Positions 1 to 64,000 of a stretch of DNA of 64,000 nucleotides are shown in pieces. Both the position numbers and the translations under genes were made by a program. The stretch comes from Patescibacteria group bacterium (GTDB taxonomy: Bacteria; Patescibacteriota; Minisyncoccia; Portnoybacterales; GWB1-42-6): contig JAKLIA010000001.1 in the NCBI GenBank assembly GCA_022709865.1, forward strand, positions 210,740 to 274,739, in the 5' to 3' direction. The notes under the pieces were generated by a model, which saw only the letters and a list, made by a program, of their open reading frames with translations, was not told where the DNA came from and made no database searches. Every line of letters starts with the position of its first letter. Position 1 is the first letter of the stretch.

Positions 1-570
1 TCTTGTTTTACCCGGGTTGACCATATTAACGAAGAACTATTGCGGCTGATGAAAAAATCCGGGTGCCATTTGATCCTTTTTGGCGTGGAGTCGGCTGATG
101 AGCAAATATTAAAAAATATAAATAAGCGTATATCGCTGGACCAGGTTGTGGCAGCGGTAAAAATTGCCAGAAAAATAGGCATAGAGACTCGGGCATCTTT
201 TATGATAGGAAATCAAGGAGAGACAGAAGCTACGATCAAAAAAACCATTGATTTTGCCATTAAGCTTGATCCGGATGAAGTGCAATTTAATATTGCTACG
301 GCATATCCTGGCACAGAACTTTTTAATTGGGCTAAAGAGAAGGGTTATATAAAAAGTTTTAATTGGGATGATTATAGCATGTCTAATGTTGTTTTAGAGC
401 TGCCGGGCTTGAGCCAAGAGAGGTTGCGGTATTATTATGAAATAGCGCATCGCCGCTTTTATTTTCGGCCAAAAATCATTTTGCGCCGGCTGCTGCACAT
501 TAGAAGCTGGGCGCAATTAGTACAGGAAATAAAAGGGGGATTGGCGTTGCTAGGCTTTATTTTTAAATAA
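1..570 (+). CDS. Radical SAM domain protein, C-terminal part (5' end lies outside the window)
   Basis: The ORF is open to position 1 in frame 1. The C-terminal radical-SAM core/TIM-barrel region (GVESADEQIL...GNQGET...) has the same architecture as the C-terminal halves of the B12-binding radical SAM ORFs at 23607 and 40772, but is clearly not a recent copy of them. Confidence 0.55.
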   Translation, partial: SCFTRVDHINEELLRLMKKSGCHLILFGVESADEQILKNINKRISLDQVVAAVKIARKIGIETRASFMIGNQGETEATIKKTIDFAIKLDPDEVQFNIATAYPGTELFNWAKEKGYIKSFNWDDYSMSNVVLELPGLSQERLRYYYEIAHRRFYFRPKIILRRLLHIRSWAQLVQEIKGGLALLGFIFK

Positions 571-586
571 AAATTAAATTGAATAT

Positions 587-1348
587 ATGGAAGCAAAAAA
601 TCCGAATAAAAAAGTCATAGCAGTTTTACCGGCTTATAATGCTGCTAAAACCGTAGAAAAAACCGTTAACGATATTTCTCGAGAATGGGTGGATGAAATT
701 ATTTTGGTTGACGATGCTAGTCGCGATAATACAGTTGAAATAGCCAAAAAACTCGGATTAAAAACTTTTGTGCATCCTAAAAACCGGGGCTATGGCGGCA
801 ACCAAAAAACTTGCTATAAAGAAGCTTTGGCGGCCGGAGCGGATATCGCGGTTATGGTGCATCCGGACCATCAGTACGATCCTAAACTTGTGCCTGAGCT
901 TTTAAAGCCAATATTGGCGGGGGAAGCGGATGCGGTTTTTGGCTCACGGATGATGTTTCCTAAAAATGCTTTGGCTGGCGGAATGCCTTATTGGAAGTTT
1001 TTAGCTAATATATTTTTGACTTTTATTGAAAATCTTTTTTTAGGTCTGAGCTTGACCGAATACCATTCTGGTTTTCGGGCTTACGGCCGGCAGGTTTTAG
1101 AGGCGGTGCCGCTGGAAAAAAACTCCGATGATTTTGTTTTTGATACCGAAATTATTGCGCAAATAAAAGTGGCCGGGCTTAAGATCAAAGAGGTGCCGAT
1201 CGCCACACGTTATTTTTCCGAGGCTTCGCAGATCGGCCTGTTAAAAAGCATTAAATATGGCTTATCGGTTTTAAGCGTGATGAAAAAATATATTTTTTTC
1301 AGGCTAGGAATAAAAAAATACGAACAGTTTAAGATCAACCAAAATTAA
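587..1348 (+). CDS. Family 2 glycosyltransferase, Dpm1/GtrB-like polyprenyl-phosphate sugar synthase type
   Basis: N-terminal GT-A fold with VLPAYNAAKTVEKTV...VDDASRDNT and the D-x-D region, about 250 aa, typical of dolichyl/undecaprenyl-phosphate hexosyltransferases. Confidence 0.8.
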   Translation: MEAKNPNKKVIAVLPAYNAAKTVEKTVNDISREWVDEIILVDDASRDNTVEIAKKLGLKTFVHPKNRGYGGNQKTCYKEALAAGADIAVMVHPDHQYDPKLVPELLKPILAGEADAVFGSRMMFPKNALAGGMPYWKFLANIFLTFIENLFLGLSLTEYHSGFRAYGRQVLEAVPLEKNSDDFVFDTEIIAQIKVAGLKIKEVPIATRYFSEASQIGLLKSIKYGLSVLSVMKKYIFFRLGIKKYEQFKINQN

Positions 1349-1355
1349 TTTAGGC

Positions 1356-2441
1356 ATGATAAAAGATTTTTTTATAAAAAACAAAGAATTAGCCTTGATT
1401 TTTTCTTTGGCGATTTTAGGCTTAGTGGTTTCTTATTTTTATATTGGCTATGACCATAGATTAGAAAAAGATGCGATCACTTATTTTGAGGCAGTAAAGT
1501 TTTTGCAGGGGCAGGCGCTTGATGGGCCGGTGCCGATGAATAGGGTCTTGACCACGTCATTATTTTTGGGCTTAGCCACTTTTTTTAATTTTTTTCTTAA
1601 AGATTTTAGCTTAAGCGTGTCCGCCCTAAATATTATTTTTTACCTTCTTTTTATCGGTGTCTTTTATCTTTTAGCAAAAGAGATATACCAAAAAAGTAGG
1701 GTGGCCTTTTGGGGCTCTTTATTGGTTGTGTCTAATTATTATTTAATAGACCCGGGCAACGCCCACTTAGCGGATATGGGCGGCTGGTTTTTTCTATTTC
1801 TAGCCACATATTTTGCGGTTAAATATACCAATGCGGCCGATAGGAGGTTCTATTATTTAGCTATTTTGGCATCGGCAATAGGCGTTTTATACAAGGAATA
1901 CGGAGGCTTGGGCTTAGTTAACCTATTCTTGCTTCTATTAGTTTCAAATTTTTCCAATAAGCAGAAAATAAAAGACATTATTTTAGCTGGCTGTTTATTT
2001 TTGGTTCCGTTTTTGTCTTACCATGTTTTTGTTTATTTTAAATACCACTATTCTTATTTTGATTGGTATTTAGCGGTCAAATCAGTCTCTTTTGAGGCTG
2101 GGCGGCAATCCCGAGGGATAATTATAATTGCTAAGATATTGGGCTGGGTTTTTTCTCTTGGTTGGCTGGCTTGGCTGTTGGGAATCAAGGAAGAAATAAA
2201 AGCGCAAGATAAAGGCCGCTGGAAGATTCTAATCGCTATTTTGCCTACTTCTTTGTTCTTTATTATTTGGCCGGAGGTGGCTCAGCGCTTGGCATTTATC
2301 TTAGTGCCGTGGCTGGCTTTGGTCGCTGGTTTTGGGCTGTCCCGGATAAAGCCATATTGGGCTGGAGTTTTTGTTGCGGCTTATGTTTTATTTAATTACA
2401 ATATAAGGTCTTTAATAGATATAATTAATTTGCCTTTCTAG
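1356..2441 (+). CDS. Polytopic membrane protein, possible GT-C-fold glycosyltransferase
   Basis: At least 9 predicted transmembrane helices and no soluble domain. It sits between a Dpm1-like GT2 and an ArnT/PMT-like gene. Confidence 0.35.
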   Translation: MIKDFFIKNKELALIFSLAILGLVVSYFYIGYDHRLEKDAITYFEAVKFLQGQALDGPVPMNRVLTTSLFLGLATFFNFFLKDFSLSVSALNIIFYLLFIGVFYLLAKEIYQKSRVAFWGSLLVVSNYYLIDPGNAHLADMGGWFFLFLATYFAVKYTNAADRRFYYLAILASAIGVLYKEYGGLGLVNLFLLLLVSNFSNKQKIKDIILAGCLFLVPFLSYHVFVYFKYHYSYFDWYLAVKSVSFEAGRQSRGIIIIAKILGWVFSLGWLAWLLGIKEEIKAQDKGRWKILIAILPTSLFFIIWPEVAQRLAFILVPWLALVAGFGLSRIKPYWAGVFVAAYVLFNYNIRSLIDIINLPF

Positions 2442-2443
2442 CC

Positions 2444-3796
2444 ATGGATATTTTAAAAAAAACCAAAGATTGTTTTTTAAGCCATAAGGTTTTAATTATA
2501 ATCTTATTGTTGTCTTTTTTGGCTAGCCTGGCTTATTCTTTCTATTTTAAAATTGTGCCGGCGGTTGATGCCCGGGCCTACGATAATATTGCCCAGAATA
2601 TTGCCAGTGGCAATGGCTACCGGGAATATTTAGCAGGGGATTTGGCAAGTGATTATGCTATTGCCCGGGTGGGACCGCTTTATGAATACTTTTTAGCCGG
2701 GATCTATAAAGTTTTTGGCCATAGCTACAGCGTAGTTTGGCTTTTCCAAGCATTATTGCACGCAGCCAGCGCTTGGCTGATTTATTTGGCCGCGTTGCTG
2801 ATTTTTTCTGCCAACGATAAAAGAAAAAAAATCGCTATTGTGGCAGCAGCAATTTTTGGTTTTTATCCCGATCTAATAGAAATATCGGCGATGCTAATGA
2901 CCGAAACTCTCTATTTGTTCTTTGTCTGTTTAATGGTCTATTTTTTCTTTTTGTTTTTTTTAAAAGGCGGTTATCGGCTAGTTGCATTATTGGGGCTGTT
3001 CTCTGGGTTGGCTGTTCTAGCCCGGCCGCCGGTGCTTTTTTTAGTGCCGGTGATATTATTTTATTTTTGGCAGAAAAGAAATTGGCGCCAAGCATTGCTA
3101 TTTCTGGCCATTTTAATTTTAGTTTTTGTGCCCTGGACCGCCAGAAACTATCAGGTGTATGGGGAAATAATGCCATTTGGCTCAGCTGGGAACTTTAATT
3201 TTTGGATAGGCAATTACCATGGCGGGAACGGGGAGCAGGAGCCGACGATCGAGCAACAACAGTTCTTGCAAACCCATAAAGCGGTGGAAATAAACTCGGA
3301 ATCAATGAAGCATTTTAAAGAGTTCTTGTTTGCTTATCCGGCGGAGTTTTTAAAATTAACAGCGCTGCGCGTCAATAAATACTTCAGCATTATTCGCCCT
3401 ATGGGTTTTTGGTTCTATCAGGCTGGAATCGGGCAGATGATATTTGTTTTCTGTTCAGCTATTGCTTCGGTTTTTTTATTAGTTTTTGGGTTAGCTGGGG
3501 CAATAAAAGCTTGGTCAGCAAAAGAGAAAAAACTTAATTATTTGCTGGCTTTTTTAGCCTTTACTCCCTTAATAATTTTTGCTACAGTGGTGGAGACGCG
3601 ATACAGGTTTCAGATATATCCTTTATTGACAATTTGTGCTAGTTATTTTGCTATTGAGGCGTTAAATGTGCAGGGATGGCGGAGGCAAAAATTATTTATA
3701 GCCTCAGCCATAATTATTTTTTTTAATGGGTTTATAGATATGCTTTTGAGTTGGGAAAAGATAAAAGATAGATTTGGGTCATTTTTTAATTTTTAA
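2444..3796 (+). CDS. GT-C-fold membrane glycosyltransferase (ArnT/PMT-like, GT39/GT83 family)
   Basis: 450 aa with multiple transmembrane helices. The first loop region (VDARAYDNIAQN...GNGYRE) and the ARPPVLFLVPV motif resemble ArnT/PMT_2 proteins. Confidence 0.6.
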   Translation: MDILKKTKDCFLSHKVLIIILLLSFLASLAYSFYFKIVPAVDARAYDNIAQNIASGNGYREYLAGDLASDYAIARVGPLYEYFLAGIYKVFGHSYSVVWLFQALLHAASAWLIYLAALLIFSANDKRKKIAIVAAAIFGFYPDLIEISAMLMTETLYLFFVCLMVYFFFLFFLKGGYRLVALLGLFSGLAVLARPPVLFLVPVILFYFWQKRNWRQALLFLAILILVFVPWTARNYQVYGEIMPFGSAGNFNFWIGNYHGGNGEQEPTIEQQQFLQTHKAVEINSESMKHFKEFLFAYPAEFLKLTALRVNKYFSIIRPMGFWFYQAGIGQMIFVFCSAIASVFLLVFGLAGAIKAWSAKEKKLNYLLAFLAFTPLIIFATVVETRYRFQIYPLLTICASYFAIEALNVQGWRRQKLFIASAIIIFFNGFIDMLLSWEKIKDRFGSFFNF

Positions 3797-3829
3797 GCCG
3801 CAAAGATCCGATTTAAACAAAAATAAAAT

Positions 3830-4822
3830 ATGAAAAAAGCGTTAATTACCGGCATCACCGGTCAAGACGGTTCTTATTTGGCGGAACTTTTATTAAAAAA
3901 AGGCTATATTGTGCATGGAGTTGTTAGGCGTTCGTCTAGCTTTAATCGGTCTAGAATAGAACATCTTTATGGGAGCCCAGATAAAGATCCTGCTGGTTTG
4001 GGAACTGCCGGTAATTTTCATTTGCATTATGGTGATATGACAGACTTTATTTCCCTGACAAATATTTTGTCTAAAGTAATGCCGGATGAAGTTTATAATT
4101 TAGCAGCGCAATCACATGTCCAAATATCTTTTGAGACTCCGCTTTACACAACTAGCGCAACCGGCGTTGGGGTTCTTAATTTGCTGGAAGCGATCAGGGT
4201 CCTGGGCTTGAAGTGCAAAGTTTATCAAGCTTCAACTTCAGAGCTTTTTTCTGGGGAAGAGGGCGAGGCGCCGCAAAACGAAAAGACACCATTTAAACCT
4301 AAAAGCCCCTATGGTGTTGCTAAATTGTATGGTTTTGAGATGGCCAGAATTTATCGCGAATCATATGGCATGTTTATTGCCAATGGCATTCTTTTTAATC
4401 ACGAATCTCCCAGGCGCGGAGAAAACTTTGTAACCAGAAAAATTACCAAAGGTATCGCCGCAATTTTAAAGGGAGAGAAGGATTCGATCTATTTGGGTAA
4501 TTTGAATGCTTCTCGGGATTGGGGCTATGCTCCCGAATATATGGAGGCAGCTTGGCGGATGCTGCAGCAAAAGAAGCCGGATGATTTTGTTGTTGCCACC
4601 GGCGAAACGCATACTGTTAAGGAGTTCGCTCAAAAAGCTTGCCAGCTGGCAGGGCTGGATTTTAAAAAAGTTATCAAGACCAATAAGGCTTATTTAAGGC
4701 CGAACGAAGTGAATTATTTATGCGGCGATGCTTCCAAGGCTAAAAAAGTTTTAGGTTGGTCGCCAAAAGTTAGGTTCAATGAATTGGTAAAAATAATGGT
4801 AGATTATGACACAAAAAAATAA
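3830..4822 (+). CDS. gmd: GDP-mannose 4,6-dehydratase
   Basis: MKKALITGITGQDGSYLAELLLKKGY...FHLHYGDMTD...YNLAAQSHV...ILFNHESPRRGENFVTRKIT is near-diagnostic for Gmd. Confidence 0.9.
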   Translation: MKKALITGITGQDGSYLAELLLKKGYIVHGVVRRSSSFNRSRIEHLYGSPDKDPAGLGTAGNFHLHYGDMTDFISLTNILSKVMPDEVYNLAAQSHVQISFETPLYTTSATGVGVLNLLEAIRVLGLKCKVYQASTSELFSGEEGEAPQNEKTPFKPKSPYGVAKLYGFEMARIYRESYGMFIANGILFNHESPRRGENFVTRKITKGIAAILKGEKDSIYLGNLNASRDWGYAPEYMEAAWRMLQQKKPDDFVVATGETHTVKEFAQKACQLAGLDFKKVIKTNKAYLRPNEVNYLCGDASKAKKVLGWSPKVRFNELVKIMVDYDTKK

Positions 4823-5915
4823 TCAAAAATATATTCGGGTTTGTGAGCCGTATATAACCCAAAAAGAAATAGATGCTGTTTCTCGGGCCATTAAAGAAGG
4901 CAATATTTCCAGCACCGCTAAATATGTTGGGCTTTTTGAAAAGGCTTTTGCCAAAAAGTTTGGCGTTAAATATGCTGTGGCAGTTAATTCGGGCGGATCG
5001 GCTTTATTTTTGGCCTTATGGGCCTTAGGCATCAAAAAAGGAGATGAAATAATCGTGCCAACTTTTACTATGGTGGCTACGGCTAATGCGGTTGTCCAAT
5101 GCGGCGCCAAGCCCGTGTTTGTGGACTGTGAAGAAAATGGCAATATAGATGTTAAAAAAATAGAAGAAAAAATTACCAAAAAAACTAAAGCAATAATTCC
5201 GGTGCATATTTATGGCCACCCTTGCGATATGGACGAAATTATGGCAATCGCTAAAAAACATAAATTGTTTGTTATTGAAGATACGGCTGAGGCCCATGGG
5301 GCTTTGTATAAAAATAAATTAGCCGGAACTTTTGGCGATATGGGCTGTTTTAGTTTTTATGCAAATAAAGTGATGACTACAGGTGAGGGTGGAATGATAA
5401 TTACCAATAACGCAGCTTTATATAAAAAATTAATTAAATTAAAGGCTTATTATTTTCATGACAAGCGCCATTTTTGGCACGAGCAGCAAGCTTGGAACTT
5501 AAGAATGAGCGCTTTGGAAGCATCTTTGGGTTTGGCGCAGCTGGAGCGCTTAAACGAGTTAGTCTCTTTGAGGCGAGAAAATGCCCGGTACTATACTGAT
5601 AAACTGCAAGGCCTGAAAGATTATTTAGTTTTTCCTTCAGAAAAGAAGGGGGCAAAATCGGTCTTTTGGATGTATGGATTGGTGCTTAAAAAGGGCAATC
5701 GAGACAAATTAATGAAGTTTTTGGAAAAAAATGGCGTGGAAACGAGAACCTATTTTTTCCCGATGAATTGGCAGCCTATTTATAAAGAAACAGAACCGTA
5801 TCCGGTAGCTGATCGGTTAGGCAGAAATGGATTATATTTGCCTTCTTCTTCTCATTTAACAAAAGCGGAAAAAGATAGAATAATCGGTCTTGTAAAAAAA
5901 TTCTTTAAAGCTTAA
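4806..5915 (+). CDS. DegT/DnrJ/EryC1/StrS-family PLP aminotransferase, probably GDP-perosamine synthase
   Basis: Fold-type I sugar aminotransferase. A Lys in the NK..TTGEGG region fits the PLP site. It overlaps the gmd stop by 17 nt, which favours a GDP-4-keto-6-deoxymannose substrate. Confidence 0.75.
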   Translation: MTQKNNQKYIRVCEPYITQKEIDAVSRAIKEGNISSTAKYVGLFEKAFAKKFGVKYAVAVNSGGSALFLALWALGIKKGDEIIVPTFTMVATANAVVQCGAKPVFVDCEENGNIDVKKIEEKITKKTKAIIPVHIYGHPCDMDEIMAIAKKHKLFVIEDTAEAHGALYKNKLAGTFGDMGCFSFYANKVMTTGEGGMIITNNAALYKKLIKLKAYYFHDKRHFWHEQQAWNLRMSALEASLGLAQLERLNELVSLRRENARYYTDKLQGLKDYLVFPSEKKGAKSVFWMYGLVLKKGNRDKLMKFLEKNGVETRTYFFPMNWQPIYKETEPYPVADRLGRNGLYLPSSSHLTKAEKDRIIGLVKKFFKA

Positions 5916-5917
5916 AA

Positions 5918-7006
5918 ATGGATAATTCGGTTTTTGTCATTCCCACTTATAATGAAAGGGAAAATATCGGCAGGCTTATTGAGAAAATATTTGAACTTTC
6001 GCCTGAGGCGAAAGTTTTGATCGTGGATGACAGTTCTCCTGATGGAACCGCTCAAACAGTAAAAGAGCTTCAGGGAAAATATCCGGGATTATTTTTATTT
6101 GTTCGTCCGGTAAAAGAGGGCTTAGGCAAGGCGTATGTGGCGGGATTCCAGAAAGTTTTTAACGATTTCCCGGAAGCGAAGACGATTTTTATGATGGACG
6201 CTGATTTTAGCCATGACCCCAATGATTTGCCGGCCATAATTGAAAATTCAAAAAAATATGATGTGGTTATCGGTTCTTGCCATATAAATCCCAAAGAGGG
6301 AATGAGCGAGTACCCTTTCAAGCGCGCGCTTTTGAGCCGTTGGGCTAATTTTTATTGCCGTTGTATTCTAGGCAGAAAATTACGGGATTGGACGAATGCT
6401 TACATGGCAATTTCTGTGCCGGTTCTTAAAAAGATAAGCTTTGATAAATTACAGGCCAAAGAGTTTGCTTTTCTTTTTGGTTTAAGATACCTGCTTTTAA
6501 AAAACAAGGCGACTTTTAAAGAGATTCCGACGATTATTCGATTAAGGAATGCCGGAGAGTCAAAAATGGCTCTCTCAACCATTATGGAAGCGGTAATTAT
6601 GCCTTGGGAAATAAGGTTTGGCCTTCCGGCTCAAGTAGTTAAGTTTTTGATCTCTGGCGGAACGGCTACCTTGGTCGGTTTTATCGCGCTCTACGCCTTT
6701 ACCGAGTTTGCGGGCATTTGGTACCTATTTTCAGTCGTTCTGGCTTTCATTTTTTCTTTTATCGTTAGCTTTACTTTGCAGAAGTTTTGGACTTTTGATG
6801 ACCGGCGAACGGAAAAAATGCACCACCAAGCCTTTTTTTATTTGTTGACCACTTTAACTAATTTGCTCTTAAACCTTTTGATAGTTTTTTTGCTGGTGGA
6901 AAAAGCCGGCCTTTGGTATATGCTAGCGCAATTTATAGCCGAGGCGGTGATAGCTGTGGAAAGCTTTTTGGTCTATAAGTTTGCTATTTTTAAGGTTAAA
7001 AAATAA
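5918..7006 (+). CDS. GT2 polyprenyl-phosphate sugar synthase fused to a C-terminal GtrA-like membrane domain
   Basis: N-terminal Dpm1-like GT-A domain (VIPTYNERENI...VDDSSPDGT...MDADFSHDP) followed by four transmembrane helices with GtrA-like features (LISGGTATLVGF...QKFWTF). Confidence 0.75.
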   Translation: MDNSVFVIPTYNERENIGRLIEKIFELSPEAKVLIVDDSSPDGTAQTVKELQGKYPGLFLFVRPVKEGLGKAYVAGFQKVFNDFPEAKTIFMMDADFSHDPNDLPAIIENSKKYDVVIGSCHINPKEGMSEYPFKRALLSRWANFYCRCILGRKLRDWTNAYMAISVPVLKKISFDKLQAKEFAFLFGLRYLLLKNKATFKEIPTIIRLRNAGESKMALSTIMEAVIMPWEIRFGLPAQVVKFLISGGTATLVGFIALYAFTEFAGIWYLFSVVLAFIFSFIVSFTLQKFWTFDDRRTEKMHHQAFFYLLTTLTNLLLNLLIVFLLVEKAGLWYMLAQFIAEAVIAVESFLVYKFAIFKVKK

Positions 7007-7027
7007 TACATAGCATTTTTATTTAGC

Positions 7028-8476
7028 GTGAAAAATATTTACGAAAAAGTTTTTATTGTTTTTTTAGTGGCCATTACTCTTTTTTTTGCGGCCTATAAAC
7101 TGACCGAAAGCCCGCCGACTTGGTTTGATGAGGGTTTTGTTATCCAGTCGGCTGAAAATTTGGTAAACGATGGAATTATGGGTATAAAGATAGAACCGGA
7201 TCTAATTGTCCATAATGCCACGTTTTTTTCAACCGGTTTTCCGCTGGCCTATCCCGTAGGCTGGGCGATGGAGCTTTTTGGCCGGGGGCTTTTGCCGGCA
7301 AGGTCGGTAATGGTTCTCTTCACTATTTTGTTGGTTTTGCTGTGCTATTTTTTGGCTAAAAAAATATGGGGGTTCAAAATAGCGGCTTTTTCTTCTCTTT
7401 TGCTTGTCGGTTTTGCTCCGTTATACGGTAACGGCCGGAACGTTTTGGGCGAAGTTCCCGGCGTTTTTTTTCTGGTTCTTTTTTTATATTATCTTTATAA
7501 GATCGAGAAAAAAAAGTTTGTTGGCAGCTATTCAGACTATATAATGGCTGGTTTATCTGTAGCGCTTTGTTTATCAACTAAGTCTATTTTTTTAGTTCTG
7601 CCTTTAGCTGTTATTTTGGCTTTAATTATTTTTTATAAAAACATAGCCTGGGATTGGCGGCGGATTTTGGCTGGCTTGGCGGCCGGAAGTGTAGTAATAG
7701 CAGTTTTATTAAAAACTCAATTTTTAGGCGGCGGGCCGCTAGTGGATGTTTTGCGAGATTATGCTAATCCTTATGCCGTAGGGGATATGTCAGTTCTTGT
7801 TTGGCAAAATATAAAAAGATTTTTTACGGAAGGCACGCCGATCTATTTGCTGGGAACAATGCTTATTTGGCTTCTGTCCTTGGCGATAAGAAAAATTAGA
7901 TCGGAAACAACTTCTTTAACAGAAATAGTTTCTTTCTTTTTTTCCTTGTTCATTTGCTTATCTTATTTGCGGATGGTCGGGTGGTATAGATATCTTTTTG
8001 CCGCCCAAATATTATCTTTACTTTTTTTGCCGGCTTCCTCGTTAATAATGTTTGAGTGGTTGAAAAGTAAGTTTGCCTGGAGCCGGAATATTAATATAAA
8101 AATAGTATTTATTCTATTCGGGGTTTTAATTGGGGCGCAATTCCTCTATTTGCATTATTTTTCCTGGACGGCCAGCTATTATTATAGCCGGGCAACGTCA
8201 AGCCTGGAAAATTATTTTAATCGAATTGATTTTTCCGAGAAGATATTCTTGTATAATTCTCCGGAAATTGCCACTTTTTTGCCGTCAAAAAATTATTACC
8301 AATATTTAAAAATTAATGATGAACTGATCTTAGGGCAAGACCAGCTGAAACAAATAACGGTTGGTGTGCCCAATAAAGTAATAGTCAATAATAAAGAAGC
8401 GTCGGTGATGGCTGATTTTCCTTTATATCAGGAGGCAGGGGCAGTTAGCCGGTATTTGATTTTTGAGAAGAAATAA
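7028..8476 (+). CDS. GT-C-fold membrane glycosyltransferase (ArnT/PMT-like)
   Basis: 482 aa. The first periplasmic loop carries a WFDEGF acidic motif like the catalytic D-E of ArnT/PMT. It is polytopic. The start is probably GTG at 7028, since there is no in-frame ATG upstream. Confidence 0.6.
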   Translation: MKNIYEKVFIVFLVAITLFFAAYKLTESPPTWFDEGFVIQSAENLVNDGIMGIKIEPDLIVHNATFFSTGFPLAYPVGWAMELFGRGLLPARSVMVLFTILLVLLCYFLAKKIWGFKIAAFSSLLLVGFAPLYGNGRNVLGEVPGVFFLVLFLYYLYKIEKKKFVGSYSDYIMAGLSVALCLSTKSIFLVLPLAVILALIIFYKNIAWDWRRILAGLAAGSVVIAVLLKTQFLGGGPLVDVLRDYANPYAVGDMSVLVWQNIKRFFTEGTPIYLLGTMLIWLLSLAIRKIRSETTSLTEIVSFFFSLFICLSYLRMVGWYRYLFAAQILSLLFLPASSLIMFEWLKSKFAWSRNINIKIVFILFGVLIGAQFLYLHYFSWTASYYYSRATSSLENYFNRIDFSEKIFLYNSPEIATFLPSKNYYQYLKINDELILGQDQLKQITVGVPNKVIVNNKEASVMADFPLYQEAGAVSRYLIFEKK

Positions 8477-8493
8477 TTCAAGAAGAAGCTATA

Positions 8494-9669
8494 ATGAACA
8501 CTAATTTTCTGAGACGTTTTAGGGAGATTTTTATTTTGGGGGCAGTTTTTTTAACAGCCCCATTTTTTTATTTTAGATTGTATTTAAAAAAAGCCTTTTT
8601 AAAAAATAAACCTTCCAAGCGGATTTTAATTATCGATAACGCAAAAATCGGGGATTTAATATGTGCTACACCGGTTTTTCGCGCTATAAAGGAAAAATAC
8701 GCGGATTCTTATCTAGCGGTATTGGCTGTGCCTAGGGTTGAAGAGATCTTGCAGAATAACCAAAACATAAATGAACTTATCATTTTTCCTTTAAACTCGA
8801 GTTTAAGCTTCAAAAAAACCTGGGAATTATTTAAAAAAATAAAAAGCGAAGATTTTAATGTTTGTATTAATTTAGTCCCCGGCACTCTTAATTTTATCTT
8901 GCCGTTTTTGGCCGGCATTCCAATCCGCATAACTTCAGCAAATAGCGAAATGGGATTTTTCTATAAAAAATTATCTTTTTTGTCCAATCGGAAGCTGGTT
9001 TATCAAAAAAACTCTTTATCCGTTAAACATTATTTAGGTTTGTTGGAGTTTATAGGGGTAAAAAATAGCAATTTAACGAAAGAAGTTTTTACGGATGATT
9101 TATCCCAAAATAAAGTTGCCGATTTTTTAGCTCAGCAAAAAATTAAATCCTCGGATATTATAGTTGGCTTAAGCCTAAGCGCGGGCAATAAAATCAAAGA
9201 ATGGGGAGCAAATAATTTTGCAAAATTAGCCGACGAAATTATTAAAAAATATAGTTTTAAAATTGTGGCTATCGGCAGCCCGGCCGATGAGTTAGTATTA
9301 AAGGATTTTCAGCGATTAGTCAAAGAAAATGTTATAATTACTTATAAGGACTTTTCTTTGAAAGAACTGCCATCTTTGATCAAGCGTTTTAATTATTTTA
9401 TTAGCGTTGATACCGGGCCTCTTTTTATCGCTAATGCTTTGGGTGTGCCGGTAGTTGACATTGTCGGCCCATTTAACTATGTTGAACAGGCGCCGTATTA
9501 TGAAAAATGCGAGATAGTAAAGCCGGAAAATATTGATTGTTGGCCCTGTCTCCATATTTGGAGCTCGAGTGTATTGGATTGCCAATTCGGCCATTATCAA
9601 TGCTTAAAGAAGACAACGCCGGAGATGGTTTTGAGGGCGCTGGAAGCTTTAATCAGGCGTTGTCATTAA
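8494..9669 (+). CDS. Family 9 glycosyltransferase (heptosyltransferase family)
   Basis: ILIIDNAKIGDLICATPVFRAIKEKY matches the N-terminal signature of GT9 ADP-heptose transferases. The GT-B C-terminal region reads VDTGPLFIANALGVPVV. Confidence 0.6.
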   Translation: MNTNFLRRFREIFILGAVFLTAPFFYFRLYLKKAFLKNKPSKRILIIDNAKIGDLICATPVFRAIKEKYADSYLAVLAVPRVEEILQNNQNINELIIFPLNSSLSFKKTWELFKKIKSEDFNVCINLVPGTLNFILPFLAGIPIRITSANSEMGFFYKKLSFLSNRKLVYQKNSLSVKHYLGLLEFIGVKNSNLTKEVFTDDLSQNKVADFLAQQKIKSSDIIVGLSLSAGNKIKEWGANNFAKLADEIIKKYSFKIVAIGSPADELVLKDFQRLVKENVIITYKDFSLKELPSLIKRFNYFISVDTGPLFIANALGVPVVDIVGPFNYVEQAPYYEKCEIVKPENIDCWPCLHIWSSSVLDCQFGHYQCLKKTTPEMVLRALEALIRRCH

Positions 9670-9677
9670 ATAAACTT

Positions 9678-10583
9678 ATGGAAAGACTGAGGCTTTTATT
9701 ATATAGGATATATAAAAAAATAATAAAAATATTTTCAGGCTACGGTTTGACTAATATTTTTTTGATAAGGTCAATCCATAATTTTATTAGCTTGCGCTTA
9801 AAATCTAGATTTGCCGTGATAAATGGCCATAAAATGTTTTTAGACAATAAAGATTCTTTATCTCTTTCGGTTGAAAAAGAATACGAGCCATTAGCCACGA
9901 GAATTGTTTCAAAAATAATAAAGCCCGGAGATGCAGTTTTGGATTTAGGGGCTAATATCGGCTACTATACGCTGCTTTTTGCTAAAATAGCTGGGATTAA
10001 CGGCAAGGTCTATGCTTTTGAGCCGGAGCCGGAGATATTCGGTATTTTAAAAAAGAATGTTGATGAGAACGGCTATAAAAATGTTATTTTGGAGCAAAAG
10101 GCTGTCTCCGATAAAAATACCATAGGGAAGCTTTATCTGCGTGCCGATAATCATGGCGATAATCGGATTTATGATTCGCGAGACGGAAGAGAGTTTGTTG
10201 ATATAGATTTAATTAAATTAGATGATTATTTTAGCGATAATAAAATAAAGATAGACTTTATTAAAATGGATATTCAAGGAGCGGAAATATTAGCTTTGTC
10301 TGGAATGATGAGGCTGTTAACGGAAAATGACCCCGTAATTATGATGGAGTTTTGGCCAATTGGCATAAAAAGAGCAGGCGGCGAGCCGAAAGAGTGCCTG
10401 AGCCTTCTGCGATCTTATGGATACGATTATTATTCTTTAAGCGAAGACGAGGCTGGCTTGAAAAAAATTACTGATGAGAAATTATTAAAGAATTATACCC
10501 CAGAAAATAAGAGGTATGCTAATTTGCTTTGCGTAAAAAATATTAATAAAAATAATATAATAGATGAGCTATTACTCAGATAA
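9678..10583 (+). CDS. FkbM-family SAM-dependent methyltransferase
   Basis: VLDLGANIGYYTLLFAK...KVYAFEPEPE...IDLIKMDIQGAE is the FkbM domain. I moved the start from the track's 9537 to the ATG at 9678, just after the upstream stop. Confidence 0.7.
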   Translation: MERLRLLLYRIYKKIIKIFSGYGLTNIFLIRSIHNFISLRLKSRFAVINGHKMFLDNKDSLSLSVEKEYEPLATRIVSKIIKPGDAVLDLGANIGYYTLLFAKIAGINGKVYAFEPEPEIFGILKKNVDENGYKNVILEQKAVSDKNTIGKLYLRADNHGDNRIYDSRDGREFVDIDLIKLDDYFSDNKIKIDFIKMDIQGAEILALSGMMRLLTENDPVIMMEFWPIGIKRAGGEPKECLSLLRSYGYDYYSLSEDEAGLKKITDEKLLKNYTPENKRYANLLCVKNINKNNIIDELLLR

Positions 10584-11205
10584 AAAATACAAAGAGAAAT
10601 CAAAGCAAAAAGACCTGTGGTTTGAAAGGCTTTATTTTGATCGATGGTTTAAGGATAATCAGGGGCCTATTTTGGATATAGGAAGCGCCACTGGCAATTT
10701 TATGGCTGTTAAGCCGGAAATCTTTGAGGGTATAGAAAAAGACAAGGACAGCGTTGAGATCGCCCGGAGAAGAGGTTTAAAAGTTTTTGAGATGGATATT
10801 GAAAAAGATATAAATACTTTACCGGCGGAAAAATACCAAGGGGTATATGCAAAACAGGTAATTGAGCATTTAAATGACCCGCTTAATTTTTTAAAAGAGA
10901 TAAAACGGATTTTAAAGCCGGGTGGCCGAGCAGTTATATATACTCCTAATTGCCCCTATATGCTTAATAAAAGCTTTTGGGACGATTATACGCATAAGCG
11001 GCCTTTTACCCGCCCTGCCTTAAAAAGGATTGCTTATGATGCTGGCTTTGAGAAGTTTTTTGTTTATGAAGATTTTCGTTGTTTCCCAAGGCTAGGGGGC
11101 TTAATGAGGCTATTGCATTTATCGCCAGCGGCAGTGGCGCGCTTTCAAAGGATATTTTTTATTAGAGGATTAAGCCTAATTTTGGTTTTGGAAAAAGAAC
11201 AATGA
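10564..11205 (+). CDS. Class I SAM-dependent methyltransferase
   Basis: ILDIGSATGNF (motif I) and ILKPGGRAVIYTPN (post-II) are consistent with the Methyltransf_11/23 fold. Confidence 0.65.
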   Translation: MSYYSDKKYKEKSKQKDLWFERLYFDRWFKDNQGPILDIGSATGNFMAVKPEIFEGIEKDKDSVEIARRRGLKVFEMDIEKDINTLPAEKYQGVYAKQVIEHLNDPLNFLKEIKRILKPGGRAVIYTPNCPYMLNKSFWDDYTHKRPFTRPALKRIAYDAGFEKFFVYEDFRCFPRLGGLMRLLHLSPAAVARFQRIFFIRGLSLILVLEKEQ

Positions 11206-12329
11206 AATTAATTTATTTGGCTAACATCAGGATCCCTACTCAGCGGGCGCATGGCTACGCTATTTTGAAAATGTGCGAACAGTTTGCTTCCCAAGGACAA
11301 CAAATAGAGCTGGTAGTGCCAAATAAAAAAAATAATATTGAAGCTGACCCTTTTGATTATTATAGCCTCGAGCATAATTTTAAAATTACACGTTTGCCAG
11401 CCGAGGATTTTTTAGGGAGGATATCTTTTGGTAAAAGGTTCTTTTTTTGGCTGGACCTGATGCTTTTTCATTTGGTCTTTAGGGCTAAAAGGTATTCGGA
11501 CTCTGGCGATAAAAATATTTATACCCGAGATTATTTTTTAGCTTGGCTCTTGCCAGCTAAAAAGTATTCTGTTTTTTTAGAATTGCATGATTTGCCCTCG
11601 TCTTCTTTTATTTTAAGGAGGGCGGCGAAAAAGGCAAAAAAAATCATTGTTATTTCGCGGGGTCTGCAAGATGACTTGATAAAAATAGGCGTGGAAAAAG
11701 AGAAGATCTTTATTGCTCCTGATGCGGTTGATTTGGAAAAGTTTGACATAAACATTAGCCAGGAGGAGGCGCGGCGCAGAATAGCCGCGCCAGCGGATAA
11801 AAAAATAATTGTTTATACCGGGCATTTATACGGCTGGAAGGGGGCGGATGTTTTAGCGGACGCAGCCAGCCATTTGAAAGAAGCTTTTATTATTTTTGTT
11901 GGCGGAGTAGGAAAAGAAGTTGAAGATTTTAAAGATAAATATAAAGGATGCTCTAATATAAGGCTGGATTCTTTTCAAAAAAGAGAGATGATGCCTTTTT
12001 ATTTAAAATCAGCCGACGTTCTTGTTTTGCCAAATAAAAAAGGAGAAAAAATTTCTGAAAAATATACCTCTCCTCTAAAGCTGTTTGAATATATGGCCTC
12101 CGGTGTGCCGATAGTCGCTTCTAGTTTGCCTTCGATTTGCGAAGTTTTAGACGAAAGCAATTCGATGCTGGTTGAGCCTAATGACCCGGAAAAATTAGCG
12201 GCAGGCATCAAGGCTATTTTGGAAAACCACGCCTTAGGCGAAAAATTAGCCCAAAAAGCCTTTCAGATAGTAGGAGAGTGCACTTGGTCAAAAAGAGCTT
12301 CTGGCATAATGGGTTTTATAAATAAATAA
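11202..12329 (+). CDS. Family 4 glycosyltransferase (GT-B, retaining)
   Basis: C-terminal Glycos_transf_1 signature (PSKLFEYMASGVPIVAS...E) plus the N-terminal GT4 domain. Confidence 0.8.
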   Translation: MKLIYLANIRIPTQRAHGYAILKMCEQFASQGQQIELVVPNKKNNIEADPFDYYSLEHNFKITRLPAEDFLGRISFGKRFFFWLDLMLFHLVFRAKRYSDSGDKNIYTRDYFLAWLLPAKKYSVFLELHDLPSSSFILRRAAKKAKKIIVISRGLQDDLIKIGVEKEKIFIAPDAVDLEKFDINISQEEARRRIAAPADKKIIVYTGHLYGWKGADVLADAASHLKEAFIIFVGGVGKEVEDFKDKYKGCSNIRLDSFQKREMMPFYLKSADVLVLPNKKGEKISEKYTSPLKLFEYMASGVPIVASSLPSICEVLDESNSMLVEPNDPEKLAAGIKAILENHALGEKLAQKAFQIVGECTWSKRASGIMGFINK

Positions 12330-12345
12330 TATTAGGAGCAGAAAA

Positions 12346-13143
12346 ATGAATAAGTTTTTAAAAAAAATAAACACTTTGCGCCACTTAGATTTTAAATGGG
12401 CGCTCCGCTATTATCGGAAGAAGATGCGGTTATGTTTTAGCTATTATTTTTCTCTTTTGAAAAATGTAAAATTTTTTGAAGCCGATATAGACGGGGTTAA
12501 AGTAAAATTATCGTTTAACCATTATTACCATCACCATAAGGCTTGGGCGATTTTTAAAGGCCGGCATGAAAAAGACGATCTGAAATTATGGAAAAATAAG
12601 TCAAAAGCCAAAAGGGTCGTTTTTGATATTGGGGGGTATAACGGCATTTACGGCTTGATCTCGGCCGTAGTGAATCCCCAGTCGGTAGTTTATATTTTTG
12701 AACCCGAACCGATAAATTGCGATTGCATAAAAAGAAACATAGAATTGAACGGGCTTAAAAATGTTTTTTTGGTTCAAGCGGCGATCTCCGATAAATCAAG
12801 TAAAGTTTTATTCGATGTGCACCAAGGCGGAACGGGCGGAAAAATATCCAGCGGGGGGCTAGAAATTGATTGCTGGAGTTTAGACGATTTTGCGCAGAAA
12901 AATCAGCCGCCCGATCTTATTAAATGCGATATAGAAGGAGCGGAATACTTGGCATTGCTGGGCGGTAAAAACATCCTGGCAGCAAATAAGCCGGAGATTT
13001 TATTGGAGGTCCATAAGAAGTTTTTAAAGCGATTTGGCCATACCGAAAATAATGTTTATGAATTGTTGGAAGAACTTGGTTATAAAAAAGAAAAAATAGA
13101 TGAAACCGAATCATCGGCCCATTATTGGGTGAGCAAGATATAA
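12346..13143 (+). CDS. FkbM-family methyltransferase
   Basis: VFDIGGYNGIYGL...IFEPEPINCD...LIKCDIEGAE matches the FkbM domain and is a paralog-type of the 9678 gene. Confidence 0.7.
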   Translation: MNKFLKKINTLRHLDFKWALRYYRKKMRLCFSYYFSLLKNVKFFEADIDGVKVKLSFNHYYHHHKAWAIFKGRHEKDDLKLWKNKSKAKRVVFDIGGYNGIYGLISAVVNPQSVVYIFEPEPINCDCIKRNIELNGLKNVFLVQAAISDKSSKVLFDVHQGGTGGKISSGGLEIDCWSLDDFAQKNQPPDLIKCDIEGAEYLALLGGKNILAANKPEILLEVHKKFLKRFGHTENNVYELLEELGYKKEKIDETESSAHYWVSKI

Positions 13144-13158
13144 TATAATGGAAACAAT

Positions 13159-13722
13159 ATGTTGGAATTTTTAAGGTTTCAAAAGGGGAGCAGTTATTAC
13201 GACAAGAATTATATAAACAAAGAAAAAGGGCGGCACTACAAAGAAGTGGGGTTTTTGCCGATGTGGGAGTTAATGAAAATACCTGACTGTAAGATTTTAG
13301 ATATTGGCTGTGGGGTAGGGCATTTGGCGCACTATTTAAAGGATAAAGGCTTTAAAAATTACACGGGAATAGATTTCTCCGGCGTGGCGATAGAAAGAGC
13401 CAAGCAAGAAGTTCCGGAGTTTTCTTTCTGCCAAATGGATATTTTTTCAAAAGAGTTCAAGGAGCTGCTAAAAAATGATTTCGACCTATATATTTGTTGC
13501 GAAGTTTTAGAGCATCTCAGGGGCGATAAAAAATTACTTCAACTCTTAAAGCCCAGACCCATCATTTTTACCGTGCCGATATTCCATCACGAAAGCCATG
13601 TTAGGTTTTTCTTGACCAAGGAAGATGTATATAAAAGATACGAAGACATAGTGGATATCAAGGAATACGCGTTTTATAAAAAATGGCATATAATTAAGGG
13701 GCAAATAAGGCAGAAAAATTAA
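13159..13722 (+). CDS. Class I SAM-dependent methyltransferase
   Basis: ILDIGCGVGHLAHYL (motif I) and LYICCEVLEHL. Confidence 0.65.
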   Translation: MLEFLRFQKGSSYYDKNYINKEKGRHYKEVGFLPMWELMKIPDCKILDIGCGVGHLAHYLKDKGFKNYTGIDFSGVAIERAKQEVPEFSFCQMDIFSKEFKELLKNDFDLYICCEVLEHLRGDKKLLQLLKPRPIIFTVPIFHHESHVRFFLTKEDVYKRYEDIVDIKEYAFYKKWHIIKGQIRQKN

Positions 13723-13733
13723 TTTTATAGCCA

Positions 13734-14579
13734 ATGGAAGATTTCATTTCTAAAATTAGATGGCAGTGCCCGAAGTGCGGAAACCCGCTGATAGACCCGC
13801 AAAAAAACGAGCAGTGCTCAAAGTGTGGCCAAAGCTTCAAAGTTCAAGATAATTGCCTTGATTTTTTATCCGAAAAAAGCCAGAGTTTTCCTGCGGATAA
13901 AAATAATCGATTAAAAGATTTTTTTAAGCGCTGGCCCGGTTTTTATTATTTTATGGTTTATGTTTTAGGCCCGGTTTTTATTGGGCTAAGCGCAAAGAGT
14001 TTCATTAAAAAATATTCGGATAAAGAAGTCGTCCTGAACTTAGGGTCAGGGCCAAGAATAATATCTTCTAGCGCTGTTAATTTGGATTTGTGCGGCTACT
14101 CGGGCGTAAAAATTGTGGCGGATATTTTGCACCTTCCGATAGCGGATAATAGCATAGGAGCCATCGTTTGCGATACCGTTGTTGAACATATAAGATCTCC
14201 AAAACAAATGGTTGACGAAATAAGGAGGGTTTTAATAAGCAGGGGAACGGCTTATTTCGCCTTTCCTTTTATGTATCCATTCCACGCTTCCCCGGATGAT
14301 TTTTATCGTTGGACAAAAGCCGGCTTTTTGGAGCTAGTGAAAGATTTTGAGGTTGTGGAGTTTGGCGTGCGCTCAGGGATCTTTTCTTCTTTGGCGATAA
14401 ATTGTTGCTACTTATTCTCGTCATTATTTTCTTTTGGTAGCCGGAGCTTATATTGGCTGTTAGTTAATCTTTTTATGCTCCTATTTTTTCCGATCAAGCT
14501 TTTAGATTTCTTGTTTTTTTGGCTGCCTTTCAACAGCGACGCGGCGGCTATTATGTATTGCGTTGTTAGAAAAAGATAA
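13734..14579 (+). CDS. Methyltransferase with an N-terminal Trm112-like zinc ribbon and a C-terminal transmembrane segment
   Basis: Two CxxC pairs (CPKCGNP...CSKCGQ), then VLNLGSGP...LHLPIADNSIGAIVCDTVVEHI (Methyltransf_11), then a hydrophobic C-terminus. Confidence 0.55.
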   Translation: MEDFISKIRWQCPKCGNPLIDPQKNEQCSKCGQSFKVQDNCLDFLSEKSQSFPADKNNRLKDFFKRWPGFYYFMVYVLGPVFIGLSAKSFIKKYSDKEVVLNLGSGPRIISSSAVNLDLCGYSGVKIVADILHLPIADNSIGAIVCDTVVEHIRSPKQMVDEIRRVLISRGTAYFAFPFMYPFHASPDDFYRWTKAGFLELVKDFEVVEFGVRSGIFSSLAINCCYLFSSLFSFGSRSLYWLLVNLFMLLFFPIKLLDFLFFWLPFNSDAAAIMYCVVRKR

Positions 14580-14588
14580 TTAATTCTG

Positions 14589-15323
14589 TTGATGATAAAT
14601 AATAATATGAAAAATCAGCCGGATTTGTCTGTCGTAATTCTGTGCTATTGCGCCGGTGATTCTGCCCGGTTGTTCGTTGATAACACTGTCAGGTCATTTA
14701 AAGAATCAGGCATAAACGACTATGAGTTAATTTTGGTGGGCAACTTTTTAGATGAATCCGATATTACTCCTAAGGTGGTGGCCGAAATTGCGTCGAAAAA
14801 TAACAATATTAAATATGTCGCCCAAAAAAAACAAGGAATGATGGGCTGGGATATGAAAAGCGGCCTGGCCTTGGCTGAAGGCAACTATATTGCCGTGATC
14901 GACGGTGATGGCCAGATGCCCATAGACGATCTGATCCGGGTCTATCAAAAGATCAAGGCTGAATTGTTGGACCTGGTTAAAACATACCGGGTGGAAAGAG
15001 GGGATTCGGTTTGGCGGAAAGTCATTTCTTTTTTTTATAATTTATTTTTTCATATTTTATTTCCGGGATTGAAAGCCCGGGATATCAATTCGAAGCCGAA
15101 AATATTTTCTAGCCAAGCGCTAAAAAAATTAGACTTAAGATCTGACGATTGGTTCATTGACGCTGAAATTATGATCCAGGCAAGGCGTTATAAATTAAAG
15201 ATCGGTGAATTGCCAACAGTCTTTCTCGGTTTGTCCGGCCGCCGTTCGTTCGTAAAAATTAAAGCGATCTTTGAGTTTGCTAAAAACCTGGTTATTTATC
15301 GGATAAAAGAGCTTGTAAAATAG
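14589..15323 (+). CDS. Family 2 glycosyltransferase (Dpm1-like)
   Basis: LSVVILCY...AVIDGDGQMP (DxD) GT-A fold, about 245 aa. Confidence 0.75.
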   Translation: MMINNNMKNQPDLSVVILCYCAGDSARLFVDNTVRSFKESGINDYELILVGNFLDESDITPKVVAEIASKNNNIKYVAQKKQGMMGWDMKSGLALAEGNYIAVIDGDGQMPIDDLIRVYQKIKAELLDLVKTYRVERGDSVWRKVISFFYNLFFHILFPGLKARDINSKPKIFSSQALKKLDLRSDDWFIDAEIMIQARRYKLKIGELPTVFLGLSGRRSFVKIKAIFEFAKNLVIYRIKELVK

Positions 15324-15324
15324 T

Positions 15325-16200
15325 ATGAAAATATTTATTACCGGTGCTGCTGGCTCAATTGGGCAGATGCTGGTTAAAAAATTAAAGACATCGGGCCACG
15401 AGATCTTTTTATTTGATAATAATATCAAAGAGCAGGAAGGGCTGCCTTGTTTTAAGGGAGATTTAAGCGATGAGTCGGGCCTAACACTTAGGCTGCGAGG
15501 CATGGATGCGATTATCCATTTAGCTGGAGTGACCCATACCAATAAGCAAAGCCTTTATTACCGAGTTAATGTTGACGGGACGAAAAATCTGTTAAAGGCG
15601 GCGCAGATAAATGGGATTGGGCGGTTTATTTACATAAGTTCTCGGGCGGCTGTGGAAAATGGGGGTGCTTATTCTCATTCAAAATATTTGGCAGAAGCGG
15701 CTGTTAGGGAGTCGGGGCTAAATTGGCTGATACTACAGCCTGCCGAAGTATATGGCGCAGGTAAAGGGGCGATAGAGCAATTGGTGGGAATAATTAAGAA
15801 TTGCCGATTTGTGCCGATTATAGGCAACGGCAAATATTTGTTAAGCCCGGTTTGGGTTGATGATATCGTGGCGGCTATTTTGGCTTCTTTGAATAATAAT
15901 AGTTTAAGCCGGCAAACATATGTTTTGGCCGGGCCGGAAGAGCTAAGCTATAATCGCATCGTGGATATAATTACTGATGTTTTGCGGGTAAAAAGAATTA
16001 GGGTGCATATTCCGTTAGTTTTTATAAAGTTTGCGGCTTGGCTATTTTTTTTAATGAATAAAAATTATTTTGTCAGGGACCAGATTCCCCGTCTTTTGTG
16101 TAAAAAATCATCTGATATTAGCTTGGCGCGCCAGGACCTAAGTTTTGACCCGATGCCATTTGCCGTAGGGATAAAAAAGCTGATAGAAAAGCAAGCATAA
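15325..16200 (+). CDS. NAD-dependent epimerase/dehydratase (SDR family)
   Basis: MKIFITGAAGSIGQ Rossmann motif and the YxxxK region (YSHSKYLAE). Confidence 0.75.
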   Translation: MKIFITGAAGSIGQMLVKKLKTSGHEIFLFDNNIKEQEGLPCFKGDLSDESGLTLRLRGMDAIIHLAGVTHTNKQSLYYRVNVDGTKNLLKAAQINGIGRFIYISSRAAVENGGAYSHSKYLAEAAVRESGLNWLILQPAEVYGAGKGAIEQLVGIIKNCRFVPIIGNGKYLLSPVWVDDIVAAILASLNNNSLSRQTYVLAGPEELSYNRIVDIITDVLRVKRIRVHIPLVFIKFAAWLFFLMNKNYFVRDQIPRLLCKKSSDISLARQDLSFDPMPFAVGIKKLIEKQA

Positions 16201-16213
16201 TTTTTTTAATTTT

Positions 16214-16750
16214 ATGGCTAGAAATACGGATACTATTGATTATAAGGAGGACTATTACCGGGGTTTTTCCAAAATCTATTTTAACCGGATATTAGAAAAA
16301 ATTATTGAATTCGGCGATCTAAGGAACGAACCAGGATCGATCTTGGATTTTGGCTGCGGAGTGGGGCATTTAAAGGAAAAATTAGCCAGCAGAAAAGTTG
16401 TTGGCTACGATATTATTCCGGAGTTATCCGATGTATCTGATTGGCGTGACCTAACTCCTAATCAAATAGTCATGTCTGGAGTGCTGGAGCATCTTTATGG
16501 CCAAGAAATTGAAGTATTGATAGATGAATTAAAATCTAAAAATCCTCGGGCGAACCTGTTGGTCTATTTGCCAACGGAAAATTGGATTTCTAAAATAGCG
16601 ATGCGCTTAGCCGGGCAAAAAAATGCCCATGATGACCATGTCTCAAAATACCAAGAAGTTAATCGGATAATCGAAAAAAGCTATAATTTGGATAAAAGAT
16701 GCTATCTTTTTTTGGGTATGGCGCAAATAACTAGATACGTTCCCCGTTAA
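16214..16750 (+). CDS. Class I SAM-dependent methyltransferase
   Basis: ILDFGCGVGHL motif I. The protein is short, 178 aa. Confidence 0.55.
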   Translation: MARNTDTIDYKEDYYRGFSKIYFNRILEKIIEFGDLRNEPGSILDFGCGVGHLKEKLASRKVVGYDIIPELSDVSDWRDLTPNQIVMSGVLEHLYGQEIEVLIDELKSKNPRANLLVYLPTENWISKIAMRLAGQKNAHDDHVSKYQEVNRIIEKSYNLDKRCYLFLGMAQITRYVPR

Positions 16751-16777
16751 GGATAATAATTAATATCAAATAAAAAT

Positions 16778-18616
16778 ATGTTAGTTTGGGAAAAAGCGAA
16801 GCAATATTTTAAGAGCCATTATTTAGCAATTATTTTTGCTATTTTAGTCGGCTTTATTTATATTGCGCCGAACTTATTTTTTATTATTTCATTGGGAGCT
16901 GGATACCAGGGGATTCCAATGATGCAGACGGCTAATGAAGATTTTTATTTGGCTAGGATCCAAGAAATTATAGACGGCCATCCATTGGTCGGCTCGGCTG
17001 CTTTTTGGGAATATAAGGACCAGCCGCCCATGTCGCCTTCCGGCGGAGAATTCTTTTATGCCTTGCCAAGCAAGCTTTTTGGCATTTCTCCTGTTAATAT
17101 TCTAGTTATCAGCCGTTTTTTCTTTCCGGCTGTTTTATTTTTATTGATATATCATTTGATCAGGCGCTTGACCGGCAACCATAATTTTTTAACAAAAATT
17201 AACGCTATCGCCGGCGGATTATTCGCTCTTTTGGGGTATGACTTGATTGACTATAAAACCATTTGGAACTTTTTTGCTGGAGGGGCGGTTTTGCCGGGGA
17301 ACTTTTTGCTTTGGTCCCGGCCGGTGAATCCCATTATAGGTGGTTTATTATTGTTTTCTTTTTTGCTTTGCCTGGTAGCGATAATTCAAAGAAGTAAATA
17401 TATTAAAACATCAATAGCCGGCGCTGCGGTTTGCCTGGCCTTGATGTTCGAGAATTATTTTTTTAGCTGGGGAATTGCTTTATCTGTTTGGTTTGTCCTT
17501 TTGGCAATTTATTTTATTAAAAAAGAGTTTCAATTAACAAAAAGACTAGCCATAGCTGTCTTTGGCGGATTCATTCTATCGGCTCCATATTGGTATATGT
17601 CTTGGCAGGCGAGCCATAACGCAATGTATCAAGAGGTGGTATTGCGTAGCGGGCTTTTTTTAACCCATTATCCGTTATTAAATAAATTAATGCTGGCAGT
17701 TCTGGTAGTCTATGTATTTTTTGTCGGCTTGCCTATTGTTGGGCGGTTGCGGCTTGTCGGCGGCTGGAAAGAATCCCTAGTCTTGGGGCTGAAAAAAATT
17801 GCGGATTGGCAATGGATCTGTTTAGCTTTTATTATTGGTTCCCTGGTAAGCTATAGCCAGCAGATTATAACCGGCAGGACTATTTGGCCGTACCACTTTG
17901 TGCAATACACTATTCCTCTGGCTATTGTTGTTCTGATGGTTCTGTTCTGCAATGTGATCGGAGCAAGCTGGCCCAAGATTTGGCGGTTAGGGATGTTTGT
18001 TTTGGTCGGCGTCTTTTTAATTTGGGGCAGCTTCAATCAAATAAATGTTTACGGCCGCTATTACGATTATTATAAAGGCATGCAATCGTATCAGCCGGCC
18101 TTTGATTGGTTGAACAAACAAGAAAAGGATTGCGTAGTTTTAGTCGGCAACGATTTTAAAAGCGGCTATCCTCTTTTTGGGCTGATTCCTGCGTTTACCC
18201 ATTGCAATGTCTATGATTCGTCTTCCGTCGCCTTGCTTATGCCGCAAGAACGCATTTACCATAATTATTTGACCCATTTGCGGCTTCAGGGGGTTAATGG
18301 AGAATCCATAGAGGAATATTTAAAAAATGATAATGGAGAATATCGCGGCTACTTGTTTTCTAATTGGAAGGGCTTATTTAAAGGAGTAAAAGATTTCCCG
18401 GATTTTACAGACCGTTTATTGGAAGAAAGGCTAAAAAATGTTCCAGAAGATTATCGCCGGTTTTTTTCTAAGGATTTTCGAAGCGAACTAAATAAATATC
18501 GGTTGGATTATATCCTTAGTGTCGCTCCAATTAATGAAAAAGTAGGGGAGCAATTGGCCGGAATAAAAATGGTATATAGCTCAAATAATATTTATATTTA
18601 CGATTTTAATAATTAG
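16778..18616 (+). CDS. Large polytopic membrane protein, possibly a GT-C-like glycosyltransferase or polymerase
   Basis: 612 aa, at least 12 predicted transmembrane helices. An acidic motif in the first loop (EDFYLARIQEI) and a C-terminal soluble domain of about 170 aa. No confident family assignment. Confidence 0.35.
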   Translation: MLVWEKAKQYFKSHYLAIIFAILVGFIYIAPNLFFIISLGAGYQGIPMMQTANEDFYLARIQEIIDGHPLVGSAAFWEYKDQPPMSPSGGEFFYALPSKLFGISPVNILVISRFFFPAVLFLLIYHLIRRLTGNHNFLTKINAIAGGLFALLGYDLIDYKTIWNFFAGGAVLPGNFLLWSRPVNPIIGGLLLFSFLLCLVAIIQRSKYIKTSIAGAAVCLALMFENYFFSWGIALSVWFVLLAIYFIKKEFQLTKRLAIAVFGGFILSAPYWYMSWQASHNAMYQEVVLRSGLFLTHYPLLNKLMLAVLVVYVFFVGLPIVGRLRLVGGWKESLVLGLKKIADWQWICLAFIIGSLVSYSQQIITGRTIWPYHFVQYTIPLAIVVLMVLFCNVIGASWPKIWRLGMFVLVGVFLIWGSFNQINVYGRYYDYYKGMQSYQPAFDWLNKQEKDCVVLVGNDFKSGYPLFGLIPAFTHCNVYDSSSVALLMPQERIYHNYLTHLRLQGVNGESIEEYLKNDNGEYRGYLFSNWKGLFKGVKDFPDFTDRLLEERLKNVPEDYRRFFSKDFRSELNKYRLDYILSVAPINEKVGEQLAGIKMVYSSNNIYIYDFNN

Positions 18617-18663
18617 CTTAAATAAAGCTAAAAAAGAGCTTTTGGGCTTTATTTTGATACCTA

Positions 18664-18692
18664 TTGACACCTTTTGACACTAGGATTATATT
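18664..18692 (+). promoter_or_regulatory. Sigma70-like promoter, TTGACA-17nt-TATATT
   Basis: TTGACA at 18664-18669, a 17-nt spacer, TATATT at 18687-18692. It is in the only sizeable intergenic gap inside the glycan locus and follows an AAAGCT/AGCTTT hairpin at about 18622-18640. Confidence 0.4.
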
Positions 18693-18743
18693 GGAGATAG
18701 TGAGTTTATATAGGGGTTTTTATGGCTAGGCGCATTAAATAAC

Positions 18744-19961
18744 GTGATAGTTAAAACAGCGATTATGAGTGAAATCCCATTAAAAGTCTTATGTTTAGGC
18801 TTTTGGTCTCCGCCGCTTATCCGGCCTCGCGCTATTTTGTTGGGCAAGATTATCCCTGAATGGCTTAATCAAGGAATAAAACCGGTTGTGGTTACTTATG
18901 ATAATGGCGGCCAATGGAATGTTGAAGCGCCTGTTTATAGAATCTCTCAATTTGGGCAAAGAGGAAAATTAAAGCAGAACTTTTTTATCAGAAGCGTAAG
19001 CAAATATTTTTATTATCGCCGGTTAACAAAAGAAATAGCAATCTTGATCGAAAAGCATAAAATAAATCTTATTTTTTCTTTTGCCAATCCCCAGGAAAGC
19101 AACATTTTGGGCGCTATGCTGAAAAGAAAAACCGGGATAAAGTTTATATCGCATTTTAGCGACCCCTGGTACGATAATCCTTATAAAATATTTAAGGGGT
19201 TTAATGCCCGAAAGGTTTTAAAACTAGAAAGATTTATTATAAAAAATAGCAGCCGGGTAATTTTTACCAATCGCCAGGCCAAAGAGCTGGTTATGAAAAA
19301 ATACCCCTTAGGCTGGGGTAGCAAGGCGTTAGTTGTTTCTCATTGTTATGACCCTAAAGATTATCCATTAAAAGAAAACTTGGCCGAAGAGCCGGGGAAA
19401 GAATATCTTTTTAGTTATGTGGGCGCGTTTTATAAGGAGAGAAATCCGGAAATATTATTTAAGATTTTTAGCCGCTTGAAGCAAAATAAAAATATCAGAA
19501 AGTTTAAGTTTAGGCTGATAGGCGGCGTTAATGAATATGCTGGATACAGCGAGAGTGAATTAAAAAAGAAAATAAAGGAATATGGCTTGGAAGAAATAGT
19601 AGAAATTATCCCGACCGTGAGCCATAGGGAAAGCTTGCGCTATATGGTCGAGTCAGATTGCCTGATAACCATTGATGCTAATTTTTCAAATAGCCCATTC
19701 CTTCCTTCAAAAGTTATCGATTATGTCGGCAGCAAGAAACCGATATTGGGAATTACGCCAAAGGGCAGCCCCACGGAAGAGCTTTTAGAGAGTGTCGGCT
19801 ATAAGAACTTTACCTATGGCCAAGAAGAGCAATTAGAAAAATATCTTACAGAGTTGCTTGAGGGAAAAATAAAAAACAACAACAGCGTTTTATTAAATAA
19901 GTTTTCTGTTCAAGCGATAACGGCCAAATTAAAAAATATATTCCTTGAAACAATAAATTAA
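18744..19961 (+). CDS. Putative glycosyltransferase (GT-B, GT4-like C-terminal domain)
   Basis: The C-terminal region (PSKVIDYVGSKKPILGI...EEL) resembles the Glycos_transf_1 donor-binding domain. The N-terminus is weakly conserved, and the true start may be the internal Met (MSEIPLK). Confidence 0.35.
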   Translation: MIVKTAIMSEIPLKVLCLGFWSPPLIRPRAILLGKIIPEWLNQGIKPVVVTYDNGGQWNVEAPVYRISQFGQRGKLKQNFFIRSVSKYFYYRRLTKEIAILIEKHKINLIFSFANPQESNILGAMLKRKTGIKFISHFSDPWYDNPYKIFKGFNARKVLKLERFIIKNSSRVIFTNRQAKELVMKKYPLGWGSKALVVSHCYDPKDYPLKENLAEEPGKEYLFSYVGAFYKERNPEILFKIFSRLKQNKNIRKFKFRLIGGVNEYAGYSESELKKKIKEYGLEEIVEIIPTVSHRESLRYMVESDCLITIDANFSNSPFLPSKVIDYVGSKKPILGITPKGSPTEELLESVGYKNFTYGQEEQLEKYLTELLEGKIKNNNSVLLNKFSVQAITAKLKNIFLETIN

Positions 19962-19997
19962 CGGCAAATTATTATTTAAGATTTAATTGTATAAAAA

Positions 19998-20252
19998 ATG
20001 GCTAATAACGAAGAAATAAAGTCTAACGCGGTTTATACCACCGGCGAGACCCAGGAGCTATTAAAGATCAGCAGCAGCACTATAAAGCGCATGCTGAAGA
20101 AAGGCTTGATCAGGGCTAATAAAGTGGGCGGTCAATATAGGATTTTAGGCAAGGAGATACTGCATTTAGTTTCGCCGAAAGTTGAGCAAGAAGCGGTAAA
20201 ATCTTATCTGGGATTAAAACAAAAAGTCGTTAACAAGATTAATAAATGGTAA
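19998..20252 (+). CDS. Small helix-turn-helix DNA-binding protein (excisionase/MerR-like HTH_17 family)
   Basis: YTTGETQELLKISSSTIKRMLKKGLIRANKVGGQYRI is the excisionase-family HTH signature. 84 aa. Confidence 0.55.
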   Translation: MANNEEIKSNAVYTTGETQELLKISSSTIKRMLKKGLIRANKVGGQYRILGKEILHLVSPKVEQEAVKSYLGLKQKVVNKINKW

Positions 20253-20279
20253 GGCAAGAAGCCTAGCCAATTTTCAAAG

Positions 20280-22073
20280 ATGTTTTTACAAAAAAGTAGA
20301 CTCTATCTGTTGTATAAGCTATTTCGCCGGGGATTCCGAGGCCTTCGTTGGCAGATCTTAGCGTTAACAGCTTTTGGCATTCTGGGGGGCCTGCTTGAAG
20401 GTGTGGGCATTAATGCCGCAATCCCAATGTTCTCGTTCTTAGTTGGCGGCGTTAACTTAGGGAACGATTTTATCTCGTTGGCAATTCAACAGTTTTTTGA
20501 TTTTTTTAATATCAGATTTAGCTTTCGCTATCTGCTGATTTTTATTTGTTCGTTGTTTATTCTGCGCGCGGTAATCTTATTTGCTTGCAACTATTTTCGC
20601 ATCAAGATCGCGGCTGGCTATGAGGAAGAAACAAGGAATCGTTTATTCAACAAAACCTTGAAGGCTAACTGGCCGTTTTTGCTTCAGCAAAGGCTAGGGT
20701 ATCTTGATACTATTTTGGCAGTCAACATCCAGAACAACAGCTTATTGCTCCGTTATCTAAGCGGGGCGGTTATGACTCTGGGCGGCTTATCCATGTATAT
20801 TTTAGTTGCCTTAAATATTTCTTTTAATATAACTGTGGCAACATTATTGCTTGGCGCTTTGATGATATTTGTTTTTTATCCGTTAGTGCGTAAAACTAAA
20901 TTGATTTCCCAGGAAAAAGAGGCGATGAATAAAGTCGTTGCCCACCATATTAATGAAAACATTTTAGGAATGAAAACTATTAAAGCTATGCGGCTTGGCG
21001 GGGCGGTGGCGGCGGTGGGCAAGGAATACTTTAAAAAATTAAAGAACTTTACAGTAAAAGTCGCCTTTTTCCAGATCTTAACAGATTCATTGATTCAGCC
21101 AATAGGCCTTATTTTTATTTGTTTGGTTTTTGCAATTTCTTATAAATTGCCCGGATTTAATTTTATCGCCTTGGCGGCTGTTCTTTATTTGATCCAGCGG
21201 ATATTCACTTATATCCAACAGTTGCAATCGCATTTGCATACGGTCAGCGAATCTATTCCTTATTTGCAGGGCACGATCGCCTATGAAAATATGATCTCAA
21301 AAAACGAAGAAGCAGACGAAGGGCAGGACGCTTTTGTCTTTAAAAAACAGCTGGAGTTCAAAAATGTTGATTTTAATTATGAAGGCGGTCGAGAAATCCT
21401 GAAAGGATTAAGCTTCTGCCTGAAAAAAGGAGAGCTGCTTGGCTTGATCGGCCCGTCTGGCGCCGGAAAAACCACGGTTGTGGATTTGATTTTGCGCTTG
21501 CTTAACCAAACCGGAGGAGAGATAGAATTAGATGGAAAGAGCATAAATAAAATTAATTTAGCTTCTTGGCGGGAAAGCATTAGCTATATTGCCCAAGATA
21601 TCTATTTAAAAAACGATACAATCGCTGAAAATATTAGGTTCTACGACGAATCAATTACCGACGAACAGGTAGCGGAAGCCGCAAAAATGGCTAATATACA
21701 CCAGTTTGTTAATAGTTGCCCTAAGAAATTCGATACTATCGTTGGTGAACGGGGAGTGCAATTATCGGCCGGACAGCGCCAACGAATTATTATCGCTAGG
21801 GCCTTGGCTCGACAGCCGCAGATTTTAGTTCTAGATGAGGCGACCAGCGCCTTGGACAATGAATCCGAGACTCAAGTCCAGCAAGTTATTGATAATTTAA
21901 AGAATAAAATTACGGTTTTGGTTATCGCTCACCGCCTTTCTACAATAATTAATGCTGATAAACTATTGGTTTTGGATGATGGCAAGATCGTTGAAGAGGG
22001 CAGGCCGCAAGAACTACTTAAGGATGCCAATTCTTATTTTTATAAAGTTTATAATATAAAAAATAATCAGTAG
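20280..22073 (+). CDS. ABC transporter, fused permease-ATPase exporter (MsbA-like)
   Basis: Six N-terminal transmembrane helices, Walker A GPSGAGKTT, signature LSAGQRQRIIIARAL, Walker B ILVLDEATSALD. Confidence 0.85.
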   Translation: MFLQKSRLYLLYKLFRRGFRGLRWQILALTAFGILGGLLEGVGINAAIPMFSFLVGGVNLGNDFISLAIQQFFDFFNIRFSFRYLLIFICSLFILRAVILFACNYFRIKIAAGYEEETRNRLFNKTLKANWPFLLQQRLGYLDTILAVNIQNNSLLLRYLSGAVMTLGGLSMYILVALNISFNITVATLLLGALMIFVFYPLVRKTKLISQEKEAMNKVVAHHINENILGMKTIKAMRLGGAVAAVGKEYFKKLKNFTVKVAFFQILTDSLIQPIGLIFICLVFAISYKLPGFNFIALAAVLYLIQRIFTYIQQLQSHLHTVSESIPYLQGTIAYENMISKNEEADEGQDAFVFKKQLEFKNVDFNYEGGREILKGLSFCLKKGELLGLIGPSGAGKTTVVDLILRLLNQTGGEIELDGKSINKINLASWRESISYIAQDIYLKNDTIAENIRFYDESITDEQVAEAAKMANIHQFVNSCPKKFDTIVGERGVQLSAGQRQRIIIARALARQPQILVLDEATSALDNESETQVQQVIDNLKNKITVLVIAHRLSTIINADKLLVLDDGKIVEEGRPQELLKDANSYFYKVYNIKNNQ

Positions 22074-22077
22074 ATAT

Positions 22078-23592
22078 ATGGATAATTTAAAAGGCAAAAG
22101 AATATTTATTTTTCAGCAAAGGCTTTGGGGGACTAATTTTGGCTATTTTTTAGCTAAAAAACTGCAGGCTGAAGGCTGTCTTTTGGGCGCTTTGACATCA
22201 ACGAAAAGGACGCATGATTTTTTTGTCTCGCAAGCGGAAGTTAGGCATGAGATAATAGTTAGCTTTGACGAGATTCTCGGCAACCCGGAAAAATACTTGG
22301 CCGGAGATGATTTTCCTCTCCAAGAGATTTGCCAGGCCTTGCAAATAGATTCGGTCTGGCCGATAGCGCGAACGGTGCGTGAATATATTCGGTCGTATAA
22401 AGATAAATACGGTTATGGCTTTAAGCAGAATGTTCCTGATGAGACCATAGTTCTTTATATCAAAGCAGTTTATAAATGTTTGAAAAAAGTTTTTTCTGAG
22501 TTTAAGCCCGATATTATTATTGCGCCTAATTTTGTCTCTTTGCACCATATTATGTTCAATCTTTATGCCAAAGCCCAGGGCATTAAGATGATCTCATTTT
22601 TTGGTTGTAAAATAAAAGGAGTTTCCCTTTTCTATTATGATTATTTAAATAGCGAGGGGCCATTTTTTGACAGGGTAGAAGAGCTTTATCGGGGAGAGGC
22701 TGAATCGCAAAATATCGAAAAAGCCAAACAATATATTTCGGGATTTAGAAAAGAGTTTAAGCGCTTAACTTATGCTCCGAAAATTGATAATAAAAAGAAA
22801 TCTTTGCGGCAAATAATTAAGAGTCATTTAGCTCCTTGGGCCAATATTGCTCGCTGGTATTGGCGCCGGCCAGAAAAAGCATGGGAGGTTGTTGGGGTGT
22901 CGCCTGATTTTCGCCCTCCATATTTTATTTTAAGAGACTATATTGCTAGCAAAAGGTATAAGCATTTTGCTGACAACTTTGAGTATTATCCTCTAGATAA
23001 AATTAAAAAATTTATTTATATGCCGTTGCAAGTTCAGCCAGAAATTGCCATTGACGTGGCTGCGCCATTTTTTTCTAATCAATTGGAAGTGGCACGATTA
23101 GTGGCTATGTCTCTGCCCGAAGACTATGTGCTGGTCGTTAGAGATGCTCCTGCCATGGTTGGCCGCCGGACGCCTTCCTATATGGAAAAGCTAGCCAGAA
23201 CGCCTAATGTTAAGCTGGTTGATTATCGGGTTTCAACTCAGGAAGTTCTAGGACGAGCTGATTTAGTTGTAAGCTTTGGCGGCACGACTTTGGCGGAAGC
23301 GGCTTTTTATTCTAAACCTGGGATTCAAGTTGGCGATTTTGGTATAACCTTAAAACTTCCTAATGTCGTTAAACATACCGATATGACGACCTTAGCTTCT
23401 AAAATTAAAGAAGTTTTGAAAGTTAATTTGAATAACCAAGAATATGAGCGGAAGCTAGAAAAGTATGTGGCGGCTAATTACGATGCCGGATATGAAGTTG
23501 ATTTTTTTGATGTTTGGTATGGGCAAGATAAAGAATTAGCCGAATCAGCCTGGCAGATCTATAAAGCCGAGATAGAGAAGCTAACCAGATAA
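22078..23592 (+). CDS. Polysaccharide biosynthesis protein, KpsS/Capsule_synth-like or TagF-like
   Basis: 504 aa soluble protein. The C-terminal GT-B-like region (LVVSFGGTTLAEAAFYSKPGIQVGD) resembles capsule-synthesis and glycerophosphotransferase families. Its start is 4 nt after the ABC exporter stop. Confidence 0.3.
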   Translation: MDNLKGKRIFIFQQRLWGTNFGYFLAKKLQAEGCLLGALTSTKRTHDFFVSQAEVRHEIIVSFDEILGNPEKYLAGDDFPLQEICQALQIDSVWPIARTVREYIRSYKDKYGYGFKQNVPDETIVLYIKAVYKCLKKVFSEFKPDIIIAPNFVSLHHIMFNLYAKAQGIKMISFFGCKIKGVSLFYYDYLNSEGPFFDRVEELYRGEAESQNIEKAKQYISGFRKEFKRLTYAPKIDNKKKSLRQIIKSHLAPWANIARWYWRRPEKAWEVVGVSPDFRPPYFILRDYIASKRYKHFADNFEYYPLDKIKKFIYMPLQVQPEIAIDVAAPFFSNQLEVARLVAMSLPEDYVLVVRDAPAMVGRRTPSYMEKLARTPNVKLVDYRVSTQEVLGRADLVVSFGGTTLAEAAFYSKPGIQVGDFGITLKLPNVVKHTDMTTLASKIKEVLKVNLNNQEYERKLEKYVAANYDAGYEVDFFDVWYGQDKELAESAWQIYKAEIEKLTR

Positions 23593-23606
23593 TCAAAGCC
23601 TCAGAC

Positions 23607-25211
23607 ATGAAGAAGAAAAAAAGAATATTATTAATAATGCCTTCTTTCTGGGATCCGATCTGCCCGCCACAGGGCATCGTTTCTTTGAGGTCATATATAG
23701 AGAAGCTGGGATACGAGGTTTTTATCAGAGACTTTAACACAGACCCTCGGCTGTTTGATCTGCAAAGAAAATATTTTGAGCTTGGCTTAAAATTATTTCC
23801 TCATTGGAAGTTCTTAAATATTTTTAGGAACGGTCCCAGGTATTTTGCCCGGCATCAATTAGCCTGGTTTTTTGGGCGGCAATTGGGCACAAAATATGAA
23901 AAACTAGTGGGGCTAATTTTGAATTTTGACGGCAAAAGCAAATGCACCAAAGGGATGATCAAGCGCTTTGATTCTATCGTTGCCGAAGCCTTTAAGCTAA
24001 CCGAAGCAAAAACAGCGGAATTAGTAGGCCAGATAAAACCCGACATAATCGGCTGCACCATGCTGGAGAGCACTTTCCCCACGGCGTTGGCTATTTTAAA
24101 AACAGCGAAAAAAAATAAACCAAAAATTAAAACTTTACTTGGCGGGCCGGGGCCATTAATGGGTGATAAGATAGAGCATGGAAATCTGCAAAGAATTTTG
24201 GATAAGTGCCCTTGGATTGATACGATTATTTGCGGAGAAGGGGAAATCTTGTTCGAATATTATCTGAAAAAATCTTTCGGCAATAAAAAGATTATAGGGA
24301 TAGAGGATTTGAAAAATATAAAAAAAGCGGCTAGCGTTATGGATCTGCTAGTTGATATTAACAAATTACCAGAATCGAATTTTGAAGGCTTAACGATAAA
24401 AAGATATCTTTGGCTTTCTAGCTTTACTTCTAGGGGTTGTCCGTTCAGATGCGCTTTTTGCTTTGAAAACTCTTTTTGGAAAAGATTTAGGATGAAGAAC
24501 ATTAAAAAAGTGTTGAAAGAATTCAATCATTTATCCGATTCGTACCAAAATAATAAGTTTTATTTGTCGGATTCTTTAGCTAATCCCATAATGAATGACC
24601 TAGCTTTTGGCTTAAAGAATGGCGGCACAAGGTATGAATACGATACATATATCCGAATAACCGATGATTGTTTGGATAATAAAATAGTGAAACGGTGGGC
24701 GGATAGCGGTTTGGCTAGAGCGAGAATCGGCGTTGAATCAACCTCTCCGCGCGTTTTAAAGTTAATGAATAAGAAGATAACTACAGAACAAATAGGAAAA
24801 AGTTTGAATAATTTTTCCCGGAATGGTATTTATACTTCAACTTTATGGATTGCCGGTTTTCCCGGGGAGACAAAGAAAAATTTTTTAGAGTCGGTCGCTT
24901 TTTTGAAAAAAAATTGCCAGAATATTTATCAAGCTGATATCTGGGAGTTTGTTTGTTCTCCAGAGGGATTTTCTATTGCGGAGGAAGGTATCAACCATCA
25001 GGCAAAACTAGCTTATCCTGAAGAATTAGGTAGTATTCTCCCTTTGCGATATTTTGAGCTAGAAGGCTACATTTCTCCGGCGGAACGTTTTGAAAGGATT
25101 AGTCTTTTTGAAAAAGCAAGAATAAGGGCTGGCATCCCAAATCCGTATTCGATCAGCGATTTGTTGCGGGCAAAAGACCGCTGGATTAAGCTTGGCCATA
25201 AACATAATTAA
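23607..25211 (+). CDS. B12-binding radical SAM protein (class B radical SAM), paralog 1
   Basis: N-terminal cobalamin-binding domain (IIGCTMLESTFPTALAIL...LLGGPGP) and a radical SAM CxxxCxxC motif (SRGCPFRCAFC). Nearly identical over about 900 nt to 40772-42385. Confidence 0.75.
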   Translation: MKKKKRILLIMPSFWDPICPPQGIVSLRSYIEKLGYEVFIRDFNTDPRLFDLQRKYFELGLKLFPHWKFLNIFRNGPRYFARHQLAWFFGRQLGTKYEKLVGLILNFDGKSKCTKGMIKRFDSIVAEAFKLTEAKTAELVGQIKPDIIGCTMLESTFPTALAILKTAKKNKPKIKTLLGGPGPLMGDKIEHGNLQRILDKCPWIDTIICGEGEILFEYYLKKSFGNKKIIGIEDLKNIKKAASVMDLLVDINKLPESNFEGLTIKRYLWLSSFTSRGCPFRCAFCFENSFWKRFRMKNIKKVLKEFNHLSDSYQNNKFYLSDSLANPIMNDLAFGLKNGGTRYEYDTYIRITDDCLDNKIVKRWADSGLARARIGVESTSPRVLKLMNKKITTEQIGKSLNNFSRNGIYTSTLWIAGFPGETKKNFLESVAFLKKNCQNIYQADIWEFVCSPEGFSIAEEGINHQAKLAYPEELGSILPLRYFELEGYISPAERFERISLFEKARIRAGIPNPYSISDLLRAKDRWIKLGHKHN

Positions 25212-25216
25212 ATATT

Positions 25217-25654
25217 ATGAAAATAGAAAAGATAAAAAAAGCGAGAAAAATTGAATTTGATAAAGTGGCTGTTGGTGACGAAGTCTTTTTTGAAAAGAAG
25301 ATTGGCAGAAAAGAAATGAAAAAATTCGAAGAACTAACGGGCAATTCAACCCCTTTGCATACCGACCTGAAATTTGCCAAGCAAAAAGGTTTTCGCGGGA
25401 TAGTGGTTTATGGGCTTTTGGCCGCAGCTTATTTTTCGACTCTTTTTGGCATGTTATTGCCCGGAGAAAAGTGTTTGTGTCTAAGCCATAATTTAATTTA
25501 TAAAAAGCCCCTAATTGAAGGAGAAACAATAAAAGTGATGGGGAGGGTTACCCATAAGATCAGCAGCGCCCAGATATTGATCATGAAAACAAGGATTTTT
25601 AATAAAAAAGGGATATTGATCATAGACGGAGAAGCAAAAGTAAGGTTTATTTAA
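25217..25654 (+). CDS. MaoC-like (R)-specific hydratase/dehydratase (hotdog fold)
   Basis: GNSTPLHTDLKFAKQKGFRGIVVYGLL matches the MaoC dehydratase signature. 145 aa. Confidence 0.7.
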   Translation: MKIEKIKKARKIEFDKVAVGDEVFFEKKIGRKEMKKFEELTGNSTPLHTDLKFAKQKGFRGIVVYGLLAAAYFSTLFGMLLPGEKCLCLSHNLIYKKPLIEGETIKVMGRVTHKISSAQILIMKTRIFNKKGILIIDGEAKVRFI

Positions 25655-25667
25655 TGATTTTATTTTT

Positions 25668-26729
25668 ATGAAAATAATCTGCGTAGTTGGCGCCAGGCCA
25701 AACTTTATAAAAATTGCATCGCTTGTAAAAGAAATAAAAAGGCACAAAGAAATAGATTGTGTCTTGGTCCATACGGGCCAGCATTACGACAATTTAATGT
25801 CGGATGTATTTTTTAGGGACCTGCAGATACCTAAGCCGGATATTTTTTTAGGAGTAAGATCTTGCGGCCAGATTGAGCAAATCGCTGAGATAATGACAGC
25901 TTTTGAAGGGGTTTGCCTGGAAGAAAAGCCGGATATGGTTTTGGTTGTTGGTGATGTTAATTCGACTTTAGCGGCGGCCTTGGCAGCCAATAGAAATGGC
26001 ATAAAGGTGGTGCATGTTGAAGCCGGTTTGAGATCTTTTGACCGGCAAATGCCGGAGGAAATAAACAGGATCATTGTTGATCAAATTGCCGATTATTTAT
26101 TCATAACCGAAGAGAGCGCCTATAGGAACTTGATAAAGGAAGGCATAAATAAAAATAAAATATTTTTTGTTGGCAATGTTATGATAGACGCTTTGAAGCA
26201 GTTTTTTAAAAAAGAAACCGGCATTGTTAAAAAAATGGGCTTAAAACCTAAGGATTATTGTTTGATCACAATGCATCGGCCATCAAACGTGGATAGCAAG
26301 GAGCGGCTAATTGAGATTTTTGATATTCTGGATTCTCTTAATGAAAAGATCGTTTGGCCGATTCATCCGCGAACCAAAAAGAATATAGAAAAGTTTAATT
26401 TAAGCGATCGCCTGAAAAAATATACCACTTTAGAGCCGCTGGGCTATTTGGATTTTATGTCTCTTTTAAAAAGATGCAAATTAACTTTAACTGATTCAGG
26501 CGGCATTCAAGAGGAGGCAACTTTTTTGGGAGTTCCTTGTTTAACCATGAGGGAAAATACAGAGAGGCCGATAACAATAACAAAAGGGACGAATTATTTG
26601 GTTGGTTCAAAAAAAGAAATAATAAAGGCTATTTATGCTATTGGCAAAAGGAAAAAATCGATTCCAAAATATTGGGACGGTAAAGCGTCAAAAAGGATTA
26701 TCGATATTTTGAAAAAAAATGAAAATTAG
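25668..26729 (+). CDS. wecB: UDP-N-acetylglucosamine 2-epimerase, non-hydrolysing (WecB/MnaA type)
   Basis: MKIICVVGARPNFIKIASL...HTGQHYD...HVEAGLRSFD is characteristic of the non-hydrolysing 2-epimerase. Confidence 0.85.
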   Translation: MKIICVVGARPNFIKIASLVKEIKRHKEIDCVLVHTGQHYDNLMSDVFFRDLQIPKPDIFLGVRSCGQIEQIAEIMTAFEGVCLEEKPDMVLVVGDVNSTLAAALAANRNGIKVVHVEAGLRSFDRQMPEEINRIIVDQIADYLFITEESAYRNLIKEGINKNKIFFVGNVMIDALKQFFKKETGIVKKMGLKPKDYCLITMHRPSNVDSKERLIEIFDILDSLNEKIVWPIHPRTKKNIEKFNLSDRLKKYTTLEPLGYLDFMSLLKRCKLTLTDSGGIQEEATFLGVPCLTMRENTERPITITKGTNYLVGSKKEIIKAIYAIGKRKKSIPKYWDGKASKRIIDILKKNEN

Positions 26730-27972
26730 AAATATTATTATAGGAACATACGATAAAATAGTCAGGCCGATATTTGATAAAGATCTGGCGGTTATTTTAA
26801 AATTAAAAAACAAGCAATATCCTTTTGAGGCAGAAACTGACGAGGCTCATTTGGTTCGTAGCTTAAAATGGCTAACCCTGGCTAATGAAAAAGTTGGCGG
26901 GCAAGGATTTCCTTCAAAGTTCTCAATTGTGGCAAAATATGGCTTGGGCCAGCCGTATCCGGAAGTGACCGGCTATACACTTTGCACCCTGCTGGCTATA
27001 TTAAGAAATAAGCCCTTGGCAGGATTTGATTATTCTATGATTGAAAAACTAATTAAAAACTCCTGTGATTTTTTAATGAAGATCCAATTTCCTGGCGGCG
27101 CTTTTACGGGCGGCAGCAAGGGAATGGCAAATTTTGGCCAGCCGAGCATCTTTAATACAGGCCAAATTGTTCTCGGTTTAGCCGATGTTTATGAAACGAT
27201 AACGGATTCACAGCAGGAAATCTTGAAAGAAATCAATCCGGAACTTATAAAAAAATCGCTTCTTAGGGCCAGCGAGTTTCTGATGGGAGAAATTGATAGC
27301 GACGGCTCATTTAAAATAGAGCATACTTTTTTAAAATCAAAAAGAGCTTATTATGCCAGAGCCGCTTACGGTCTTTTAAGGGCGGGAATAGTTTTAAAAC
27401 GAGAAGATTTTATTTTAGGATCAAAAAAGTTTTTTGATTATGTCTTAACTCTGCAAGAGGAAAGCGGTTGGATACGCAATTGGGGATTTGAAGACAAGTT
27501 CGCTGTCCTGCATACGATAGCTTATACTTTAAGAGGGTTATCAGAGGCTTATATCTATTTTAAAGATGAAAAATACGGCCAGGCAGTTAAAAAGGGCTTA
27601 GAGTTTTTATTAAGTTGTGGTAAAGATAATTTTTCTTATCCCGATCTTTTGCCGTCTCATTATGATAAAGATAAAAATATCGTTAATGATTTATGCTTGA
27701 CCGGTTTATCCCAGATGGCGATAGTCCTGAAAAAATATGATTCAGTGGTTAAAACAAAAGAATACGAACCTTTATTTGGCGCGATAATTGCGGCAACCAA
27801 AAGGTTTCAAAACAGGGGATTTAAAAATGAATTATTGAACGGGTTGATGCCGGCTTCTTGGCCGATAAATGGCCGTTATAAACCGTATAGTTTTATTGAG
27901 TGGGGAACAAAGTTTTTTATGGATTCAATTCTGTTATCAATGGGGCTAGACTCGCAACAAATCAAAGGATGA
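26719..27972 (+). CDS. Hypothetical protein with possible alpha/alpha-toroid (terpenoid cyclase / prenyltransferase / LanC-like) repeats
   Basis: Repeated Gly/aromatic-rich motifs (GGQGFPSKF, PGGAFTGG, SGWIRNWGFEDKF) spaced about 50-60 aa apart, as in QW/toroid repeats. This is fold-level inference only. Confidence 0.3.
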   Translation: MKIRNIIIGTYDKIVRPIFDKDLAVILKLKNKQYPFEAETDEAHLVRSLKWLTLANEKVGGQGFPSKFSIVAKYGLGQPYPEVTGYTLCTLLAILRNKPLAGFDYSMIEKLIKNSCDFLMKIQFPGGAFTGGSKGMANFGQPSIFNTGQIVLGLADVYETITDSQQEILKEINPELIKKSLLRASEFLMGEIDSDGSFKIEHTFLKSKRAYYARAAYGLLRAGIVLKREDFILGSKKFFDYVLTLQEESGWIRNWGFEDKFAVLHTIAYTLRGLSEAYIYFKDEKYGQAVKKGLEFLLSCGKDNFSYPDLLPSHYDKDKNIVNDLCLTGLSQMAIVLKKYDSVVKTKEYEPLFGAIIAATKRFQNRGFKNELLNGLMPASWPINGRYKPYSFIEWGTKFFMDSILLSMGLDSQQIKG

Positions 27973-27975
27973 TTT

Positions 27976-28356
27976 ATGAAAACAATAACTTTTAAAGATT
28001 TTAGTGTTGGTGCAGACATAGAGAATATTAAACGATTTAGGCGATTAAATAAAAAAACCGATAAGATTTTTTTTAAAAAAATACTGACCGATAAGGAATT
28101 GGCATATTGTTTCATTAGCCATGACCCAGCGCCTCATTTAGCGGGAAGGTTTTCTGCTAAGGAGGCAATTATTAAAGCCCTTGGTGGACTAGGAGAAAAC
28201 GGTTTAGCTTTTAATAAAATGGAGATTTTAAACAATAAAATCGGTGCACCGGAAGTTTTCTTTAAGGAAAAAAAGTTTAAAAAATATAGAATTAAAATAA
28301 CAATTTCCCATACCAAAGACCTGGCACTAGCCATGGCTATTGCCTTAAAGAAGTAA
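27976..28356 (+). CDS. acpS: Holo-[acyl-carrier-protein] synthase (4'-phosphopantetheinyl transferase, AcpS type)
   Basis: VGADIENIKRF...HLAGRFSAKEAIIKALG and the 126-aa size match AcpS. Confidence 0.75.
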   Translation: MKTITFKDFSVGADIENIKRFRRLNKKTDKIFFKKILTDKELAYCFISHDPAPHLAGRFSAKEAIIKALGGLGENGLAFNKMEILNNKIGAPEVFFKEKKFKKYRIKITISHTKDLALAMAIALKK

Positions 28357-28361
28357 TTTAT

Positions 28362-30176
28362 ATGAAAACAGCAAAAAAACAAGAAGAAAAGAAGCCGGCT
28401 TCTTTTATCGAATATCTTGATTTTTATAAAAAAAATCTTAGGGTTTTTGAAGGCGAAAAGAATGAGGGCGTTGAAAAAGAAGTCAGAATTGCTTTTTTAT
28501 CCAGCTTTACAACCAATGGCTTTAAAGAGGTTTTATCGGCTAAATGCCATCAACTTGGCTTGTCTCCAAAAGTTTTTATTGGCGGATATAACCAATATTC
28601 GCAAGAGATATATGGCCAGTCAGGCGAGTTGTACGCGTTTAACCCGCAACTAATTATTTTGTTTATTGATATTAGGGCGATTGCTGGCGAATATTATTTA
28701 TTGCCGTATAGCCGGACAGAAAAGGAAAGGCAGGTTTGGGTTGAGGAAAAGAAAGAGGAAATAATCGCTTTAATTAAAAAAATAAAAGAAAAAAGTTCGG
28801 CCAAGATAGTGTTCCATAATTTTGAAGTTCCTTTTGAAAGCCCTCTTAAGATATTGGAGGTGAAAGAAAAATTCGGCTGGCGTGAAGCAGTAGAAAAACT
28901 TAACGAGAAAATTAGGGAGAGCTTTAAGAAGGATCATCAAGTTTTTGTTTTTGATTATAATAATTTTATTTCAAAAATAGGCAAATCAAATATTTTTAAT
29001 TCAAAACTTTATTATTTGGGCGATATAAAGTTCAATTTGGAATATTTGCCGGAGCTTTGCGAGGAATATATGGGATACGTTAAGCCCTTAAAATCTTTGA
29101 CAAAAAAATGCTTGGTTCTGGACCTGGACAACACTCTTTGGGGAGGAATTATCGGCGAAGACGGGCTTAATGGGATAAAATTAGGGCCGACTCCAGAAGG
29201 CCGGCCGTTTTGGGAGTTTCAAAAATATATATTGTCGCTTCATAATCAAGGAGTTATTTTAGCGATAAATAGCAAAAACAACCCAGCCGACGCCTTGGAG
29301 GTGTTAAGAAAACATCCTTATTCTATTTTGAAAGAAGAACATTTTGCCTCTATCCAAATAGATTGGGATGATAAAGTCGCTAAGATGAAAAAGATTTGCC
29401 AAGAGATAAATATCGGCTTGGATAGCCTGGTTTTTATTGATGATGATAAAGCTAACAGAGAAATGGTCAAAGCTGCTTTGCCCGAAGTTTCGGTTGTGGA
29501 AATGCCAGAAGACCCAGCCGCCTATCTTAAAAAGCTGGAATCGATAACTGATTTTAACCGGCTTGAAATAACAGAAGAGGATAAAAAAAAGGGGAAAATG
29601 TATGGAGAAGAGAGAAAGCGGCTGGAGCTTCAAAAGGCGGCGTCTAATTTAGGCGAATATTTAAAAAGCTTGGAAATCAAAATAACGATAAAAAAAGCAG
29701 ATAAGTTTAATTTGCCGCGGATTGCCCAATTAATTAATAAAACCAATCAATTCAACACAACAACTATCCGTTATTCGGAAGAGGAAGTGGAAAAAATATC
29801 TAAAGATAAAAAATATTGGATTTTGTCGGTGGCGGCTGAAGACCGGTTTGGCGATAACGGAATAGTCGGAGTGGCTATAATTAAAAAGGAAGAGACGAAG
29901 ATATGGGAAATAACTTCTTTTTTATTGAGCTGTCGCGTTATTGGGAAGGAAATTGAAAGGGCAATCCTAGCTTTTATTATGAAAAATGCAAATAAAGCTC
30001 GGGCAAGTTTAGTTGCAGGCAATTTTGTTAAAACAGCTAAAAATGCGCCAGCGGCAGATTTTTTCAAAAAAAACGGGTTTAAACTCGTGGGAAGCGATAA
30101 GGGGCAGGAAAGATGGGAGCGCAAGGCAGATAGCGTTTTATTGCCGCCAAATTTTATTAAAATAAAAGAAAAATAA
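28362..30176 (+). CDS. FkbH-like / HAD-IIIC phosphatase-family protein with a C-terminal GNAT-like domain
   Basis: The central CLVLDLDNTLWGGIIGEDG is the hallmark HAD motif I of FkbH-like domains (glyceryl-ACP forming enzymes). The C-terminal about 150 aa look GNAT-like. About 240 aa at the N-terminus are unassigned. Confidence 0.6.
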   Translation: MKTAKKQEEKKPASFIEYLDFYKKNLRVFEGEKNEGVEKEVRIAFLSSFTTNGFKEVLSAKCHQLGLSPKVFIGGYNQYSQEIYGQSGELYAFNPQLIILFIDIRAIAGEYYLLPYSRTEKERQVWVEEKKEEIIALIKKIKEKSSAKIVFHNFEVPFESPLKILEVKEKFGWREAVEKLNEKIRESFKKDHQVFVFDYNNFISKIGKSNIFNSKLYYLGDIKFNLEYLPELCEEYMGYVKPLKSLTKKCLVLDLDNTLWGGIIGEDGLNGIKLGPTPEGRPFWEFQKYILSLHNQGVILAINSKNNPADALEVLRKHPYSILKEEHFASIQIDWDDKVAKMKKICQEINIGLDSLVFIDDDKANREMVKAALPEVSVVEMPEDPAAYLKKLESITDFNRLEITEEDKKKGKMYGEERKRLELQKAASNLGEYLKSLEIKITIKKADKFNLPRIAQLINKTNQFNTTTIRYSEEEVEKISKDKKYWILSVAAEDRFGDNGIVGVAIIKKEETKIWEITSFLLSCRVIGKEIERAILAFIMKNANKARASLVAGNFVKTAKNAPAADFFKKNGFKLVGSDKGQERWERKADSVLLPPNFIKIKEK

Positions 30177-30177
30177 T

Positions 30178-30411
30178 ATGGAATTAAAAAAAATATTCGC
30201 CAAAGTTATAGGCATTAATGAATCAGGTGTCTCTGGCAGTTTATCTAGAAAGAATACTGTGGAATGGGATTCTATTAACCACCTGCTTTTAGTGAGCGAG
30301 ATAGAAAAAGAATTGAAGATAACTATGACCATGAAAGAGGTGGAGGAAGTAAAAAATTATAAAGAGCTCGATTTGATAGTTAAGAGCCGCAGCCAAAAAA
30401 ATAAAAAATAA
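30178..30411 (+). CDS. Acyl carrier protein
   Basis: 77 aa, with an EWDSINHLLLVSEIE phosphopantetheine-attachment serine context (DS). The start is 2 nt after the FkbH-like stop. Confidence 0.7.
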   Translation: MELKKIFAKVIGINESGVSGSLSRKNTVEWDSINHLLLVSEIEKELKITMTMKEVEEVKNYKELDLIVKSRSQKNKK

Positions 30412-30414
30412 AAG

Positions 30415-31284
30415 ATGATCCTTTATTTGAACGAAAATAAAGCTATTTCTGGTGAAGATTTTTTAGGGGCTTTGCAGCAATTGGGCGTGCAGCAGGGAGA
30501 TGTTTTGTTCGTCCATTCGGATGTTTCGGTTTTTGGCAAATTGGCCACAGAGGGGAAAAACGAGTTGCTAGAAGCATTAGCAGGCGTTTTTAAAAAGGCT
30601 GTCGGGGAAAACGGCACGATAATTATGCCAACTTTTTCATATAGTTTTTATCATGGCAAAGTTTTTGATGTTGAAAAAACGCGGTCGGAAGTAGGTATTT
30701 TAACGGAATATTTCAGAAAACAAGAGGGAGTTATTCGGACGGCTCAACCCAATCACTCTGTGGCTATATTTGGAAAAAAGAAAAACGAGCTGGCAAAAGT
30801 GGGAATAGACTGCTTTGACGGCAACTCTATTTTTGGAAAAATGAGAGAGGCGGGCGGTAAAATAGTTATTTTTGGCGCCCCGTTCCTTTCCTGCACTTTT
30901 ATTCACTCCATAGAGCAGGCCCACGGAGTGCCTTATCGGTATCTAAAAACTTTTTATGGCACAATTATAAATAAAGGAGCTGCTAAAAAAGAGAGAAGCA
31001 CTTTTTATGTGCGCCGTTCTGAAAATAAGATAAAGACAGATCTTTCAAGGCTAGAAAGTTATTTGCTTGAAAATGGCTTTATGAAAGAAACAAAATTAGG
31101 TAATGGGAAAATTATGGTTGTGGATGCAAATACTTTGTTTAGGGAAGGCATGAAGATGCTGGATAAAGATATTAATTTTTTTGTTAGAATTATTCCCGTG
31201 AGCAAGGCAGCTGATATTATTTTTTATTTTAGGCGCTTCTTAGGAAATATAAAAATACAAGTAAAAAACTTTTTAATTAAATAA
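30415..31284 (+). CDS. AAC(3)-family (Antibiotic_NAT fold) N-acyltransferase
   Basis: GDVLFVHSDVSVFGKL...IIMPTFSYSF...HSIEQAHGVPYRY is the aminoglycoside 3-N-acetyltransferase family signature. Here it is embedded in a nonulosonic acid pathway. Confidence 0.6.
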   Translation: MILYLNENKAISGEDFLGALQQLGVQQGDVLFVHSDVSVFGKLATEGKNELLEALAGVFKKAVGENGTIIMPTFSYSFYHGKVFDVEKTRSEVGILTEYFRKQEGVIRTAQPNHSVAIFGKKKNELAKVGIDCFDGNSIFGKMREAGGKIVIFGAPFLSCTFIHSIEQAHGVPYRYLKTFYGTIINKGAAKKERSTFYVRRSENKIKTDLSRLESYLLENGFMKETKLGNGKIMVVDANTLFREGMKMLDKDINFFVRIIPVSKAADIIFYFRRFLGNIKIQVKNFLIK

Positions 31285-31288
31285 AAAT

Positions 31289-32329
31289 ATGAAAAACTTT
31301 ATAAAAATTGGCAAAAGAAAAATTGGGGCGGATTTTGCGCCGTTTGTTATTGCGGAAATTGGCATCAATCATAATGGCAGCATGGCTAAAGCAAAAAAAA
31401 TGATAGACGATGCTTATAAGGCTGGAGCTGAATGCATTAAGTTCCAATGCCATGTGGTTGAAGACGAAATGGTGCCAATAGCCAAAAAAATAATTCCCGG
31501 CCACGCCAAAGAATCTATCTGGGATATTATGAAAAAAGCAGCTTTCAACGAGGCTCAAGAAAGGGAATTAAAAAAATACACGGAAAAATTAGGAATGCTG
31601 TATTTGAGCACGCCTTTTTCCCGGGCTGGCGCTGATCGGTTGCAGTCTATGGGGGTTGAGGCTTTTAAAATTGGCTCGGGAGAGTGCAATAATTATCCTC
31701 TTATTAAGCATATTGCTAGATTCGGAAAGCCAATTATTTTGAGCACCGGCATGAATGATATTAAAGCAATCAGCCGAAGCGTTGGTATTCTGCGCCAGCA
31801 CAAGGTTCCTTTTGCGTTGCTTCACTGCACCTCAATGTATCCGGTGCCTTATAATAAAGTTCGCTTAGGGGCTATTTCTCAGTTGCAGAAAGAGTTTTCT
31901 GATGCGGTAGTTGGGTTAAGTGACCATTCTTTGGGCAATTACACCTGCTATGCAGCAGTGGCGCTGGGAGCTTCGATTCTAGAAAAACATTTTACCTCGT
32001 CTCATAAATGGGAAGGGCCGGATATTGCTTTGTCCATTGATCCTGCTCAGCTTAAAGATTTAGTTTCTGGCTCCAAAGCCGTCTACGAAGCCTTAGGCGG
32101 GCAGAAGGATATTCTAAAAGAAGAAAAGGGGATTATAGATTTTGCTTATGCTTGTGTGATCACAACAAAAGACATAAAAAAAGGAGAATCTTTTACTAAC
32201 AAAAATATTTGGGTTAAGCGGCCGGGGACAGGAGAAATAAAAGCTGTTGAATATGATAGTGTCTTAGGCCGCAAGGCTAGCCAAGATATAAAAAAAGATG
32301 AACAATTAAAATATAAAGAAATAATTTAG
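31289..32329 (+). CDS. neuB: Nonulosonic acid synthase (NeuB/PseI/LegI family: N-acetylneuraminate / pseudaminate / legionaminate synthase)
   Basis: IIAEIGINHNGSMAKAKKMIDDAYKAGAECIKFQ plus a C-terminal SAF domain. Confidence 0.85.
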   Translation: MKNFIKIGKRKIGADFAPFVIAEIGINHNGSMAKAKKMIDDAYKAGAECIKFQCHVVEDEMVPIAKKIIPGHAKESIWDIMKKAAFNEAQERELKKYTEKLGMLYLSTPFSRAGADRLQSMGVEAFKIGSGECNNYPLIKHIARFGKPIILSTGMNDIKAISRSVGILRQHKVPFALLHCTSMYPVPYNKVRLGAISQLQKEFSDAVVGLSDHSLGNYTCYAAVALGASILEKHFTSSHKWEGPDIALSIDPAQLKDLVSGSKAVYEALGGQKDILKEEKGIIDFAYACVITTKDIKKGESFTNKNIWVKRPGTGEIKAVEYDSVLGRKASQDIKKDEQLKYKEII

Positions 32330-32332
32330 AGC

Positions 32333-33493
32333 ATGAAAAACAACAAAAAACGTAAAATCTTATTTATTACCGAGCGGCGGACCGATTACAGCCGCTTGAA
32401 ACCAATAATGGAAGCGGTGCAGAAAAGCGAAAAATTAGAATTGCAGCTTTTGCTTACCGGCATGCATCTTTTGAAAAGCTTTGGCGAAACAAAAAAAACC
32501 GTTGAGGCGGACGGTTTTAAAATTGATGCAGTTTTGCCAATTTTTAAAGAAAACGACAAAGATGACGCTTCATCGATGGTTAAGGGTTTGGGCAGGGCCT
32601 TGTTGGGTATGCCGGATATTTTTAAAAAAATGGAGCCGGATATTCTATTTGCCGGTTTTGACATCGGGGCTAATTTTGCGGCAGCGATCACGGCGATGCA
32701 TTTAAATATCCATGTTGCGCATTTGGAAGGCGGAGAGCGTTCAGGAACGATTGATGAAGTTATTCGCCACGCCATAACAAAGTTTTCCCATATACACTTT
32801 GCTTGTTCAGCCCAAAGCGCTAAGCGTATTATCAAATTAGGCGAGGATAAGCAACATGTTTTTAATGTTGGCGTGCCAAGCATCGAAACGATCAGGAATA
32901 TTAAATACGAAGATAAAATTGATATTTGCCGGAAATATAGATTAGACCCAAGCAAAAAAATAATAATTTTTTTGCAGCATCCCGTTACGACTGAAATTAA
33001 TGAGGTTCAATCCCAAATTAAAAAAAGCGTAGAGGCAATCAAGGCAGTGAATAAAAAACACGAGACGCAATCAATAGCGATCTATTCAAATAATGATGCC
33101 GGCGGCAGAAAAATAGTTTCTTTTTTGAACCAATCAGGGTTAAAAGTTTTTTCCCATATTCTTCACGAAGATTTTTTGCGCTTAATGAAAGTTGCCGATG
33201 TTTTGGTCGGCAATTCTAGCTCGGCTATTCATGAGGCGCCGTCTTTCGGTTTGCCGGCGGTTAATATCGGCAGTCGCCAGCAATTCCGCGAGCGGGGCTG
33301 CAATATAATCGATGCAGGCAATAATCAGCCTCAAATTGTGGTGGCGATAGAAAAGGCGTTATTTGATGAACTGTTCCTTAAAAAGGTAAGGCGCTGCCAG
33401 AATCCCTACTATCAGCCGGATTCAGTTAAAAAAATAATTAAGATCTTAGAAACAATTAAATTGCCGTCAATTCAAAAAGTGATAAAATATTAA
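32333..33493 (+). CDS. neuC: UDP-N-acetylglucosamine 2-epimerase, hydrolysing (NeuC/LegG type)
   Basis: HLEGGERSGTIDEVIRHAITK is the hydrolysing-epimerase signature. Confidence 0.75.
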   Translation: MKNNKKRKILFITERRTDYSRLKPIMEAVQKSEKLELQLLLTGMHLLKSFGETKKTVEADGFKIDAVLPIFKENDKDDASSMVKGLGRALLGMPDIFKKMEPDILFAGFDIGANFAAAITAMHLNIHVAHLEGGERSGTIDEVIRHAITKFSHIHFACSAQSAKRIIKLGEDKQHVFNVGVPSIETIRNIKYEDKIDICRKYRLDPSKKIIIFLQHPVTTEINEVQSQIKKSVEAIKAVNKKHETQSIAIYSNNDAGGRKIVSFLNQSGLKVFSHILHEDFLRLMKVADVLVGNSSSAIHEAPSFGLPAVNIGSRQQFRERGCNIIDAGNNQPQIVVAIEKALFDELFLKKVRRCQNPYYQPDSVKKIIKILETIKLPSIQKVIKY

Positions 33494-33497
33494 AATT

Positions 33498-34364
33498 ATG
33501 CGTATTTTATTAATTGGGGGCAGAGGTTTTATTGGTGAATATCTATTGGAAAGTTTAAAAAGCCAGCCTAATTGCGAGGTGGTGGTAGCTTGTCTTAAGG
33601 CGCCAAGAATTAAAAAAGACAAGAATATAACTTTTCAAGAAATCAATTTAGAGAAAAATAAAGAAGGATTAACCCAATTAATGAAGAGTGCAGAAACAGC
33701 AGTTGTCTTAACTAGGCCAAACAAGCAGATAATAAATAATTTGATCCTTGCCGGGCGGGCTTCAAAATCTTTAAAGAAAATAGTTTATCTTTCTAGCCTT
33801 TTGGTTTATCCTAGCGTTAATAGGCCGCAAAATGAAAATAGCCGTTTGGCACCCCTAACTGATTACGAAAAAGACAAATACGAAGAAGAAAAAATACTCG
33901 CTTTTTTTGCTAAAAAGAAAAATATAAAGTTTTGCATCGCGAGAATTGCTAATGTTTACGGTGATATTAAAAACAGCGGGATGATAAACTTGATCTCCTT
34001 GGCTTTATTAAAAAAACAGCCTTTAAATATAAATGGCGACGGTAGCCAGACAAGAGATTACATTTTTGTTGAAGATGTAGCCAATCTTTTGTCATTTTTA
34101 GTTTTATTTAAACAAAAAAAACAGCAAGAAGTTTTTAATATTTGCACCGGCTTGGGTTCAACTATTAAAGAAATAGTAAGAGCAGCAGAAAAAATAGCGA
34201 AGCGAAAAGCCAATTTAATTTTTAGTCAGCCGATTTTGGAAAAACAAACAATTGTTGGCAATAATAAAAAGATTTTAAGTCTTTCTGGATATAAGTTAAA
34301 ATACGATATAGGGAAGGGGCTTAGAAAAACTTTAAATAATTATAAGAAACATTTAATTAAATAA
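33498..34364 (+). CDS. NAD-dependent epimerase/dehydratase (SDR)
   Basis: MRILLIGGRGFIGEYL Rossmann motif. 288 aa. Confidence 0.65.
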   Translation: MRILLIGGRGFIGEYLLESLKSQPNCEVVVACLKAPRIKKDKNITFQEINLEKNKEGLTQLMKSAETAVVLTRPNKQIINNLILAGRASKSLKKIVYLSSLLVYPSVNRPQNENSRLAPLTDYEKDKYEEEKILAFFAKKKNIKFCIARIANVYGDIKNSGMINLISLALLKKQPLNINGDGSQTRDYIFVEDVANLLSFLVLFKQKKQQEVFNICTGLGSTIKEIVRAAEKIAKRKANLIFSQPILEKQTIVGNNKKILSLSGYKLKYDIGKGLRKTLNNYKKHLIK

Positions 34365-34373
34365 ATAAAAAAT

Positions 34374-35423
34374 ATGTCAAACAAAGAACTGTTAAAAGAG
34401 TTTAAGGATAAAAAAATATTAGTTACCGGAGGAACCGGCTCGATCGGATCGGTTATAATAGAAGAGCTTTTAAAATATCAGCCGCGGCAGATACGCGTTT
34501 TTAGCCGGGACGAGACCAAGCAATTCGAACTTTCACACAGGCTTGGCCAAGGCGCTCCTGTTACTTATCTTATCGGGGATATTAGGGATAAAGACAGGCT
34601 CAATTTAGCTATGGAAGGCATAGATATAGTTTTCCATGCGGCTGCTTTAAAGCATGTTTTAGCCTGCGAGCAAAATCCTTTTGAAGCAGTTAAAACTAAT
34701 GTTAATGGCACACAGAATGTTATTGATTGCGCTTTTGCCAATCAGGTTGATAAAGTTGTTTCTATATCAACAGATAAAGCCACGAACCCGACCAATATTA
34801 TGGGTTGCACGAAGCTGTTGGCTGAAAAATTGCTATTAACCACGTTTTTTTACAAAGGCAAGAAAAAAACAAAGTTTTGCTGTGTGCGCTTCGGCAATGT
34901 TCTTGGAGCAAGGGGTTCGGTGATACCATTATTTGCCAGCCAAATTAAAAAGGGAAAGCAGGTGACTGTTACTGATCCAGATATGACCAGGTTTGTGATG
35001 TCTATTCCTCAGGCTGTTAATTTGGTGTTATGCGCCGCTTCTTTAGTGCAAGACAGGGAAATATTTATTTTAAAAATGCCGGTGGCAACTACCGGTGATA
35101 TTGCCCAAGCAATGATCGAGCTTGGCCAAGAAAAGTTAAAAAATAAAGATAAAATTGATATAAAAATTGTTGGCAAGAAAGACGGAGAGCGATTGCACGA
35201 AAAGCTTTTGACCATAGAAGAATCTGTTCTGGCCATGGAAACAAAGGATATGTTTATTGTGCTGCCCGATATAAAATTAGCGCCACATCTTCCAAACTAT
35301 ACTCCCGTAAAATATCCGGGCGCCAGCAAGGCTAAGGTTATGGAATATAATACGCAGATGCAAGAAAAATTAAGTGTCAAGGAAATAAAGCATTTGCTAG
35401 AAGAAGTTAAGCCGTTTAAATAA
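34374..35423 (+). CDS. UDP-GlcNAc 4,6-dehydratase (PseB/LegB/CapD-like, Polysacc_synt_2)
   Basis: ILVTGGTGSIGS...FHAAALKHV...STDKATNPTNIMGCTKLLAEK is the canonical CapD/PseB signature. Confidence 0.8.
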   Translation: MSNKELLKEFKDKKILVTGGTGSIGSVIIEELLKYQPRQIRVFSRDETKQFELSHRLGQGAPVTYLIGDIRDKDRLNLAMEGIDIVFHAAALKHVLACEQNPFEAVKTNVNGTQNVIDCAFANQVDKVVSISTDKATNPTNIMGCTKLLAEKLLLTTFFYKGKKKTKFCCVRFGNVLGARGSVIPLFASQIKKGKQVTVTDPDMTRFVMSIPQAVNLVLCAASLVQDREIFILKMPVATTGDIAQAMIELGQEKLKNKDKIDIKIVGKKDGERLHEKLLTIEESVLAMETKDMFIVLPDIKLAPHLPNYTPVKYPGASKAKVMEYNTQMQEKLSVKEIKHLLEEVKPFK

Positions 35424-35433
35424 AATAATTTTT

Positions 35434-36114
35434 ATGAAGATTTTAGCAATAATTCCAGCCAGAGGCGGCTCAAAAGGCATTCCGCATAAGAATGTATATC
35501 CTTTAGCGGGCAAGCCCCTTTTGGCATGGACTATAGAGGCGGCAAAATCGGTAAGGCTTATAGATAAAATTGTGGTATCATCGGACGACGATAAGATTTT
35601 AAGCGTGGCAAAAGAATACGGCGCCGAAGCGATTAAAAGGCCGGATGAGATTTCTGGTGATGATTCCCCATTCAGCTCTTTAATTTTTCATGCGCTAGAT
35701 TTTTTAAAAGCAGAGGGAGAATATATGCCGGACATTCTAATTTATCTTCAACCAACTTCTCCTCTTAGGAAAGCAGGGGATATTGATCAGGCGTTAGCCT
35801 TAATGGACGAAGAAGCAGACGGCGTTATAAGCGCCTACGAAGTTGATAATAAATCATTAAAATCATTTATTGTTAATGATGATGGTTTTATGGAGGGGGC
35901 CGTTAATAGTAGCTTCCCCTTTATGAATCGCCAGGATTTGCCAAAGATCTATATGCCTAACGGAGCGATCTATATAATCAAAACAAAATCTTTTTTGAAA
36001 ACCGGAAAATTATTTTCTAAAAAAACAAAGCTTTTTTTAATGGATGAAAGTAAAAGCTTAGATATAGATTCTGTAGAAGACATAAAGAAGGCGGAAGATA
36101 TATTAAGAAAATAA
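35434..36114 (+). CDS. neuA: Acylneuraminate (nonulosonate) cytidylyltransferase
   Basis: ILAIIPARGGSKGIPHKNV...GKPLLAWTIE is the CMP-NeuAc synthetase family signature. Confidence 0.85.
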   Translation: MKILAIIPARGGSKGIPHKNVYPLAGKPLLAWTIEAAKSVRLIDKIVVSSDDDKILSVAKEYGAEAIKRPDEISGDDSPFSSLIFHALDFLKAEGEYMPDILIYLQPTSPLRKAGDIDQALALMDEEADGVISAYEVDNKSLKSFIVNDDGFMEGAVNSSFPFMNRQDLPKIYMPNGAIYIIKTKSFLKTGKLFSKKTKLFLMDESKSLDIDSVEDIKKAEDILRK

Positions 36115-36135
36115 AGTAAAAATATATACAAAAAT

Positions 36136-36402
36136 ATGGAAATTGCTAAGGCAGAGAAAATTTTAAAAGCTTTAGCTAACCGTCGCCGGCTTAAAATATT
36201 AAAGTATATTAAAGATGGCAAAAGGGCATCGGTAACCGAGTTAGCGGGATATCTTAAAATTTCTTTTAAGGCAACTTCTAAGCATTTAGCAATTTTGAAA
36301 AATAACGATTTAGTTGAGTCAGAACAAATAGGTTTATCAATTTTTTACGGCTTATCTTCATCGTTACCCAAAATAGTAGAGGAAACGCTTTCTTTTATTT
36401 AA
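36136..36402 (+). CDS. ArsR/SmtB-family transcriptional regulator
   Basis: 88-aa winged HTH (LANRRRLKILKYI...VTELAGYLKISFKATSKHLAILKNNDLV). Confidence 0.7.
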   Translation: MEIAKAEKILKALANRRRLKILKYIKDGKRASVTELAGYLKISFKATSKHLAILKNNDLVESEQIGLSIFYGLSSSLPKIVEETLSFI

Positions 36403-36403
36403 T

Positions 36404-36445
36404 CTATTGTATTGAACAATTCGAGCGAATGATTCAATACAATAG
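36404..36445. promoter_or_regulatory. Perfect 13-bp inverted repeat (ctattgtattgaa / ttcaatacaatag) with a 16-nt spacer, immediately after the arsR-like stop
   Basis: Exact reverse complements read directly at 36404-36416 and 36433-36445. No T-tract follows, so it looks more like an operator or structured element than a simple terminator. Confidence 0.3.
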
Positions 36446-36581
36446 ACAGTCTTATCCACAGGGAAAGGTTTGCTTAGTTCTAATTAGGTTTATAATATAA
36501 GTAAGGTTTTGATATAACTCCAGCCCTAGAAGTAGGGGCGGGGTTATTTTTTTAAAAATAGTAAAAAATAAAACTAAAAAT

Positions 36582-37106
36582 ATGAAGAAAAAAATATTGG
36601 GATTATTTGTGCTGTTCGTTGTCATCGCCGCTTTTTTTGGCGGCTTCTATTTCTATAAAATCTGGTGGCCGGAAAAGCAGCTTAAAATTGATAATGGCTT
36701 GGCAGAGTCTAAGTTTCCCTGGCGGAATTATACCGATGCGGAGCTGGAGGCAATGTATCCGCAAATCAAAAACGCTGCTATCCCAACGCGCACTACCCCG
36801 GAACAAACTTATGCTAGTTTCCGCGAGGCATTAAGGACTAATAATTTAGAATTGGCGGTAGCACAGCTATATGAAGAGGGAAAAAGATATGAAGAAAATT
36901 CACAATTTTTAGAAGATGAATATGCAGCTAGTAGATTTAAAGAGCTTTATGGTCATTATTCAGAAAAGATAATGAGGGCAAACATGTATGAAGCAATAGC
37001 TCAGTATGAATATAGCTATTTTTCAAAAAAATATAGCCAAGATTTAATAGGCACTATTGATTTTACAAAAAATACATCCGGTGATTGGAAGATGGATAGT
37101 CTATAG
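36582..37106 (+). CDS. Membrane-anchored hypothetical protein
   Basis: N-terminal transmembrane helix (ILGLFVLFVVIAAFFGGFYFY), then a 150-aa soluble domain. It sits directly upstream of the giant secreted protein. Confidence 0.4.
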   Translation: MKKKILGLFVLFVVIAAFFGGFYFYKIWWPEKQLKIDNGLAESKFPWRNYTDAELEAMYPQIKNAAIPTRTTPEQTYASFREALRTNNLELAVAQLYEEGKRYEENSQFLEDEYAASRFKELYGHYSEKIMRANMYEAIAQYEYSYFSKKYSQDLIGTIDFTKNTSGDWKMDSL

Positions 37107-37177
37107 AATAAGAACCATAAAATAATAAGGGTCTAAAAATCTTTGTCTTGCTATAGTAGGGCTTAGAACAATAAGTA

Positions 37178-45497: not shown

Positions 45498-46817
45498 TTA
45501 TTTTCCTCCACCCGAAAATATTGTTTTAATGGTTTTCAAAATGATCGCTAAGTCTAGGACGAATGAGCGGTTTTTTATGTAGAAGAGGTCATATTGCAAT
45601 TTTTGCAGAGTGTCTTTAGCTGAAGTGCCAAAAGGATGTTTCATTTGCGCCCAACCGGTCAGGCCGGGCTTAACAGAATGACGGACTTGATAAAAGGGGA
45701 CTTGAGATATTAGGTCTTCCGAAAAAGCAAACTCAGGTTTTTCCGGCCGCGGCCCCACAAAACTCATATCGCCTTTTAAAACATTCCAAACTTGCGGCAG
45801 CTCGTCCAGCCTAGTTTCTCTGAGCCAGCGGCCAATCCTTGATGTTTGGCTATTTTTTTCATGGGGCCGCCCGGAAGTGCAAAACTTGATTGTTTCAAAT
45901 ATCCGGTTATCTTGCCCCACTTTTTTTTGCCGGCAGAAGATTGGCCCGTGGAGGCTGATCTTTATAAGCAACGACACGAAAGGCGTTAAAAGCAGGGTGG
46001 GCAATCCGATTAGCAAGGAAAAGAAAATATCTGACACTCTTTTTATTCCTTCAAAAACGGTTCTGTGGTCGTTCATCAGATTTTGTAAGAACCACATTTC
46101 GCCGATGGAGGAAACCGGGATCTTCCCGGTTATTTTTTCATAGAAGGTTGGCAGGTCGGTGGCCATGATTTTTAGCGGCAAGCATTGATAAAGGTTGCGG
46201 ATAAGATTTTTATCTTCCTGCGGGTCTATGGAATTAATCACCACTTGGATTTTTTCTTGGATAATAGTTTCTATCAAGTCGTAAAGTATTTTTACGTCTT
46301 CCGGGCTAAGGATCTTTTTAATGCGATAGCCAAGTTGCGGATTATCTTTAATATATTGGACTAGTTCTTTGGTCTCTTCATTCTGTCCTAAGATCAAGAC
46401 ATTGTTTAAAAGCCCCGGGCTTTTTATGAAGAGGTTGAAAAATTGCCGCCACAGAAAGAAAAGGGCGGCAAAAATGCTAAAGCTGATAAAAAGATTAGTC
46501 TTTGGCGCGATGCCAAAATCAGGGATAAAGTAGAATAAAAGAATTGCGGAAATAGCGCTGATGACAACTGCTTTGCCTAAAGTGGCAAAAAAATAAAGAT
46601 TATTGCGGGCCAAAGACAAGTCGTAGAGGCCGAGAGTATAAAAAACGGCTAGAGAAAAAAGAAAGATCAAAGAAAAGGGGAGAAAATGGAAATCCCATTG
46701 GTTAAACCATTCGCAACCATAACGGATCAGCAAAGTAAAAAATAGCGCCAAATAAAGCATGGCGATATCACCAATCAAACAAAGCAATTCTTTTATTCTT
46801 CTGGTCAGAAATCTCAT
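45498..46817 (-). CDS. Polyprenyl-phosphate sugar-1-phosphate transferase (WbaP/WcaJ-type initiating phosphoglycosyltransferase)
   Basis: N-terminal transmembrane helices and the C-terminal bacterial sugar transferase domain (IGRWLRETRLDELPQVWNVLKGDMSFVGPRPE). It is the only convincing minus-strand gene in the window. Confidence 0.85.
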   Translation of the reverse strand: MRFLTRRIKELLCLIGDIAMLYLALFFTLLIRYGCEWFNQWDFHFLPFSLIFLFSLAVFYTLGLYDLSLARNNLYFFATLGKAVVISAISAILLFYFIPDFGIAPKTNLFISFSIFAALFFLWRQFFNLFIKSPGLLNNVLILGQNEETKELVQYIKDNPQLGYRIKKILSPEDVKILYDLIETIIQEKIQVVINSIDPQEDKNLIRNLYQCLPLKIMATDLPTFYEKITGKIPVSSIGEMWFLQNLMNDHRTVFEGIKRVSDIFFSLLIGLPTLLLTPFVSLLIKISLHGPIFCRQKKVGQDNRIFETIKFCTSGRPHEKNSQTSRIGRWLRETRLDELPQVWNVLKGDMSFVGPRPEKPEFAFSEDLISQVPFYQVRHSVKPGLTGWAQMKHPFGTSAKDTLQKLQYDLFYIKNRSFVLDLAIILKTIKTIFSGGGK

Positions 46818-46937
46818 AGGAGGGAAGCTATTTCTGATATTATAATTATACGATTTTTTAGTGATTTGGGCAATTTTTTATTGAATTAAAAGAGAAAATT
46901 AAGTAGAATAGTAATAAGAGAAAAGTGAAGCTGAGGG

Positions 46938-48761
46938 TTGTTTATGGACGCAAAAAAGACAAAAAAAATTTACGGATTAGTTTTTGGCGTTTTTCTAGGC
47001 AGCTTTTTATGGGCCGGAAATGCGCTAGCCTTTAAACTGGGAGAAAACCAGACTTTTTTTATTGATTCAAACTTTGACCTTGGCGGCCGCTCAGAAGTTA
47101 GCGCGACGCTTCGGCAAGTCGGCGACCACGCGCTATTTTATGTGGCCGACGATTGGTGGGCCGGTTTAAACACGGCGGAAGTAGAAGCGGCTAACGCGGC
47201 AATCGTAAGTCTGTCTAATGAGTTTGACCAGACGATCTATCATCGCTTAACCCAGGTTTATGGTTCTGAGTGGTCGCCGGGAATCGATAATGACCTGCGC
47301 ATCACGATCTTCATTACTAAAATAAAATTAGGGACCGGCGGTTATTTTAATTCTACGGACGAATATTACCGTTCCCAGCTCCCAAGTTCCAACGAGCGGG
47401 AGATGCTTTATCTAAACTCCGCTTATTTAGATTCTTCTTCGGCTAAGATTTTTTTGGCGCACGAGTTTCAGCACATGATAAACTTTTATCAAAAGGAAAA
47501 ATTGCGCAATAGTGTGGAAGAGATTTGGCTGAATGAAGCGCGCTCGGAATATGCAGCTACTCTCTGCGGTTATGACAACACTTATGAAGGCAGCAATTTA
47601 GAGCGGCGGGTAAAAGATTTTTTAAGATATTCGACCGATTCTCTGACTGAATGGCAAAACGAGTCGGCTGATTACGCCGCGGTGAATCTTTTTATGCAAT
47701 ATTTGGCTAGCCGTTATGGCGAGCAGCTTTTGACCAATTCGATGAAAACCGAAGCAATCGGTATTGCCAGCATAGACCAAGCTTTGGCTGCTGCCGGATT
47801 TTCCGAGAGATTTGATGATATTTTTTATAATTGGCTGATCGCTAATTTTGTTAATGATTGCCAGCTGGGTGCCGGGCAAAAATATTGTTATCTAAACTCT
47901 CTCTTGGGTTATAGCAGATTTCATGTTTCTCCTCAGATGAGTAATTTGATGGCGGTGCGCGAGGGAGTGAAGTTCTCTTTTGCTGATTCGGTTAAGGATT
48001 GGTCTGGCCGGTGGTATGAGATTTTGCCGGTGGGCTCGGGGCTCAACTTGATGGTTAATTTTCATGGCGCCAGCGCAACTAATTTTCAGGCTGCTTTATT
48101 AGTATTTAATCTTGATGGCACGAAGAGTCTTCGTTTTTTGAGCCTTGATTCTGCTCAAGCAGCCAGCACTATTCTTTCCGGTTTTGGAAATCAAATAAGC
48201 AGCGCGGTTTTGATTTTATTCAACCAAACAAAACAGACCGGCTTTTCTGCTAATGAGCCAACCTACGAGTTTTCTTACGATGCCCAAATTACCTCGTCTA
48301 ACGCATTGCCTTCTCCAACTGTTTCGCCTCTGCCCGCTACGCCCACTATCACTCCTCAGCCTGTTCCGGTGGCTAACCCCGGTTTTGCCGACGGCCTTTT
48401 AATTCGCGCTAAGGGCGATAGCAAAGTTTATATTGTAAAAGGCCAATATCGCCGCTGGATCCAAACGCCGCAAATTTTAGCGGCTTATCCGCATCTGGGT
48501 TGGCAAAGCATTGTGGAAGTTTCTAGCGAGCAATTAAATTGGTACCAAGAATCTTGGCTGATCCGGGCTGATGGAGATGCCCGAGTTTATGAAATAAATG
48601 GTGATGGCACGAAGCACTGGCTAAATATGAGCGCGGAGGCTTTTGGGCAATCCGGTCGTTATTGGGATATGGTATATATTGTTAATAGAACAGAGAGAGA
48701 CCTATACCGGACAGGGGCGGAGGTTTTTTTTAAGATAATTTTTTATGAGCAAGTCGCTTAA
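46938..48761 (+). CDS. Secreted hypothetical protein with an HExxH zinc-metallopeptidase-like motif and C-terminal tandem repeats
   Basis: Signal/transmembrane (IYGLVFGVFLGSFLWAGNALA). AHEFQHMINF is an HExxH motif. Two C-terminal repeats share LIRA(K/D)GD(S/A)(K/R)VY(I/E). Confidence 0.45.
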   Translation: MFMDAKKTKKIYGLVFGVFLGSFLWAGNALAFKLGENQTFFIDSNFDLGGRSEVSATLRQVGDHALFYVADDWWAGLNTAEVEAANAAIVSLSNEFDQTIYHRLTQVYGSEWSPGIDNDLRITIFITKIKLGTGGYFNSTDEYYRSQLPSSNEREMLYLNSAYLDSSSAKIFLAHEFQHMINFYQKEKLRNSVEEIWLNEARSEYAATLCGYDNTYEGSNLERRVKDFLRYSTDSLTEWQNESADYAAVNLFMQYLASRYGEQLLTNSMKTEAIGIASIDQALAAAGFSERFDDIFYNWLIANFVNDCQLGAGQKYCYLNSLLGYSRFHVSPQMSNLMAVREGVKFSFADSVKDWSGRWYEILPVGSGLNLMVNFHGASATNFQAALLVFNLDGTKSLRFLSLDSAQAASTILSGFGNQISSAVLILFNQTKQTGFSANEPTYEFSYDAQITSSNALPSPTVSPLPATPTITPQPVPVANPGFADGLLIRAKGDSKVYIVKGQYRRWIQTPQILAAYPHLGWQSIVEVSSEQLNWYQESWLIRADGDARVYEINGDGTKHWLNMSAEAFGQSGRYWDMVYIVNRTERDLYRTGAEVFFKIIFYEQVA

Positions 48762-49680
48762 TTTTCAAGAAAATATTAATTTAGCCGATTACACTACTTT
48801 TCGCATCGGAGGAACGGCGCGGTATTTTGTGGCTGTAAAAAATAAAGAGGAATTAATGGAGGCTTTAAGGTTTGCCAAGAATAATTCGCTGCCATTTTTT
48901 ATTTTGGGCGGTGGCAGCAATTTATTGGTTTCAGACAGCGGCTTTAACGGCTTGGCCATAAAAATGCAAAATGAGAGCATAAAAATGCAAGATGACGGAA
49001 AGAAGTGCAAAATTATTTGCGATGCCGGCGTGCTTCTGGGCAAAATTATTATAGAAACTAGCAGGTTGGGCTATTCTGGCGCGGAATGGGGTTTTGGGAT
49101 TCCGGGAACTATTGGCGGGGCGATCTGTGGCAATGCGGGGCGGCTGGGGCAAGATATTTCTCAGGTAGTAGAAAGCGTTACGGTTTTAGATGAAGGTCTT
49201 AATATAAAAACTTTATCAAAAGAAGAATGCGGTTTTGGCTATCGCTCTAGCCGCTTTAAAGAAAGCAAGGAGATTATTTTATCAGCTTCCTTGCTTTTTA
49301 TTAAAAAAGAACCGGCAGAAATAGAAGCGGTTTTGAACGAAGCTAAGGCGGCGGTTAAACAGGCTTTGCCTTTTCCTTCGGCGGGCTGCGTTTTTAAAAA
49401 TTATAAAGTAAAAGGGGAATCAGATGAGCTATTAAAAAACCATCCGGAGCTCATTGAGCGGATCCGGGGCGGCAAAATCGGCGTGGGCTACTTGATCGAC
49501 CAATGCGGCTTAAAAGGCAAGCAAGTCGGTGGCGCAAAGATCTGGGAAAATCATGCTAATTACATAATTAATCTTGGGGGAGCCAAGGCGCAAGATGTTA
49601 TGGCTTTGATAAAAATGGCCAAAGAGGCGATAAAAAACAAATATGGCATTGAAATGGAAGAAGAAATAAGGTATATATAA
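48745..49680 (+). CDS. murB: UDP-N-acetylenolpyruvoylglucosamine reductase
   Basis: ADYTTFRIGGTARYFV...FFILGGGSNLL FAD-binding signature and the MurB C-terminal domain. Confidence 0.9.
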   Translation: MSKSLNFQENINLADYTTFRIGGTARYFVAVKNKEELMEALRFAKNNSLPFFILGGGSNLLVSDSGFNGLAIKMQNESIKMQDDGKKCKIICDAGVLLGKIIIETSRLGYSGAEWGFGIPGTIGGAICGNAGRLGQDISQVVESVTVLDEGLNIKTLSKEECGFGYRSSRFKESKEIILSASLLFIKKEPAEIEAVLNEAKAAVKQALPFPSAGCVFKNYKVKGESDELLKNHPELIERIRGGKIGVGYLIDQCGLKGKQVGGAKIWENHANYIINLGGAKAQDVMALIKMAKEAIKNKYGIEMEEEIRYI

Positions 49681-49770
49681 ATTAGTCGCTAAAAATAAAA
49701 ATTAAAATTATAAAAAATGAAAAGGAGATTGCTAAAAATCGAAAATTCGTTCAGAAGAGATTATTTTCTA

Positions 49771-49799
49771 TTGCATTTATTTTTTGCCAGGTTTATTAT
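49771..49799 (+). promoter_or_regulatory. Sigma70-like promoter, TTGCAT-17nt-TATTAT, upstream of hpf
   Basis: Read directly: -35 at 49771-49776, -10 at 49794-49799. Confidence 0.35.
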
Positions 49800-49816
49800 G
49801 AAGATAAGAAAAAGAC

Positions 49817-50200
49817 ATGAAAATAATTTTCAAAAGTAAAAACTTTTCTTTAACGCCTAGCATCGAAGAATATATCCAGAAAAAAATAAAGACATTAGAA
49901 AAGTTTCTAAAAAACTTTAACCAGGAAGCAATTAAGTTTGAAGTTGAAGTTGGGCGCACCACCTATCACCATCAAAGTGGCGATATTTTTCGGGCGGAAA
50001 TTAATTTGGATCTGGGTGGCAAATTAGTCCGCGCCGAATCCGAAAAAAGCGACTTATTTTCGGCAATCGATGAAACGCGGGATGATCTTGAGCAGGAAAT
50101 AAAAAAGATCAAAACAAAAGGGGATACGATTTTTATCCGTGGCGCCCGCAGCATTAAAAAGAAGTTTAGTCTCTCAAACTTGGCGCGATTTAAGCAATAA
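49817..50200 (+). CDS. hpf: Ribosome hibernation-promoting factor / RaiA family (short form)
   Basis: MKIIFKSKNFSLTPSIEEYIQKKIKTLEKF...EINLDLGGKLVRAE is a classic YfiA/HPF. Confidence 0.85.
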   Translation: MKIIFKSKNFSLTPSIEEYIQKKIKTLEKFLKNFNQEAIKFEVEVGRTTYHHQSGDIFRAEINLDLGGKLVRAESEKSDLFSAIDETRDDLEQEIKKIKTKGDTIFIRGARSIKKKFSLSNLARFKQ

Positions 50201-50272
50201 TTATTTAATACAATATAAAAAATCAATTGACTGATTAATATAATCGGTCAGTGGATAAATAAAAAATAAAAT

Positions 50273-50860
50273 ATGGTTCCTAGCAGGGTTTTTTTTACGA
50301 AAGGCGTTGGCGTGCATAAGGAGTATTTAACTTCATTTGAGCTGGCATTACGAGATGCGGGAATCGCTCCTTTTAATATTGTGACAGTTTCCAGTATTTA
50401 TCCGCCGGGCTGCAAAAAGATATCTAAAGAAGACGGATTAAAAATCCTAAGGCCCGGACAAATCTTATATTGCGTGATGAGCCGCAACGCTACTAACGAA
50501 CCAAACCGCCTAATCGCTGCTTCGGTTGGTTGCGCTGTGCCGGCAGATGAGGCGCAATACGGTTATCTTTCCGAACATCATTCTTTTGGTGAAACCGACC
50601 AGAAAGCCGGGGATTATGCCGAAGACCTGGCAGCTTCGATGTTGGCCTCGACCTTGGGCATTGAGTTTGATCCGGCTAGCGCTTGGGATGAGCGGGAAAA
50701 TCTTTATAAAATGAGCGGCAAAATAGTTAAGACAACTAATATTACCCAATCGGCGATTGGCAATAAAGATGGCCTGTGGACGACAGTGCTAGCGTCAGCG
50801 GTTTTCATTTTGCCAAGTTATTTGGAGCAAAAAGAAACTAATGGTTCAAGCCAAAGTTAA
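50273..50860 (+). CDS. pdaD: Pyruvoyl-dependent arginine decarboxylase
   Basis: [15 protein letters not shown]...[14 protein letters not shown], with the Ser-Ser self-cleavage site. Confidence 0.85.
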
Positions 50861-50897
50861 AAAATAAAGACAGCTGGAGGGGCTTTGATTTTGTTCT

Positions 50898-52067
50898 ATG
50901 AAACATCTAACTAAGCGCTTGGTGGGCAAAAGAGTACTTTCTGAGCCGATTACCGGCAATGAATCCACCGCGCAGCTTTTTGAGAAGGCGTTTGGCGCCT
51001 ATGTGGGGCGCGAAGTAAAAACCGCTTATCAAATCATTAGGCGGATGATCGAAAAAGATCATACGATCGTTTTGGCAATTTCCGGTGCGATGACTCCGGC
51101 GGATTTAGGCGTTTCCTGCATTATTCCGCTGATCAAATCCGGCATTGTGGATATTATCACAACTACCGGCGCCAATCTTTATCATGACTTGCAACGGCAA
51201 GAAAGCGATAATTGGTACGAGGTTGACCCTAACCAAGGGGATATAAAATTGCGCAAAGCCGGCTGGACTCGCATTTATGATACCGGTTTTCCGGAAGACG
51301 ATCTTTGGGAAACAGATAATTTGGTGGTGGATTTGGTACGGCGGCCGGATTTTGCCAAACAAATGACGACCACAGAGTTTCATTATTTATTGGGCCGCCA
51401 CATGGCCAGATACGGCAAGCGCCGTTTTAAGCGGGCGGATCTGAATCGCAGCATTTTAGTGCAAGCTTATCGCAATGGCGTGCCGATTTTTTGCGGTGCG
51501 CCGCAAGACGGCTCGATCTTTTTAAACTTGGCATTTTTGAAAAAAAAGCTGGGGCATAAATATCATTTTGGTATTAATTTGGAAGACGATATCCATGAGT
51601 TTGGTTCGTATCATTATTTTGCCAAGAATAAGTTTAGCAAGAAGCTTTCGGTTATAATTTTGGGCGGCGGCGTGCCCAAGAACTATTCGCTGCAGCCCGA
51701 GCCGTATCTGGCGCAGATTTGTGATTTGGATGTGGGCGGCTATGATATGGATGTGCAAATCTGTGATGCCCATGTGCAAAACGGCGGCTTATCTTCTTGC
51801 ACGGCGAGCGAGGCTCATACTTGGGGCAAAACCTCGGAAGATTGTCTTAAAAACTCCCAATATGTTCTATCCGACGTCACAGCGGTTTTTCCTTTTATTG
51901 TGCACGCTTTGATGCAGGAAGGATTAGACAAAGAACCTCGGCGCTTATTTGAACATCGAGAAGAGGCAGTTGCTTTATTGGATAAGGCTTTGCGCAAACA
52001 TACCTTGAAAGCTTATTTTGAAAAAGGGAGAAAAAAGAACGGCTTATTAAACGGAAGTCATCTTTAA
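50898..52067 (+). CDS. Deoxyhypusine synthase-like protein (DHS family; possibly homospermidine synthase)
   Basis: AISGAMTPADLGVSCIIPLIKSGIVDIITTTGANLYHD is the DHS-family NAD-binding signature. Confidence 0.8.
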   Translation: MKHLTKRLVGKRVLSEPITGNESTAQLFEKAFGAYVGREVKTAYQIIRRMIEKDHTIVLAISGAMTPADLGVSCIIPLIKSGIVDIITTTGANLYHDLQRQESDNWYEVDPNQGDIKLRKAGWTRIYDTGFPEDDLWETDNLVVDLVRRPDFAKQMTTTEFHYLLGRHMARYGKRRFKRADLNRSILVQAYRNGVPIFCGAPQDGSIFLNLAFLKKKLGHKYHFGINLEDDIHEFGSYHYFAKNKFSKKLSVIILGGGVPKNYSLQPEPYLAQICDLDVGGYDMDVQICDAHVQNGGLSSCTASEAHTWGKTSEDCLKNSQYVLSDVTAVFPFIVHALMQEGLDKEPRRLFEHREEAVALLDKALRKHTLKAYFEKGRKKNGLLNGSHL

Positions 52068-52076
52068 AAATATTTT

Positions 52077-52931
52077 GTGGCCAAGAACTTTTTAGATATC
52101 AAAGAAAAAATCCAAAATGAGGCACAAGTTGTAATTGTGCCTTTTGGTTTTGAGGCCACAACTACTTATGGCGGTGGCACGGATAAGGGTCCGGAAGCCA
52201 TTATTAAGGCTAGTGCTCAAGTTGAGCTTTTTGACGAAGAACTTTGGCAAGAGACTTATAAAAAAGTGGGCATTAATACGCTTAAGGAGCCTAAAAATCT
52301 TAAGGTCTTAGAAAAGGCGGTTGGCGAGACGATAAAAAATAAAAAGTTGCCAATCGTGCTAGGCGGCGAACACAGTATTACGCCTTTTATTATTAGTGCT
52401 TATAAAAAATCAGGATTTGATAATTTTAGTATTTTGCAGTTTGATGCGCACGCGGATCTGCGCGACGGGTATTTAGGCAAAAAATATTCCCATGCCGCGG
52501 CTATGCGGCGGTGCTTAGATTTTGACGGAATTAACTTAGTGCAAGTTGGCATCCGTAATATTAGTAACGAAAACGACGAATTAGTTTTTTGGGAGAAAAA
52601 CCAGAACAGAATAAAAACTTTTTGGGCTAAAGATGAAGCCACCTGGAAAATTAATGAAATTGTCGGCGCCTTAAAAGAAAATGTTTATATTTCTTTTGAT
52701 GTTGATGCGTTTGATTGCAGCTTAATGCCTTCAACCGGCACGCCGGAACCCGGCGGGCTAGGTTGGTATGAGGCGATAGATATTTTACGTGCGGTTTGCC
52801 AGAATAAAAAAATTATTGGCGCGGATTTTGTGGAGCTAGCGCCAATCAAGGGGCTGCACGCGCCGGATTTTTTGGTAGCTAAGCTAATTTATAAAACTAT
52901 CGGTTATATATTTAACAGGGTAAACAAATAA
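52077..52931 (+). CDS. speB: Agmatinase (arginase/ureohydrolase family)
   Basis: GGEHSITP, QFDAHADLRD and SFDVDAFD are manganese-ligand motifs. Confidence 0.85.
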   Translation: MAKNFLDIKEKIQNEAQVVIVPFGFEATTTYGGGTDKGPEAIIKASAQVELFDEELWQETYKKVGINTLKEPKNLKVLEKAVGETIKNKKLPIVLGGEHSITPFIISAYKKSGFDNFSILQFDAHADLRDGYLGKKYSHAAAMRRCLDFDGINLVQVGIRNISNENDELVFWEKNQNRIKTFWAKDEATWKINEIVGALKENVYISFDVDAFDCSLMPSTGTPEPGGLGWYEAIDILRAVCQNKKIIGADFVELAPIKGLHAPDFLVAKLIYKTIGYIFNRVNK

Positions 52932-52935
52932 AATT

Positions 52936-53466
52936 ATGACTAATCTTCAAGTTTTACAGTTAACAAAAACAAAAACTTTGTTTTTTGCGGCAGTTTTTAC
53001 CGCTTTATCGGTAGCAACACCTATGGCCGCGCATTATTTTGGCGGGCCGCTGGCCGGTAGATTATTTTTACCGATGCACTTTTTTGTTTTGAGTGCTGGT
53101 TTGTTGCTGGGCTGGCGCGCGGGCTTGGCGGTTGGAGTTTTAACGCCCTTGATTGCTTATAGCGTTTCGGTTATGCCGTTAGCTGCAGTTTTGCCGTTTA
53201 TTATAATCGAGGTGGCTGCTTATGGGTTTTTTGCCGGCTTGTTGCAAGAGCGATTTAAAAATATTTGGGTTTCTCTGGTTGGCGCGATGGTTTTAGGGCG
53301 CTTATTTTTATGGTTGGGCATTGCGATACTGCCGACGAAATTAATTGCTAGCCAATATTTAGTTGGAACGTTGCAGGCTGGTTGGCGGGGAATAGCGCTG
53401 CAAATATTGCTGGTGCCAATCGCCGTTATCTTTATTCAAAAGTTTTTGCGCGATGAAAGAATATAG
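52936..53466 (+). CDS. Small polytopic membrane protein, possibly an ECF-transporter S-component-like
   Basis: 176 aa with about 6 transmembrane helices and a glycine-rich helix 1. Confidence 0.35.
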   Translation: MTNLQVLQLTKTKTLFFAAVFTALSVATPMAAHYFGGPLAGRLFLPMHFFVLSAGLLLGWRAGLAVGVLTPLIAYSVSVMPLAAVLPFIIIEVAAYGFFAGLLQERFKNIWVSLVGAMVLGRLFLWLGIAILPTKLIASQYLVGTLQAGWRGIALQILLVPIAVIFIQKFLRDERI

Positions 53467-53848
53467 TTTGGATTTTTTTCTGGCCAAAGGCTGGGCGTTT
53501 GCGCTGGTTAAAGAAAATAAAATTATATATAGATCTAAAAAGCAAAGGCTGCTTCCTTTGCTTTTTTGCTTAAAGAATTATAAGGCACAAATGCGGGGGG
53601 CGATGGTTTTTGATAAAGTTGTCGGTCGCGCCGCCGCGCTGCTTTTGGTTTGCGGCGGCGTAAAAAAAGTTATAACACCGCTGATATCGCGCAACGCTCT
53701 GCAAGTCTTGGCGCGCGGCGGCGCGGAAGTTAAATACCAAAAAATCGTCAAAAATATTTTAAATATGAAAGGGGATGATTTATGCCCGATGGAAAAATTA
53801 AGCCAAGGGAAAAAAGCGGAGGAGTTTGCTAAGATTATGAAAGTTTAG
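53453..53848 (+). CDS. Hypothetical protein (DUF1893/TM1506-like)
   Basis: 131 aa. A weak resemblance to the TM1506 family (VFDKVVGRAAALLLVCGGVKKV). Overlaps the preceding gene by 14 nt. Confidence 0.3.
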   Translation: MKEYSLDFFLAKGWAFALVKENKIIYRSKKQRLLPLLFCLKNYKAQMRGAMVFDKVVGRAAALLLVCGGVKKVITPLISRNALQVLARGGAEVKYQKIVKNILNMKGDDLCPMEKLSQGKKAEEFAKIMKV

Positions 53849-53874
53849 AAAAAAGAACCTCTTTTATTTTTTTC

Positions 53875-53897
53875 AGCCGCCTAGCGCGGCTTTTTTA
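53875..53897 (+). terminator. Rho-independent terminator
   Basis: AGCCGC-ctagc-GCGGCT perfect 6-bp stem followed by TTTTTT. Confidence 0.55.
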
Positions 53898-53913
53898 AAC
53901 CTAGATACATTTA

Positions 53914-53942
53914 TTGACATATTTTTATAAAAAGCGTATAAT
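53914..53942 (+). promoter_or_regulatory. Consensus sigma70 promoter, TTGACA-17nt-TATAAT
   Basis: Perfect -35 (53914-53919) and -10 (53937-53942) hexamers with a 17-nt spacer, 57 nt upstream of the flavoprotein ATG, which has an AAGGAGG RBS. Confidence 0.55.
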
Positions 53943-53998
53943 ATTATATTCAACTAAAGATTGTTCTTAAAATAAAAATATAGATAAAGGAGGAAAAA

Positions 53999-54787
53999 AT
54001 GAACGCTCTGGTAAGAAAAATAAAAATAATTTTATTTAATTTATTGCGCCGGTTAATCGGGACCGAAACTATAGAGGTTCGATTGAAACCAAAGGAAAAG
54101 TTTCAGGGGCCAATAAAAGTTTTGGGCATCAGTGGCAGTCCGCGAGGTAAAAAAAGCCGAAGTTATAAAATGCTAGAAACGGTTTTGGCGCATGCCAGAA
54201 GTTTTGGCGCTGAAACTAAAGTCATTGTTCTTAGTGAGCAATGGATGCGGCCTTGCGAAGGATGCTTATCAGGTAATGAAGAATGTGTTTTTCCTTGTAT
54301 CCATGACGAAGACGATACTAATGATATTTTGCAGGCGATAATCGACGCGGACGCTTTTGTTTTTGCCACGCCGGTGCATTGGGCTGCCCCATCAGTATTG
54401 TTAAAAATGTTGGTAGATAAAATGGTGGCTTTGGAAGAAAACCACTACGAACTAGCCTTTCGTGATGGCCGCGAGCCATTACTTGGCAAGCCGTGCGTTT
54501 TGTTGGCGTCGCAGGAGGGCGATGGCGCCACGATGGCGCTTTCCTGGCTAGCCGGCGAATTACGGGAAATGGGCGTTTGGACTTTGCCCTGGGGACAGAC
54601 TTTTAAACCGGCTTTGCTTGAGCGAAAATTAATTCGCGTTGGATTGAGAATTATTAATGAGCGCAAGTTTGAATGGATTGATAACACTTTGCGCGCGGCT
54701 GGCCGGAATATTGTTCTGGCAACAAAGCTTTTTAAAGAAAATGGCTATCAATGGGACGACTATGATTTAATCGAACCAAATTGTTAG
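53999..54787 (+). CDS. NADPH-dependent FMN reductase-like flavoprotein with a cysteine cluster (iron-sulfur flavoprotein type)
   Basis: IKVLGISGSPRGKKSRS flavodoxin-like motif and a CEGC...C..C cluster. Confidence 0.65.
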   Translation: MNALVRKIKIILFNLLRRLIGTETIEVRLKPKEKFQGPIKVLGISGSPRGKKSRSYKMLETVLAHARSFGAETKVIVLSEQWMRPCEGCLSGNEECVFPCIHDEDDTNDILQAIIDADAFVFATPVHWAAPSVLLKMLVDKMVALEENHYELAFRDGREPLLGKPCVLLASQEGDGATMALSWLAGELREMGVWTLPWGQTFKPALLERKLIRVGLRIINERKFEWIDNTLRAAGRNIVLATKLFKENGYQWDDYDLIEPNC

Positions 54788-54793
54788 CTCAAT

Positions 54794-54821
54794 GGGGTTG
54801 GCCGAAGCCAGCCCCTTTTTT
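54794..54821 (+). terminator. Rho-independent terminator
   Basis: GGGGTTGGC-cgaa-GCCAGCCCC, a 9-bp stem with one G-U pair, then TTTTTT. Confidence 0.55.
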
Positions 54822-54939
54822 ATTTTAGCTAGCGAGGAGCGCCACACAAACGAAGTCTGTATAGTGTCCGAATGAAGTCAAAATATAGTCTGCTATAGTT
54901 GCAATTTTAGCCATTTTTCTATATAATTTAGGCATATTT

Positions 54940-57534
54940 ATGTCATTTTTTACCAAACTTTTTGGCAACGCCGGCGGCGCCAGCATCGCCAAATATGAAG
55001 CGATCGTAAAAGAAATCAATGAGCTTGAACCGAAGTTCGAGCTTTTTTCGGTTGAGCAATTAAAATCTAAAACTCAGGAGTTTCGGGAGCGTTTGCAAAA
55101 AGGGGAAACGATGGACGAATTGTTGCCTGAAGCTTTTGCGGTGGCGCGCGAGGGAGCTAAGCGCGCTCTAGGCCAGCGGCCGTTTGATGTGCAGCTGATT
55201 GGCGCTATGGCCTTGAATGACGGCAAGATCGCGGAAATGAAAACCGGCGAAGGTAAAACCTTAACTGCTACCTTGGCAATATATTTGAATGCGCTAAACG
55301 GAGAGGGTGTGCACGTGGTCACGGTGAATGATTATCTATCCAAGCGCGACGCCAATTGGATGGGCGCAATTTTTAATTTGCTTGGTCTGAGCGTGGGTTG
55401 CTTACAACACGAAAAATCTTATTTTTATGTGCCGGTAAAACTAGACAAAAACGAAGTGACGGTAGAGATGGCAAACCTAAAAGAAGTGAAACGGCGCGAA
55501 GCTTATGCTGCGGATATTACTTATGGCACGAACAACGAGTTTGGTTTTGATTATTTGCGCGATAATATGGTGGCAGACTTGAACGATATGTCCCAGCGGG
55601 GCCATGCTTTTGCCATCGTGGATGAAGTGGACAGCATCTTGATCGACGAAGCGCGCACGCCTTTAATAATTTCTGCGCCGGATGAAGATTCGGGCAAACT
55701 GTATCAAACTTTTTCCCAAATCGCGCCGCGCTTGGCAGAGAATGAAGATTATAACATTGATGAAAAAATGCGCACGGCCACACTGACCGAAGCAGGAATT
55801 GATAAAGTGGAAAAAATCTTGGGGATGGGGAATATCTATACCGAAGGCGGCATAAAATATGCGCATCACTTAGAGCAAGCTTTGCGCGCCGAGGTTCTTT
55901 TTAAGAGGGATAGAGATTATGTGGTTAAAGATGGCGAAATTATTATCGTTGATGAGTTTACGGGCCGCTTAATGCAGGGTCGGCGCTATAGCGAGGGATT
56001 ACACCAAGCCTTGGAAGCCAAGGAAGGCGTTCCGGTGCAAAAAGAATCGCGGACATTAGCCACTATTACTTTCCAAAATTATTTTCGGTTGTATAAAAAA
56101 TTAGCCGGCATGACCGGCACGGCTTTAAGCTCGGCTGAAGAGTTTGGTAAGGTGTATAAATTAGAGGTAACAGTGGTGCCGACCAATCAGCCACTAGTTC
56201 GCATTGATGAAACCGATAGCGTTTATCGCACCGAAGCCGGAAAGTTCATAGCGGTGGCGCGAGAAATCAAACAACGCCACGAAGCGGGGCAGCCGGTGCT
56301 GGTGGGCACGGTTTCGATCGAAAAAAATGAGCTCTTAAGCCGATTTTTGCAAAAAGAGGGGATTCCGCATGAATTGTTGAACGCCAAGAACCACGAACGC
56401 GAAGCGCAAATTATTGCCAAGGCGGGGCGCCGAGGCGGAGTGACCGTGGCCACTAATATGGCCGGCCGAGGCGTCGACATAATTTTAGGCGGGCGGCCAG
56501 ATGAATATGAAAATAAGGAAGCGTGGCAGGCGGCGCATGATGAAGTAATAAAATTAGGTGGTTTGCATATTTTAGGCACTGAACGCCACGAAGCGCGCCG
56601 GATAGATGACCAGCTGCGGGGGCGAGCAGGGCGGCAAGGAGATGCCGGTTCTTCCCAATTTTTCGTTTCTTTGGAAGACGACCTAATGCGGATTTTTGCG
56701 CCGGATAGAATTAAGAGGTTAATGGAAGCAATGAATCTGCCGGAAGACCAGCCGATAGAAAATAAAATAATTACCCGGGCTATTGAAAGCGCGCAGAGTA
56801 AAATTGAAGGCTTTAATTTTGATACCAGAAAGCATGTTTTGGAATACGATGACGTGATGAATAAACAGCGCGAAACTATTTATCGCAAGCGTAAGGAAGT
56901 TTTGGAAGCGGAAAACCTAAAGGAACAAACGCTGGATATTATTTCGCAGGAAATAGGAAAAATAGTCAGTTTCCATGCGGCGGGTGAATATCGCGAAGAT
57001 TGGAACTTGGAAGAAATGCATGAAGTCGTAAAAAATATTTTTCTTGTGCCAAGCGAGGCACGCCAAAATATGGGCGATGCCAAAACTAAAGAAGATTTAA
57101 TTGATTACCTGGTGAAGTTGGCCAAGGAGGCTTACGCGGCTAAGGAATTAAAAACCGGTGAGCAAAGAATGCGGGAAATCGAAAAAATATTCTATTTGCG
57201 CACGATGGATATGCTTTGGATGGAGCATTTGGACGAGATGAATTATCTGCGAGATTCCGTGCGGCTGCGCGCTTACGGGCAAAAAGACCCGTTGGTGGAA
57301 TATAAAAATGAAAGCATGAGGCTTTTCCAGAGGTTGCTTGGCACCATTCAAACCAGCTTTGTTAACTCTATTTATAAAGTGGAAATAATGAGCGAACGCG
57401 CAGCAGAACAAAAAGAAATTAAAAATATTATCGCTGGCCAAGTGGTTAGCGAAAATAAAAAATCTGAAGTTGGGCGTAACGAGCCGTGCCCTTGCGGGAG
57501 CGGGAAGAAATACAAAAAGTGTTGTGGAAAATAA
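54940..57534 (+). CDS. secA: Preprotein translocase ATPase SecA
   Basis: Canonical SecA N-terminus (FDVQLIGAMALNDGKIAEMKTGEGKTL), DEAD-like motor, and C-terminal zinc finger CPCGSGKKYKKCCG. Confidence 0.95.
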   Translation: MSFFTKLFGNAGGASIAKYEAIVKEINELEPKFELFSVEQLKSKTQEFRERLQKGETMDELLPEAFAVAREGAKRALGQRPFDVQLIGAMALNDGKIAEMKTGEGKTLTATLAIYLNALNGEGVHVVTVNDYLSKRDANWMGAIFNLLGLSVGCLQHEKSYFYVPVKLDKNEVTVEMANLKEVKRREAYAADITYGTNNEFGFDYLRDNMVADLNDMSQRGHAFAIVDEVDSILIDEARTPLIISAPDEDSGKLYQTFSQIAPRLAENEDYNIDEKMRTATLTEAGIDKVEKILGMGNIYTEGGIKYAHHLEQALRAEVLFKRDRDYVVKDGEIIIVDEFTGRLMQGRRYSEGLHQALEAKEGVPVQKESRTLATITFQNYFRLYKKLAGMTGTALSSAEEFGKVYKLEVTVVPTNQPLVRIDETDSVYRTEAGKFIAVAREIKQRHEAGQPVLVGTVSIEKNELLSRFLQKEGIPHELLNAKNHEREAQIIAKAGRRGGVTVATNMAGRGVDIILGGRPDEYENKEAWQAAHDEVIKLGGLHILGTERHEARRIDDQLRGRAGRQGDAGSSQFFVSLEDDLMRIFAPDRIKRLMEAMNLPEDQPIENKIITRAIESAQSKIEGFNFDTRKHVLEYDDVMNKQRETIYRKRKEVLEAENLKEQTLDIISQEIGKIVSFHAAGEYREDWNLEEMHEVVKNIFLVPSEARQNMGDAKTKEDLIDYLVKLAKEAYAAKELKTGEQRMREIEKIFYLRTMDMLWMEHLDEMNYLRDSVRLRAYGQKDPLVEYKNESMRLFQRLLGTIQTSFVNSIYKVEIMSERAAEQKEIKNIIAGQVVSENKKSEVGRNEPCPCGSGKKYKKCCGK

Positions 57535-57541
57535 ATCGAGC

Positions 57542-58153
57542 ATGAAAAATAAAAACTTTGTTTTATTTGATTTTGACGGGGTGATAGTCGATTCTTTTAA
57601 AACAGCTTATGAGGTTAATAAGGCTCTTCATGAAGGAGGAGATTTTCTGGAAGAAGACTATCGCCGGCTTTTTGAAAAGAACATTTTTGACGGTAAGCAC
57701 GCAGAAAAAGCAAAACAATTTTTTGAGCTCTATATTCCCGGCTTTTTAGCTCTTGAGCCAATAAAGGGAGTAAAGGAAGCATTAGGGGAATTAGCTAAAG
57801 AATATAGTCTGATTATTATCTCTTCCACAATTTCAAGCCCGATCAATAGCTGGGTTGAAAAGCATGAAATTGGCAAGTATTTTATTGAAATTATGGGCGC
57901 TGATGTCCATACTAGCAAAGTGGAAAAAATGAAAATGGTGTTTGCTAAATATAATGTTCAGCCGGATGATTGTGTTTTTATTACCGATACCCTGGGCGAT
58001 TTACGGGAAGCAGATACTTTGGGCGTAAAATCTTTGGCAGCAACCTATGGCTTTCATAGCGAAGCGACTCTGGCGAAAGGGAATCCAGCCGGCTTTATAA
58101 AAAACCCGGAGGAGATAATTAGCGAAGTAAAAAAATATTGGAATAAAAAATAA
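57542..58153 (+). CDS. HAD-superfamily hydrolase (phosphatase / beta-phosphoglucomutase-like)
   Basis: FVLFDFDGVIVDS motif I and TDTLGDLREAD motif IV. I moved the start from the track's 57470 to the ATG at 57542, just after the secA stop. Confidence 0.75.
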   Translation: MKNKNFVLFDFDGVIVDSFKTAYEVNKALHEGGDFLEEDYRRLFEKNIFDGKHAEKAKQFFELYIPGFLALEPIKGVKEALGELAKEYSLIIISSTISSPINSWVEKHEIGKYFIEIMGADVHTSKVEKMKMVFAKYNVQPDDCVFITDTLGDLREADTLGVKSLAATYGFHSEATLAKGNPAGFIKNPEEIISEVKKYWNKK

Positions 58154-58157
58154 TTTT

Positions 58158-58658
58158 ATGCCAAACCAAGAACTTCATCGCATTGTTTCCACCGCCATTA
58201 TATATAAGAAAGAGGGTGGGCAGAATAAGTATCTAATCACTAAGCGCAGTCCGCATAAAAAAGTTTTTCCCAATAAGTGGACGGTGCCCGGTGGGGGCTT
58301 GGAAACCGATGATTACACGACTACCTCGCCGACAACCAAGGAAAATCATTGGTATTATGCGCTGGAAACGTCTTTACGGCGGGAAGTTAGGGAAGAAGTT
58401 AATTTAGAGATGGGTTTTGTGAGCTATTTGTTGGATTTGGCTTTTATTAGGCCCGATGGTATTCCGGTCATTACTTTAAGTTTTTATGCGCCATATAAAA
58501 GTGGCGAAGTAAAGCTAGATGAGGATGCCACTGAGTTCATTTGGGCAAGTTATGAGGAATGCCAAAAATATGATTTAATAGATGGAATTATAGAAGAAAT
58601 TAGAATGGTGGAGGAGATTTTAGGAGGAAAAAGGGTTGAGGAGGTAAAGTTTAAATAA
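58158..58658 (+). CDS. NUDIX hydrolase
   Basis: NUDIX box GGGLETDD...ALETSLRREVREEVNL. Confidence 0.7.
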   Translation: MPNQELHRIVSTAIIYKKEGGQNKYLITKRSPHKKVFPNKWTVPGGGLETDDYTTTSPTTKENHWYYALETSLRREVREEVNLEMGFVSYLLDLAFIRPDGIPVITLSFYAPYKSGEVKLDEDATEFIWASYEECQKYDLIDGIIEEIRMVEEILGGKRVEEVKFK

Positions 58659-58679
58659 GCTCTTTTTAAGGAGGCAAAT

Positions 58680-59174
58680 ATGTTTGAGAAAAAACTTTTA
58701 CAGACTTTAGGATTTTTTATCAAAGATGGCAATATTTGGCTGGGGGTTAAAATCGGAGGAAAAGAATTTGGCCGAGGCCGCTTGAATGGCTTTGGCGGCG
58801 ACGTGAATCCAGGCGAGTCAATTGATGCGGGGATGATAAGGGAGCTCAGAGAAGAATCTGGGTTTGAAATTGTTTCTATGGAAAAACGGGCAATAATCCG
58901 ATTCTTCTTTGAAAGTGAGCCGGATAAAGTCCGCGAAGTCCATGTTTTCTGGATTTTTGATTGCCAAGGCGAACCGACAGGCAGCGAAGAAATGACAACA
59001 CAACAATTTTCGTTGGCAGGAATAGGAGGGCTTTTTGACCGGATGTGGCCGAGTGACCGGCTTTGGCTGCCGATGTTCCTTAGCGGAAAGAAGTTTCAGG
59101 GAAGAGTCCTTTATGACAATCCGGAAAATAAAAAGGTTATTGATAAGAAGTTTTGGGAGGTAGAAAGTTTTTAA
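58680..59174 (+). CDS. NUDIX hydrolase
   Basis: NUDIX box GGDVNPGESIDAGMIRELREESG. AGGAGG RBS. Confidence 0.7.
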   Translation: MFEKKLLQTLGFFIKDGNIWLGVKIGGKEFGRGRLNGFGGDVNPGESIDAGMIRELREESGFEIVSMEKRAIIRFFFESEPDKVREVHVFWIFDCQGEPTGSEEMTTQQFSLAGIGGLFDRMWPSDRLWLPMFLSGKKFQGRVLYDNPENKKVIDKKFWEVESF

Positions 59175-59211
59175 TAGGCGGCTGGACTAAGGTTCGGCCG
59201 TTTTTTATTTG

Positions 59212-59240
59212 TTGACAATTTAATATTTTTTGCCTAAGAT
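59212..59240 (+). promoter_or_regulatory. Sigma70-like promoter, TTGACA-17nt-TAAGAT, upstream of secD
   Basis: Read directly: -35 at 59212-59217, -10 at 59235-59240. Confidence 0.3.
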
Positions 59241-59265
59241 GGATTAAAGATAAATTATATCTGTT

Positions 59266-60717
59266 ATGTCGTTTCTTACGGCTTTATTCACTAAACAGAA
59301 AGCATCGCAAACTGCGTGGACCGTGGTGGCGATTTTTTTATTGGCAATTTTTGCCGGTTTTTTGATCTATCCAACAGCCTGGAACAAGCCGGTAGATTGG
59401 CTGAATGCCAAAAAGAACGAATCGGCGGTTCTGAAAAGCTTGCCCAATATTCCGCAATATTTTAATTTGCCGTTCCGGTTAGGATTGGATTTGCAGGGCG
59501 GCACGCATTTGGTCTATGAAGCCGATTTAAGCAGCGTTGAAAAAAGCCAATATACCGAAGCTATGGACGGCGTTCGTGACGTCATCGAGAGGCGCGTGAA
59601 CCTATTTGGCGTGGCCGAACCTTTGGTGCAAGTGGACACGGTGGGCAGTCATTATCGCTTGATAGTTGAATTAGCTGGCATAAAAGACGTTAGCCAGGCA
59701 ATCGCTATGATAGGCGAAACTCCTTCTTTGGATTTTCGTGAAGAGCGGCCAACCGCAGAAACTCAAGCGATAATCGACCGCTACAAGGCTTTGTCGCCGG
59801 AAGAACAAAAAACTTTTTCTGAAGACCCCTATTTTACCCCGACTGCTTTAACCGGAAAATATTTAACAAAATCTCTTTTGGAGTTTGATCCTAATACAAA
59901 TGAGCCGCAAGTGGGTTTGGAGTTCAATGATGAAGGCGCGGCATTGTTTGAAGAGATTACGAGCCGGAACGTGGGCAAGCGGGTGGCAATCTATCTAGAT
60001 GGCGCTCCTATTTCAACACCAACAGTAAACAGCGCGATATCGGGCGGCAAAGCCCAAATTACCGGGAACTTTACTTATGATGAAGCCAAACAATTGGTCC
60101 AGCGTTTAAATGCCGGCGCTTTGCCGGTGCCGATTTCTTTGGTTAGCCAGCAAACTGTTGGCGCTTCTCTTGGCCAGCAATCTTTGCAAAAAAGTTTATT
60201 TGCCGGCTTGATAGGGGTTTTGGCAGTTATGCTATTTATGATCCTTTGGTATCGCTTGCCGGGCTTAATGGCGGTGATAGCTTTGACTATTTATTCGGCG
60301 ATAGTATTAATGATATTTAAGCTGATTCCGGTGACCTTAACTTTGGCGGGCATAGCCGGTTTTATCTTGTCTGTTGGTATGGCGGTGGACGCCAATATTT
60401 TAATATTTGAACGCATGAAGGAAGAGCTGCGCTGGGGCAAATCTTTGGGCGGGGCAATCGATGAAGGGTTTAAGCGCGCCTGGACATCAATTCGAGATTC
60501 CAACGCTTCTTCGTTGATCACTTGTTTAGTCCTCTTTTGGCTAGGGACCAGCATAATCAAGGGGTTCGCTTTGACTTTGGCCATTGGCATTTTGGTGAGC
60601 ATGTTCTCGGCCATATTTATTACCCGCAATTTCTTGAAATTATTTGTGAGCGAAAAAATGGAAAAGCATCTTTGGTGGTTTGGGGTAAGAAAAGCTAAAA
60701 AAGAAACAGATAAATAA
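59266..60717 (+). CDS. secD: Protein translocase subunit SecD
   Basis: N-terminal transmembrane helix, a large periplasmic domain (LGLDLQGGTHLVYE), and the C-terminal 6-TM SecD/SecF domain. Confidence 0.9.
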   Translation: MSFLTALFTKQKASQTAWTVVAIFLLAIFAGFLIYPTAWNKPVDWLNAKKNESAVLKSLPNIPQYFNLPFRLGLDLQGGTHLVYEADLSSVEKSQYTEAMDGVRDVIERRVNLFGVAEPLVQVDTVGSHYRLIVELAGIKDVSQAIAMIGETPSLDFREERPTAETQAIIDRYKALSPEEQKTFSEDPYFTPTALTGKYLTKSLLEFDPNTNEPQVGLEFNDEGAALFEEITSRNVGKRVAIYLDGAPISTPTVNSAISGGKAQITGNFTYDEAKQLVQRLNAGALPVPISLVSQQTVGASLGQQSLQKSLFAGLIGVLAVMLFMILWYRLPGLMAVIALTIYSAIVLMIFKLIPVTLTLAGIAGFILSVGMAVDANILIFERMKEELRWGKSLGGAIDEGFKRAWTSIRDSNASSLITCLVLFWLGTSIIKGFALTLAIGILVSMFSAIFITRNFLKLFVSEKMEKHLWWFGVRKAKKETDK

Positions 60718-60722
60718 GTTAT

Positions 60723-61637
60723 ATGATAAATATCGTTGGTAAAAGAAAAATATACTACACCTTTTCTGTCTTGCTGATCGGCGCGGGGATCTTTAGCATT
60801 GTTTTTTGGGGCTTGCATTTTGGCATTGATTTTAAAGGTGGCTCACTAGTTGAAATCGAGTTCTCTCAAAACAGGCCGGAAATAAACGCAGTTAAAGATA
60901 GCTTAGCCGGGCTTAATTTGGGAGATATAGCGGTCCAGCCGGCGGGGGAAAAAGGCTTTTTGTTGCGCTCCAAGGATTTGGATGAAGGTTCTCACCAGCA
61001 AGTTTTGCGGACCTTAAAGTCTCTGGGTGATTTGGAAGAAAAAAAGTTTGATTCTGTCGGGCCGGTGGTGGGCGAAGAGCTAAAAAGCCGGGCTTATTTG
61101 GCAATTTTGACAGTGCTAATTTTAATTATTATTTATATCGCTTTTGCTTTCCGCAAAGTTTCCCGGCCGGTAGCTTCTTGGAAGTATGGCTTGGCGGCTA
61201 TTATCGCTTTGTTCCATGATATTTTTATTCCAACCGGCATTTTTTCCATTCTTGGGCATTATCTTGGCGTGGAAATAGACTTACTGTTCGTGACGGGCCT
61301 TTTAACGATCTTGGGTTTTTCGGTGCATGATACGATCGTGGTTTTCGACCGGATTCGCGAAAACCTGCGCAAAGGCGTGGGCGACAATTTTGAATCAACG
61401 GTTAATATTAGCATTAACCAAACAATGACCCGTTCTATTAATACTTCTTTAACGGTCTTTTTGGCGCTGCTGGCAATTTTTATTTTTGGCGGCGAAAGCG
61501 TAAAATATTTTTCATTGCTTTTAATGATCGGTGTCTTCTTTGGCACTTATTCTTCTATTTTTGTGGCCAGCTCCCTGTTGGTGTCTTGGGAAGCTTGGCG
61601 CCAGAAGAGAATAGAGAGAAAACTCAACACTCGTTGA
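60723..61637 (+). CDS. secF: Protein translocase subunit SecF
   Basis: GIDFKGGSLVE periplasmic P1 motif and the 6-TM SecD/F domain (VHDTIVVFDRIRENL). Confidence 0.9.
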   Translation: MINIVGKRKIYYTFSVLLIGAGIFSIVFWGLHFGIDFKGGSLVEIEFSQNRPEINAVKDSLAGLNLGDIAVQPAGEKGFLLRSKDLDEGSHQQVLRTLKSLGDLEEKKFDSVGPVVGEELKSRAYLAILTVLILIIIYIAFAFRKVSRPVASWKYGLAAIIALFHDIFIPTGIFSILGHYLGVEIDLLFVTGLLTILGFSVHDTIVVFDRIRENLRKGVGDNFESTVNISINQTMTRSINTSLTVFLALLAIFIFGGESVKYFSLLLMIGVFFGTYSSIFVASSLLVSWEAWRQKRIERKLNTR

Positions 61638-61709
61638 CAGATTATCTAGGGTGTGCTATATTAGGAATATAGTAATTTTTAAGTTTAGCTGTGGAGAGGC
61701 TGGATTTTA

Positions 61710-62783
61710 ATGAAAAACATCCTAGAATTAGTACAAGAAGCTATAGAAATCATCCCAAATGACCGCACAAAAGAGGTAATTGAGCGGCGTTTTGGCTTGC
61801 AAAATGGCCAGCGCCATACCCTGGAAGCCATTGGCCGGGACCATAAAATCACCCGTGAGCGGGTGCGCCAGATCGAAGAAGGCGGATTATCCATTTTAAA
61901 ACAGGCTAAGATCATGGAAAAGTTCCAGCCGGTTTTTAAGGTGGTTGACGAGCATCTAAAAGAGCATGGCGAGCTTAAAAAAGAGCATAAGCTTTATGAC
62001 GATTTGACCTATGTTTGCTTTCCGGTTAAGGATATCGAACGGATAAAGAAAGAGGGCAATTTGTCGGAGCTTGATAAATGCCGTTCAGCTTTTTATTTTA
62101 TTATGTCTTTGGGCGACCAATTTGAACGGTTGCCGGAAAGCGATGATTTTTATTCCGCTTGGACTAATAATAAAAGCGCCATAAAAATTGCCAAAAAGAC
62201 CGTGGATTCATTGGCTAAGCATCTGGAAGGCAAGAAGCAAACTTTGAAAAGAGAAGATCTTTTGTCAGCGGCCAAGATACTGTTCCCGGAGCTTTCAGAA
62301 AATGCTGTCCATTCTTACGTGGATGCTTCCAAGGCTATTGAACAAAATCATTTGGGCCATTTTGGCTTGGTTCATTGGCCAGAAATTAGCCCGCGAGGAG
62401 TTAAGGATAAGGCTTATATTATTTTAAAGAATGCGGCTCGGCCTTTGCATTTTTCTGAGGTGACCGCGGAAATAAACAAATCTCTGCCTTCAAATAAAAA
62501 TGCTTTCGTTCAAACCGTGCATAACGAACTTATCAAGGACCCCAGATTCGTTTTGGTGGGCCGAGGCCTATATGCGCTAGCCGAGTGGGGTTATGAGCCG
62601 GGCACGGTTTCTGAAACCATAATCCAAATACTTAAGAGCGAGAATAAGCCGTTAAGCAAAGAAGAGATAGTTAAAAAGGTGTTGGCTAAGCGGTTGGTTA
62701 AAGAGAACACTATTTTGATCAATTTGCAGAACCGCAAGCTTTTTGAGAAGAATAACGACGGCGCTTATAGCCTGAAGAAATAA
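61710..62783 (+). CDS. Protein with an N-terminal sigma-70 region-4-like HTH and a C-terminal domain of unknown function
   Basis: TKEVIERRFGLQNGQRHTLEAIGRDHKITRERVRQIEEGGL reproduces the sigma70 region 4.2 signature, but at the N-terminus, with no recognisable region 2 downstream. Confidence 0.5.
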   Translation: MKNILELVQEAIEIIPNDRTKEVIERRFGLQNGQRHTLEAIGRDHKITRERVRQIEEGGLSILKQAKIMEKFQPVFKVVDEHLKEHGELKKEHKLYDDLTYVCFPVKDIERIKKEGNLSELDKCRSAFYFIMSLGDQFERLPESDDFYSAWTNNKSAIKIAKKTVDSLAKHLEGKKQTLKREDLLSAAKILFPELSENAVHSYVDASKAIEQNHLGHFGLVHWPEISPRGVKDKAYIILKNAARPLHFSEVTAEINKSLPSNKNAFVQTVHNELIKDPRFVLVGRGLYALAEWGYEPGTVSETIIQILKSENKPLSKEEIVKKVLAKRLVKENTILINLQNRKLFEKNNDGAYSLKK

Positions 62784-62790
62784 TCCTATC

Positions 62791-62825
62791 CTGCCCCGCA
62801 TTTATTGCGGGGCAGTTTGTTTTTG
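62791..62825 (+). terminator. Strong rho-independent terminator
   Basis: Perfect 10-bp stem CTGCCCCGCA-tttat-TGCGGGGCAG followed by TTTGTTTTTG. Confidence 0.7.
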
Positions 62826-62915
62826 AGGTATAATAGGGGTAGAGAATAAAAAACAACCTATCAAAGCGCGCTTTGATAAAAAGCGGGCGAGATAAAGTTT
62901 TTTAATAATACAAAA

Positions 62916-64000
62916 ATGCCGGAGGCTTTTGAGATCTATTTTAATTTTTTGAATTTTTTATTTGGAACCGCTTGGCTATGGCTGCCGATTATTTTGGCGG
63001 TTGTTTTTTTTCAAAGCTGGATGTATTATATCCAGCGTTTCCATTGGGCTGGCCTGGATTGGATATTATTGGAAGTTAAGCCTCCGAAAGAAATTGAGAG
63101 CTCACCAAAGAATATGGAGCAGATCTTTGCGGGACTTTGGGGCGCTTACGGCACAGTAGGTTATAAATATGAAAAATATATTAAAGGTATTTCGCAGGAC
63201 TATTTTAGCTTTGAATTGGTTGGTATCAACGGAGAAGCCCATTTTTATTTGAGGCTTCAAAAAAAGTTTCGCAATCTGGTTGAGGCGCAGATCTATTCCC
63301 AATATCCCCAGGCGGAAATCCGCGAGGTGGAGGATTACGTTTGGAAAGTACCGGCCGATTTGCCAAATAAAAATTGGAATCTTTGGGGCTGCCGTTTGGC
63401 AATGACGGCTCCGGGCCCTTATCGCAGCGCCTATCCCATTAGGACTTATGTTGACTTAATGGATGTTAACAAAACCGATGAGCCGTTTTTTGATCCCTTG
63501 GCCGGGCTAATGGAAGTCTTTGGCAAGTTAAGGCAAGGCGAACAGGTCTGGCTGCAAATCCTCTTCCGGCCGACTGGCGATGGTTGGCAAAAAAAATCCA
63601 GGGCAGTGGCGGATAAATTATTAGGCAAAAAAGAGAAGCCGAAGCCGGAAACCCTTTTTGCTTTAGACAGGCGAACTTGGGCCGAATCCGTTTATGATGT
63701 TGGCTATGAAATGGTCACTGGAAAATTGGCGCCGGAGCGCAATAAAAAGGACAAAAAGGATGAGCCGCCAAGCTTAGCAATGCACCTTTCGCCGGGAGAA
63801 AAGTCTATTATCGAAGCGATTGAAATGAAGGCGAACAAAAAGGGCTTTGAGTCTAAAATTAACTTTGTTTATATCGGCCGTTCAAACGTTTTTACCATGG
63901 CTAATGTTTCCGCGACCATGGGCATAATAGCGCAATTTGCCAATTTAAATATGAACTCTCTTAAGCCTGACGGAAAAATGACCACTAAGGCTTATTATTT
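62916..64000 (+). CDS. Hypothetical membrane-anchored protein, 3'-truncated at the window edge (not in the supplied ORF track)
   Basis: Hand translation of frame 3 from the ATG at 62916 gives an uninterrupted reading frame to position 64000 (MPEAFEIYFNFLNFLFGTAWLWLPIILAVVFFQSW..., with an N-terminal transmembrane helix). The listed 62962-63159 ORF is in a different frame and is short. Confidence 0.45.
   Translation, partial: MPEAFEIYFNFLNFLFGTAWLWLPIILAVVFFQSWMYYIQRFHWAGLDWILLEVKPPKEIESSPKNMEQIFAGLWGAYGTVGYKYEKYIKGISQDYFSFELVGINGEAHFYLRLQKKFRNLVEAQIYSQYPQAEIREVEDYVWKVPADLPNKNWNLWGCRLAMTAPGPYRSAYPIRTYVDLMDVNKTDEPFFDPLAGLMEVFGKLRQGEQVWLQILFRPTGDGWQKKSRAVADKLLGKKEKPKPETLFALDRRTWAESVYDVGYEMVTGKLAPERNKKDKKDEPPSLAMHLSPGEKSIIEAIEMKANKKGFESKINFVYIGRSNVFTMANVSATMGIIAQFANLNMNSLKPDGKMTTKAYY

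Follow-up and report, generated by a model that had tools for sequence, protein, structure and literature searches.

A putative cell-envelope glycoconjugate locus with GT2/GT-C sets and six methyltransferases in a Portnoybacteria-like member of the Patescibacteria

Several described systems provide context for the locus reported here. Three-component systems underlie O-antigen glucosylation (GtrA/GtrB/GtrC), teichoic-acid glycosylation (CsbB/GtcA/YfhO), and the GT136 pentofuranose system (PMC11127046, PMC8035078, PMC7389260). The Arn pathway, comprising ArnA/B/C/D/E/F/T, carries out L-Ara4N modification of lipid A (PMC12690121, PMC5377068). Tannerella forsythia has a general protein O-glycosylation locus with a Pse/Leg transferase (PMC6120980, PMC5420450); it is polycistronic, spans about 27 kb, and encodes glycosyltransferases and three methyltransferases. 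Finally, N-glycosylation by the Agl enzymes is described for Haloferax volcanii (PMC3871713).

We examined a 64-kb stretch of DNA (the window), in which a first-pass annotation had proposed a glycan locus between positions 587 and 23592. Gene identities were assigned through Pfam, NCBIfam, and PDB searches. The interval comprises 22 tightly packed genes, all on the plus strand, including three GT2, four GT-C, a GT9, a GT4, a GT4-like transferase, six methyltransferases, one SDR, a type-IV ABC exporter, and a distant KpsC/KpsS relative:

587..1348, plus: GT2, Dpm1/PpgS-like (PF00535, 85.8 bits)
1356..2441, plus: short GT-C (PMT_2), 361 aa, polytopic (PF13231, 29.1 bits against a cut-off of 26.1)
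2444..3796, plus: GT-C (PMT_2), 450 aa (PF13231, 47 bits; 9 hydrophobic segments)
3830..4822, plus: GDP-mannose 4,6-dehydratase, Gmd (TIGR01472, 456.5 bits against a cut-off of 415; PF16363, E 9e-129)
4806..5915, plus: GDP-perosamine synthase-like PLP aminotransferase, Per (matches PDB perosamine synthetases)
5918..7006, plus: GT2 fused to a GtrA/DPMS four-helix membrane domain (PF00535 and PF04138)
7028..8476, plus: GT-C (PMT_2/GT39-GT83-like), 482 aa (PF13231, 37.9 bits)
8494..9669, plus: GT9 (heptosyltransferase-family GT-B) with an N-terminal hydrophobic anchor (PF01075, 73 bits)
9678..10583, plus: FkbM-family methyltransferase (TIGR01444, 107 bits; PF05050; start taken from the gene call in L001)
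10564..11205, plus: class-I SAM methyltransferase (PF13489 and PF08241)
11202..12329, plus: GT4 glycosyltransferase (PF00534 and PF13692)
12346..13143, plus: FkbM-family methyltransferase (TIGR01444, 87.5 bits)
13159..13722, plus: class-I SAM methyltransferase (PF08242, PF13649, PF08241)
13734..14579, plus: class-I methyltransferase with an N-terminal zinc ribbon and hydrophobic C-terminal tail (PF08241; sequence read directly)
14589..15323, plus: GT2, 244 aa (PF00535, 51 bits)
15325..16200, plus: SDR sugar epimerase or reductase (PF01370, 90.8 bits)
16214..16750, plus: class-I SAM methyltransferase, immediately upstream of GTC600 (PF13489, 36.5 bits)
16778..18616, plus: GTC600, a 612-aa GT-C-fold glycosyltransferase by predicted fold
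18744..19961, plus: divergent GT4-like GT-B glycosyltransferase (PF00534, 39 bits)
19998..20252, plus: 84-aa HTH_17 (MerR/excisionase-type) DNA-binding protein (PF12728, 43 bits)
20280..22073, plus: type-IV (MsbA/Sav1866/PglK-type) ABC half-transporter (PF00664 and PF00005)
22078..23592, plus: distant KpsC/KpsS-family (PF05159-like) transferase, 504 aa, with HP motif (by family profile)

The proposed glycan locus was borne out: the putative GT-C proteins are GT-C proteins and not transporters, and domain searches did not reassign the methyltransferases to small-molecule or rRNA methylation; their orthologues sit in glycan loci of many other genomes. Gene content was largely as first described, with the GT4, GT4-like, both FkbM, SDR, and ABC exporter genes all recovered, but there are six methyltransferases (four class-I and two FkbM) where seven, five of them class-I, had been counted, and Gmd, Per, and the HTH_17 gene had been overlooked. 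The near-gapless packing also stood, with intergenic gaps of -20 to 36 nt and a single exception of 127 nt at 18617-18743. Genes do share one strand as claimed, but this is not specific to the locus, as the whole window is plus strand but for one gene. The borders at 587 and 23592 did not hold, since glycan genes continue past both. A GT2 and a B12-radical SAM gene already precede the window, and downstream the glycan genes run on to about 36114:

23607..36114, plus, first part: B12-radical SAM, MaoC, WecB-type epimerase, 417-aa protein of no assigned function, ACPS, FkbH-GNAT
23607..36114, plus, continued: ACP-like ORF, AAC(3)-like N-acyltransferase, NeuB-like synthase, NeuC-like hydrolysing epimerase
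23607..36114, plus, end: SDR, PseB-like dehydratase, CMP-NulO synthetase

On balance, and jointly with the model set out below, we read 587-23592 as the middle section of a locus, at least 36 kb long, for the biosynthesis of a cell-envelope glycoconjugate. The best genome matches of SecA are Patescibacteria and Portnoybacteria MAGs, and an identical protein carries the NCBI name Candidatus Portnoybacteria; by these matches, the host falls within the Patescibacteria/Parcubacteria and is Candidatus Portnoybacteria-like.

Four polytopic GT-C proteins were found where four to five had been predicted. The three PMT_2 proteins (1356, 2444, and 7028) exceed Pfam gathering scores, the shortest having at least six hydrophobic segments, and the fourth, GTC600, is assigned by predicted fold. 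Three GT2 genes (587, 5918, and 14589) are indeed present, but not all three are clearly Dpm1-like: the protein at 14589 has PgfS and ArnC as its top NCBIfam matches, both weak. It is a candidate lipid-phosphate sugar synthase partner of GTC600, and a GT2 of about 240 aa is recurrent upstream of GTC600 homologues. For the GT2 at 587, the sole PDB match was the Dol-P-Man synthase 5MLZ (E 1e-9), with AglJ, PpgS, and a Dol-P-hexose transferase as top NCBIfam matches, each under cut-off; it is a putative polyprenyl-phosphate sugar synthase that may partner the next two GT-C genes. The proposed GT2 and GT-C pairing agrees with the full-length match of the GT2/GtrA protein at 5918 to an archaeal Dol-P-Man synthase (P. 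furiosus 5MLZ, E 1e-31, residues 6-341, with ArnC next) and with the fusions of GT2 or GtrA to PMT_2 among homologues of the 7028-8476 protein. The window holds a single GtrA-type domain against three GT2/GT-C sets.

The block from Gmd to the third PMT_2 gene resembles the Arn pathway in layout. Per matched the perosamine synthetases 3BN1/3DR4/3DR7 at 291-294 bits, well over ColD at 152-156, and retains the catalytic lysine in SFYANK, so that by homology Gmd and Per would make GDP-perosamine. The GT2/GtrA fusion is a putative GDP-sugar-dependent polyprenyl-phosphate perosamine synthase, and the 7028-8476 GT-C a putative transferase for the lipid-linked amino sugar. By analogy, these four genes, whose order is also kept in L169, may constitute an Arn-like "lipid-phosphate amino-sugar" module, in which the fusion would charge polyprenyl phosphate with perosamine for transfer by the neighbouring PMT_2 enzyme. 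Such a perosamine branch would follow Arn pathway logic with another amino sugar, in an organism not expected to have lipid A; no description of a polyprenyl-phosphate perosamine donor was found in the literature searched.

GTC600 belongs to a large family, and Pfam and NCBIfam searches gave no match for it. Its AF2 model (pLDDT 88.9, pTM 0.91) identifies it as a GT-C, with AftA and Pmt4, both users of monophosphate donors, as best fold matches. In the first outer loop, E54 is kept in 32/36 and D55 in 30/36 family sequences, while D155 is kept in all 36. We considered whether GTC600 is instead an oligosaccharyltransferase or ligase which, as PglB, AglB, and STT3 do, transfers a flipped lipid-diphosphate-linked glycan en bloc to protein or wall. 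Its identity of about 50% across Parcubacteria is unusually high across orders and would fit a fixed acceptor, and its gene directly adjoins the HTH-ABC pair in L104, L105, and L144. However, a WWDYG-type motif is absent from 36/36 family members examined, there is no STT3 Pfam match, and the best fold matches are the monophosphate-donor enzymes named above. An N-terminal GtrA domain is fused to GTC600 in two family members (E 6e-16 and 1e-18), and L113, L116, and L117 have GT2 and GTC600 genes as tandem pairs; both findings also argue against en bloc transfer, and for a coupling of GT-C proteins to polyprenyl-phosphate sugars. We therefore consider a ligase role improbable, and treat GTC600 as a GT-C that would add single sugars.

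To place the locus among its relatives, 80 metagenomic GTC600 neighbourhoods were compared with 80 SecA neighbourhoods as controls. By labels from BLAST to an in-house reference set, which are approximate and favour proteins resembling those of this locus, class-I methyltransferases occur at 1.34 per 10 kb beside GTC600 versus 0.09 beside SecA (about 15-fold), with 35 versus 0 KpsS-like proteins, 67 versus 6 GT2, and 47 versus 4 GT4. The gene immediately upstream of GTC600 is a class-I methyltransferase in 41/73 related loci, and HTH-ABC genes are recurrent around GTC600 homologues. Among 28 long loci, GT2 is present in 27, class-I methyltransferase in 26, GT4 in 21, and KpsS-like in 20. The locus is thus, as judged by gene content, a member of a locus type common across Parcubacteria, the core of which is GTC600 with an upstream GT2 and methyltransferase(s).

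This comparison also bears on the claim that the locus is unusually rich in methyltransferases. It is so against the genome background (six in 23 kb here, compared with about 0.1 per 10 kb in control Patescibacteria regions), but ordinary for the Parcubacteria locus type, where related loci have a median of 3.5 and a maximum of 7 per about 22 kb. Given the recurrence around 80 metagenomic GTC600 homologues, methyltransferase richness is typical of the locus type and not peculiar to one genome. The zinc-ribbon methyltransferase with a membrane tail was found as described, with an N-terminal CPKC...CSKC and a hydrophobic C-terminal tail at 13734; in L085 its 40% orthologue immediately precedes the GTC600 gene, and the FkbM protein at 12346-13143 has a 53% orthologue there. 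Best PDB matches of the methyltransferases are uncharacterised structural-genomics proteins, so substrates are not assignable by homology. One could suppose that the methyltransferases act off the glycan, on small molecules, lipids, proteins, or RNA, and are simply encoded here; no locus methyltransferase reaches a curated-family cut-off save for the generic FkbM domain, and the weak matches are to UbiG, MetW, and TehB-type enzymes. We regard this as very improbable, in view of the 15-fold enrichment and of orthologues of three (13734, 12346, and 10564-like) in glycan loci of other lineages. The same loci also hold sugar C-methyltransferase-type (Methyltransf_13/14) and TylF-type genes, and FkbM and class-I enzymes are proven glycan modifiers, for example in the T. 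forsythia locus (PMC6120980).

The remaining genes suggest assembly inside the cell. The GT9 fell slightly short of TIGR02195 (129.9 bits against a cut-off of 134.6). It is present as claimed but is not the oddity it was taken for, having at least 247 homologues of which every named one is from Patescibacteria. Full-length GT4 orthologues of 40-44% identity occur in L085, L087, and L088. The ABC half-transporter aligned with MsbA 3B5X (224 bits, residues 75-586) and is a putative flippase for a lipid-linked glycan; the HTH gene adjoins the ABC exporter in L104-L107, L144, and L162 as well. The protein proposed as KpsS/TagF-like proved to be a distant KpsC/KpsS relative: alone it falls under the PF05159 threshold, but it aligns over 473 aa with a PF05159 protein of L085 (25% identity), 22/24 members of its family match PF05159, and the family profile matches KpsC 6MGB (E 2.6e-9). 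It is a putative ulosonic or nonulosonic acid transferase. The first-pass annotation had excluded a classic Wzy or ABC O-antigen route. This holds insofar as no Wzx, Wzy, or Wzm/Wzt was found, but GT4, GT4-like, GT9, and KpsS-like enzymes are present with an MsbA/PglK-type exporter. With four cytoplasmic GT-B-type enzymes and an ABC exporter, outside decoration therefore appears to join an inside assembly line rather than substitute for it. The only candidate primer in the window lies well downstream:

45498..46817, minus: WbaP-type phosphoglycosyl transferase (PF02397, E 1.6e-51)

This gene, noted previously, is real, but its link to the locus is not supported by synteny: a WbaP-type gene is near only 2/80 GTC600 loci, whereas it lies upstream of SecA in 5/80 control loci, recurring about 6-8 kb upstream of SecA, its position here too. 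With no primer gene tied to the locus, either a polyprenol or a glycerolipid could serve as lipid carrier.

A different reading of the whole is a mosaic glycan island of several independent systems with no common product, namely three GT2/GT-C decoration systems, a nonulosonic-acid system with the KpsS-like and ABC genes, and assorted sugar-modifying genes, clustered because surface-glycan genes are exchanged and kept together. Gene content between conserved anchors does differ greatly among loci, with PMT_2 genes in only 7/28 long related loci and GT9 in 0/80 GTC600 neighbourhoods. The perosamine block is its own travelling unit in L169, where the order Gmd-Per-GT2/GtrA-PMT_2-GT9-MT-GT4 is kept and the PMT_2 orthologue is 53% identical. 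The 127-nt gap contains a promoter-like site:

18664..18692, plus: best sigma-70-like promoter match (TTGACA-17-TATATT, 11/12)

It is the best such site within 16-24 kb, where the total site count is not above chance. Against a mosaic, gaps of -20 to 36 nt over 22 genes suggest co-transcription, and methyltransferases, GTC600, GT4, KpsS-like, and HTH-ABC genes recur jointly in many lineages. In addition, known three-component systems decorate the glycan of neighbouring genes (PMC11127046, PMC8035078). We consider the mosaic possible but doubtful.

Our preferred reading, which we hold to be somewhat probable and in which all substrates are inferred, is that a glycan is assembled and methylated on a lipid carrier in the cytoplasm, flipped by the ABC exporter, and then decorated outside by the GT-C enzymes. 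Cytoplasmic GT4, GT9, GT4-like, and KpsC/S-like enzymes would assemble an oligosaccharide on a carrier lipid in the membrane, the last probably adding a CMP-activated nonulosonic acid, the product of genes at 31289-36114. Six SAM-dependent methyltransferases, one membrane-tethered, would methylate sugars or lipid-linked intermediates from the cytoplasmic face, the side supplied with SAM. The MsbA/PglK-type half-transporter would then flip the product, and at the outer face four GT-C would transfer single sugars from the polyprenyl-phosphate donors that three GT2 supply. The finished glycan could end up on a surface protein, on a wall polymer, or on a lipoglycan. Given that the methyltransferase-rich layout and GTC600 recur in dozens of related uncultured bacteria, the product is probably an envelope glycan typical of the group.

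Compared with known systems, the locus shares with three-component systems a cytoplasmic GT2 predicted to make a polyprenyl-phosphate sugar, a GtrA-type domain, a polytopic GT-C that would transfer outside, and auxiliary nucleotide-sugar enzymes that adjoin the GT2 and diversify the sugar. Unlike them, it has three GT2 and four GT-C with only one GtrA domain, one GT-C family without Pfam or NCBIfam match, and GT-C genes interleaved with many methyltransferases, in a monoderm ultra-small bacterium. Arn and the related cationic-sugar routes of Francisella (FlmF2/FlmK) and mycobacteria (PpgS/Rv3779) are a second point of reference. Like Arn, the locus would use a nucleotide-sugar 4-keto intermediate, a DegT-family aminotransferase, a polyprenyl-phosphate-loading GT2, and a PMT/ArnT-family GT-C. 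Here, however, GDP-perosamine would come from GDP-mannose via Gmd, whereas the Arn sugar comes from UDP-GlcA via ArnA; the locus has no formyltransferase, deformylase, or ArnE/F, its GT2 is closest to archaeal Dol-P-Man synthase rather than ArnC, and lipid A is not expected.

Like T. forsythia, the locus combines nonulosonic-acid biosynthesis with a dedicated NulO transferase bearing an HP motif, and N-acyl (glyceroyl) NulO chemistry is plausible here too because FkbH, ACP, and ACPS genes are present. In contrast, T. forsythia uses a Wzx-type route without GT2/GT-C pairs, its target proteins are known, and the 504-aa protein matches the family of its Pse/Leg transferases (NF046086) weakly, at 39 bits against a cut-off of 200. 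Group 2 capsule KpsS/KpsC (6MGB/8FUW) likewise offers a PF05159-family HP-motif transferase using a CMP-activated ulosonic acid beside an ABC exporter, but here the exporter is a type-IV MsbA-like half-transporter rather than KpsMT, there is no KpsD/E, the pathway is for nonulosonic acid rather than Kdo, and the transferase itself is under the PF05159 threshold. The H. volcanii set (AglJ/G/I/E, the methyltransferase AglP, AglD with AglS, and AglB) is archaeal and dolichol-based with a canonical AglB oligosaccharyltransferase, whereas no WWDYG-type enzyme was found here. The two would nonetheless have in common lipid-phosphate-linked assembly, a SAM methyltransferase acting on the lipid-linked glycan, and a final sugar delivered separately, as Dol-P-sugar in H. 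volcanii, and added outside.

The region at 587–23592 holds 22 genes, all on the + strand, as identified from the ORF listing and from Pfam, NCBIfam, and PDB searches.

Genes of the region 587–23592
587–1348, +, GT2
start 1356, +, PMT_2 GT-C, first of three
start 2444, +, PMT_2 GT-C, second of three
3830–4822, +, GDP-mannose 4,6-dehydratase (Gmd)
4806–5915, +, DegT aminotransferase (Per)
5918–7006, +, GT2 fused to a GtrA/DPMS membrane domain (DPMS, Dol-P-Man synthase)
start 7028, +, PMT_2 GT-C, third of three
start 8494, +, GT9
start 9678, +, FkbM
start 10564, +, class-I methyltransferase
start 11202, +, GT4
start 12346, +, FkbM
start 13159, +, class-I methyltransferase
start 13734, +, class-I methyltransferase with zinc ribbon and hydrophobic tail (direct sequence reading)
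14589–15323, +, GT2
start 15325, +, SDR
start 16214, +, class-I methyltransferase
start 16778, +, GTC600, polytopic, 612 aa, unmatched in Pfam and NCBIfam
start 18744, +, GT4-like protein
19998–20252, +, HTH_17 protein (MerR/excisionase-type), 84 aa
start 20280, +, ABC exporter, fused TMD-NBD
start 22078, +, 504-aa protein with weak matches only

Intergenic spacing across the 22 genes runs from −20 to +36 nt, with a single exception of 127 nt at 18617–18743, where the first-pass annotation had placed the only sizeable gap. The best match to a promoter-like site within 16–24 kb falls in this gap, as a consensus match only. The earlier inventory was nearly right, and its zinc-ribbon methyltransferase with a hydrophobic tail is borne out by direct reading of the sequence, but it counted seven methyltransferases where there are six and omitted the dehydratase at 3830, the aminotransferase at 4806, and the HTH gene at 19998. 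The description of a co-directional locus applies to all 22 genes but is not specific to them, as the 64-kb window is on the + strand throughout but for one gene. GC skew is positive over the entire window, MurB is encoded in it, and tRNA and Rfam scans of the window gave no matches. The window SecA is 86% identical to that of one MAG and 62–70% identical to those of Portnoybacteria and other Patescibacteria MAGs, and a protein identical to the 612-aa protein is labeled Candidatus Portnoybacteria at NCBI. A polyamine set unrelated to the glycan locus (pyruvoyl-dependent arginine decarboxylase, deoxyhypusine-synthase-family, and agmatinase/arginase-family genes) lies at 50273–52931.

The limits first assigned to the locus, 587 and 23592, did not hold, with glycan genes extending on both sides. 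Contig L001 (JGI sample 3300009776), which carries genes identical to those of the window and covers 1.5 kb upstream of its start, encodes another GT2 there, along with a radical SAM protein of the B12-binding type. Downstream, glycan genes continue uninterrupted as far as 36114. The 23-kb region is therefore internal to a locus that spans 36 kb or more.

Glycan genes downstream of 23592
First set (between 23592 and 36114): B12-radical SAM gene; MaoC dehydratase (within 25217–31284); WecB-type epimerase
Second set: phosphopantetheinyl transferase (27976–28356); FkbH-GNAT (28362–30176); unannotated 77-aa ACP-like ORF containing WDSINHL (30178–30411); AAC(3)-like N-acyltransferase (within 25217–31284)
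Third set: NeuB-like synthase; NeuC-like hydrolysing epimerase; SDR; PseB-like dehydratase; CMP-sugar synthetase

For the nonulosonic acid (NulO) pathway, which may be Leg-like or Pse-like, the NeuC-type gene scored 374 bits, above the cut-off of 236, and the NeuB-type gene fell just under its cut-off (388 against 400); scores with the PseB model (325 against 408) and the PseF model (151 against 206) were also under. The MaoC, phosphopantetheinyl transferase, FkbH-GNAT, ACP-like, and N-acyltransferase genes form an acyl-carrier module inside the glycan locus (25217–31284). By analogy with Pse5Am7Gra of T. forsythia, this module suggests that an amino sugar or NulO bears an N-acyl group of the glyceroyl or hydroxyacyl kind.

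We also note a direct repeat of 1.6 kb with 84.7% nucleotide identity (23615–25216 and 40792–42390), comprising two B12-binding radical SAM genes whose proteins are 82% identical and which flank the NulO and acyl genes together with the gene of a possible surface protein of 1172 aa. The window start cuts a third B12-radical SAM gene (40–570), which is more distant from the other two. These proteins are possibly responsible for C-methylation, and recombination or cassette exchange could take place through the repeat. The stretch right after the glycan genes (36582–40696) encodes two proteins. One, of 174 aa, has a hydrophobic segment at its N-terminus and matches no Pfam family; the other is the 1172-aa protein, which combines an N-terminal anchor with a lamin-tail domain and a PQQ-type beta-propeller. 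The latter may be exposed at the surface and could be a target of glycosylation; the 80 related loci gave no homologue of it.

GTC600, our name for the 612-aa protein at 16778–18616 and its family, matched no existing Pfam or NCBIfam family, including PMT_2/GT39/GT83 and STT3. Its full-length homologues, with ~50% identity, number more than 350 and are spread over many Parcubacteria lineages; none has a Pfam domain, and every one is annotated as hypothetical. A profile search against 1.84 billion representatives yielded 1750 clusters with E ≤ 1e-3, of which 527 reached E ≤ 1e-30; restriction of the family to Patescibacteria refers to the named close homologues, the distant clusters carrying no taxon names. 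An AlphaFold (AF2) model from 36 input sequences reached a pLDDT of 88.9 and a pTM of 0.91, and gave Foldseek matches with E values down to 7e-7. In this predicted structure, GTC600 has a GT-C fold, in which the polytopic N-terminal module includes an extended first outer loop with acidic residues that are conserved. A T-A-N-E-D sequence is conserved following TM1 (E54 and D55 being the acidic residues), and D155 is invariant. Comparison with the PMT_2 family of the locus by hhalign indicated a marginal sequence relationship (probability 40%, E 3e-4).

A transporter identity for GTC600 was rejected, as Foldseek matches to transporters had TM scores of ~0.1. A rival reading would make GTC600 an oligosaccharyltransferase; a WWDYG-type motif (regex W[WYF]D[YFWN]G) was present in 0 of 36 family members, and the STT3 type was rejected on this absence. 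Two members of the family carry an N-terminal GtrA domain, and tandem GT2-GTC600 pairs were found in related loci. Together, these proteins and pairs suggest that the GTC600 donor would be a polyprenyl-monophosphate sugar, instead of a glycan transferred en bloc. In some Parcubacteria, two or three GTC600 paralogues occur per locus, each adjoining its own ~240-aa GT2, as in L088 (5156–6961, 10001–11905, and 11917–13791), L113, L116, and L117.

The three PMT_2 proteins of the locus exceed the Pfam cut-off, and GTC600 joins them as a GT-C by predicted fold. Every one of these GT-C genes is 0–2 genes away from a GT2. For the GT2 at 587–1348, DPMS was the only PDB match (E 1e-9), and assignment of the GT2 at 14589–15323 to the polyprenyl-phosphate monosaccharide synthases (Dpm1/GtrB/ArnC class) is ambiguous. 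PF04138 (GtrA, a putative flippase) occurs in the window solely as the C-terminal domain of the protein at 5918–7006, with no free-standing GtrA gene in the window; in relatives, GtrA fusions with PMT_2 and with GTC600 occur.

The genes at 3830–8476 form a module that we relate to perosamine. Gmd scored 456.5 bits with the TIGR01472 equivalog (cut-off 415), which ruled out a UDP-GlcA decarboxylase (ArnA/UXS) at 3830–4822. The Per gene overlaps that of Gmd by 17 nt, and the nearest solved structures to its product are GDP-perosamine synthases, at 291–294 bits, with all others at or below 265. Per scored 152–156 bits against ColD and ~150 bits against ArnB, and also 328 bits with the LegC model, under the cut-off of 420. 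A ColD-type dehydratase at 4806–5915 was ruled out, as the Schiff-base lysine is kept in SFYANK and the ColD score is much lower. The GT2/GtrA protein at 5918–7006 aligns over its full length, across catalytic and membrane domains, with Pyrococcus DPMS 5MLZ (E 1e-31), followed in rank by ArnC structures. The PMT_2 GT-C encoded at 7028 has homologues that include GT2+PMT_2 and GtrA+PMT_2 fusion proteins. From these sequence relationships, we infer a four-step route working like the Arn pathway: GDP-mannose would be converted to GDP-perosamine by Gmd and Per, and perosamine would then be loaded onto polyprenyl phosphate and finally transferred outside the membrane.

The order Gmd-Per-GT2/GtrA-PMT_2-GT9-MT-GT4 is conserved in L169, a locus from a different organism in which the orthologous PMT_2 protein shows 53% identity, and in more distant relatives the GT-C family of gene 7028 adjoins different nucleotide-sugar genes and a GT2. 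In L169, the closest relative by synteny, the GT9 seems to be divided into two ORFs of 137 and 243 aa (9507–10726), which may be a frameshift or pseudogene.

To place the locus among relatives, we compared 80 loci, obtained in a metagenome scan with the GTC600 alignment, with 80 SecA neighbourhoods of Patescibacteria genomes as controls. Labels were given to ORFs by BLAST against a reference set of annotated proteins from the window and from four related loci, which makes the resulting counts approximate and dependent on the reference set.

Gene families in GTC600 neighbourhoods (1078 kb) and SecA controls (1133 kb)
Class-I methyltransferases: 145 (1.34 per 10 kb); controls 10 (0.09 per 10 kb)
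Sugar C-methyltransferases: 36; controls 0
FkbM: 24; controls 1
KpsS-like: 35; controls 0
GT2: 67; controls 6
GT4: 47; controls 4
DegT: 54; controls 0

Across 28 GTC600 loci with full flanks, the median was 3.5 methyltransferases per ~22 kb and the highest count 7, against 0–1 in controls; the six of the window are therefore at the high end of the normal range. The richness in methyltransferases noted as unusual thus stands relative to SecA controls but is within what this locus type normally holds. Under an unlikely rival explanation, the methyltransferases would act on something other than a glycan. Those of the locus gave only generic or uncharacterised matches in NCBIfam and PDB, compatible with O-, N-, or C-methylation. 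In 41 of 73 loci, a class-I methyltransferase lies immediately 5′ of GTC600, and the strings GT2-(AsnS)-MT-MT-GTC600 and GT2-MT-FdtA-DegT-GTC600 recur, as does GT4-FkbM-KpsS-like-HTH-ABC with NeuB and CMP-synthetase genes nearby. Related loci also hold orthologues of the GT4 at 11202 (40–44%), the methyltransferase at 13734 (40%), and the FkbM at 12346 (53%). An asparagine-synthase-like amidotransferase is often found among the methyltransferases upstream of GTC600 (22 matches), which hints at amidated uronic acids. The HTH_17 gene follows the GT4-like gene and precedes that of the ABC exporter, and an HTH-ABC pair recurs in L104–L107, L144, and L162, often divergent from the KpsS-like gene; the HTH_17 protein may be a dedicated regulator.

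The GT9 at 8494 matched PF01075 at 73.3 bits (cut-off 22) and missed equivalog level, its best score being 129.9 bits with TIGR02195 (HepII; cut-off 134.6) and all others far below. It has at least 247 homologues, the named ones all from Patescibacteria. Heptose-pathway genes were found neither in the window nor adjoining the GT9 homologue in L172. Organisms of this kind are known to lack LPS.

The 504-aa protein at 22078 does not itself match PF05159 (KpsC/KpsS, GT107) and has only a weak Glyco_tran_28_C match. It shares 25% identity with a PF05159 protein across 473 residues, and 22 of its 24 aligned homologues match PF05159. A profile of this KpsS-like family (A2, 24 proteins) matched KpsC 6MGB at E 2.6e-9, spanning the VKxHP region, and in the HP motif H357 is nearly invariant and P358 invariant. 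The protein also weakly matches the T. forsythia Pse/Leg transferase family (PMC5420450). With CMP-NulO genes lying downstream, our best guess is a putative nonulosonic-acid transferase. The ABC exporter at 20280 is a type-IV half-transporter, MsbA/Sav1866-like with fused PF00664 and ABC_tran domains, and not a type-V ABC-2 permease with separate ATPase (Wzm/Wzt, KpsM/T). Among window ORFs of at least 100 aa, there was no PF01943, PF13440, Wzy_C, or Wzz match that would indicate Wzx, Wzy, or a chain-length regulator.

The WbaP-type transferase at 45498–46817 was rejected as a dedicated primer, being syntenic with SecA and not with the glycan locus. Homologues lie near only 2 of 80 GTC600 loci; 5 of 80 controls have one within a few kb on the upstream side of SecA, as in the window, which leaves a link to the glycan locus unsupported. 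The same position is seen in L011, L015, and L016, with a Wzx-like flippase adjoining in L011 and L016, and the gene may belong to a separate conserved glycan-priming unit.

The best-supported model, in four stages, builds on the observed family-level gene identities, fusions, and conserved synteny and on the GT-C fold of the predicted structure; within it we infer all substrates, the step order, the carrier, and the acceptor. A glycan would be assembled in the cytoplasm, methylated by SAM-dependent enzymes on its lipid carrier, and flipped by the ABC exporter. Outside the membrane, four GT-C enzymes supplied by three GT2s would then decorate it, with one branch bringing perosamine. A less likely alternative is that the locus is a mosaic of independent pathways.

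Patescibacteria are abundant, mainly uncultured, and thought to be attached to host cells, and to our knowledge essentially nothing is known of their envelope chemistry. A locus type that recurs in many Parcubacteria lineages, anchored by the highly conserved GTC600, gives a genetic handle on that envelope, a marker family for searches, and an enzyme set for expression. Features predicted for mass spectrometry are methyl ethers or methylamines, perosamine, and an N-acylated nonulosonic acid. The conserved anchors enclose content that differs between loci, as would be expected of a surface antigen under host and phage selection. A wider reading, tentative and unlikely to hold in all its parts jointly, is that GTC600, the GT2 and methyltransferase genes upstream of it, and the KpsS-like/HTH/ABC genes may define an envelope glycoconjugate pathway found throughout the Parcubacteria lineage and possibly essential. 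The pathway would yield a methylated lipoglycan or wall glycopolymer, in many cases NulO-capped, taking the role that LPS or teichoic acids have elsewhere; hypervariable sugar genes would help these episymbionts to attach to hosts and to evade phages, and this genome would add perosamine via a previously undescribed polyprenyl-phosphate route. In the literature searched, of which coverage is incomplete, we found no description of such loci in CPR/Patescibacteria or of a polyprenyl-phosphate perosamine donor; this counts as missing evidence and not as evidence that none exists.

Among known systems, the nearest are three-component glycosylation systems (PMC11127046, PMC8035078), the Arn pathway (PMC12690121), the T. 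forsythia O-glycosylation locus (PMC6120980, PMC5420450), KpsS/KpsC-initiated capsules, and the Haloferax Agl pathway. Counterparts of ArnB, ArnC, and ArnT occur at the family level (DegT, GT2, and PMT_2), but each has nearer relatives elsewhere: Per is closer to perosamine synthase and the GT2 to DPMS, with ArnB and ArnC NCBIfam scores far under cut-off. The window ORFs scanned include no ArnA-type UDP-GlcA decarboxylase/formyltransferase and no ArnD deformylase. The perosamine module therefore falls outside the Arn pathway; if it works as proposed, Arn-type delivery of an amino sugar on lipid phosphate would also cover a GDP-sugar and would occur in a bacterium that lacks lipid A. The building blocks of the locus are all of known kinds. 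New are their combination in one locus, a predicted perosamine donor, a large GT-C family without Pfam or NCBIfam match that is tightly linked to methyltransferases, and an architecture common to Parcubacteria.

Follow-up and report, generated by a model that had tools for sequence, protein, structure and literature searches.

We propose that four adjacent genes in a 64,000-nucleotide stretch of DNA (hereafter the window) from a Candidatus Portnoybacteria MAG, an uncultured CPR bacterium, encode a three-component system for extracytoplasmic glycosylation, with polyprenyl-phosphate-perosamine (or a closely related derivative) as its lipid-linked donor, a sequence-based reading to which we assign a probability of about 0.6. 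An ORF check of the window recovered all four genes on the plus strand where an earlier note on this DNA had placed them, and their domain matches lie far above chance:

3830..4822, + strand: gmd, GDP-mannose 4,6-dehydratase, 330 aa (TIGR01472, PF16363)
4806..5915, + strand: per, DegT-family PLP aminotransferase, 369 aa, predicted GDP-perosamine synthase (PF01041, PDB matches)
5918..6640, + strand: GT2 catalytic domain and interface helices, residues 1-241 of a fused GT2/GtrA protein (PF00535)
6641..7006, + strand: GtrA/DPMS-type four-helix TM domain, residues 242-358, fused to the GT2 (PF04138)
7028..8476, + strand: GT-C fold glycosyltransferase, 482 aa, GT39/PMT_2-like (PF13231)

The GT2/GtrA fusion protein as a whole is encoded by 5918-7006. 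The gmd gene (ending at 4822) overlaps the aminotransferase gene (beginning at 4806) by 17 nt, as it also does in two related loci (L001 and L012). The aminotransferase gene stops at 5915 and the GT2 gene begins at 5918, which leaves 2 nt between them. An overlap and gaps of 2-20 nt had been described earlier; the overlap and the 2-nt gap are as described, but the gap between the GT2 stop (7006) and the GTG start of the GT-C gene (7028) is 21 nt.

The module is surrounded by a ~36-kb one-strand glycan cluster. Besides several GT4 and GT2 genes, the window carries the following features outside the core four genes:

587-1348, + strand: small GT2, AglJ/PpgS-like, without GtrA, in a neighbouring putative module (Pfam/NCBIfam)
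1356-2441, + strand: PMT_2 GT-C, same putative module (Pfam/NCBIfam)
2444-3796, + strand: PMT_2 GT-C, same putative module (Pfam/NCBIfam)
20280-22073: ABC exporter
30.4-36.1 kb, ~25 kb downstream of the DegT gene: nonulosonic-acid genes (NeuB, NeuC-like, PseB/LegB-like, CMP-transferase)
45498-46817: phosphoglycosyl transferase (Bac_transf PGT)

The genes at 587..3796, directly upstream of gmd, may form a second, putative lipid-linked module. L001 has a small GT2 gene ahead of gmd, together with a gene whose product is orthologous to that of 2444-3796 (69% identity), and no genes of this type were found before gmd in L012, L014 and L018.

The assignment of Gmd as the enzyme making GDP-4-keto-6-deoxy-D-mannose is shown by equivalog-level homology (TIGR01472, 456.5 bits against a cutoff of 415; PF16363, E 8.6e-129). 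Its orthologues, with 75-89% identity, occupy the same position in L001, L012, L014, L018 and L019. The aminotransferase belongs to the DegT family (PF01041, E 6.3e-115), and its best PDB matches are to the Caulobacter GDP-perosamine synthase (3BN1/3DR4; 293 bits, 43.8% identity), followed by weaker matches to ColD (156 bits), ArnB (150) and PseC (137). The enzyme thus groups closest to Per and not to the UDP-sugar enzymes, a grouping that the earlier note had named as refuting its reading, and so agrees at the sequence level with the perosamine chemistry predicted there. The catalytic lysine, which lies within SFYANKVMTTGEGG, aligns with Lys186 of Per, and since this Schiff-base lysine is present, a ColD-type dehydratase was ruled out. 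An ArnB-type UDP-4-ketopentose aminotransferase was likewise rejected on the basis of NF008658 (206 bits against a cutoff of 631) and of the PDB scores for ArnB and Per given above. We strongly infer from these comparisons that the 4806 product makes GDP-4-amino-4,6-dideoxy-D-mannose (GDP-perosamine). The gmd-per pairing is kept in L001, L012, L014 and L018.

Among NCBIfam models, the aminotransferase scored highest against the LegC family (327 bits), and 281 bits were obtained for PseC. As nonulosonic-acid genes occur in the window, in which 4806-5915 is the sole DegT gene, the enzyme could be regarded as a LegC/PseC-type member of the downstream nonulosonic-acid pathway, with its position beside gmd being incidental. 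We consider this highly improbable, as (i) both scores fall well under their cutoffs (420 for LegC and 423.5 for PseC), and (ii) the 17-nt overlap and the pairing with gmd persist on the L012, L014 and L018 contigs with no NeuB in view.

A different question is whether the same architecture and mechanism serve another sugar, such as the 4-keto-6-deoxy intermediate, a 3-amino isomer (mycosamine-like), an epimer, or an N-methylated or N-acylated perosamine. The regio- and stereochemistry of a DegT product cannot be fixed from sequence, and LegC, the top NCBIfam match, is another GDP-4-keto-6-deoxyhexose aminotransferase. Moreover, a tail-anchored methyltransferase is kept inside the module in L012, L014, L018 and L019, and in the last of these the partner of gmd is a DegT that has diverged further (43% identity) and the GT2 has a different pocket signature (SQ/QF). 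Nevertheless, a genuine Per is the best characterised homologue of the window enzyme (44% identity, catalytic lysine present), and the window module holds no acyltransferase, epimerase, reductase or methyltransferase gene. We therefore regard a sugar other than plain perosamine as unlikely.

The third gene product combines a GT2 domain (PF00535, E 3.9e-26) with a GtrA domain (PF04138, E 2e-21, 76.8 bits, residues 242-358), the latter aligning with the TM domain of PfDPMS, the type III dolichyl-phosphate mannose synthase of Pyrococcus furiosus, and being a putative flippase or carrier-binding domain. The fusion protein matches PfDPMS (5MLZ) over residues 6-341 (E 1e-31, 31% identity), and shares with PfDPMS (5MLZ/5MM0/5MM1) and bacterial Ppm1-like polyprenol monophosphomannose synthases an identical architecture (GT-A GT2, interface helices, 4-TM GtrA/DPMS domain). 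Foldseek ranked PfDPMS first (E 5e-20), then ArnC and then GtrB, and the top 22 hits were PfDPMS, ArnC or GtrB throughout. In L018, the GT2 and GtrA are separate genes, a stand-alone 126-aa GtrA (47% identity to the window domain) following an unfused GT2. In the PfDPMS structure, recognition of guanine falls to Asp39 and binding of the lipid phosphate to Arg131 and Ser135, and Arg117 and Lys178 hydrogen-bond the mannosyl O6/O4 (PMC5526996). The window GT2 keeps Asp39, Asp89/91 (DAD), His94, Arg131, Ser135, Arg202 and Lys208 of PfDPMS as D38 (guanine), D94-A-D96 (metal), H99, R136 and S140 (lipid phosphate), and R210 and K216 (A-loop). An ArnC equivalog (UDP-Ara4FN:UndP transferase) was rejected, as NF007986 gave 37.4 bits against a cutoff of 529 and the guanine-reading Asp is kept, as in the GDP-using DPMS.

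The residues around the sugar are altered, on the other hand. In Pf numbering, the window GT2 carries R117C, Y118H, G121K, G122E, W127Y, G158A and G176E (C121, H122, K126, E127, Y132, A161 and E182 in its own numbering), at positions 88-100% conserved in 104 canonical clusters; relatives of the window GT2 have Ala or Ser in place of Arg117. This arginine, part of the GSRY motif, is found in 100% of the 104 canonical protein clusters and in 167/167 control loci. It was missing from only 2 of the best 150 representatives in a library of 1.84 billion (144/146 further representatives keep it). Judged by these residues, the window GT2 belongs to a rare sub-clade with a remodelled sugar pocket. E127 and E182, gained acidic residues predicted to lie near the pocket, could pair with a 4-NH3+ group. 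Two cautions apply to the comparison: Arg117 of PfDPMS also positions the lipid phosphate, so that its loss may reflect a changed acceptor or mechanism and not the sugar, and where the archaeal enzyme has Lys178, canonical bacterial ones have Ala or Ser, so that its structure describes a bacterial pocket only imperfectly.

The genomic neighbourhood of the variant GT2 was compared across eight distinct loci (the window, L001, L004, L012, L014, L017, L018 and L019; GT2 homologues 49-86% identical). A Per-like DegT gene adjoins the GT2 in 8/8, and gmd is also adjacent in 6/8, one of the others ending at a contig edge and one having no gmd nearby; L017 has per with no adjoining gmd. The flanks vary among these loci, for instance HD/Dabb in L012 and a Wzx-like gene in L018. 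Homologues with the canonical signature (L007, L008, L010 and L015; 36-44% identity) lack gmd and per. We drew 160 further control loci from genome and metagenome scans; Arg117 is present in all of them, Gly176 in all but one, and in none did Gmd (>300 bits) occur together with Per (>300 bits). Overall, the gmd-per pair is absent from 167/167 canonical loci. The association of the variant signature with gmd/per gives a naive Fisher p of 5e-14, a value without phylogenetic correction, and given the monophyly of the variant clade, this linkage counts as one retained evolutionary event rather than eight independent ones.

These comparisons bear on the alternative that the GT2/GtrA is an ordinary polyprenyl-phosphate-mannose synthase serving PMT_2 GT-Cs, with Gmd and Per feeding a cytoplasmic GT4/GT2-built polymer exported by an ABC or PGT route. 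Of the solved structures, that of a GDP-mannose enzyme is nearest to the GT2, whose relatives bear the database name 'polyprenol monophosphomannose synthase', and the window does contain several GT4/GT2 genes, an ABC exporter and a Bac_transf PGT. Furthermore, gmd lies directly upstream of a canonical-signature GT2/GtrA, without DegT, in L026, L030, L046 and L168, and adjacency alone can thus be incidental. Nevertheless, the GT2 lacks the near-universal Arg117, Tyr118, Gly121/122, Trp127, Gly158 and Gly176 of the mannose family, none of the canonical loci has Gmd plus Per, and the order gmd-per-GT2(-GtrA)-GT-C recurs in L012, L014 and L018, albeit on short contigs, without the other cluster genes of the window beside it. 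We consider mannose as the lipid-linked sugar unlikely, though it is the strongest competitor of the perosamine reading. As for the possibility raised in the earlier note that the GT2 uses GDP-mannose only, its sequence is not that of an ordinary GDP-mannose enzyme, as the pocket is remodelled and the clade always sits beside a Per-like gene. Since the GT2 gene follows gmd and per in close translational packing, its predicted donor is GDP-perosamine, not GDP-mannose.

The last gene encodes a GT-C protein (PMT_2, PF13231, E 2.7e-9) of a family confined to CPR bacteria. No match was found among PDB chains at the sequence level. Its AF2 model (pLDDT 93.7) retrieved ArnT (5EZM/5F15) as the best Foldseek hit (E 1e-9, TM about 0.6), followed by STT3/AglB/PglB, ALG9/12, AftA and PMT. 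Twelve residues are invariant in 62 homologues (W32, D34, E35, G36, Y133, G136, G141, E142, P144, K185, R321 and Y322). The DE motif for which the earlier note had suggested looking is among them, D34-E35 following TM1 directly, in the first extracytoplasmic loop. The variant GT2 is followed by a GT-C orthologue in L001, L004, L012, L018 and L019, and Rosetta-stone fusions with a GT2 or a GtrA domain occur in some GT-C homologues. We predict that the 7028 product moves a sugar from a lipid donor to an extracytoplasmic acceptor (possibly a protein, a wall polymer or a lipid); lipid A is not an expected acceptor in a CPR bacterium. The host is most likely monoderm, and we therefore write 'extracytoplasmic' for what had been called periplasmic transfer.

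In the pathway we propose, Gmd would convert GDP-mannose to GDP-4-keto-6-deoxymannose, from which the Per-like aminotransferase would form GDP-perosamine. At the cytoplasmic face, the DPMS-type GT2 would then load the perosamine of GDP-perosamine onto polyprenyl phosphate, a step suggested by the retained GDP, metal and lipid-phosphate sites together with the remodelled pocket and the invariant linkage to per. By analogy, the fused GtrA domain may assist the glycolipid in crossing the membrane, and the ArnT-fold GT-C, with its D34-E35 loop motif, would place perosamine, the presumed donor sugar, on a presumed acceptor at the outer face. Cytoplasmic glycosyltransferases of the surrounding cluster could also consume GDP-perosamine. 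No enzymes for N-formyl or N-acetyl masking or unmasking were found in the module, and the sugar would thus travel as the free amine; if delivered in this form, it would give the cell surface positive charge. The lipid-linked perosamine suggested in the earlier note is thus backed by the Per-like aminotransferase, the remodelled GT2 and the per linkage. The literature searched held no paper tying perosamine to a polyprenyl-phosphate donor, and such a donor, if genuine, would be without counterpart there.

Per/RfbE systems (Caulobacter crescentus, Escherichia coli O157 and Vibrio cholerae O1) resemble the module in the identity to the Caulobacter enzyme, the catalytic lysine and the pairing with Gmd. 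To our knowledge, GDP-perosamine in known systems, usually after N-acylation, goes to cytoplasmic glycosyltransferases building O-antigen, whereas the Per-like enzyme here is coupled to a polyprenyl-phosphate glycosyltransferase.

The Arn pathway (PmrHFIJKLM, L-Ara4N) follows the same sequence of 4-aminotransferase, polyprenyl-phosphate-aminosugar synthase, flipping and GT-C transfer of a cationic sugar. Of the solved folds, ArnT comes nearest to the 7028 product, and the ArnC family comes second for the GT2. However, the module lacks ArnA (decarboxylase/formyltransferase), ArnD (deformylase) and ArnE/F, its chemistry is of a GDP-hexose rather than a UDP-pentose, and its amine is apparently never masked. 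A survey of most ORFs of at least 170 aa (1-12.4 kb) or at least 100 aa (12-64 kb) in the window detected no ArnA- or ArnD-type domain, nor did the related modules in L012, L014 and L018 contain any. The label 'Arn-like' given earlier hence holds for the logic and not for descent: judging from its closest relatives, namely Per, DPMS-type polyprenyl-phosphate mannose synthases and CPR GT39 proteins, the module is a Per/DPMS/GT39 system.

The logic and component types are also those of GtrA/GtrB/Gtr* (Shigella/Salmonella), CsbB/GtcA/YfhO, GacI/J/K/L and the pentofuranose systems (Kelly et al. 2024, PMC11127046). Such three-component systems combine a polyprenyl-phosphate glycosyltransferase with a small GtrA-type membrane protein (a domain of the GT2 fusion in the present module) and with a GT-C that draws on the lipid-linked monosaccharide outside the cytoplasm. 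By sequence and fold, the module has a GT2 with DXD and lipid-phosphate residues, a GtrA four-helix component and a GT-C with a loop acidic residue. It differs from them in its donor nucleotide (GDP, against UDP or PRPP), in a 4-amino-4,6-dideoxyhexose supplied by two genes of the module itself, and in its CPR host.

Polyprenyl-phosphate amino sugars with N-acetyl masking are used by mycobacterial PpgS/Rv3779, which adds GalN to arabinogalactan, and for the decorations made by Francisella FlmF2/NaxD/FlmK and Bordetella LgmABC; all three take UDP-HexNAc as their starting point and depend on a deacetylase. The module would share with them the delivery of a cationic amino sugar to an envelope polymer through a GT2-made polyprenyl-phosphate-sugar and a GT-C, but it has no deacylase, begins with GDP-mannose and would carry a 6-deoxy-4-amino sugar.

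All four open reading frames (ORFs) proposed in the earlier note are present at their proposed places, and they lie in a long run of forward-strand ORFs, enclosed by a glycan cluster of ~36 kb. An identical copy of the protein encoded at 5918-7006 has been recorded from a Candidatus Portnoybacteria MAG, which places the host among the CPR/Patescibacteria. Domain assignment left no ambiguity for the four genes; the module and its neighbours are as follows.

3830-4822, forward strand: gmd, 456.5 bits against the NCBIfam equivalog model for GDP-mannose 4,6-dehydratase (cutoff 415)
4806-5915, forward strand: per, a full-length DegT/DnrJ/EryC1 aminotransferase (E 6e-115), overlapping gmd by 17 nt
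5918-7006, forward strand: GT2/GtrA, in the domain search a GT2 domain at the N-terminus and a GtrA/DPMS transmembrane domain at the C-terminus; 2-nt gap after per
7028-8476, forward strand: GT-C with a PMT_2 match, starting with GTG; 21-nt gap after GT2/GtrA
Downstream: GT9, several FkbM and class-I methyltransferases, GT4, GT2 and an ABC exporter
Further downstream: B12-radical-SAM enzymes, an FkbH/ACPS/MaoC set and NeuB/NeuC-like/CMP-transferase genes
Beyond those, strand opposite to the module: Bac_transf phosphoglycosyl transferase

In the mechanism that we favour, with a probability of about 0.6, the GT2 would use GDP-perosamine as its donor, the GtrA domain would help translocation, and the GT-C would move perosamine onto an extracytoplasmic acceptor, for which the polymer of the surrounding cluster and a surface protein are candidates. 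The observations behind it are the family-level identities of the genes, the conservation of the module, a remodelled GT2 pocket, and the fold and motif of the GT-C.

The product of per, the only DegT gene in the window, found its top matches among all PDB sequences in the GDP-perosamine synthase (Per) of Caulobacter crescentus (3BN1, 3DR7 and 3DR4; 43.8% identity over 354 residues). As the earlier note had predicted, the enzyme appeared to be of the perosamine type and did not cluster with UDP-sugar enzymes: Per scored 293 bits, against 156 for ColD, 150 for ArnB and 137 for PseC, and the scores with the NCBIfam models for ArnB, PseC and LegC were all well below their own cutoffs. In the alignment, the Schiff-base Lys186 of Per (the residue changed in 3DR4) falls on the Lys of SFYANKVMTTGEGG. 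Because this catalytic residue is present, a ColD-type dehydratase was ruled out, and the protein is an aminotransferase. For 7B0M/7B0D, the second and third best aminotransferase matches, a literature search yielded no relevant paper.

By sequence, the solved protein closest to GT2/GtrA is a type III dolichyl-phosphate mannose synthase, that of Pyrococcus furiosus (PfDPMS, 5MLZ; E 1e-31, 31% identity, catalytic and membrane domains covered), and ArnC follows far behind (E 1e-7). A fold search with its AF2 model (pLDDT 84) gave the same leader (E 5e-20), followed by ArnC and GtrB, and all of the top 22 matches were polyprenyl-phosphate glycosyltransferases. Database relatives of the GT2 domain (45-59% identity) are mostly ~235 aa long and named polyprenol monophosphomannose synthase. 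In PfDPMS, guanine is bound by Asp39, the mannosyl O2 and O3 are contacted by Asp89 and His94, and O6 and O4 by Arg117 and Lys178; Arg117, Arg131 and Ser135 hold the dolichyl phosphate, Arg202 and Lys208 form the A-loop, and Phe177 is the back-door gate (PMC5526996). Asp39, the DAD motif, Arg131, Ser135, Arg202 and Lys208 were kept throughout our 121-sequence alignment, as was His94 in all sequences but one. At the remaining sites the canonical bacterial signature reads GS-R117-Y118 and G176-Y-A-F, whereas that of the clade linked to gmd and per (the variant clade, without Arg117) reads GS-[C/A/S]-H and E176-F-A-F. Nine positions discriminate 12 variant clusters from 104 canonical ones. Gln93 to Ser and Lys178 to Ala were dropped as clade-specific changes, being the general bacterial state in an alignment of 120 sequences.

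Positions discriminating the variant clade (PfDPMS residue; variant clade; window protein)
R117; C/A/S; C121
Y118; H; H122
G121; K/S/P; K126
G122; E/D; E127
W127; Y; Y132
G158; A; A161
G176; E; E182
197; changed
199; changed

Judged from these residues, the pocket appears on balance to have lost one Arg at the mannose 4/6 edge and gained two carboxylates. The direction of this change would fit perosamine, the predicted substrate, whose only differences from mannose are at C4 (NH3+ for OH) and C6 (CH3 for CH2OH). The main rival explanation is that GDP-perosamine feeds cytoplasmic glycosyltransferases and that the GT2/GtrA protein is an ordinary polyprenyl-phosphate mannose synthase; it arises from the surrounding glycan cluster, with its GT4, GT2, ABC exporter and phosphoglycosyl transferase, whereas the GT2 of the module falls outside the standard mannose-type DPMS at Arg117 and other residues.

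The use of GDP-perosamine by the GT2 would also be consistent with gene linkage. Contigs carrying homologues of the GT2/GtrA protein were inspected in order of falling identity. In the first four homologous loci (L004, 79%; L001, 74%; L014, 65%; L012, 61%) a Per-like gene lies immediately upstream of GT2, as does gmd wherever the contig extends that far, and in L012 the GT-C orthologue follows. The flanks of L012 and L014 differ from those of the window, with HD and Dabb genes upstream and a divergent methyltransferase downstream. GT2s of ~238 aa that have no GtrA domain (L017, L018 and L019; 49-59% identity) show the same gmd/per linkage: in L018, gmd and per are followed by GT2, then by a stand-alone GtrA of 126 aa (sharing 47% identity with the GtrA domain in the window), a divergent methyltransferase and the GT-C orthologue; L019 runs DegT, gmd, GT2, methyltransferase and the GT-C orthologue; and L017 has per followed by GT2, its upstream fragment having been tested as a Gmd C-terminus and found not to be one. 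The contig of the homologous protein P0017 begins at GT2 and thus holds no upstream context. Neither gmd nor per was found near GT2 in L007 (44%), L008 (41%), L015 (37%) or L010 (36%), three of which (L007, L010 and L015) have a PMT_2 GT-C after or flanking GT2.

Searching GTDB representative genomes and JGI metagenomes with the variant-clade alignment gave at least 160 further loci, which were kept as negative controls; the matches listed included only canonical PPM-synthase loci (≤46% identity) and no further variant members. Arg117 is present in all 160 listed loci, and Gly176 in all but L094 (Ser). No bona fide Gmd plus Per-like gene at comparable scores was found in any of the 160. With seven loci from four canonical lookups, the gmd/per tally is 0 of 167 canonical loci, and a Per-like gene stands beside GT2 in all eight variant loci. 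A naive Fisher test gives p = 5e-14, a figure that reflects the retention of one ancestral linkage, because the variant clade is monophyletic. This linkage has outlived divergence to about 50% identity and altered flanks, and also a GtrA fusion or fission. The variant clade is rare, as just two of the best 150 matches, from a profile search against 1.84 billion representatives clustered at 50% identity, have no Arg117 (hmmalign was read for positions 117-158 only; column 176 was taken from MAFFT alignments).

Two other arrangements were noticed among the canonical loci. A different DegT (35-39% identity to that of the window) is the immediate upstream neighbour of GT2 in L092 and L098; in L091 and L163 it lies 1-1.6 kb upstream of GT2. 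A Gmd (56% identity) accompanies this DegT in L163. L091, L092 and L098 come from Peribacteria and Coatesbacteria genomes. All four GT2s keep Arg117 and have V/I-V at Pf178-179, and those of L091, L092 and L098 carry Asn for Lys208. These loci may represent an independent lineage of amino-sugar polyprenyl-phosphate transferases. Separately, gmd (53-57% identity) lies directly upstream of full-length GT2/GtrA genes in L026 (Methanosarcinales), L030 (Beckwithbacteria) and L046 (Paceibacterota), and about 2.9 kb upstream of GT2 in L168. All four of these GT2s have the canonical signature and no accompanying aminotransferase; the proximity may be incidental, or it may hint at other 6-deoxyhexose lipid donors.

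The search for GT-C homologues turned up only 125; those few with a named source belong to CPR bacteria (Kaiserbacteria, Harrisonbacteria, Parcubacteria and Minisyncoccia) and are annotated GT39. Several homologues are single polypeptides that join PMT_2 to a GT2 domain (P0184, P0189, P0196, P0198, P0203, P0205 and P0219) or to a GtrA domain (P0199, P0202, P0211 and P0213-P0216), and these fusions are an independent Rosetta-stone link between the GT-C family and lipid-linked sugar synthesis. A PDB sequence search with the GT-C gave no match. Its AF2 model, predicted with high confidence (pLDDT 93.7, pTM 0.93), matched ArnT best (5EZM/5F15; E 1e-9, TM about 0.6), followed by STT3/AglB/PglB, ALG9/12, DPY19, AftA and PMT. 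The catalytic DE motif, a point raised in the earlier note, is present: W32, D34, E35 and G36, directly past transmembrane helix 1, do not vary among 62 sequences, nor do Y133, G136, G141, E142, P144, K185, R321 and Y322.

Several neighbouring genes deserve mention. A class-I SAM methyltransferase of 216-221 aa with a hydrophobic C-terminal tail (45-71% identity among loci) lies on the opposite strand, directly downstream of the variant GT2/GtrA, in L012 (4787-5440), L014 (3285-3935), L018 (5174-5839) and L019 (2566-3231). It stands between GT2/GtrA and GT-C in L012, L018 and L019, and the L014 contig ends inside it; it might methylate the amino sugar, either as such or in lipid-linked form. 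No orthologue of it was found in the window (best match 25-27% identity, 13159-13722). Directly upstream of gmd, 587-3796 holds a second putative lipid-linked sugar module, a GT2 followed by two PMT_2 GT-Cs. This GT2 (253 aa) has no GtrA domain, and its top NCBIfam matches, AglJ, PpgS and Dol-P-hexose transferase, all fall below cutoff; the two modules may have the GtrA domain of the GT2/GtrA protein in common. A 612-aa ORF (16778-18616) has no Pfam match. It bears a distant likeness (23% identity, E 1e-12) to a pair of large, paralogous membrane proteins encoded after the variant GT2 of L017, and may represent an unrecognised membrane glycosyltransferase family.

The FkbM methyltransferase ORF 9537-10583, with a mechanically called TTG start, overlaps the GT9 gene (8494-9669) by 133 nt; its true start is probably further downstream, as the L004 orthologue has only 301 aa. 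The FkbH-like/ACPS/MaoC set and a nonulosonic-acid set (aminoglycoside-NAT-like, NeuB, two Epimerase_2, PseB/LegB-like dehydratase and CMP-transferase) occupy 25217-36114, and no aminotransferase for the latter set was found in the window. Three radical-SAM genes lie in or beside the cluster (40-570, 23607-25211 and 40772-42385), two with a B12-binding domain; 40-570 is cut by the window edge, with its N-terminal part outside. The recurrence of this enzyme type in the related clusters L001 and L008 suggests that the glycan undergoes unusual C-methylation or some comparable chemistry. Just past the cluster, 37178-40696 encodes a 1172-aa protein with a lamin-tail domain and a PQQ-like beta-propeller, possibly a surface protein and a conceivable glycosylation target.

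The epibiotic lifestyle of Patescibacteria rests on surface biology, and the proposed mechanism, if true, would be among the few concrete, testable statements on how their envelope is decorated. To our knowledge, only a short list of polyprenyl-phosphate monosaccharide donors exists (Man, Glc, Gal, GlcNAc/GalNAc, Ara4FN, GalA, Araf, Ribf and a few more); a 4-amino-4,6-dideoxyhexose would widen the chemistry of extracytoplasmic glycosylation. A full-text search yielded no paper tying perosamine to a polyprenyl-phosphate donor or a GT-C, which, given incomplete coverage, is absence of evidence only. The GT2 would be a natural experiment in which about seven substitutions retuned a DPMS-type pocket from mannose to an amino-deoxy analogue, and the enzyme pair could serve glycoengineering of cationic surface sugars. 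It is attractive to speculate, although this is less likely than not, that this CPR lineage has an undescribed polyprenyl-phosphate-perosamine donor with a free amine, made by a DPMS-derived enzyme whose mannose-binding Arg gave way to small residues plus two carboxylates, and that an ArnT-fold GT-C decorates the cell surface with this cationic 6-deoxy sugar, modifying its charge much as Ara4N addition or D-alanylation does. If so, the decoration could bear on cationic-peptide resistance or host-cell attachment.

The amine would stay unmasked, because neither the module nor its relatives contain a formyltransferase, acetyltransferase or deacylase, whereas the Arn, Flm, Lgm and PpgS pathways mask theirs by formyl or acetyl protection. 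The description of the module as Arn-like needs dividing: its purpose resembles that of Arn, but its aminotransferase and GT2 do not qualify as ArnB and ArnC, and no ArnA or ArnD was found among the ORFs scanned. By descent, the module combines Per, a DPMS/PPM-synthase and a GT39-like GT-C, and it would work in the same way as a three-component Gtr-type system (PMC11127046).

Follow-up and report, generated by a model that had tools for sequence, protein, structure and literature searches.

A carrier-protein-dependent cassette, predicted to assemble a three-carbon glyceryl unit on an acyl carrier protein (ACP) for transfer to an amino sugar, lies beside sialic-acid-like genes in a Candidatus Portnoybacteria (CPR) metagenome-assembled genome. 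The window (the whole stretch of DNA analysed, 64,000 nucleotides) contains seven tandem genes on the forward strand with intergenic gaps of -11 to +13 nt, as a previous sequence-only reading had reported; its gene-level observation is correct, and its functional interpretation is partly supported. The evidence that the donor half, FkbH-ACP(-AcpS), is a widespread cassette is strong, and the acceptor sugar, the other half of the interpretation, is uncertain. A literature search found no published characterisation of this cassette, in line with the novelty claimed for its biochemistry, but the gene association is not new, because cj1302, acpP2 and Cj1296/7 are annotated in Campylobacter jejuni.

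Operon organization

The features of the locus are shown in Table 1. The seven genes run unbroken into NeuB, NeuC, the PseB-like dehydratase and NeuA as described, except that a 288-aa short-chain dehydrogenase/reductase (SDR) between NeuC and the PseB-like gene had been omitted, and the true start of the operon lies further 5', at the ABC exporter gene, which is separated by 4 nt from the next gene. The product of that second gene matched NF046086 at 39 bits (E 3.8e-10), far under the 200-bit cutoff, and had no match in a Pfam scan; the BFO_1060 family takes its name from T. forsythia transferases for Leg/Pse derivatives. Among the top NCBIfam matches of the radical SAM protein, none of which reaches its cutoff, are C- and P-methyltransferase families of the B12-radical SAM type; the order MaoC-radical SAM-FkbH is shared with loci L066 and L071.

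Table 1 Features of the cassette operon and of the distant aminotransferase locus
Feature	Coordinates	Strand	Basis
ABC exporter (membrane and ATPase domains), first operon gene	20280..22073	+	PF00664, PF00005
Candidate glycosyltransferase for the product, 504 aa, weak BFO_1060-like domain	22078..23592	+	NF046086
B12-binding radical SAM enzyme, methyltransferase-like, directly 5' of MaoC	23607..25211	+	PF02310, PF04055
MaoC-like hotdog protein, relative of (R)-specific enoyl-CoA hydratase	25217..25654	+	PF01575
WecB-type non-hydrolysing UDP-GlcNAc 2-epimerase	25668..26729	+	TIGR00236
(alpha/alpha)6-barrel "toroid" protein, function unassigned	26719..27972	+	Weak Pec_lyase match, AlphaFold model
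AcpS-type 4'-phosphopantetheinyl transferase, cassette-dedicated	27976..28356	+	PF01648, TIGR00516
Long-form FkbH-like predicted glyceryl-S-ACP synthase	28362..30176	+	TIGR01686, FkbH_N
ACP, 77 aa	30178..30411	+	PF00550
AAC(3)-fold N-acyltransferase, predicted to draw its acyl group from ACP	30415..31284	+	PF02522
NeuB-family nonulosonic acid synthase	31289..32329	+	PF03102, SAF, TIGR03569
NeuC-type hydrolysing UDP-HexNAc 2-epimerase	32333..33493	+	TIGR03568
Extended-SDR sugar-nucleotide epimerase/reductase	33498..34364	+	PF01370
PseB/FnlA-like UDP-GlcNAc 4,6-dehydratase	34374..35423	+	PF02719, TIGR03589
CMP-nonulosonic acid synthetase, NeuA/PseF-like	35434..36114	+	PF02348, TIGR03584
GDP-mannose 4,6-dehydratase (Gmd) and overlapping DegT aminotransferase	3830..5915	+	TIGR01472; LegC family

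The donor half

The MaoC, WecB, AcpS, FkbH, ACP and AAC(3)-fold assignments were all confirmed by HMM searches. The FkbH-like protein scored 312 bits against TIGR01686 (cutoff 147) and comprises FkbH_N, a HAD-IIIC phosphatase domain and, at the C terminus, a GNAT-like domain bearing Cys524, with PDB entry 3slr spanning the N-terminal and HAD portions. The DLDNTLWGG motif occupies residues 254-262, and D254, D256, S304, K338, D360, D361, N462-Q463-x-N465 and S523-C524-R525 are shared without change by ZmaN (zwittermicin cluster) and a tetronate-type FkbH, Cys524 being the sole Cys invariant among the three. The full set of catalytic Cys and phosphatase residues, the loss of which had been proposed as a refutation of the reading, is thus present on alignment, so this test does not refute it. 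The ACP scored 20.3 bits against PF00550, 0.5 bit below the Pfam gathering cutoff of 20.8; across 41 FkbH-adjacent homologues W30 and S32 never vary and D31 is kept in 95 %, and Ser32 is the predicted phosphopantetheine site. AcpS (PF01648, 66 bits; TIGR00516, 76 bits, cutoff 59.8) was found in 29 of 36 metagenomic AAC(3)-like loci that are 8 kb or longer (long loci). The CPR group generally lacks fatty-acid synthesis, which would account for the presence of a dedicated AcpS in the cassette.

Across 80 genomes, the neighbours within three genes of FkbH were ACP (38), MaoC (18, with a further 7 MaoC-ketoreductase fusions), MBOAT (18), AcpS (14), AAC(3) (8), hexapeptide transferase (5) and ACP-GNAT fusions (4). 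In loci that lack nonulosonic acid genes, members of the wider FkbH-ACP family also serve transferases of the MBOAT, GNAT and hexapeptide types.

The acyltransferase

The AAC(3)-fold protein scored 141 bits against PF02522 (cutoff 25), and its H34, T161, H164, E167 and VPYR172-175 are invariant. Identity as an aminoglycoside-resistance equivalog was rejected (NF033082, 77 bits against a cutoff of 270). An ACP loader accompanies the AAC(3)-like gene in 34 of the 36 long loci (FkbH in 24, an AMP-binding ligase in 10), and ACP is present in 26. Natural fusions comprise 13 MaoC-AAC(3), 2 ACP-AAC(3) and 1 AAC(3)-methyltransferase, together with ACP-GNAT fusions; in P0158 and P0143 a WDS-type carrier domain, as in the ACP of the window, is fused to AAC(3). 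The predicted hand-off from ACP to acyltransferase is backed by the ACP-AAC(3) and MaoC-AAC(3) fusions. The absence of a GNAT or PglD-like (left-handed-beta-helix/hexapeptide) acetyltransferase was borne out, none being present in a scan of every window ORF of at least 100 aa except two at 43538-45047, which correspond to genes that are annotated as subunits of pyruvate:ferredoxin oxidoreductase in L093, a close relative.

Linkage to nonulosonic acid genes

NeuB carries PF03102 and SAF and scored 388 bits against TIGR03569, slightly under the 399.65 cutoff, and NeuC scored 374 bits against TIGR03568 (cutoff 236). The PseB-like protein scored 351 bits against PF02719 and 325 bits against TIGR03589 (PseB), under its cutoff of 407.75, and the NeuA-like protein, with PF02348, scored 151 bits against TIGR03584, under 205.7. 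The PDB relatives of the SDR are UDP-hexose 4-epimerases and reductases; this gene is absent from L093, in which toroid-AcpS-FkbH-ACP-AAC(3) are kept at 80-86 % amino acid identity and NeuA at 84 %, whereas NeuB-NeuC-PseB have no comparably close match (best about 40 %, within NeuC).

The linkage to nonulosonic acid genes proposed in the sequence-only reading holds in that it recurs in unrelated lineages and with different acyltransferase folds (L009, L028, L066, L075, L092); adjacency to NeuB recurs independently in other lineages, and NeuB is present in 14 of the 36 long AAC(3)-like loci. Gene orders include flagellin-Maf-FkbH-ACP-MaoC-GNAT-PseF-PseI-PseB-PseG in Clostridium moutaii, FkbH-ACP-ACP::GNAT-NeuB-NeuC-NeuA in Saccharibacteria (L028), AAC3-AcpS-FkbH-ACP-MaoC-KR-PseB-NeuB in L075 and NeuB-glyoxalase-FkbH-ACP::AAC3 in L092. 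In a neighbour-joining tree of 44 AAC(3)-like proteins, the window enzyme and that of L093 branch basally in a monophyletic WecB+toroid clade, and no NeuB was found in the locus sequence covered for its 11 other members or for L085 (a duplicate of L084). Most of these 11 adjoin WecB and several adjoin UDP-ManNAc dehydrogenase genes, a UDP-ManNAcA context.

WecB (TIGR00236, 335 bits, cutoff 210) is a conserved member of this "class T" cassette; homologues with 52-56 % identity flank it in L004, L099, L100, L102, L137 and L147, and Epimerase_2 genes do so in L084 and L174. The toroid protein, with 1049 representatives in the library, gave a weak Pec_lyase match alone in the HMM scan, and the call was sustained by 40 homologues that match (alpha/alpha) toroid families exclusively and by an AlphaFold model (pLDDT 96) forming an (alpha/alpha)6 barrel. 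Its best PDB matches, GH88 hydrolases and cellobiose/N-acylglucosamine 2-epimerases (TM about 0.6), are generic barrel matches. In class T loci it is conserved alongside the AAC(3)-like gene, and toroid and Cj1295-like proteins are almost mutually exclusive among loci; we know of no deacetylase activity in (alpha/alpha)6 toroid proteins.

The acceptor sugar

An amino-sugar nonulosonate acceptor, as had been predicted, is not established, given an operon without an aminotransferase and a clade whose 11 other members show no NeuB in the locus sequence covered. Neither an aminotransferase nor a NodB-type deacetylase or Cj1295-like amidohydrolase is present within the operon. The nearest DegT gene (top match LegC family, 328 bits against a cutoff of 420) lies 25 kb upstream, coupled to a genuine Gmd (TIGR01472, 456 bits, cutoff 415), and a scan of the window found no further DegT, UDP-sugar dehydrogenase or GFO-type gene. 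As the sole sugar aminotransferase in the window, this DegT protein is a possible source of the amine acceptor. Since the operon lacks an aminotransferase and WecB and the toroid gene accompany the cassette, we infer that an intermediate at the UDP-HexNAc or nonulosonate level would be N-deacetylated, giving the amine, and then re-acylated, a logic like that of LpxC/LpxD and of Cj1295 with Cj1296/7 in Campylobacter.

Proposed mechanism

We give about even chances to genes 27976-31284 forming a self-sufficient cassette that donates acyl groups for glycan N-acylation by way of a carrier protein and that works as follows. AcpS would modify Ser32 of the ACP to give the holo protein, and the FkbH-like enzyme would take 1,3-bisphosphoglycerate, its presumed substrate, to a 3-phosphoglyceryl thioester on Cys524, a phosphoglyceryl-S-enzyme intermediate drawn from the OzmB literature. 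The HAD site (Asp254/Asp256) would strip the phosphate, the glyceryl unit would pass to holo-ACP, and the AAC(3)-fold enzyme would transfer the ACP-bound C3 acyl group to the sugar amine, a step at which PseH, LegH and PglD normally use acetyl-CoA. Since the ACP and AAC(3) genes are neighbours and no dehydratase or ketoreductase stands in line with them, N-glyceroyl would be the simplest product; the products of the B12-radical SAM, MaoC and methyltransferase genes nearby might O-methylate it or tailor it in other ways. The window MaoC (PF01575, 35 bits, cutoff 27) has PhaJ (1iq6, E 2e-17) as nearest solved relative and retains His48, and SGDxxPxH is present in most cassette MaoC homologues, but Asn43 (Asp31 in PhaJ) stands at the catalytic Asp position of three solved hydratases, which counts against the explanation. 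NeuC, NeuB and NeuA would then take the sugar with its new N-acyl group on to a CMP-activated, sialic-acid-like product.

Comparison with Campylobacter

The flagellin glycosylation locus of C. jejuni NCTC 11168 contains homologous parts, namely Cj1295, Cj1296/7 (AAC(3), annotated as aminoglycoside N3'-acetyltransferase), acpP2 and cj1302 (FkbH domain), and the strain makes CMP-7-acetamido-5-(2,3-di-O-methylglyceroyl)amino-pseudaminic acid. The di-O-methylglyceroyl sugar was detected in strain 11168 with the Cj1296/7 tract out of frame, so the AAC(3) homologue may be dispensable in that strain. The C. hepaticus pse locus, which encodes an AAC(3) homologue 36 % identical to the window protein, has the order PseB-PseC-Cj1295-like-AAC(3)-AMP-ligase-...-carrier protein. 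The cassette probably accounts for the unusual N-glyceroyl sugars of pathogens such as Campylobacter.

Operon organization and gene content

The AcpS, FkbH-like, acyl carrier protein (ACP) and AAC(3)-fold genes, referred to here as the cassette, belong to an operon of fifteen plus-strand ORFs with intergenic gaps of -11 to +14 nt, set in approximately 36 kb of glycosyltransferase and sugar-nucleotide genes. The operon encodes, in order, an ABC exporter, a 504-aa protein, a B12-radical SAM enzyme, MaoC, WecB, a 417-aa toroid protein, AcpS, a 604-aa FkbH-like protein, a 77-aa ACP, an AAC(3)-fold protein, NeuB, NeuC, an extended SDR, a PseB-like dehydratase and NeuA. The FkbH stop and the start of the ACP gene are 1 nt apart, the ACP gene directly adjoins the AAC(3) gene, and AAC(3) is separated from NeuB, in the same operon, by 4 nt, with MaoC five genes upstream and next to the B12-radical SAM gene. 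Stop-to-start spacing in the cassette is mostly 1-14 nt, the WecB and toroid genes overlap by 11 nt, and the 25-nt stretches preceding the gene starts of MaoC through NeuA are AT-rich, with no obvious Shine-Dalgarno motif. The 504-aa protein near the operon head contains a weak BFO_1060 nonulosonic-acid-transferase-like domain in profile searches, and a search of solved structures gave no significant match for it.

As the sequence-only reading had noted for canonical acetyltransferases, no GNAT or hexapeptide acetyltransferase was found among the window ORFs scanned with profiles. Apart from a distant DegT gene, the window yielded no aminotransferase, deacetylase or Cj1295-like gene, and a tblastn search of the window for Cj1295-like (DUF4910/DUF2172) homologues was also negative.

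Several other features of the glycan locus and its surroundings were recorded. Three B12-binding radical SAM paralogues occur in or at the edges of the locus, all C- or P-methyltransferase-like and all scoring under every equivalog cutoff. Beside the Gmd-DegT pair are genes for a GT2-GtrA fusion and for three membrane glycosyltransferases of the PMT_2 family (ArnT/protein-O-mannosyltransferase-like), which suggest that this CPR bacterium carries out lipid-linked sugar transfer on the outside of its membrane. Just downstream of the operon lies a gene for an 1172-aa protein in which a lamin-tail domain is combined with PQQ-like beta-propeller repeats; this protein may be exposed at the surface and serve as a target of glycosylation. 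Clustered genes for a pyruvoyl-dependent arginine decarboxylase, a deoxyhypusine-synthase-like protein and an arginase-family protein form a polyamine module that is unusual for a bacterium.

Positions of features in the window and in the comparison loci (L) and homologous proteins (P)
Feature	Source	Position
Operon, ABC exporter to NeuA (+)	window	20280-36114
504-aa protein near operon head	window	22078
MaoC to NeuA, with upstream 25 nt	window	25191-35433
Cassette, AcpS to AAC(3) (+)	window	27976-31284
NeuB-NeuC-PseB block	window	31289-35423
Gmd-DegT pair	window	3830-5915
PMT_2-family genes and GT2-GtrA fusion	window	1356-8476
B12-binding radical SAM paralogue (cut by window start)	window	40-570
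B12-binding radical SAM paralogue	window	23607-25211
B12-binding radical SAM paralogue	window	40772-42385
1172-aa protein	window	37178-40696
Undecaprenyl-phosphate sugar transferase gene	window	45498-46817
Polyamine module	window	50273-52931
Region compared with NeuB-NeuC-PseB block	L093	4733-8000
MBOAT coupled to FkbH-ACP, S. meliloti pSymB	L002	6204-11239
FabH-like (KAS III) gene, Coxiellaceae	L066	12224-13390
AAC(3)-methyltransferase fusion	L087	12673-14631
Other fusion site*	L017	2358-3575
Other fusion site*	L022	11715-13076
MaoC-AAC(3) fusions	P0130, P0135, P0139 and others	
ACP-AAC(3) fusions	P0158, P0143	
*Fusion types in related loci: MaoC-AAC(3), ACP-AAC(3), AAC(3)-methyltransferase, ACP-GNAT.

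Protein families and conserved residues

The gene set described in the sequence-only reading was confirmed, at curated cutoffs for FkbH, AcpS, WecB, NeuC and AAC(3), with the ACP 0.5 bit short of its Pfam threshold. The FkbH-like protein scored 312.4 bits against TIGR01686 (cutoff 146.65; profile positions 2-321 of 323), AcpS scored 76 bits against TIGR00516 (59.8) and 66 bits against PF01648 (25), and the AAC(3)-fold protein scored 141 bits against PF02522 (25; positions 2-231 of 232). The ACP reached 20.3 bits against PF00550 (gathering threshold 20.8), a profile which its homologues in L086 and L087 do match. In 41 FkbH-adjacent homologues Ser32 of the WDS motif is invariant and the Asp is 95 % conserved; Ser32 is the predicted phosphopantetheine site, and a cognate AcpS gene lies inside the cassette.

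Among the sugar enzymes, WecB (335 bits, cutoff 210) and NeuC (374 bits, cutoff 236) were above their cutoffs, NeuB (388 bits) was just below its equivalog cutoff of 399.65, and for NeuA a PseF-like score alone was obtained (151, cutoff 205.7). The PseB, PseF and NeuB types are all under their own equivalog cutoffs. The Leg/Pse pathway set is incomplete in the operon, with dehydratase, NeuC, NeuB and NeuA types present and an aminotransferase and canonical acetyltransferase absent.

Catalytic residues of the FkbH-like protein were checked in an eight-sequence alignment that included ZmaN and a tetronate-type FkbH, both taken from annotated plasmids. The former we take to be ZmaN of the zwittermicin cluster on a B. 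cereus plasmid from its K-L-M-N-O-P-Q gene order; the latter adjoins FabH-like, ACP and E2-like genes. Residues D254 and D256 (DxD), S304, K338 and D360-D361, which make up HAD phosphatase motifs I-IV, are invariant in all eight, as are N462-Q463-x-N465 and S523-C524-R525. Cys524 is the sole invariant Cys among these diverse sequences and, from this invariance and by analogy with OzmB, is the probable catalytic Cys. The residue set matches the published OzmB mechanism, in which a phosphoglyceryl-S-enzyme intermediate is dephosphorylated and the unit is transferred to the ACP, and the objection that catalytic residues might have been lost, which the sequence-only reading had itself raised, therefore fails. 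The long architecture with an FkbH_N domain is as in tetronate-type enzymes and PDB 3slr, and the predicted activity is formation of glyceryl-S-ACP from 1,3-bisphosphoglycerate.

Against resistance-enzyme equivalogs, the AAC(3)-fold protein scored best with NF033082 (77.5 bits, cutoff 270) and was far under the cutoff of every subtype. An ordinary aminoglycoside resistance gene was rejected on these scores and on genomic context.

The 417-aa protein, 40 homologues of which match toroid families alone, is by these matches and its AlphaFold model (pLDDT 96) a genuine (alpha/alpha)6 toroid. Its best solved neighbours in Foldseek were GH88 hydrolases and cellobiose/N-acylglucosamine 2-epimerases (TM approximately 0.6), but the Foldseek and profile matches were those of a generic (alpha/alpha)6-barrel, with no shared catalytic set.

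Distribution, gene neighbours and fusions

Relatives of the FkbH-like protein number at least 8000 at 50-60 % identity in metagenomes, mostly from Woesearchaeota, Nanoarchaeota, Omnitrophota and CPR, and at least 597 in species-representative genomes of many phyla. Neighbours were counted from crude gene calls clustered across about 90 fetched loci, of which 80 were scored with FkbH, and the recurrent families were annotated. A reverse search from the AAC(3)-like protein gave 113 homologues, and counts were made for 36 metagenomic loci of at least 8 kb within L094-L173.

Gene families neighbouring FkbH and AAC(3) (number of loci)
Family	Within three genes of FkbH (80 loci)	Near AAC(3) (36 loci)
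FkbH		24
AMP-binding ligase		10, mostly in loci without FkbH
ACP	38	26
AcpS	14	29
MaoC	18, plus 7 MaoC-ketoreductase fusions	22
Ketoreductase	11 (adh_short)	12
AAC(3)	8	
MBOAT	18	
Hexapeptide transferase	5	
ACP-GNAT fusion	4	
Glyoxalase_4	8	
NodB-type deacetylase	8	
Cj1295-like		25
Toroid		8
NeuB		14
PseB-like		15
DegT		17

These counts identify FkbH-ACP as a general acyl-donor unit of glycan loci, coupled to acyltransferases of four folds (MBOAT, GNAT, hexapeptide and AAC(3)). An ACP loader is present in 34 of the 36 AAC(3)-like loci, and the 113 homologues include thirteen MaoC-AAC(3) fusions, one HAD-AAC(3) fusion and two ACP-AAC(3) fusions, whose carrier part has the WDS motif as well. Loaders and ACP fusions together argue against an acetyl-CoA-dependent resistance role for this AAC(3) clade, and the strongest indication that it would draw its acyl group from a carrier protein and not from acetyl-CoA comes from the fusions and the counts.

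A role outside glycans, with a small polyketide, tetronate or lipid-like metabolite as the product of the cassette or with ordinary fatty acyl chains on the ACP, is very improbable. Every characterised FkbH enzyme does serve a polyketide or tetronate pathway, but no ketosynthase, acyltransferase domain, FabH-like or E2-like tetronate gene was found among the window ORFs scanned, the cassette is embedded in glycan genes that include an undecaprenyl-phosphate sugar transferase gene, and the neighbours in the 80 genomes are glycan enzymes and the four kinds of sugar acyltransferase. A polyketide or tetronate role was rejected on the absence of ketosynthase, FabH-like and E2-like genes.

Another large class, with an MBOAT, is exemplified by Sinorhizobium meliloti pSymB, where the MBOAT and FkbH-ACP genes adjoin rkpR/kps capsule export genes, an arrangement which suggests O-acylation of an exported polysaccharide with a glycerate-derived unit.

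Linkage to nonulosonic acid genes

The donor unit was found inside the nonulosonic acid gene sets of unrelated organisms, with differing transferases. The gene order is FliD-flagellin-Maf-Maf-...-FkbH-ACP-MaoC-GNAT-PseF-PseI-...-PseB-PseG in the isolate Clostridium moutaii, deacetylase-FkbH-ACP-ACP::GNAT-NeuB-NeuC-NeuA and AAC3-AcpS-FkbH-ACP-MaoC-KR-PseB-NeuB in two Saccharibacteria loci (L028 and L075), PseB-PseC-PseF-PseG-...-MaoC-radical SAM-FkbH-ACP-FabH-like in a Coxiellaceae locus (L066), and NeuB-glyoxalase-FkbH-ACP::AAC3-Cj1295-like in L092. The Coxiellaceae pse locus thus carries a FabH-like (KAS III) gene after FkbH-ACP. NeuB occurs within 10 kb in 8 of the 80 FkbH loci and 14 of the 36 AAC(3)-like loci, across unrelated phyla. 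Of the concern, raised in the sequence-only reading, that the module might be scattered with no such linkage, one part held, in that the FkbH-ACP core occurs in many glycan contexts, and the other did not, given these NeuB frequencies.

Campylobacter offers a chemical parallel. Campylobacter hepaticus has the order PseB-PseC-Cj1295 orthologue-AAC(3)-AMP-ligase-formyltransferase-75-aa carrier protein, and its AAC(3) is 36 % identical to that of the window. In C. jejuni NCTC 11168, according to the literature, Cj1295 is aminopeptidase-like and required for the modified sugar, the phase-variable Cj1296/7 is annotated as an 'aminoglycoside N3'-acetyltransferase', Cj1299 is acpP2, and cj1302 encodes an FkbH domain; the sugar made is CMP-7-acetamido-5-(2,3-di-O-methylglyceroyl)amino-pseudaminic acid. 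Experimental test of these cassette-like genes has been confined to Cj1295, Cj1296/7 was out of frame when the di-O-methylglyceroyl sugar was detected in this strain, and one recent paper marks Cj1296-Cj1310 as having no part in flagellar glycosylation. Tannerella forsythia makes Pse5Am7Gra, for which the glyceroyl gene 'remains elusive', with no candidate gene. The Campylobacter and T. forsythia sugars indicate that glycerate-derived N-acyl nonulosonic acids exist where such genes exist.

The view of the sequence-only reading that no such route had been characterised agrees with the literature, in which no paper was found on the route to glycerate-derived N-acyl nonulosonic acids and FkbH in polysaccharide or nonulosonic acid contexts receives at most a passing mention of cj1302; the gene association itself was already visible in Campylobacter annotations. 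The component families are known, and the pathway is uncharacterised in the literature found and very widespread.

Nature of the acyl group

Many cassettes are colinear, in the order FkbH-ACP-MaoC-(ketoreductase)-AAC(3), which suggests that glyceryl-ACP might be dehydrated to pyruvoyl-ACP and then reduced to lactoyl-ACP. The same logic of dehydratase, ketoreductase, FkbH and ACP has been proposed for the bryostatin lactate starter; a literature search for a dehydratase-ketoreductase-FkbH route to lactate found nothing. That the group transferred in the window is other than glyceroyl, either because the ACP-bound unit is altered before transfer (MaoC dehydration to pyruvoyl, reduction to lactoyl, or C-methylation by the B12-radical SAM enzyme) or because this FkbH clade loads another acyl phosphate, is a serious alternative, though on balance a somewhat unlikely one. 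FkbH-ACP-MaoC is a conserved triad, MaoC, ketoreductase and AAC(3) follow in that order in at least eight loci, MaoC-ketoreductase and MaoC-AAC(3) fusions are common, the bryostatin domain logic is alike, and a B12-radical SAM gene adjoins MaoC in the window, L066 and L071.

The window departs from this pattern at several points. Its MaoC (PF01575, 35.1 bits, cutoff 27; PhaJ 1iq6 match, E 2e-17) is only 26-31 % identical to the in-line MaoCs of class T loci (see below) and does not lie between ACP and AAC(3). The catalytic Asp-His pair is incomplete, since His48 is kept but Asn43 stands where 1iq6, 5cpg and 3ir3 have the Asp. Most cassette MaoC homologues retain the Asp. No adh_short-type ketoreductase was found among the operon ORFs scanned with profiles, and the sole chemically known product of a homologous gene set, 2,3-di-O-methylglyceroyl, retains both oxygens. 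With the ACP abutting AAC(3), and MaoC out of line and carrying Asn43, N-glyceroyl is the simplest prediction for the window, and O- or C-methylation of the acyl group by its many methyltransferases is possible.

Nature of the acceptor

Two classes of AAC(3) locus were distinguished. Class C loci pair AAC(3) with a Cj1295-like gene, and approximately half have NeuB nearby. Class T loci combine AAC(3) with toroid and WecB genes and comprise, besides the window and the locus of a close relative (L093), L004, L084/085, L089, L099, L100, L102, L108, L123, L137, L147 and L174. Most of these twelve have WecB, several also have UDP-ManNAc-dehydrogenase-like genes, and none has NeuB within the sequence examined (up to 10 kb on each side of the query gene). 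In a neighbour-joining tree of 44 sequences the AAC(3) proteins of class T form a monophyletic group, with the window and L093 as the basal branch, and the class T gene content (WecB, toroid, AcpS, FkbH, ACP and AAC(3)) is complete in the window. Tree and gene content together indicate that the window cassette descends from a lineage normally found beside ManNAcA-type genes.

The same donor might accordingly serve a UDP-HexNAc/ManNAc- or ManNAcA-type sugar in a separate glycan residue, with the adjacency to NeuB accidental in so crowded a glycan locus. The class T loci without NeuB and the place of the window enzyme among them speak for this, as does the redundancy of WecB for nonulosonate synthesis when NeuC is present, but we consider it somewhat unlikely. 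No UDP-sugar dehydrogenase was found in the window, the gap to NeuB is short, a nonulosonic-acid-transferase-like domain protein stands at the operon head, and AAC(3)-like and FkbH-ACP genes are repeatedly linked to NeuB in other clades. In L093, moreover, the toroid-AcpS-FkbH-ACP-AAC3 genes are 80-86 % and NeuA 84 % identical in amino acid sequence to those of the window, whereas the region compared with the NeuB-NeuC-PseB block has no comparably close match (best approximately 40 %, within NeuC), and the AAC(3)-NeuB adjacency is conserved despite these divergent nonulosonate genes. The difference between L093 and the window resembles the outcome of a recombination between strains that replaced the nonulosonate core. 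An obvious amine source is lacking in class T loci also, with no aminotransferase in them or in the window operon, and the acceptor problem would therefore remain. L093 has no SDR gene and keeps the downstream pyruvate:ferredoxin oxidoreductase genes.

GDP-perosamine or a related GDP-4-amino-4,6-dideoxyhexose from the Gmd-DegT pair is an improbable acceptor. The two genes overlap, Gmd is above its equivalog cutoff, DegT is the sole sugar aminotransferase in the window, and no acyltransferase gene accompanies the pair, the window having no formyl transferase able to cap the amine, as well as no GNAT or hexapeptide enzyme. The rfbK-O genes of Vibrio cholerae O1 provide a precedent for ACP-dependent perosamine N-acylation. 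Against this, the pair lies 25 kb and approximately 20 genes upstream of the cassette, and DegT-family matches near related cassettes are inconsistent.

In the preferred interpretation, the glyceryl unit made on the ACP would be moved by the AAC(3)-fold enzyme to a sugar amine in the nonulosonic acid pathway. Toroid and Cj1295-like genes are almost mutually exclusive neighbours of AAC(3) (36 loci plus L084, L089 and L174); both occur in L128/L129 alone, where the toroid gene is approximately 9 kb from AAC(3). The two proteins are near-exclusive partners of AAC(3) and may be functional alternatives. N-deacetylation followed by re-acylation is proposed for both classes. Class T enzymes would act at the UDP-HexNAc level, upstream of WecB/WecC or, here, NeuC/NeuB/NeuA, and the acyl group would end on N5 of the nine-carbon sugar. 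Of the ACP-dependent nonulosonate N-acylation predicted in the sequence-only reading, the donor half has good support from residues, fusions and co-occurrence, and the acceptor half is plausible, with about an even chance of being correct.

Implications

An AAC(3)-fold enzyme, an ACP, its own AcpS and an FkbH or AMP-ligase loader may together constitute a general, unrecognised system for N-acyl remodelling of surface amino sugars, a tentative proposal to which we give somewhat less than an even chance. As joint parts of this one proposal, FkbH would load C3 units from glycolysis, with the AMP-ligase as an alternative loader, and an amidohydrolase-type partner (Cj1295-like or toroid) would free the amine, the ACP-borne acyl group then replacing acetate. 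If true, it would explain the occurrence, in bacteria and archaea, of nonulosonic acids and hexosamines with N-glyceroyl, di-O-methylglyceroyl and probably lactoyl-type groups, CPR and DPANN organisms included. To our knowledge these organisms otherwise lack ACP-based metabolism, and their ACP and AcpS chemistry would appear from gene content to serve purely for surface-glycan tailoring.

The N-acyl groups of sialic-acid-like sugars govern how phages, antibodies and host lectins see flagella, S-layers and capsules, and the enzymes that install groups other than acetyl or acetimidoyl are largely unknown. The cassette offers a concrete predicted route from a glycolytic intermediate to an N-acyl decoration with a parts list of four small soluble proteins open to in vitro reconstitution, could be used to make N-acyl-modified sialic acid analogues, and bears on the explicit open question of the T. 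forsythia glyceroyl gene.

Comparison with known systems

The FkbH-like protein shares with FkbH, OzmB, ZmaN and the tetronate synthases (28-31 % identity) the HAD-IIIC and C-terminal Cys architecture, the HAD motifs, the SCR cysteine and a dedicated small ACP next door, and over residues 42-585 it matches the long FkbH_N form of tetronate-cluster enzymes. The methoxymalonyl-ACP dehydrogenases and O-methyltransferase and the FabH/E2-like tetronate enzymes are replaced in the window by AAC(3)-fold and sugar-nucleotide genes, and the unit that enters a polyketide chain in those systems is predicted here to form a sugar amide.

The AAC(3)-fold protein has the PF02522 fold in common with AAC(3) resistance enzymes, YokD and FrbF, and its conserved T-x-x-H-x-x-E segment aligns with AAC(3)-IIIb, but it is far below the resistance equivalog cutoffs and its clade is encoded with ACP loaders. 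It occupies the same predicted place in the pathway as PseH, LegH and PglD, as an N-acyltransferase gene beside NeuB, NeuC, PseB and NeuA. Those enzymes are of GNAT or left-handed-beta-helix type and use acetyl-CoA, whereas the window protein has the AAC(3) fold and a predicted acyl-ACP donor. In the LpxC and LpxD steps of lipid A synthesis a UDP-amino sugar loses its N-acetyl group and its amine is then re-acylated from acyl-ACP, the same logic as is proposed for the window (where deacetylation is inferred), although the folds are unrelated and lipid A synthesis uses a long 3-hydroxy fatty acyl chain.

The FkbH-ACP pair of the S. meliloti pSymB MBOAT locus is 37 % identical to that of the window and likewise lies in a polysaccharide locus, by rkp capsule export genes. 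The membrane-bound O-acyltransferase of such loci implies that O-acylation takes place outside the cytoplasm, as with Dlt or AlgI, in contrast to the cytoplasmic N-acylation predicted for the window. The Campylobacter flagellin locus resembles the window in having an AAC(3)-fold gene, a small carrier protein and an FkbH-domain gene in a nonulosonic acid locus, with a Cj1295-type aminopeptidase-like partner and PseC in place of toroid and WecB, and with an AMP-ligase in place of FkbH as the loader in C. hepaticus; its known product in NCTC 11168 bears a glycerate-derived N-acyl group, and a group of the same kind is predicted for the window.
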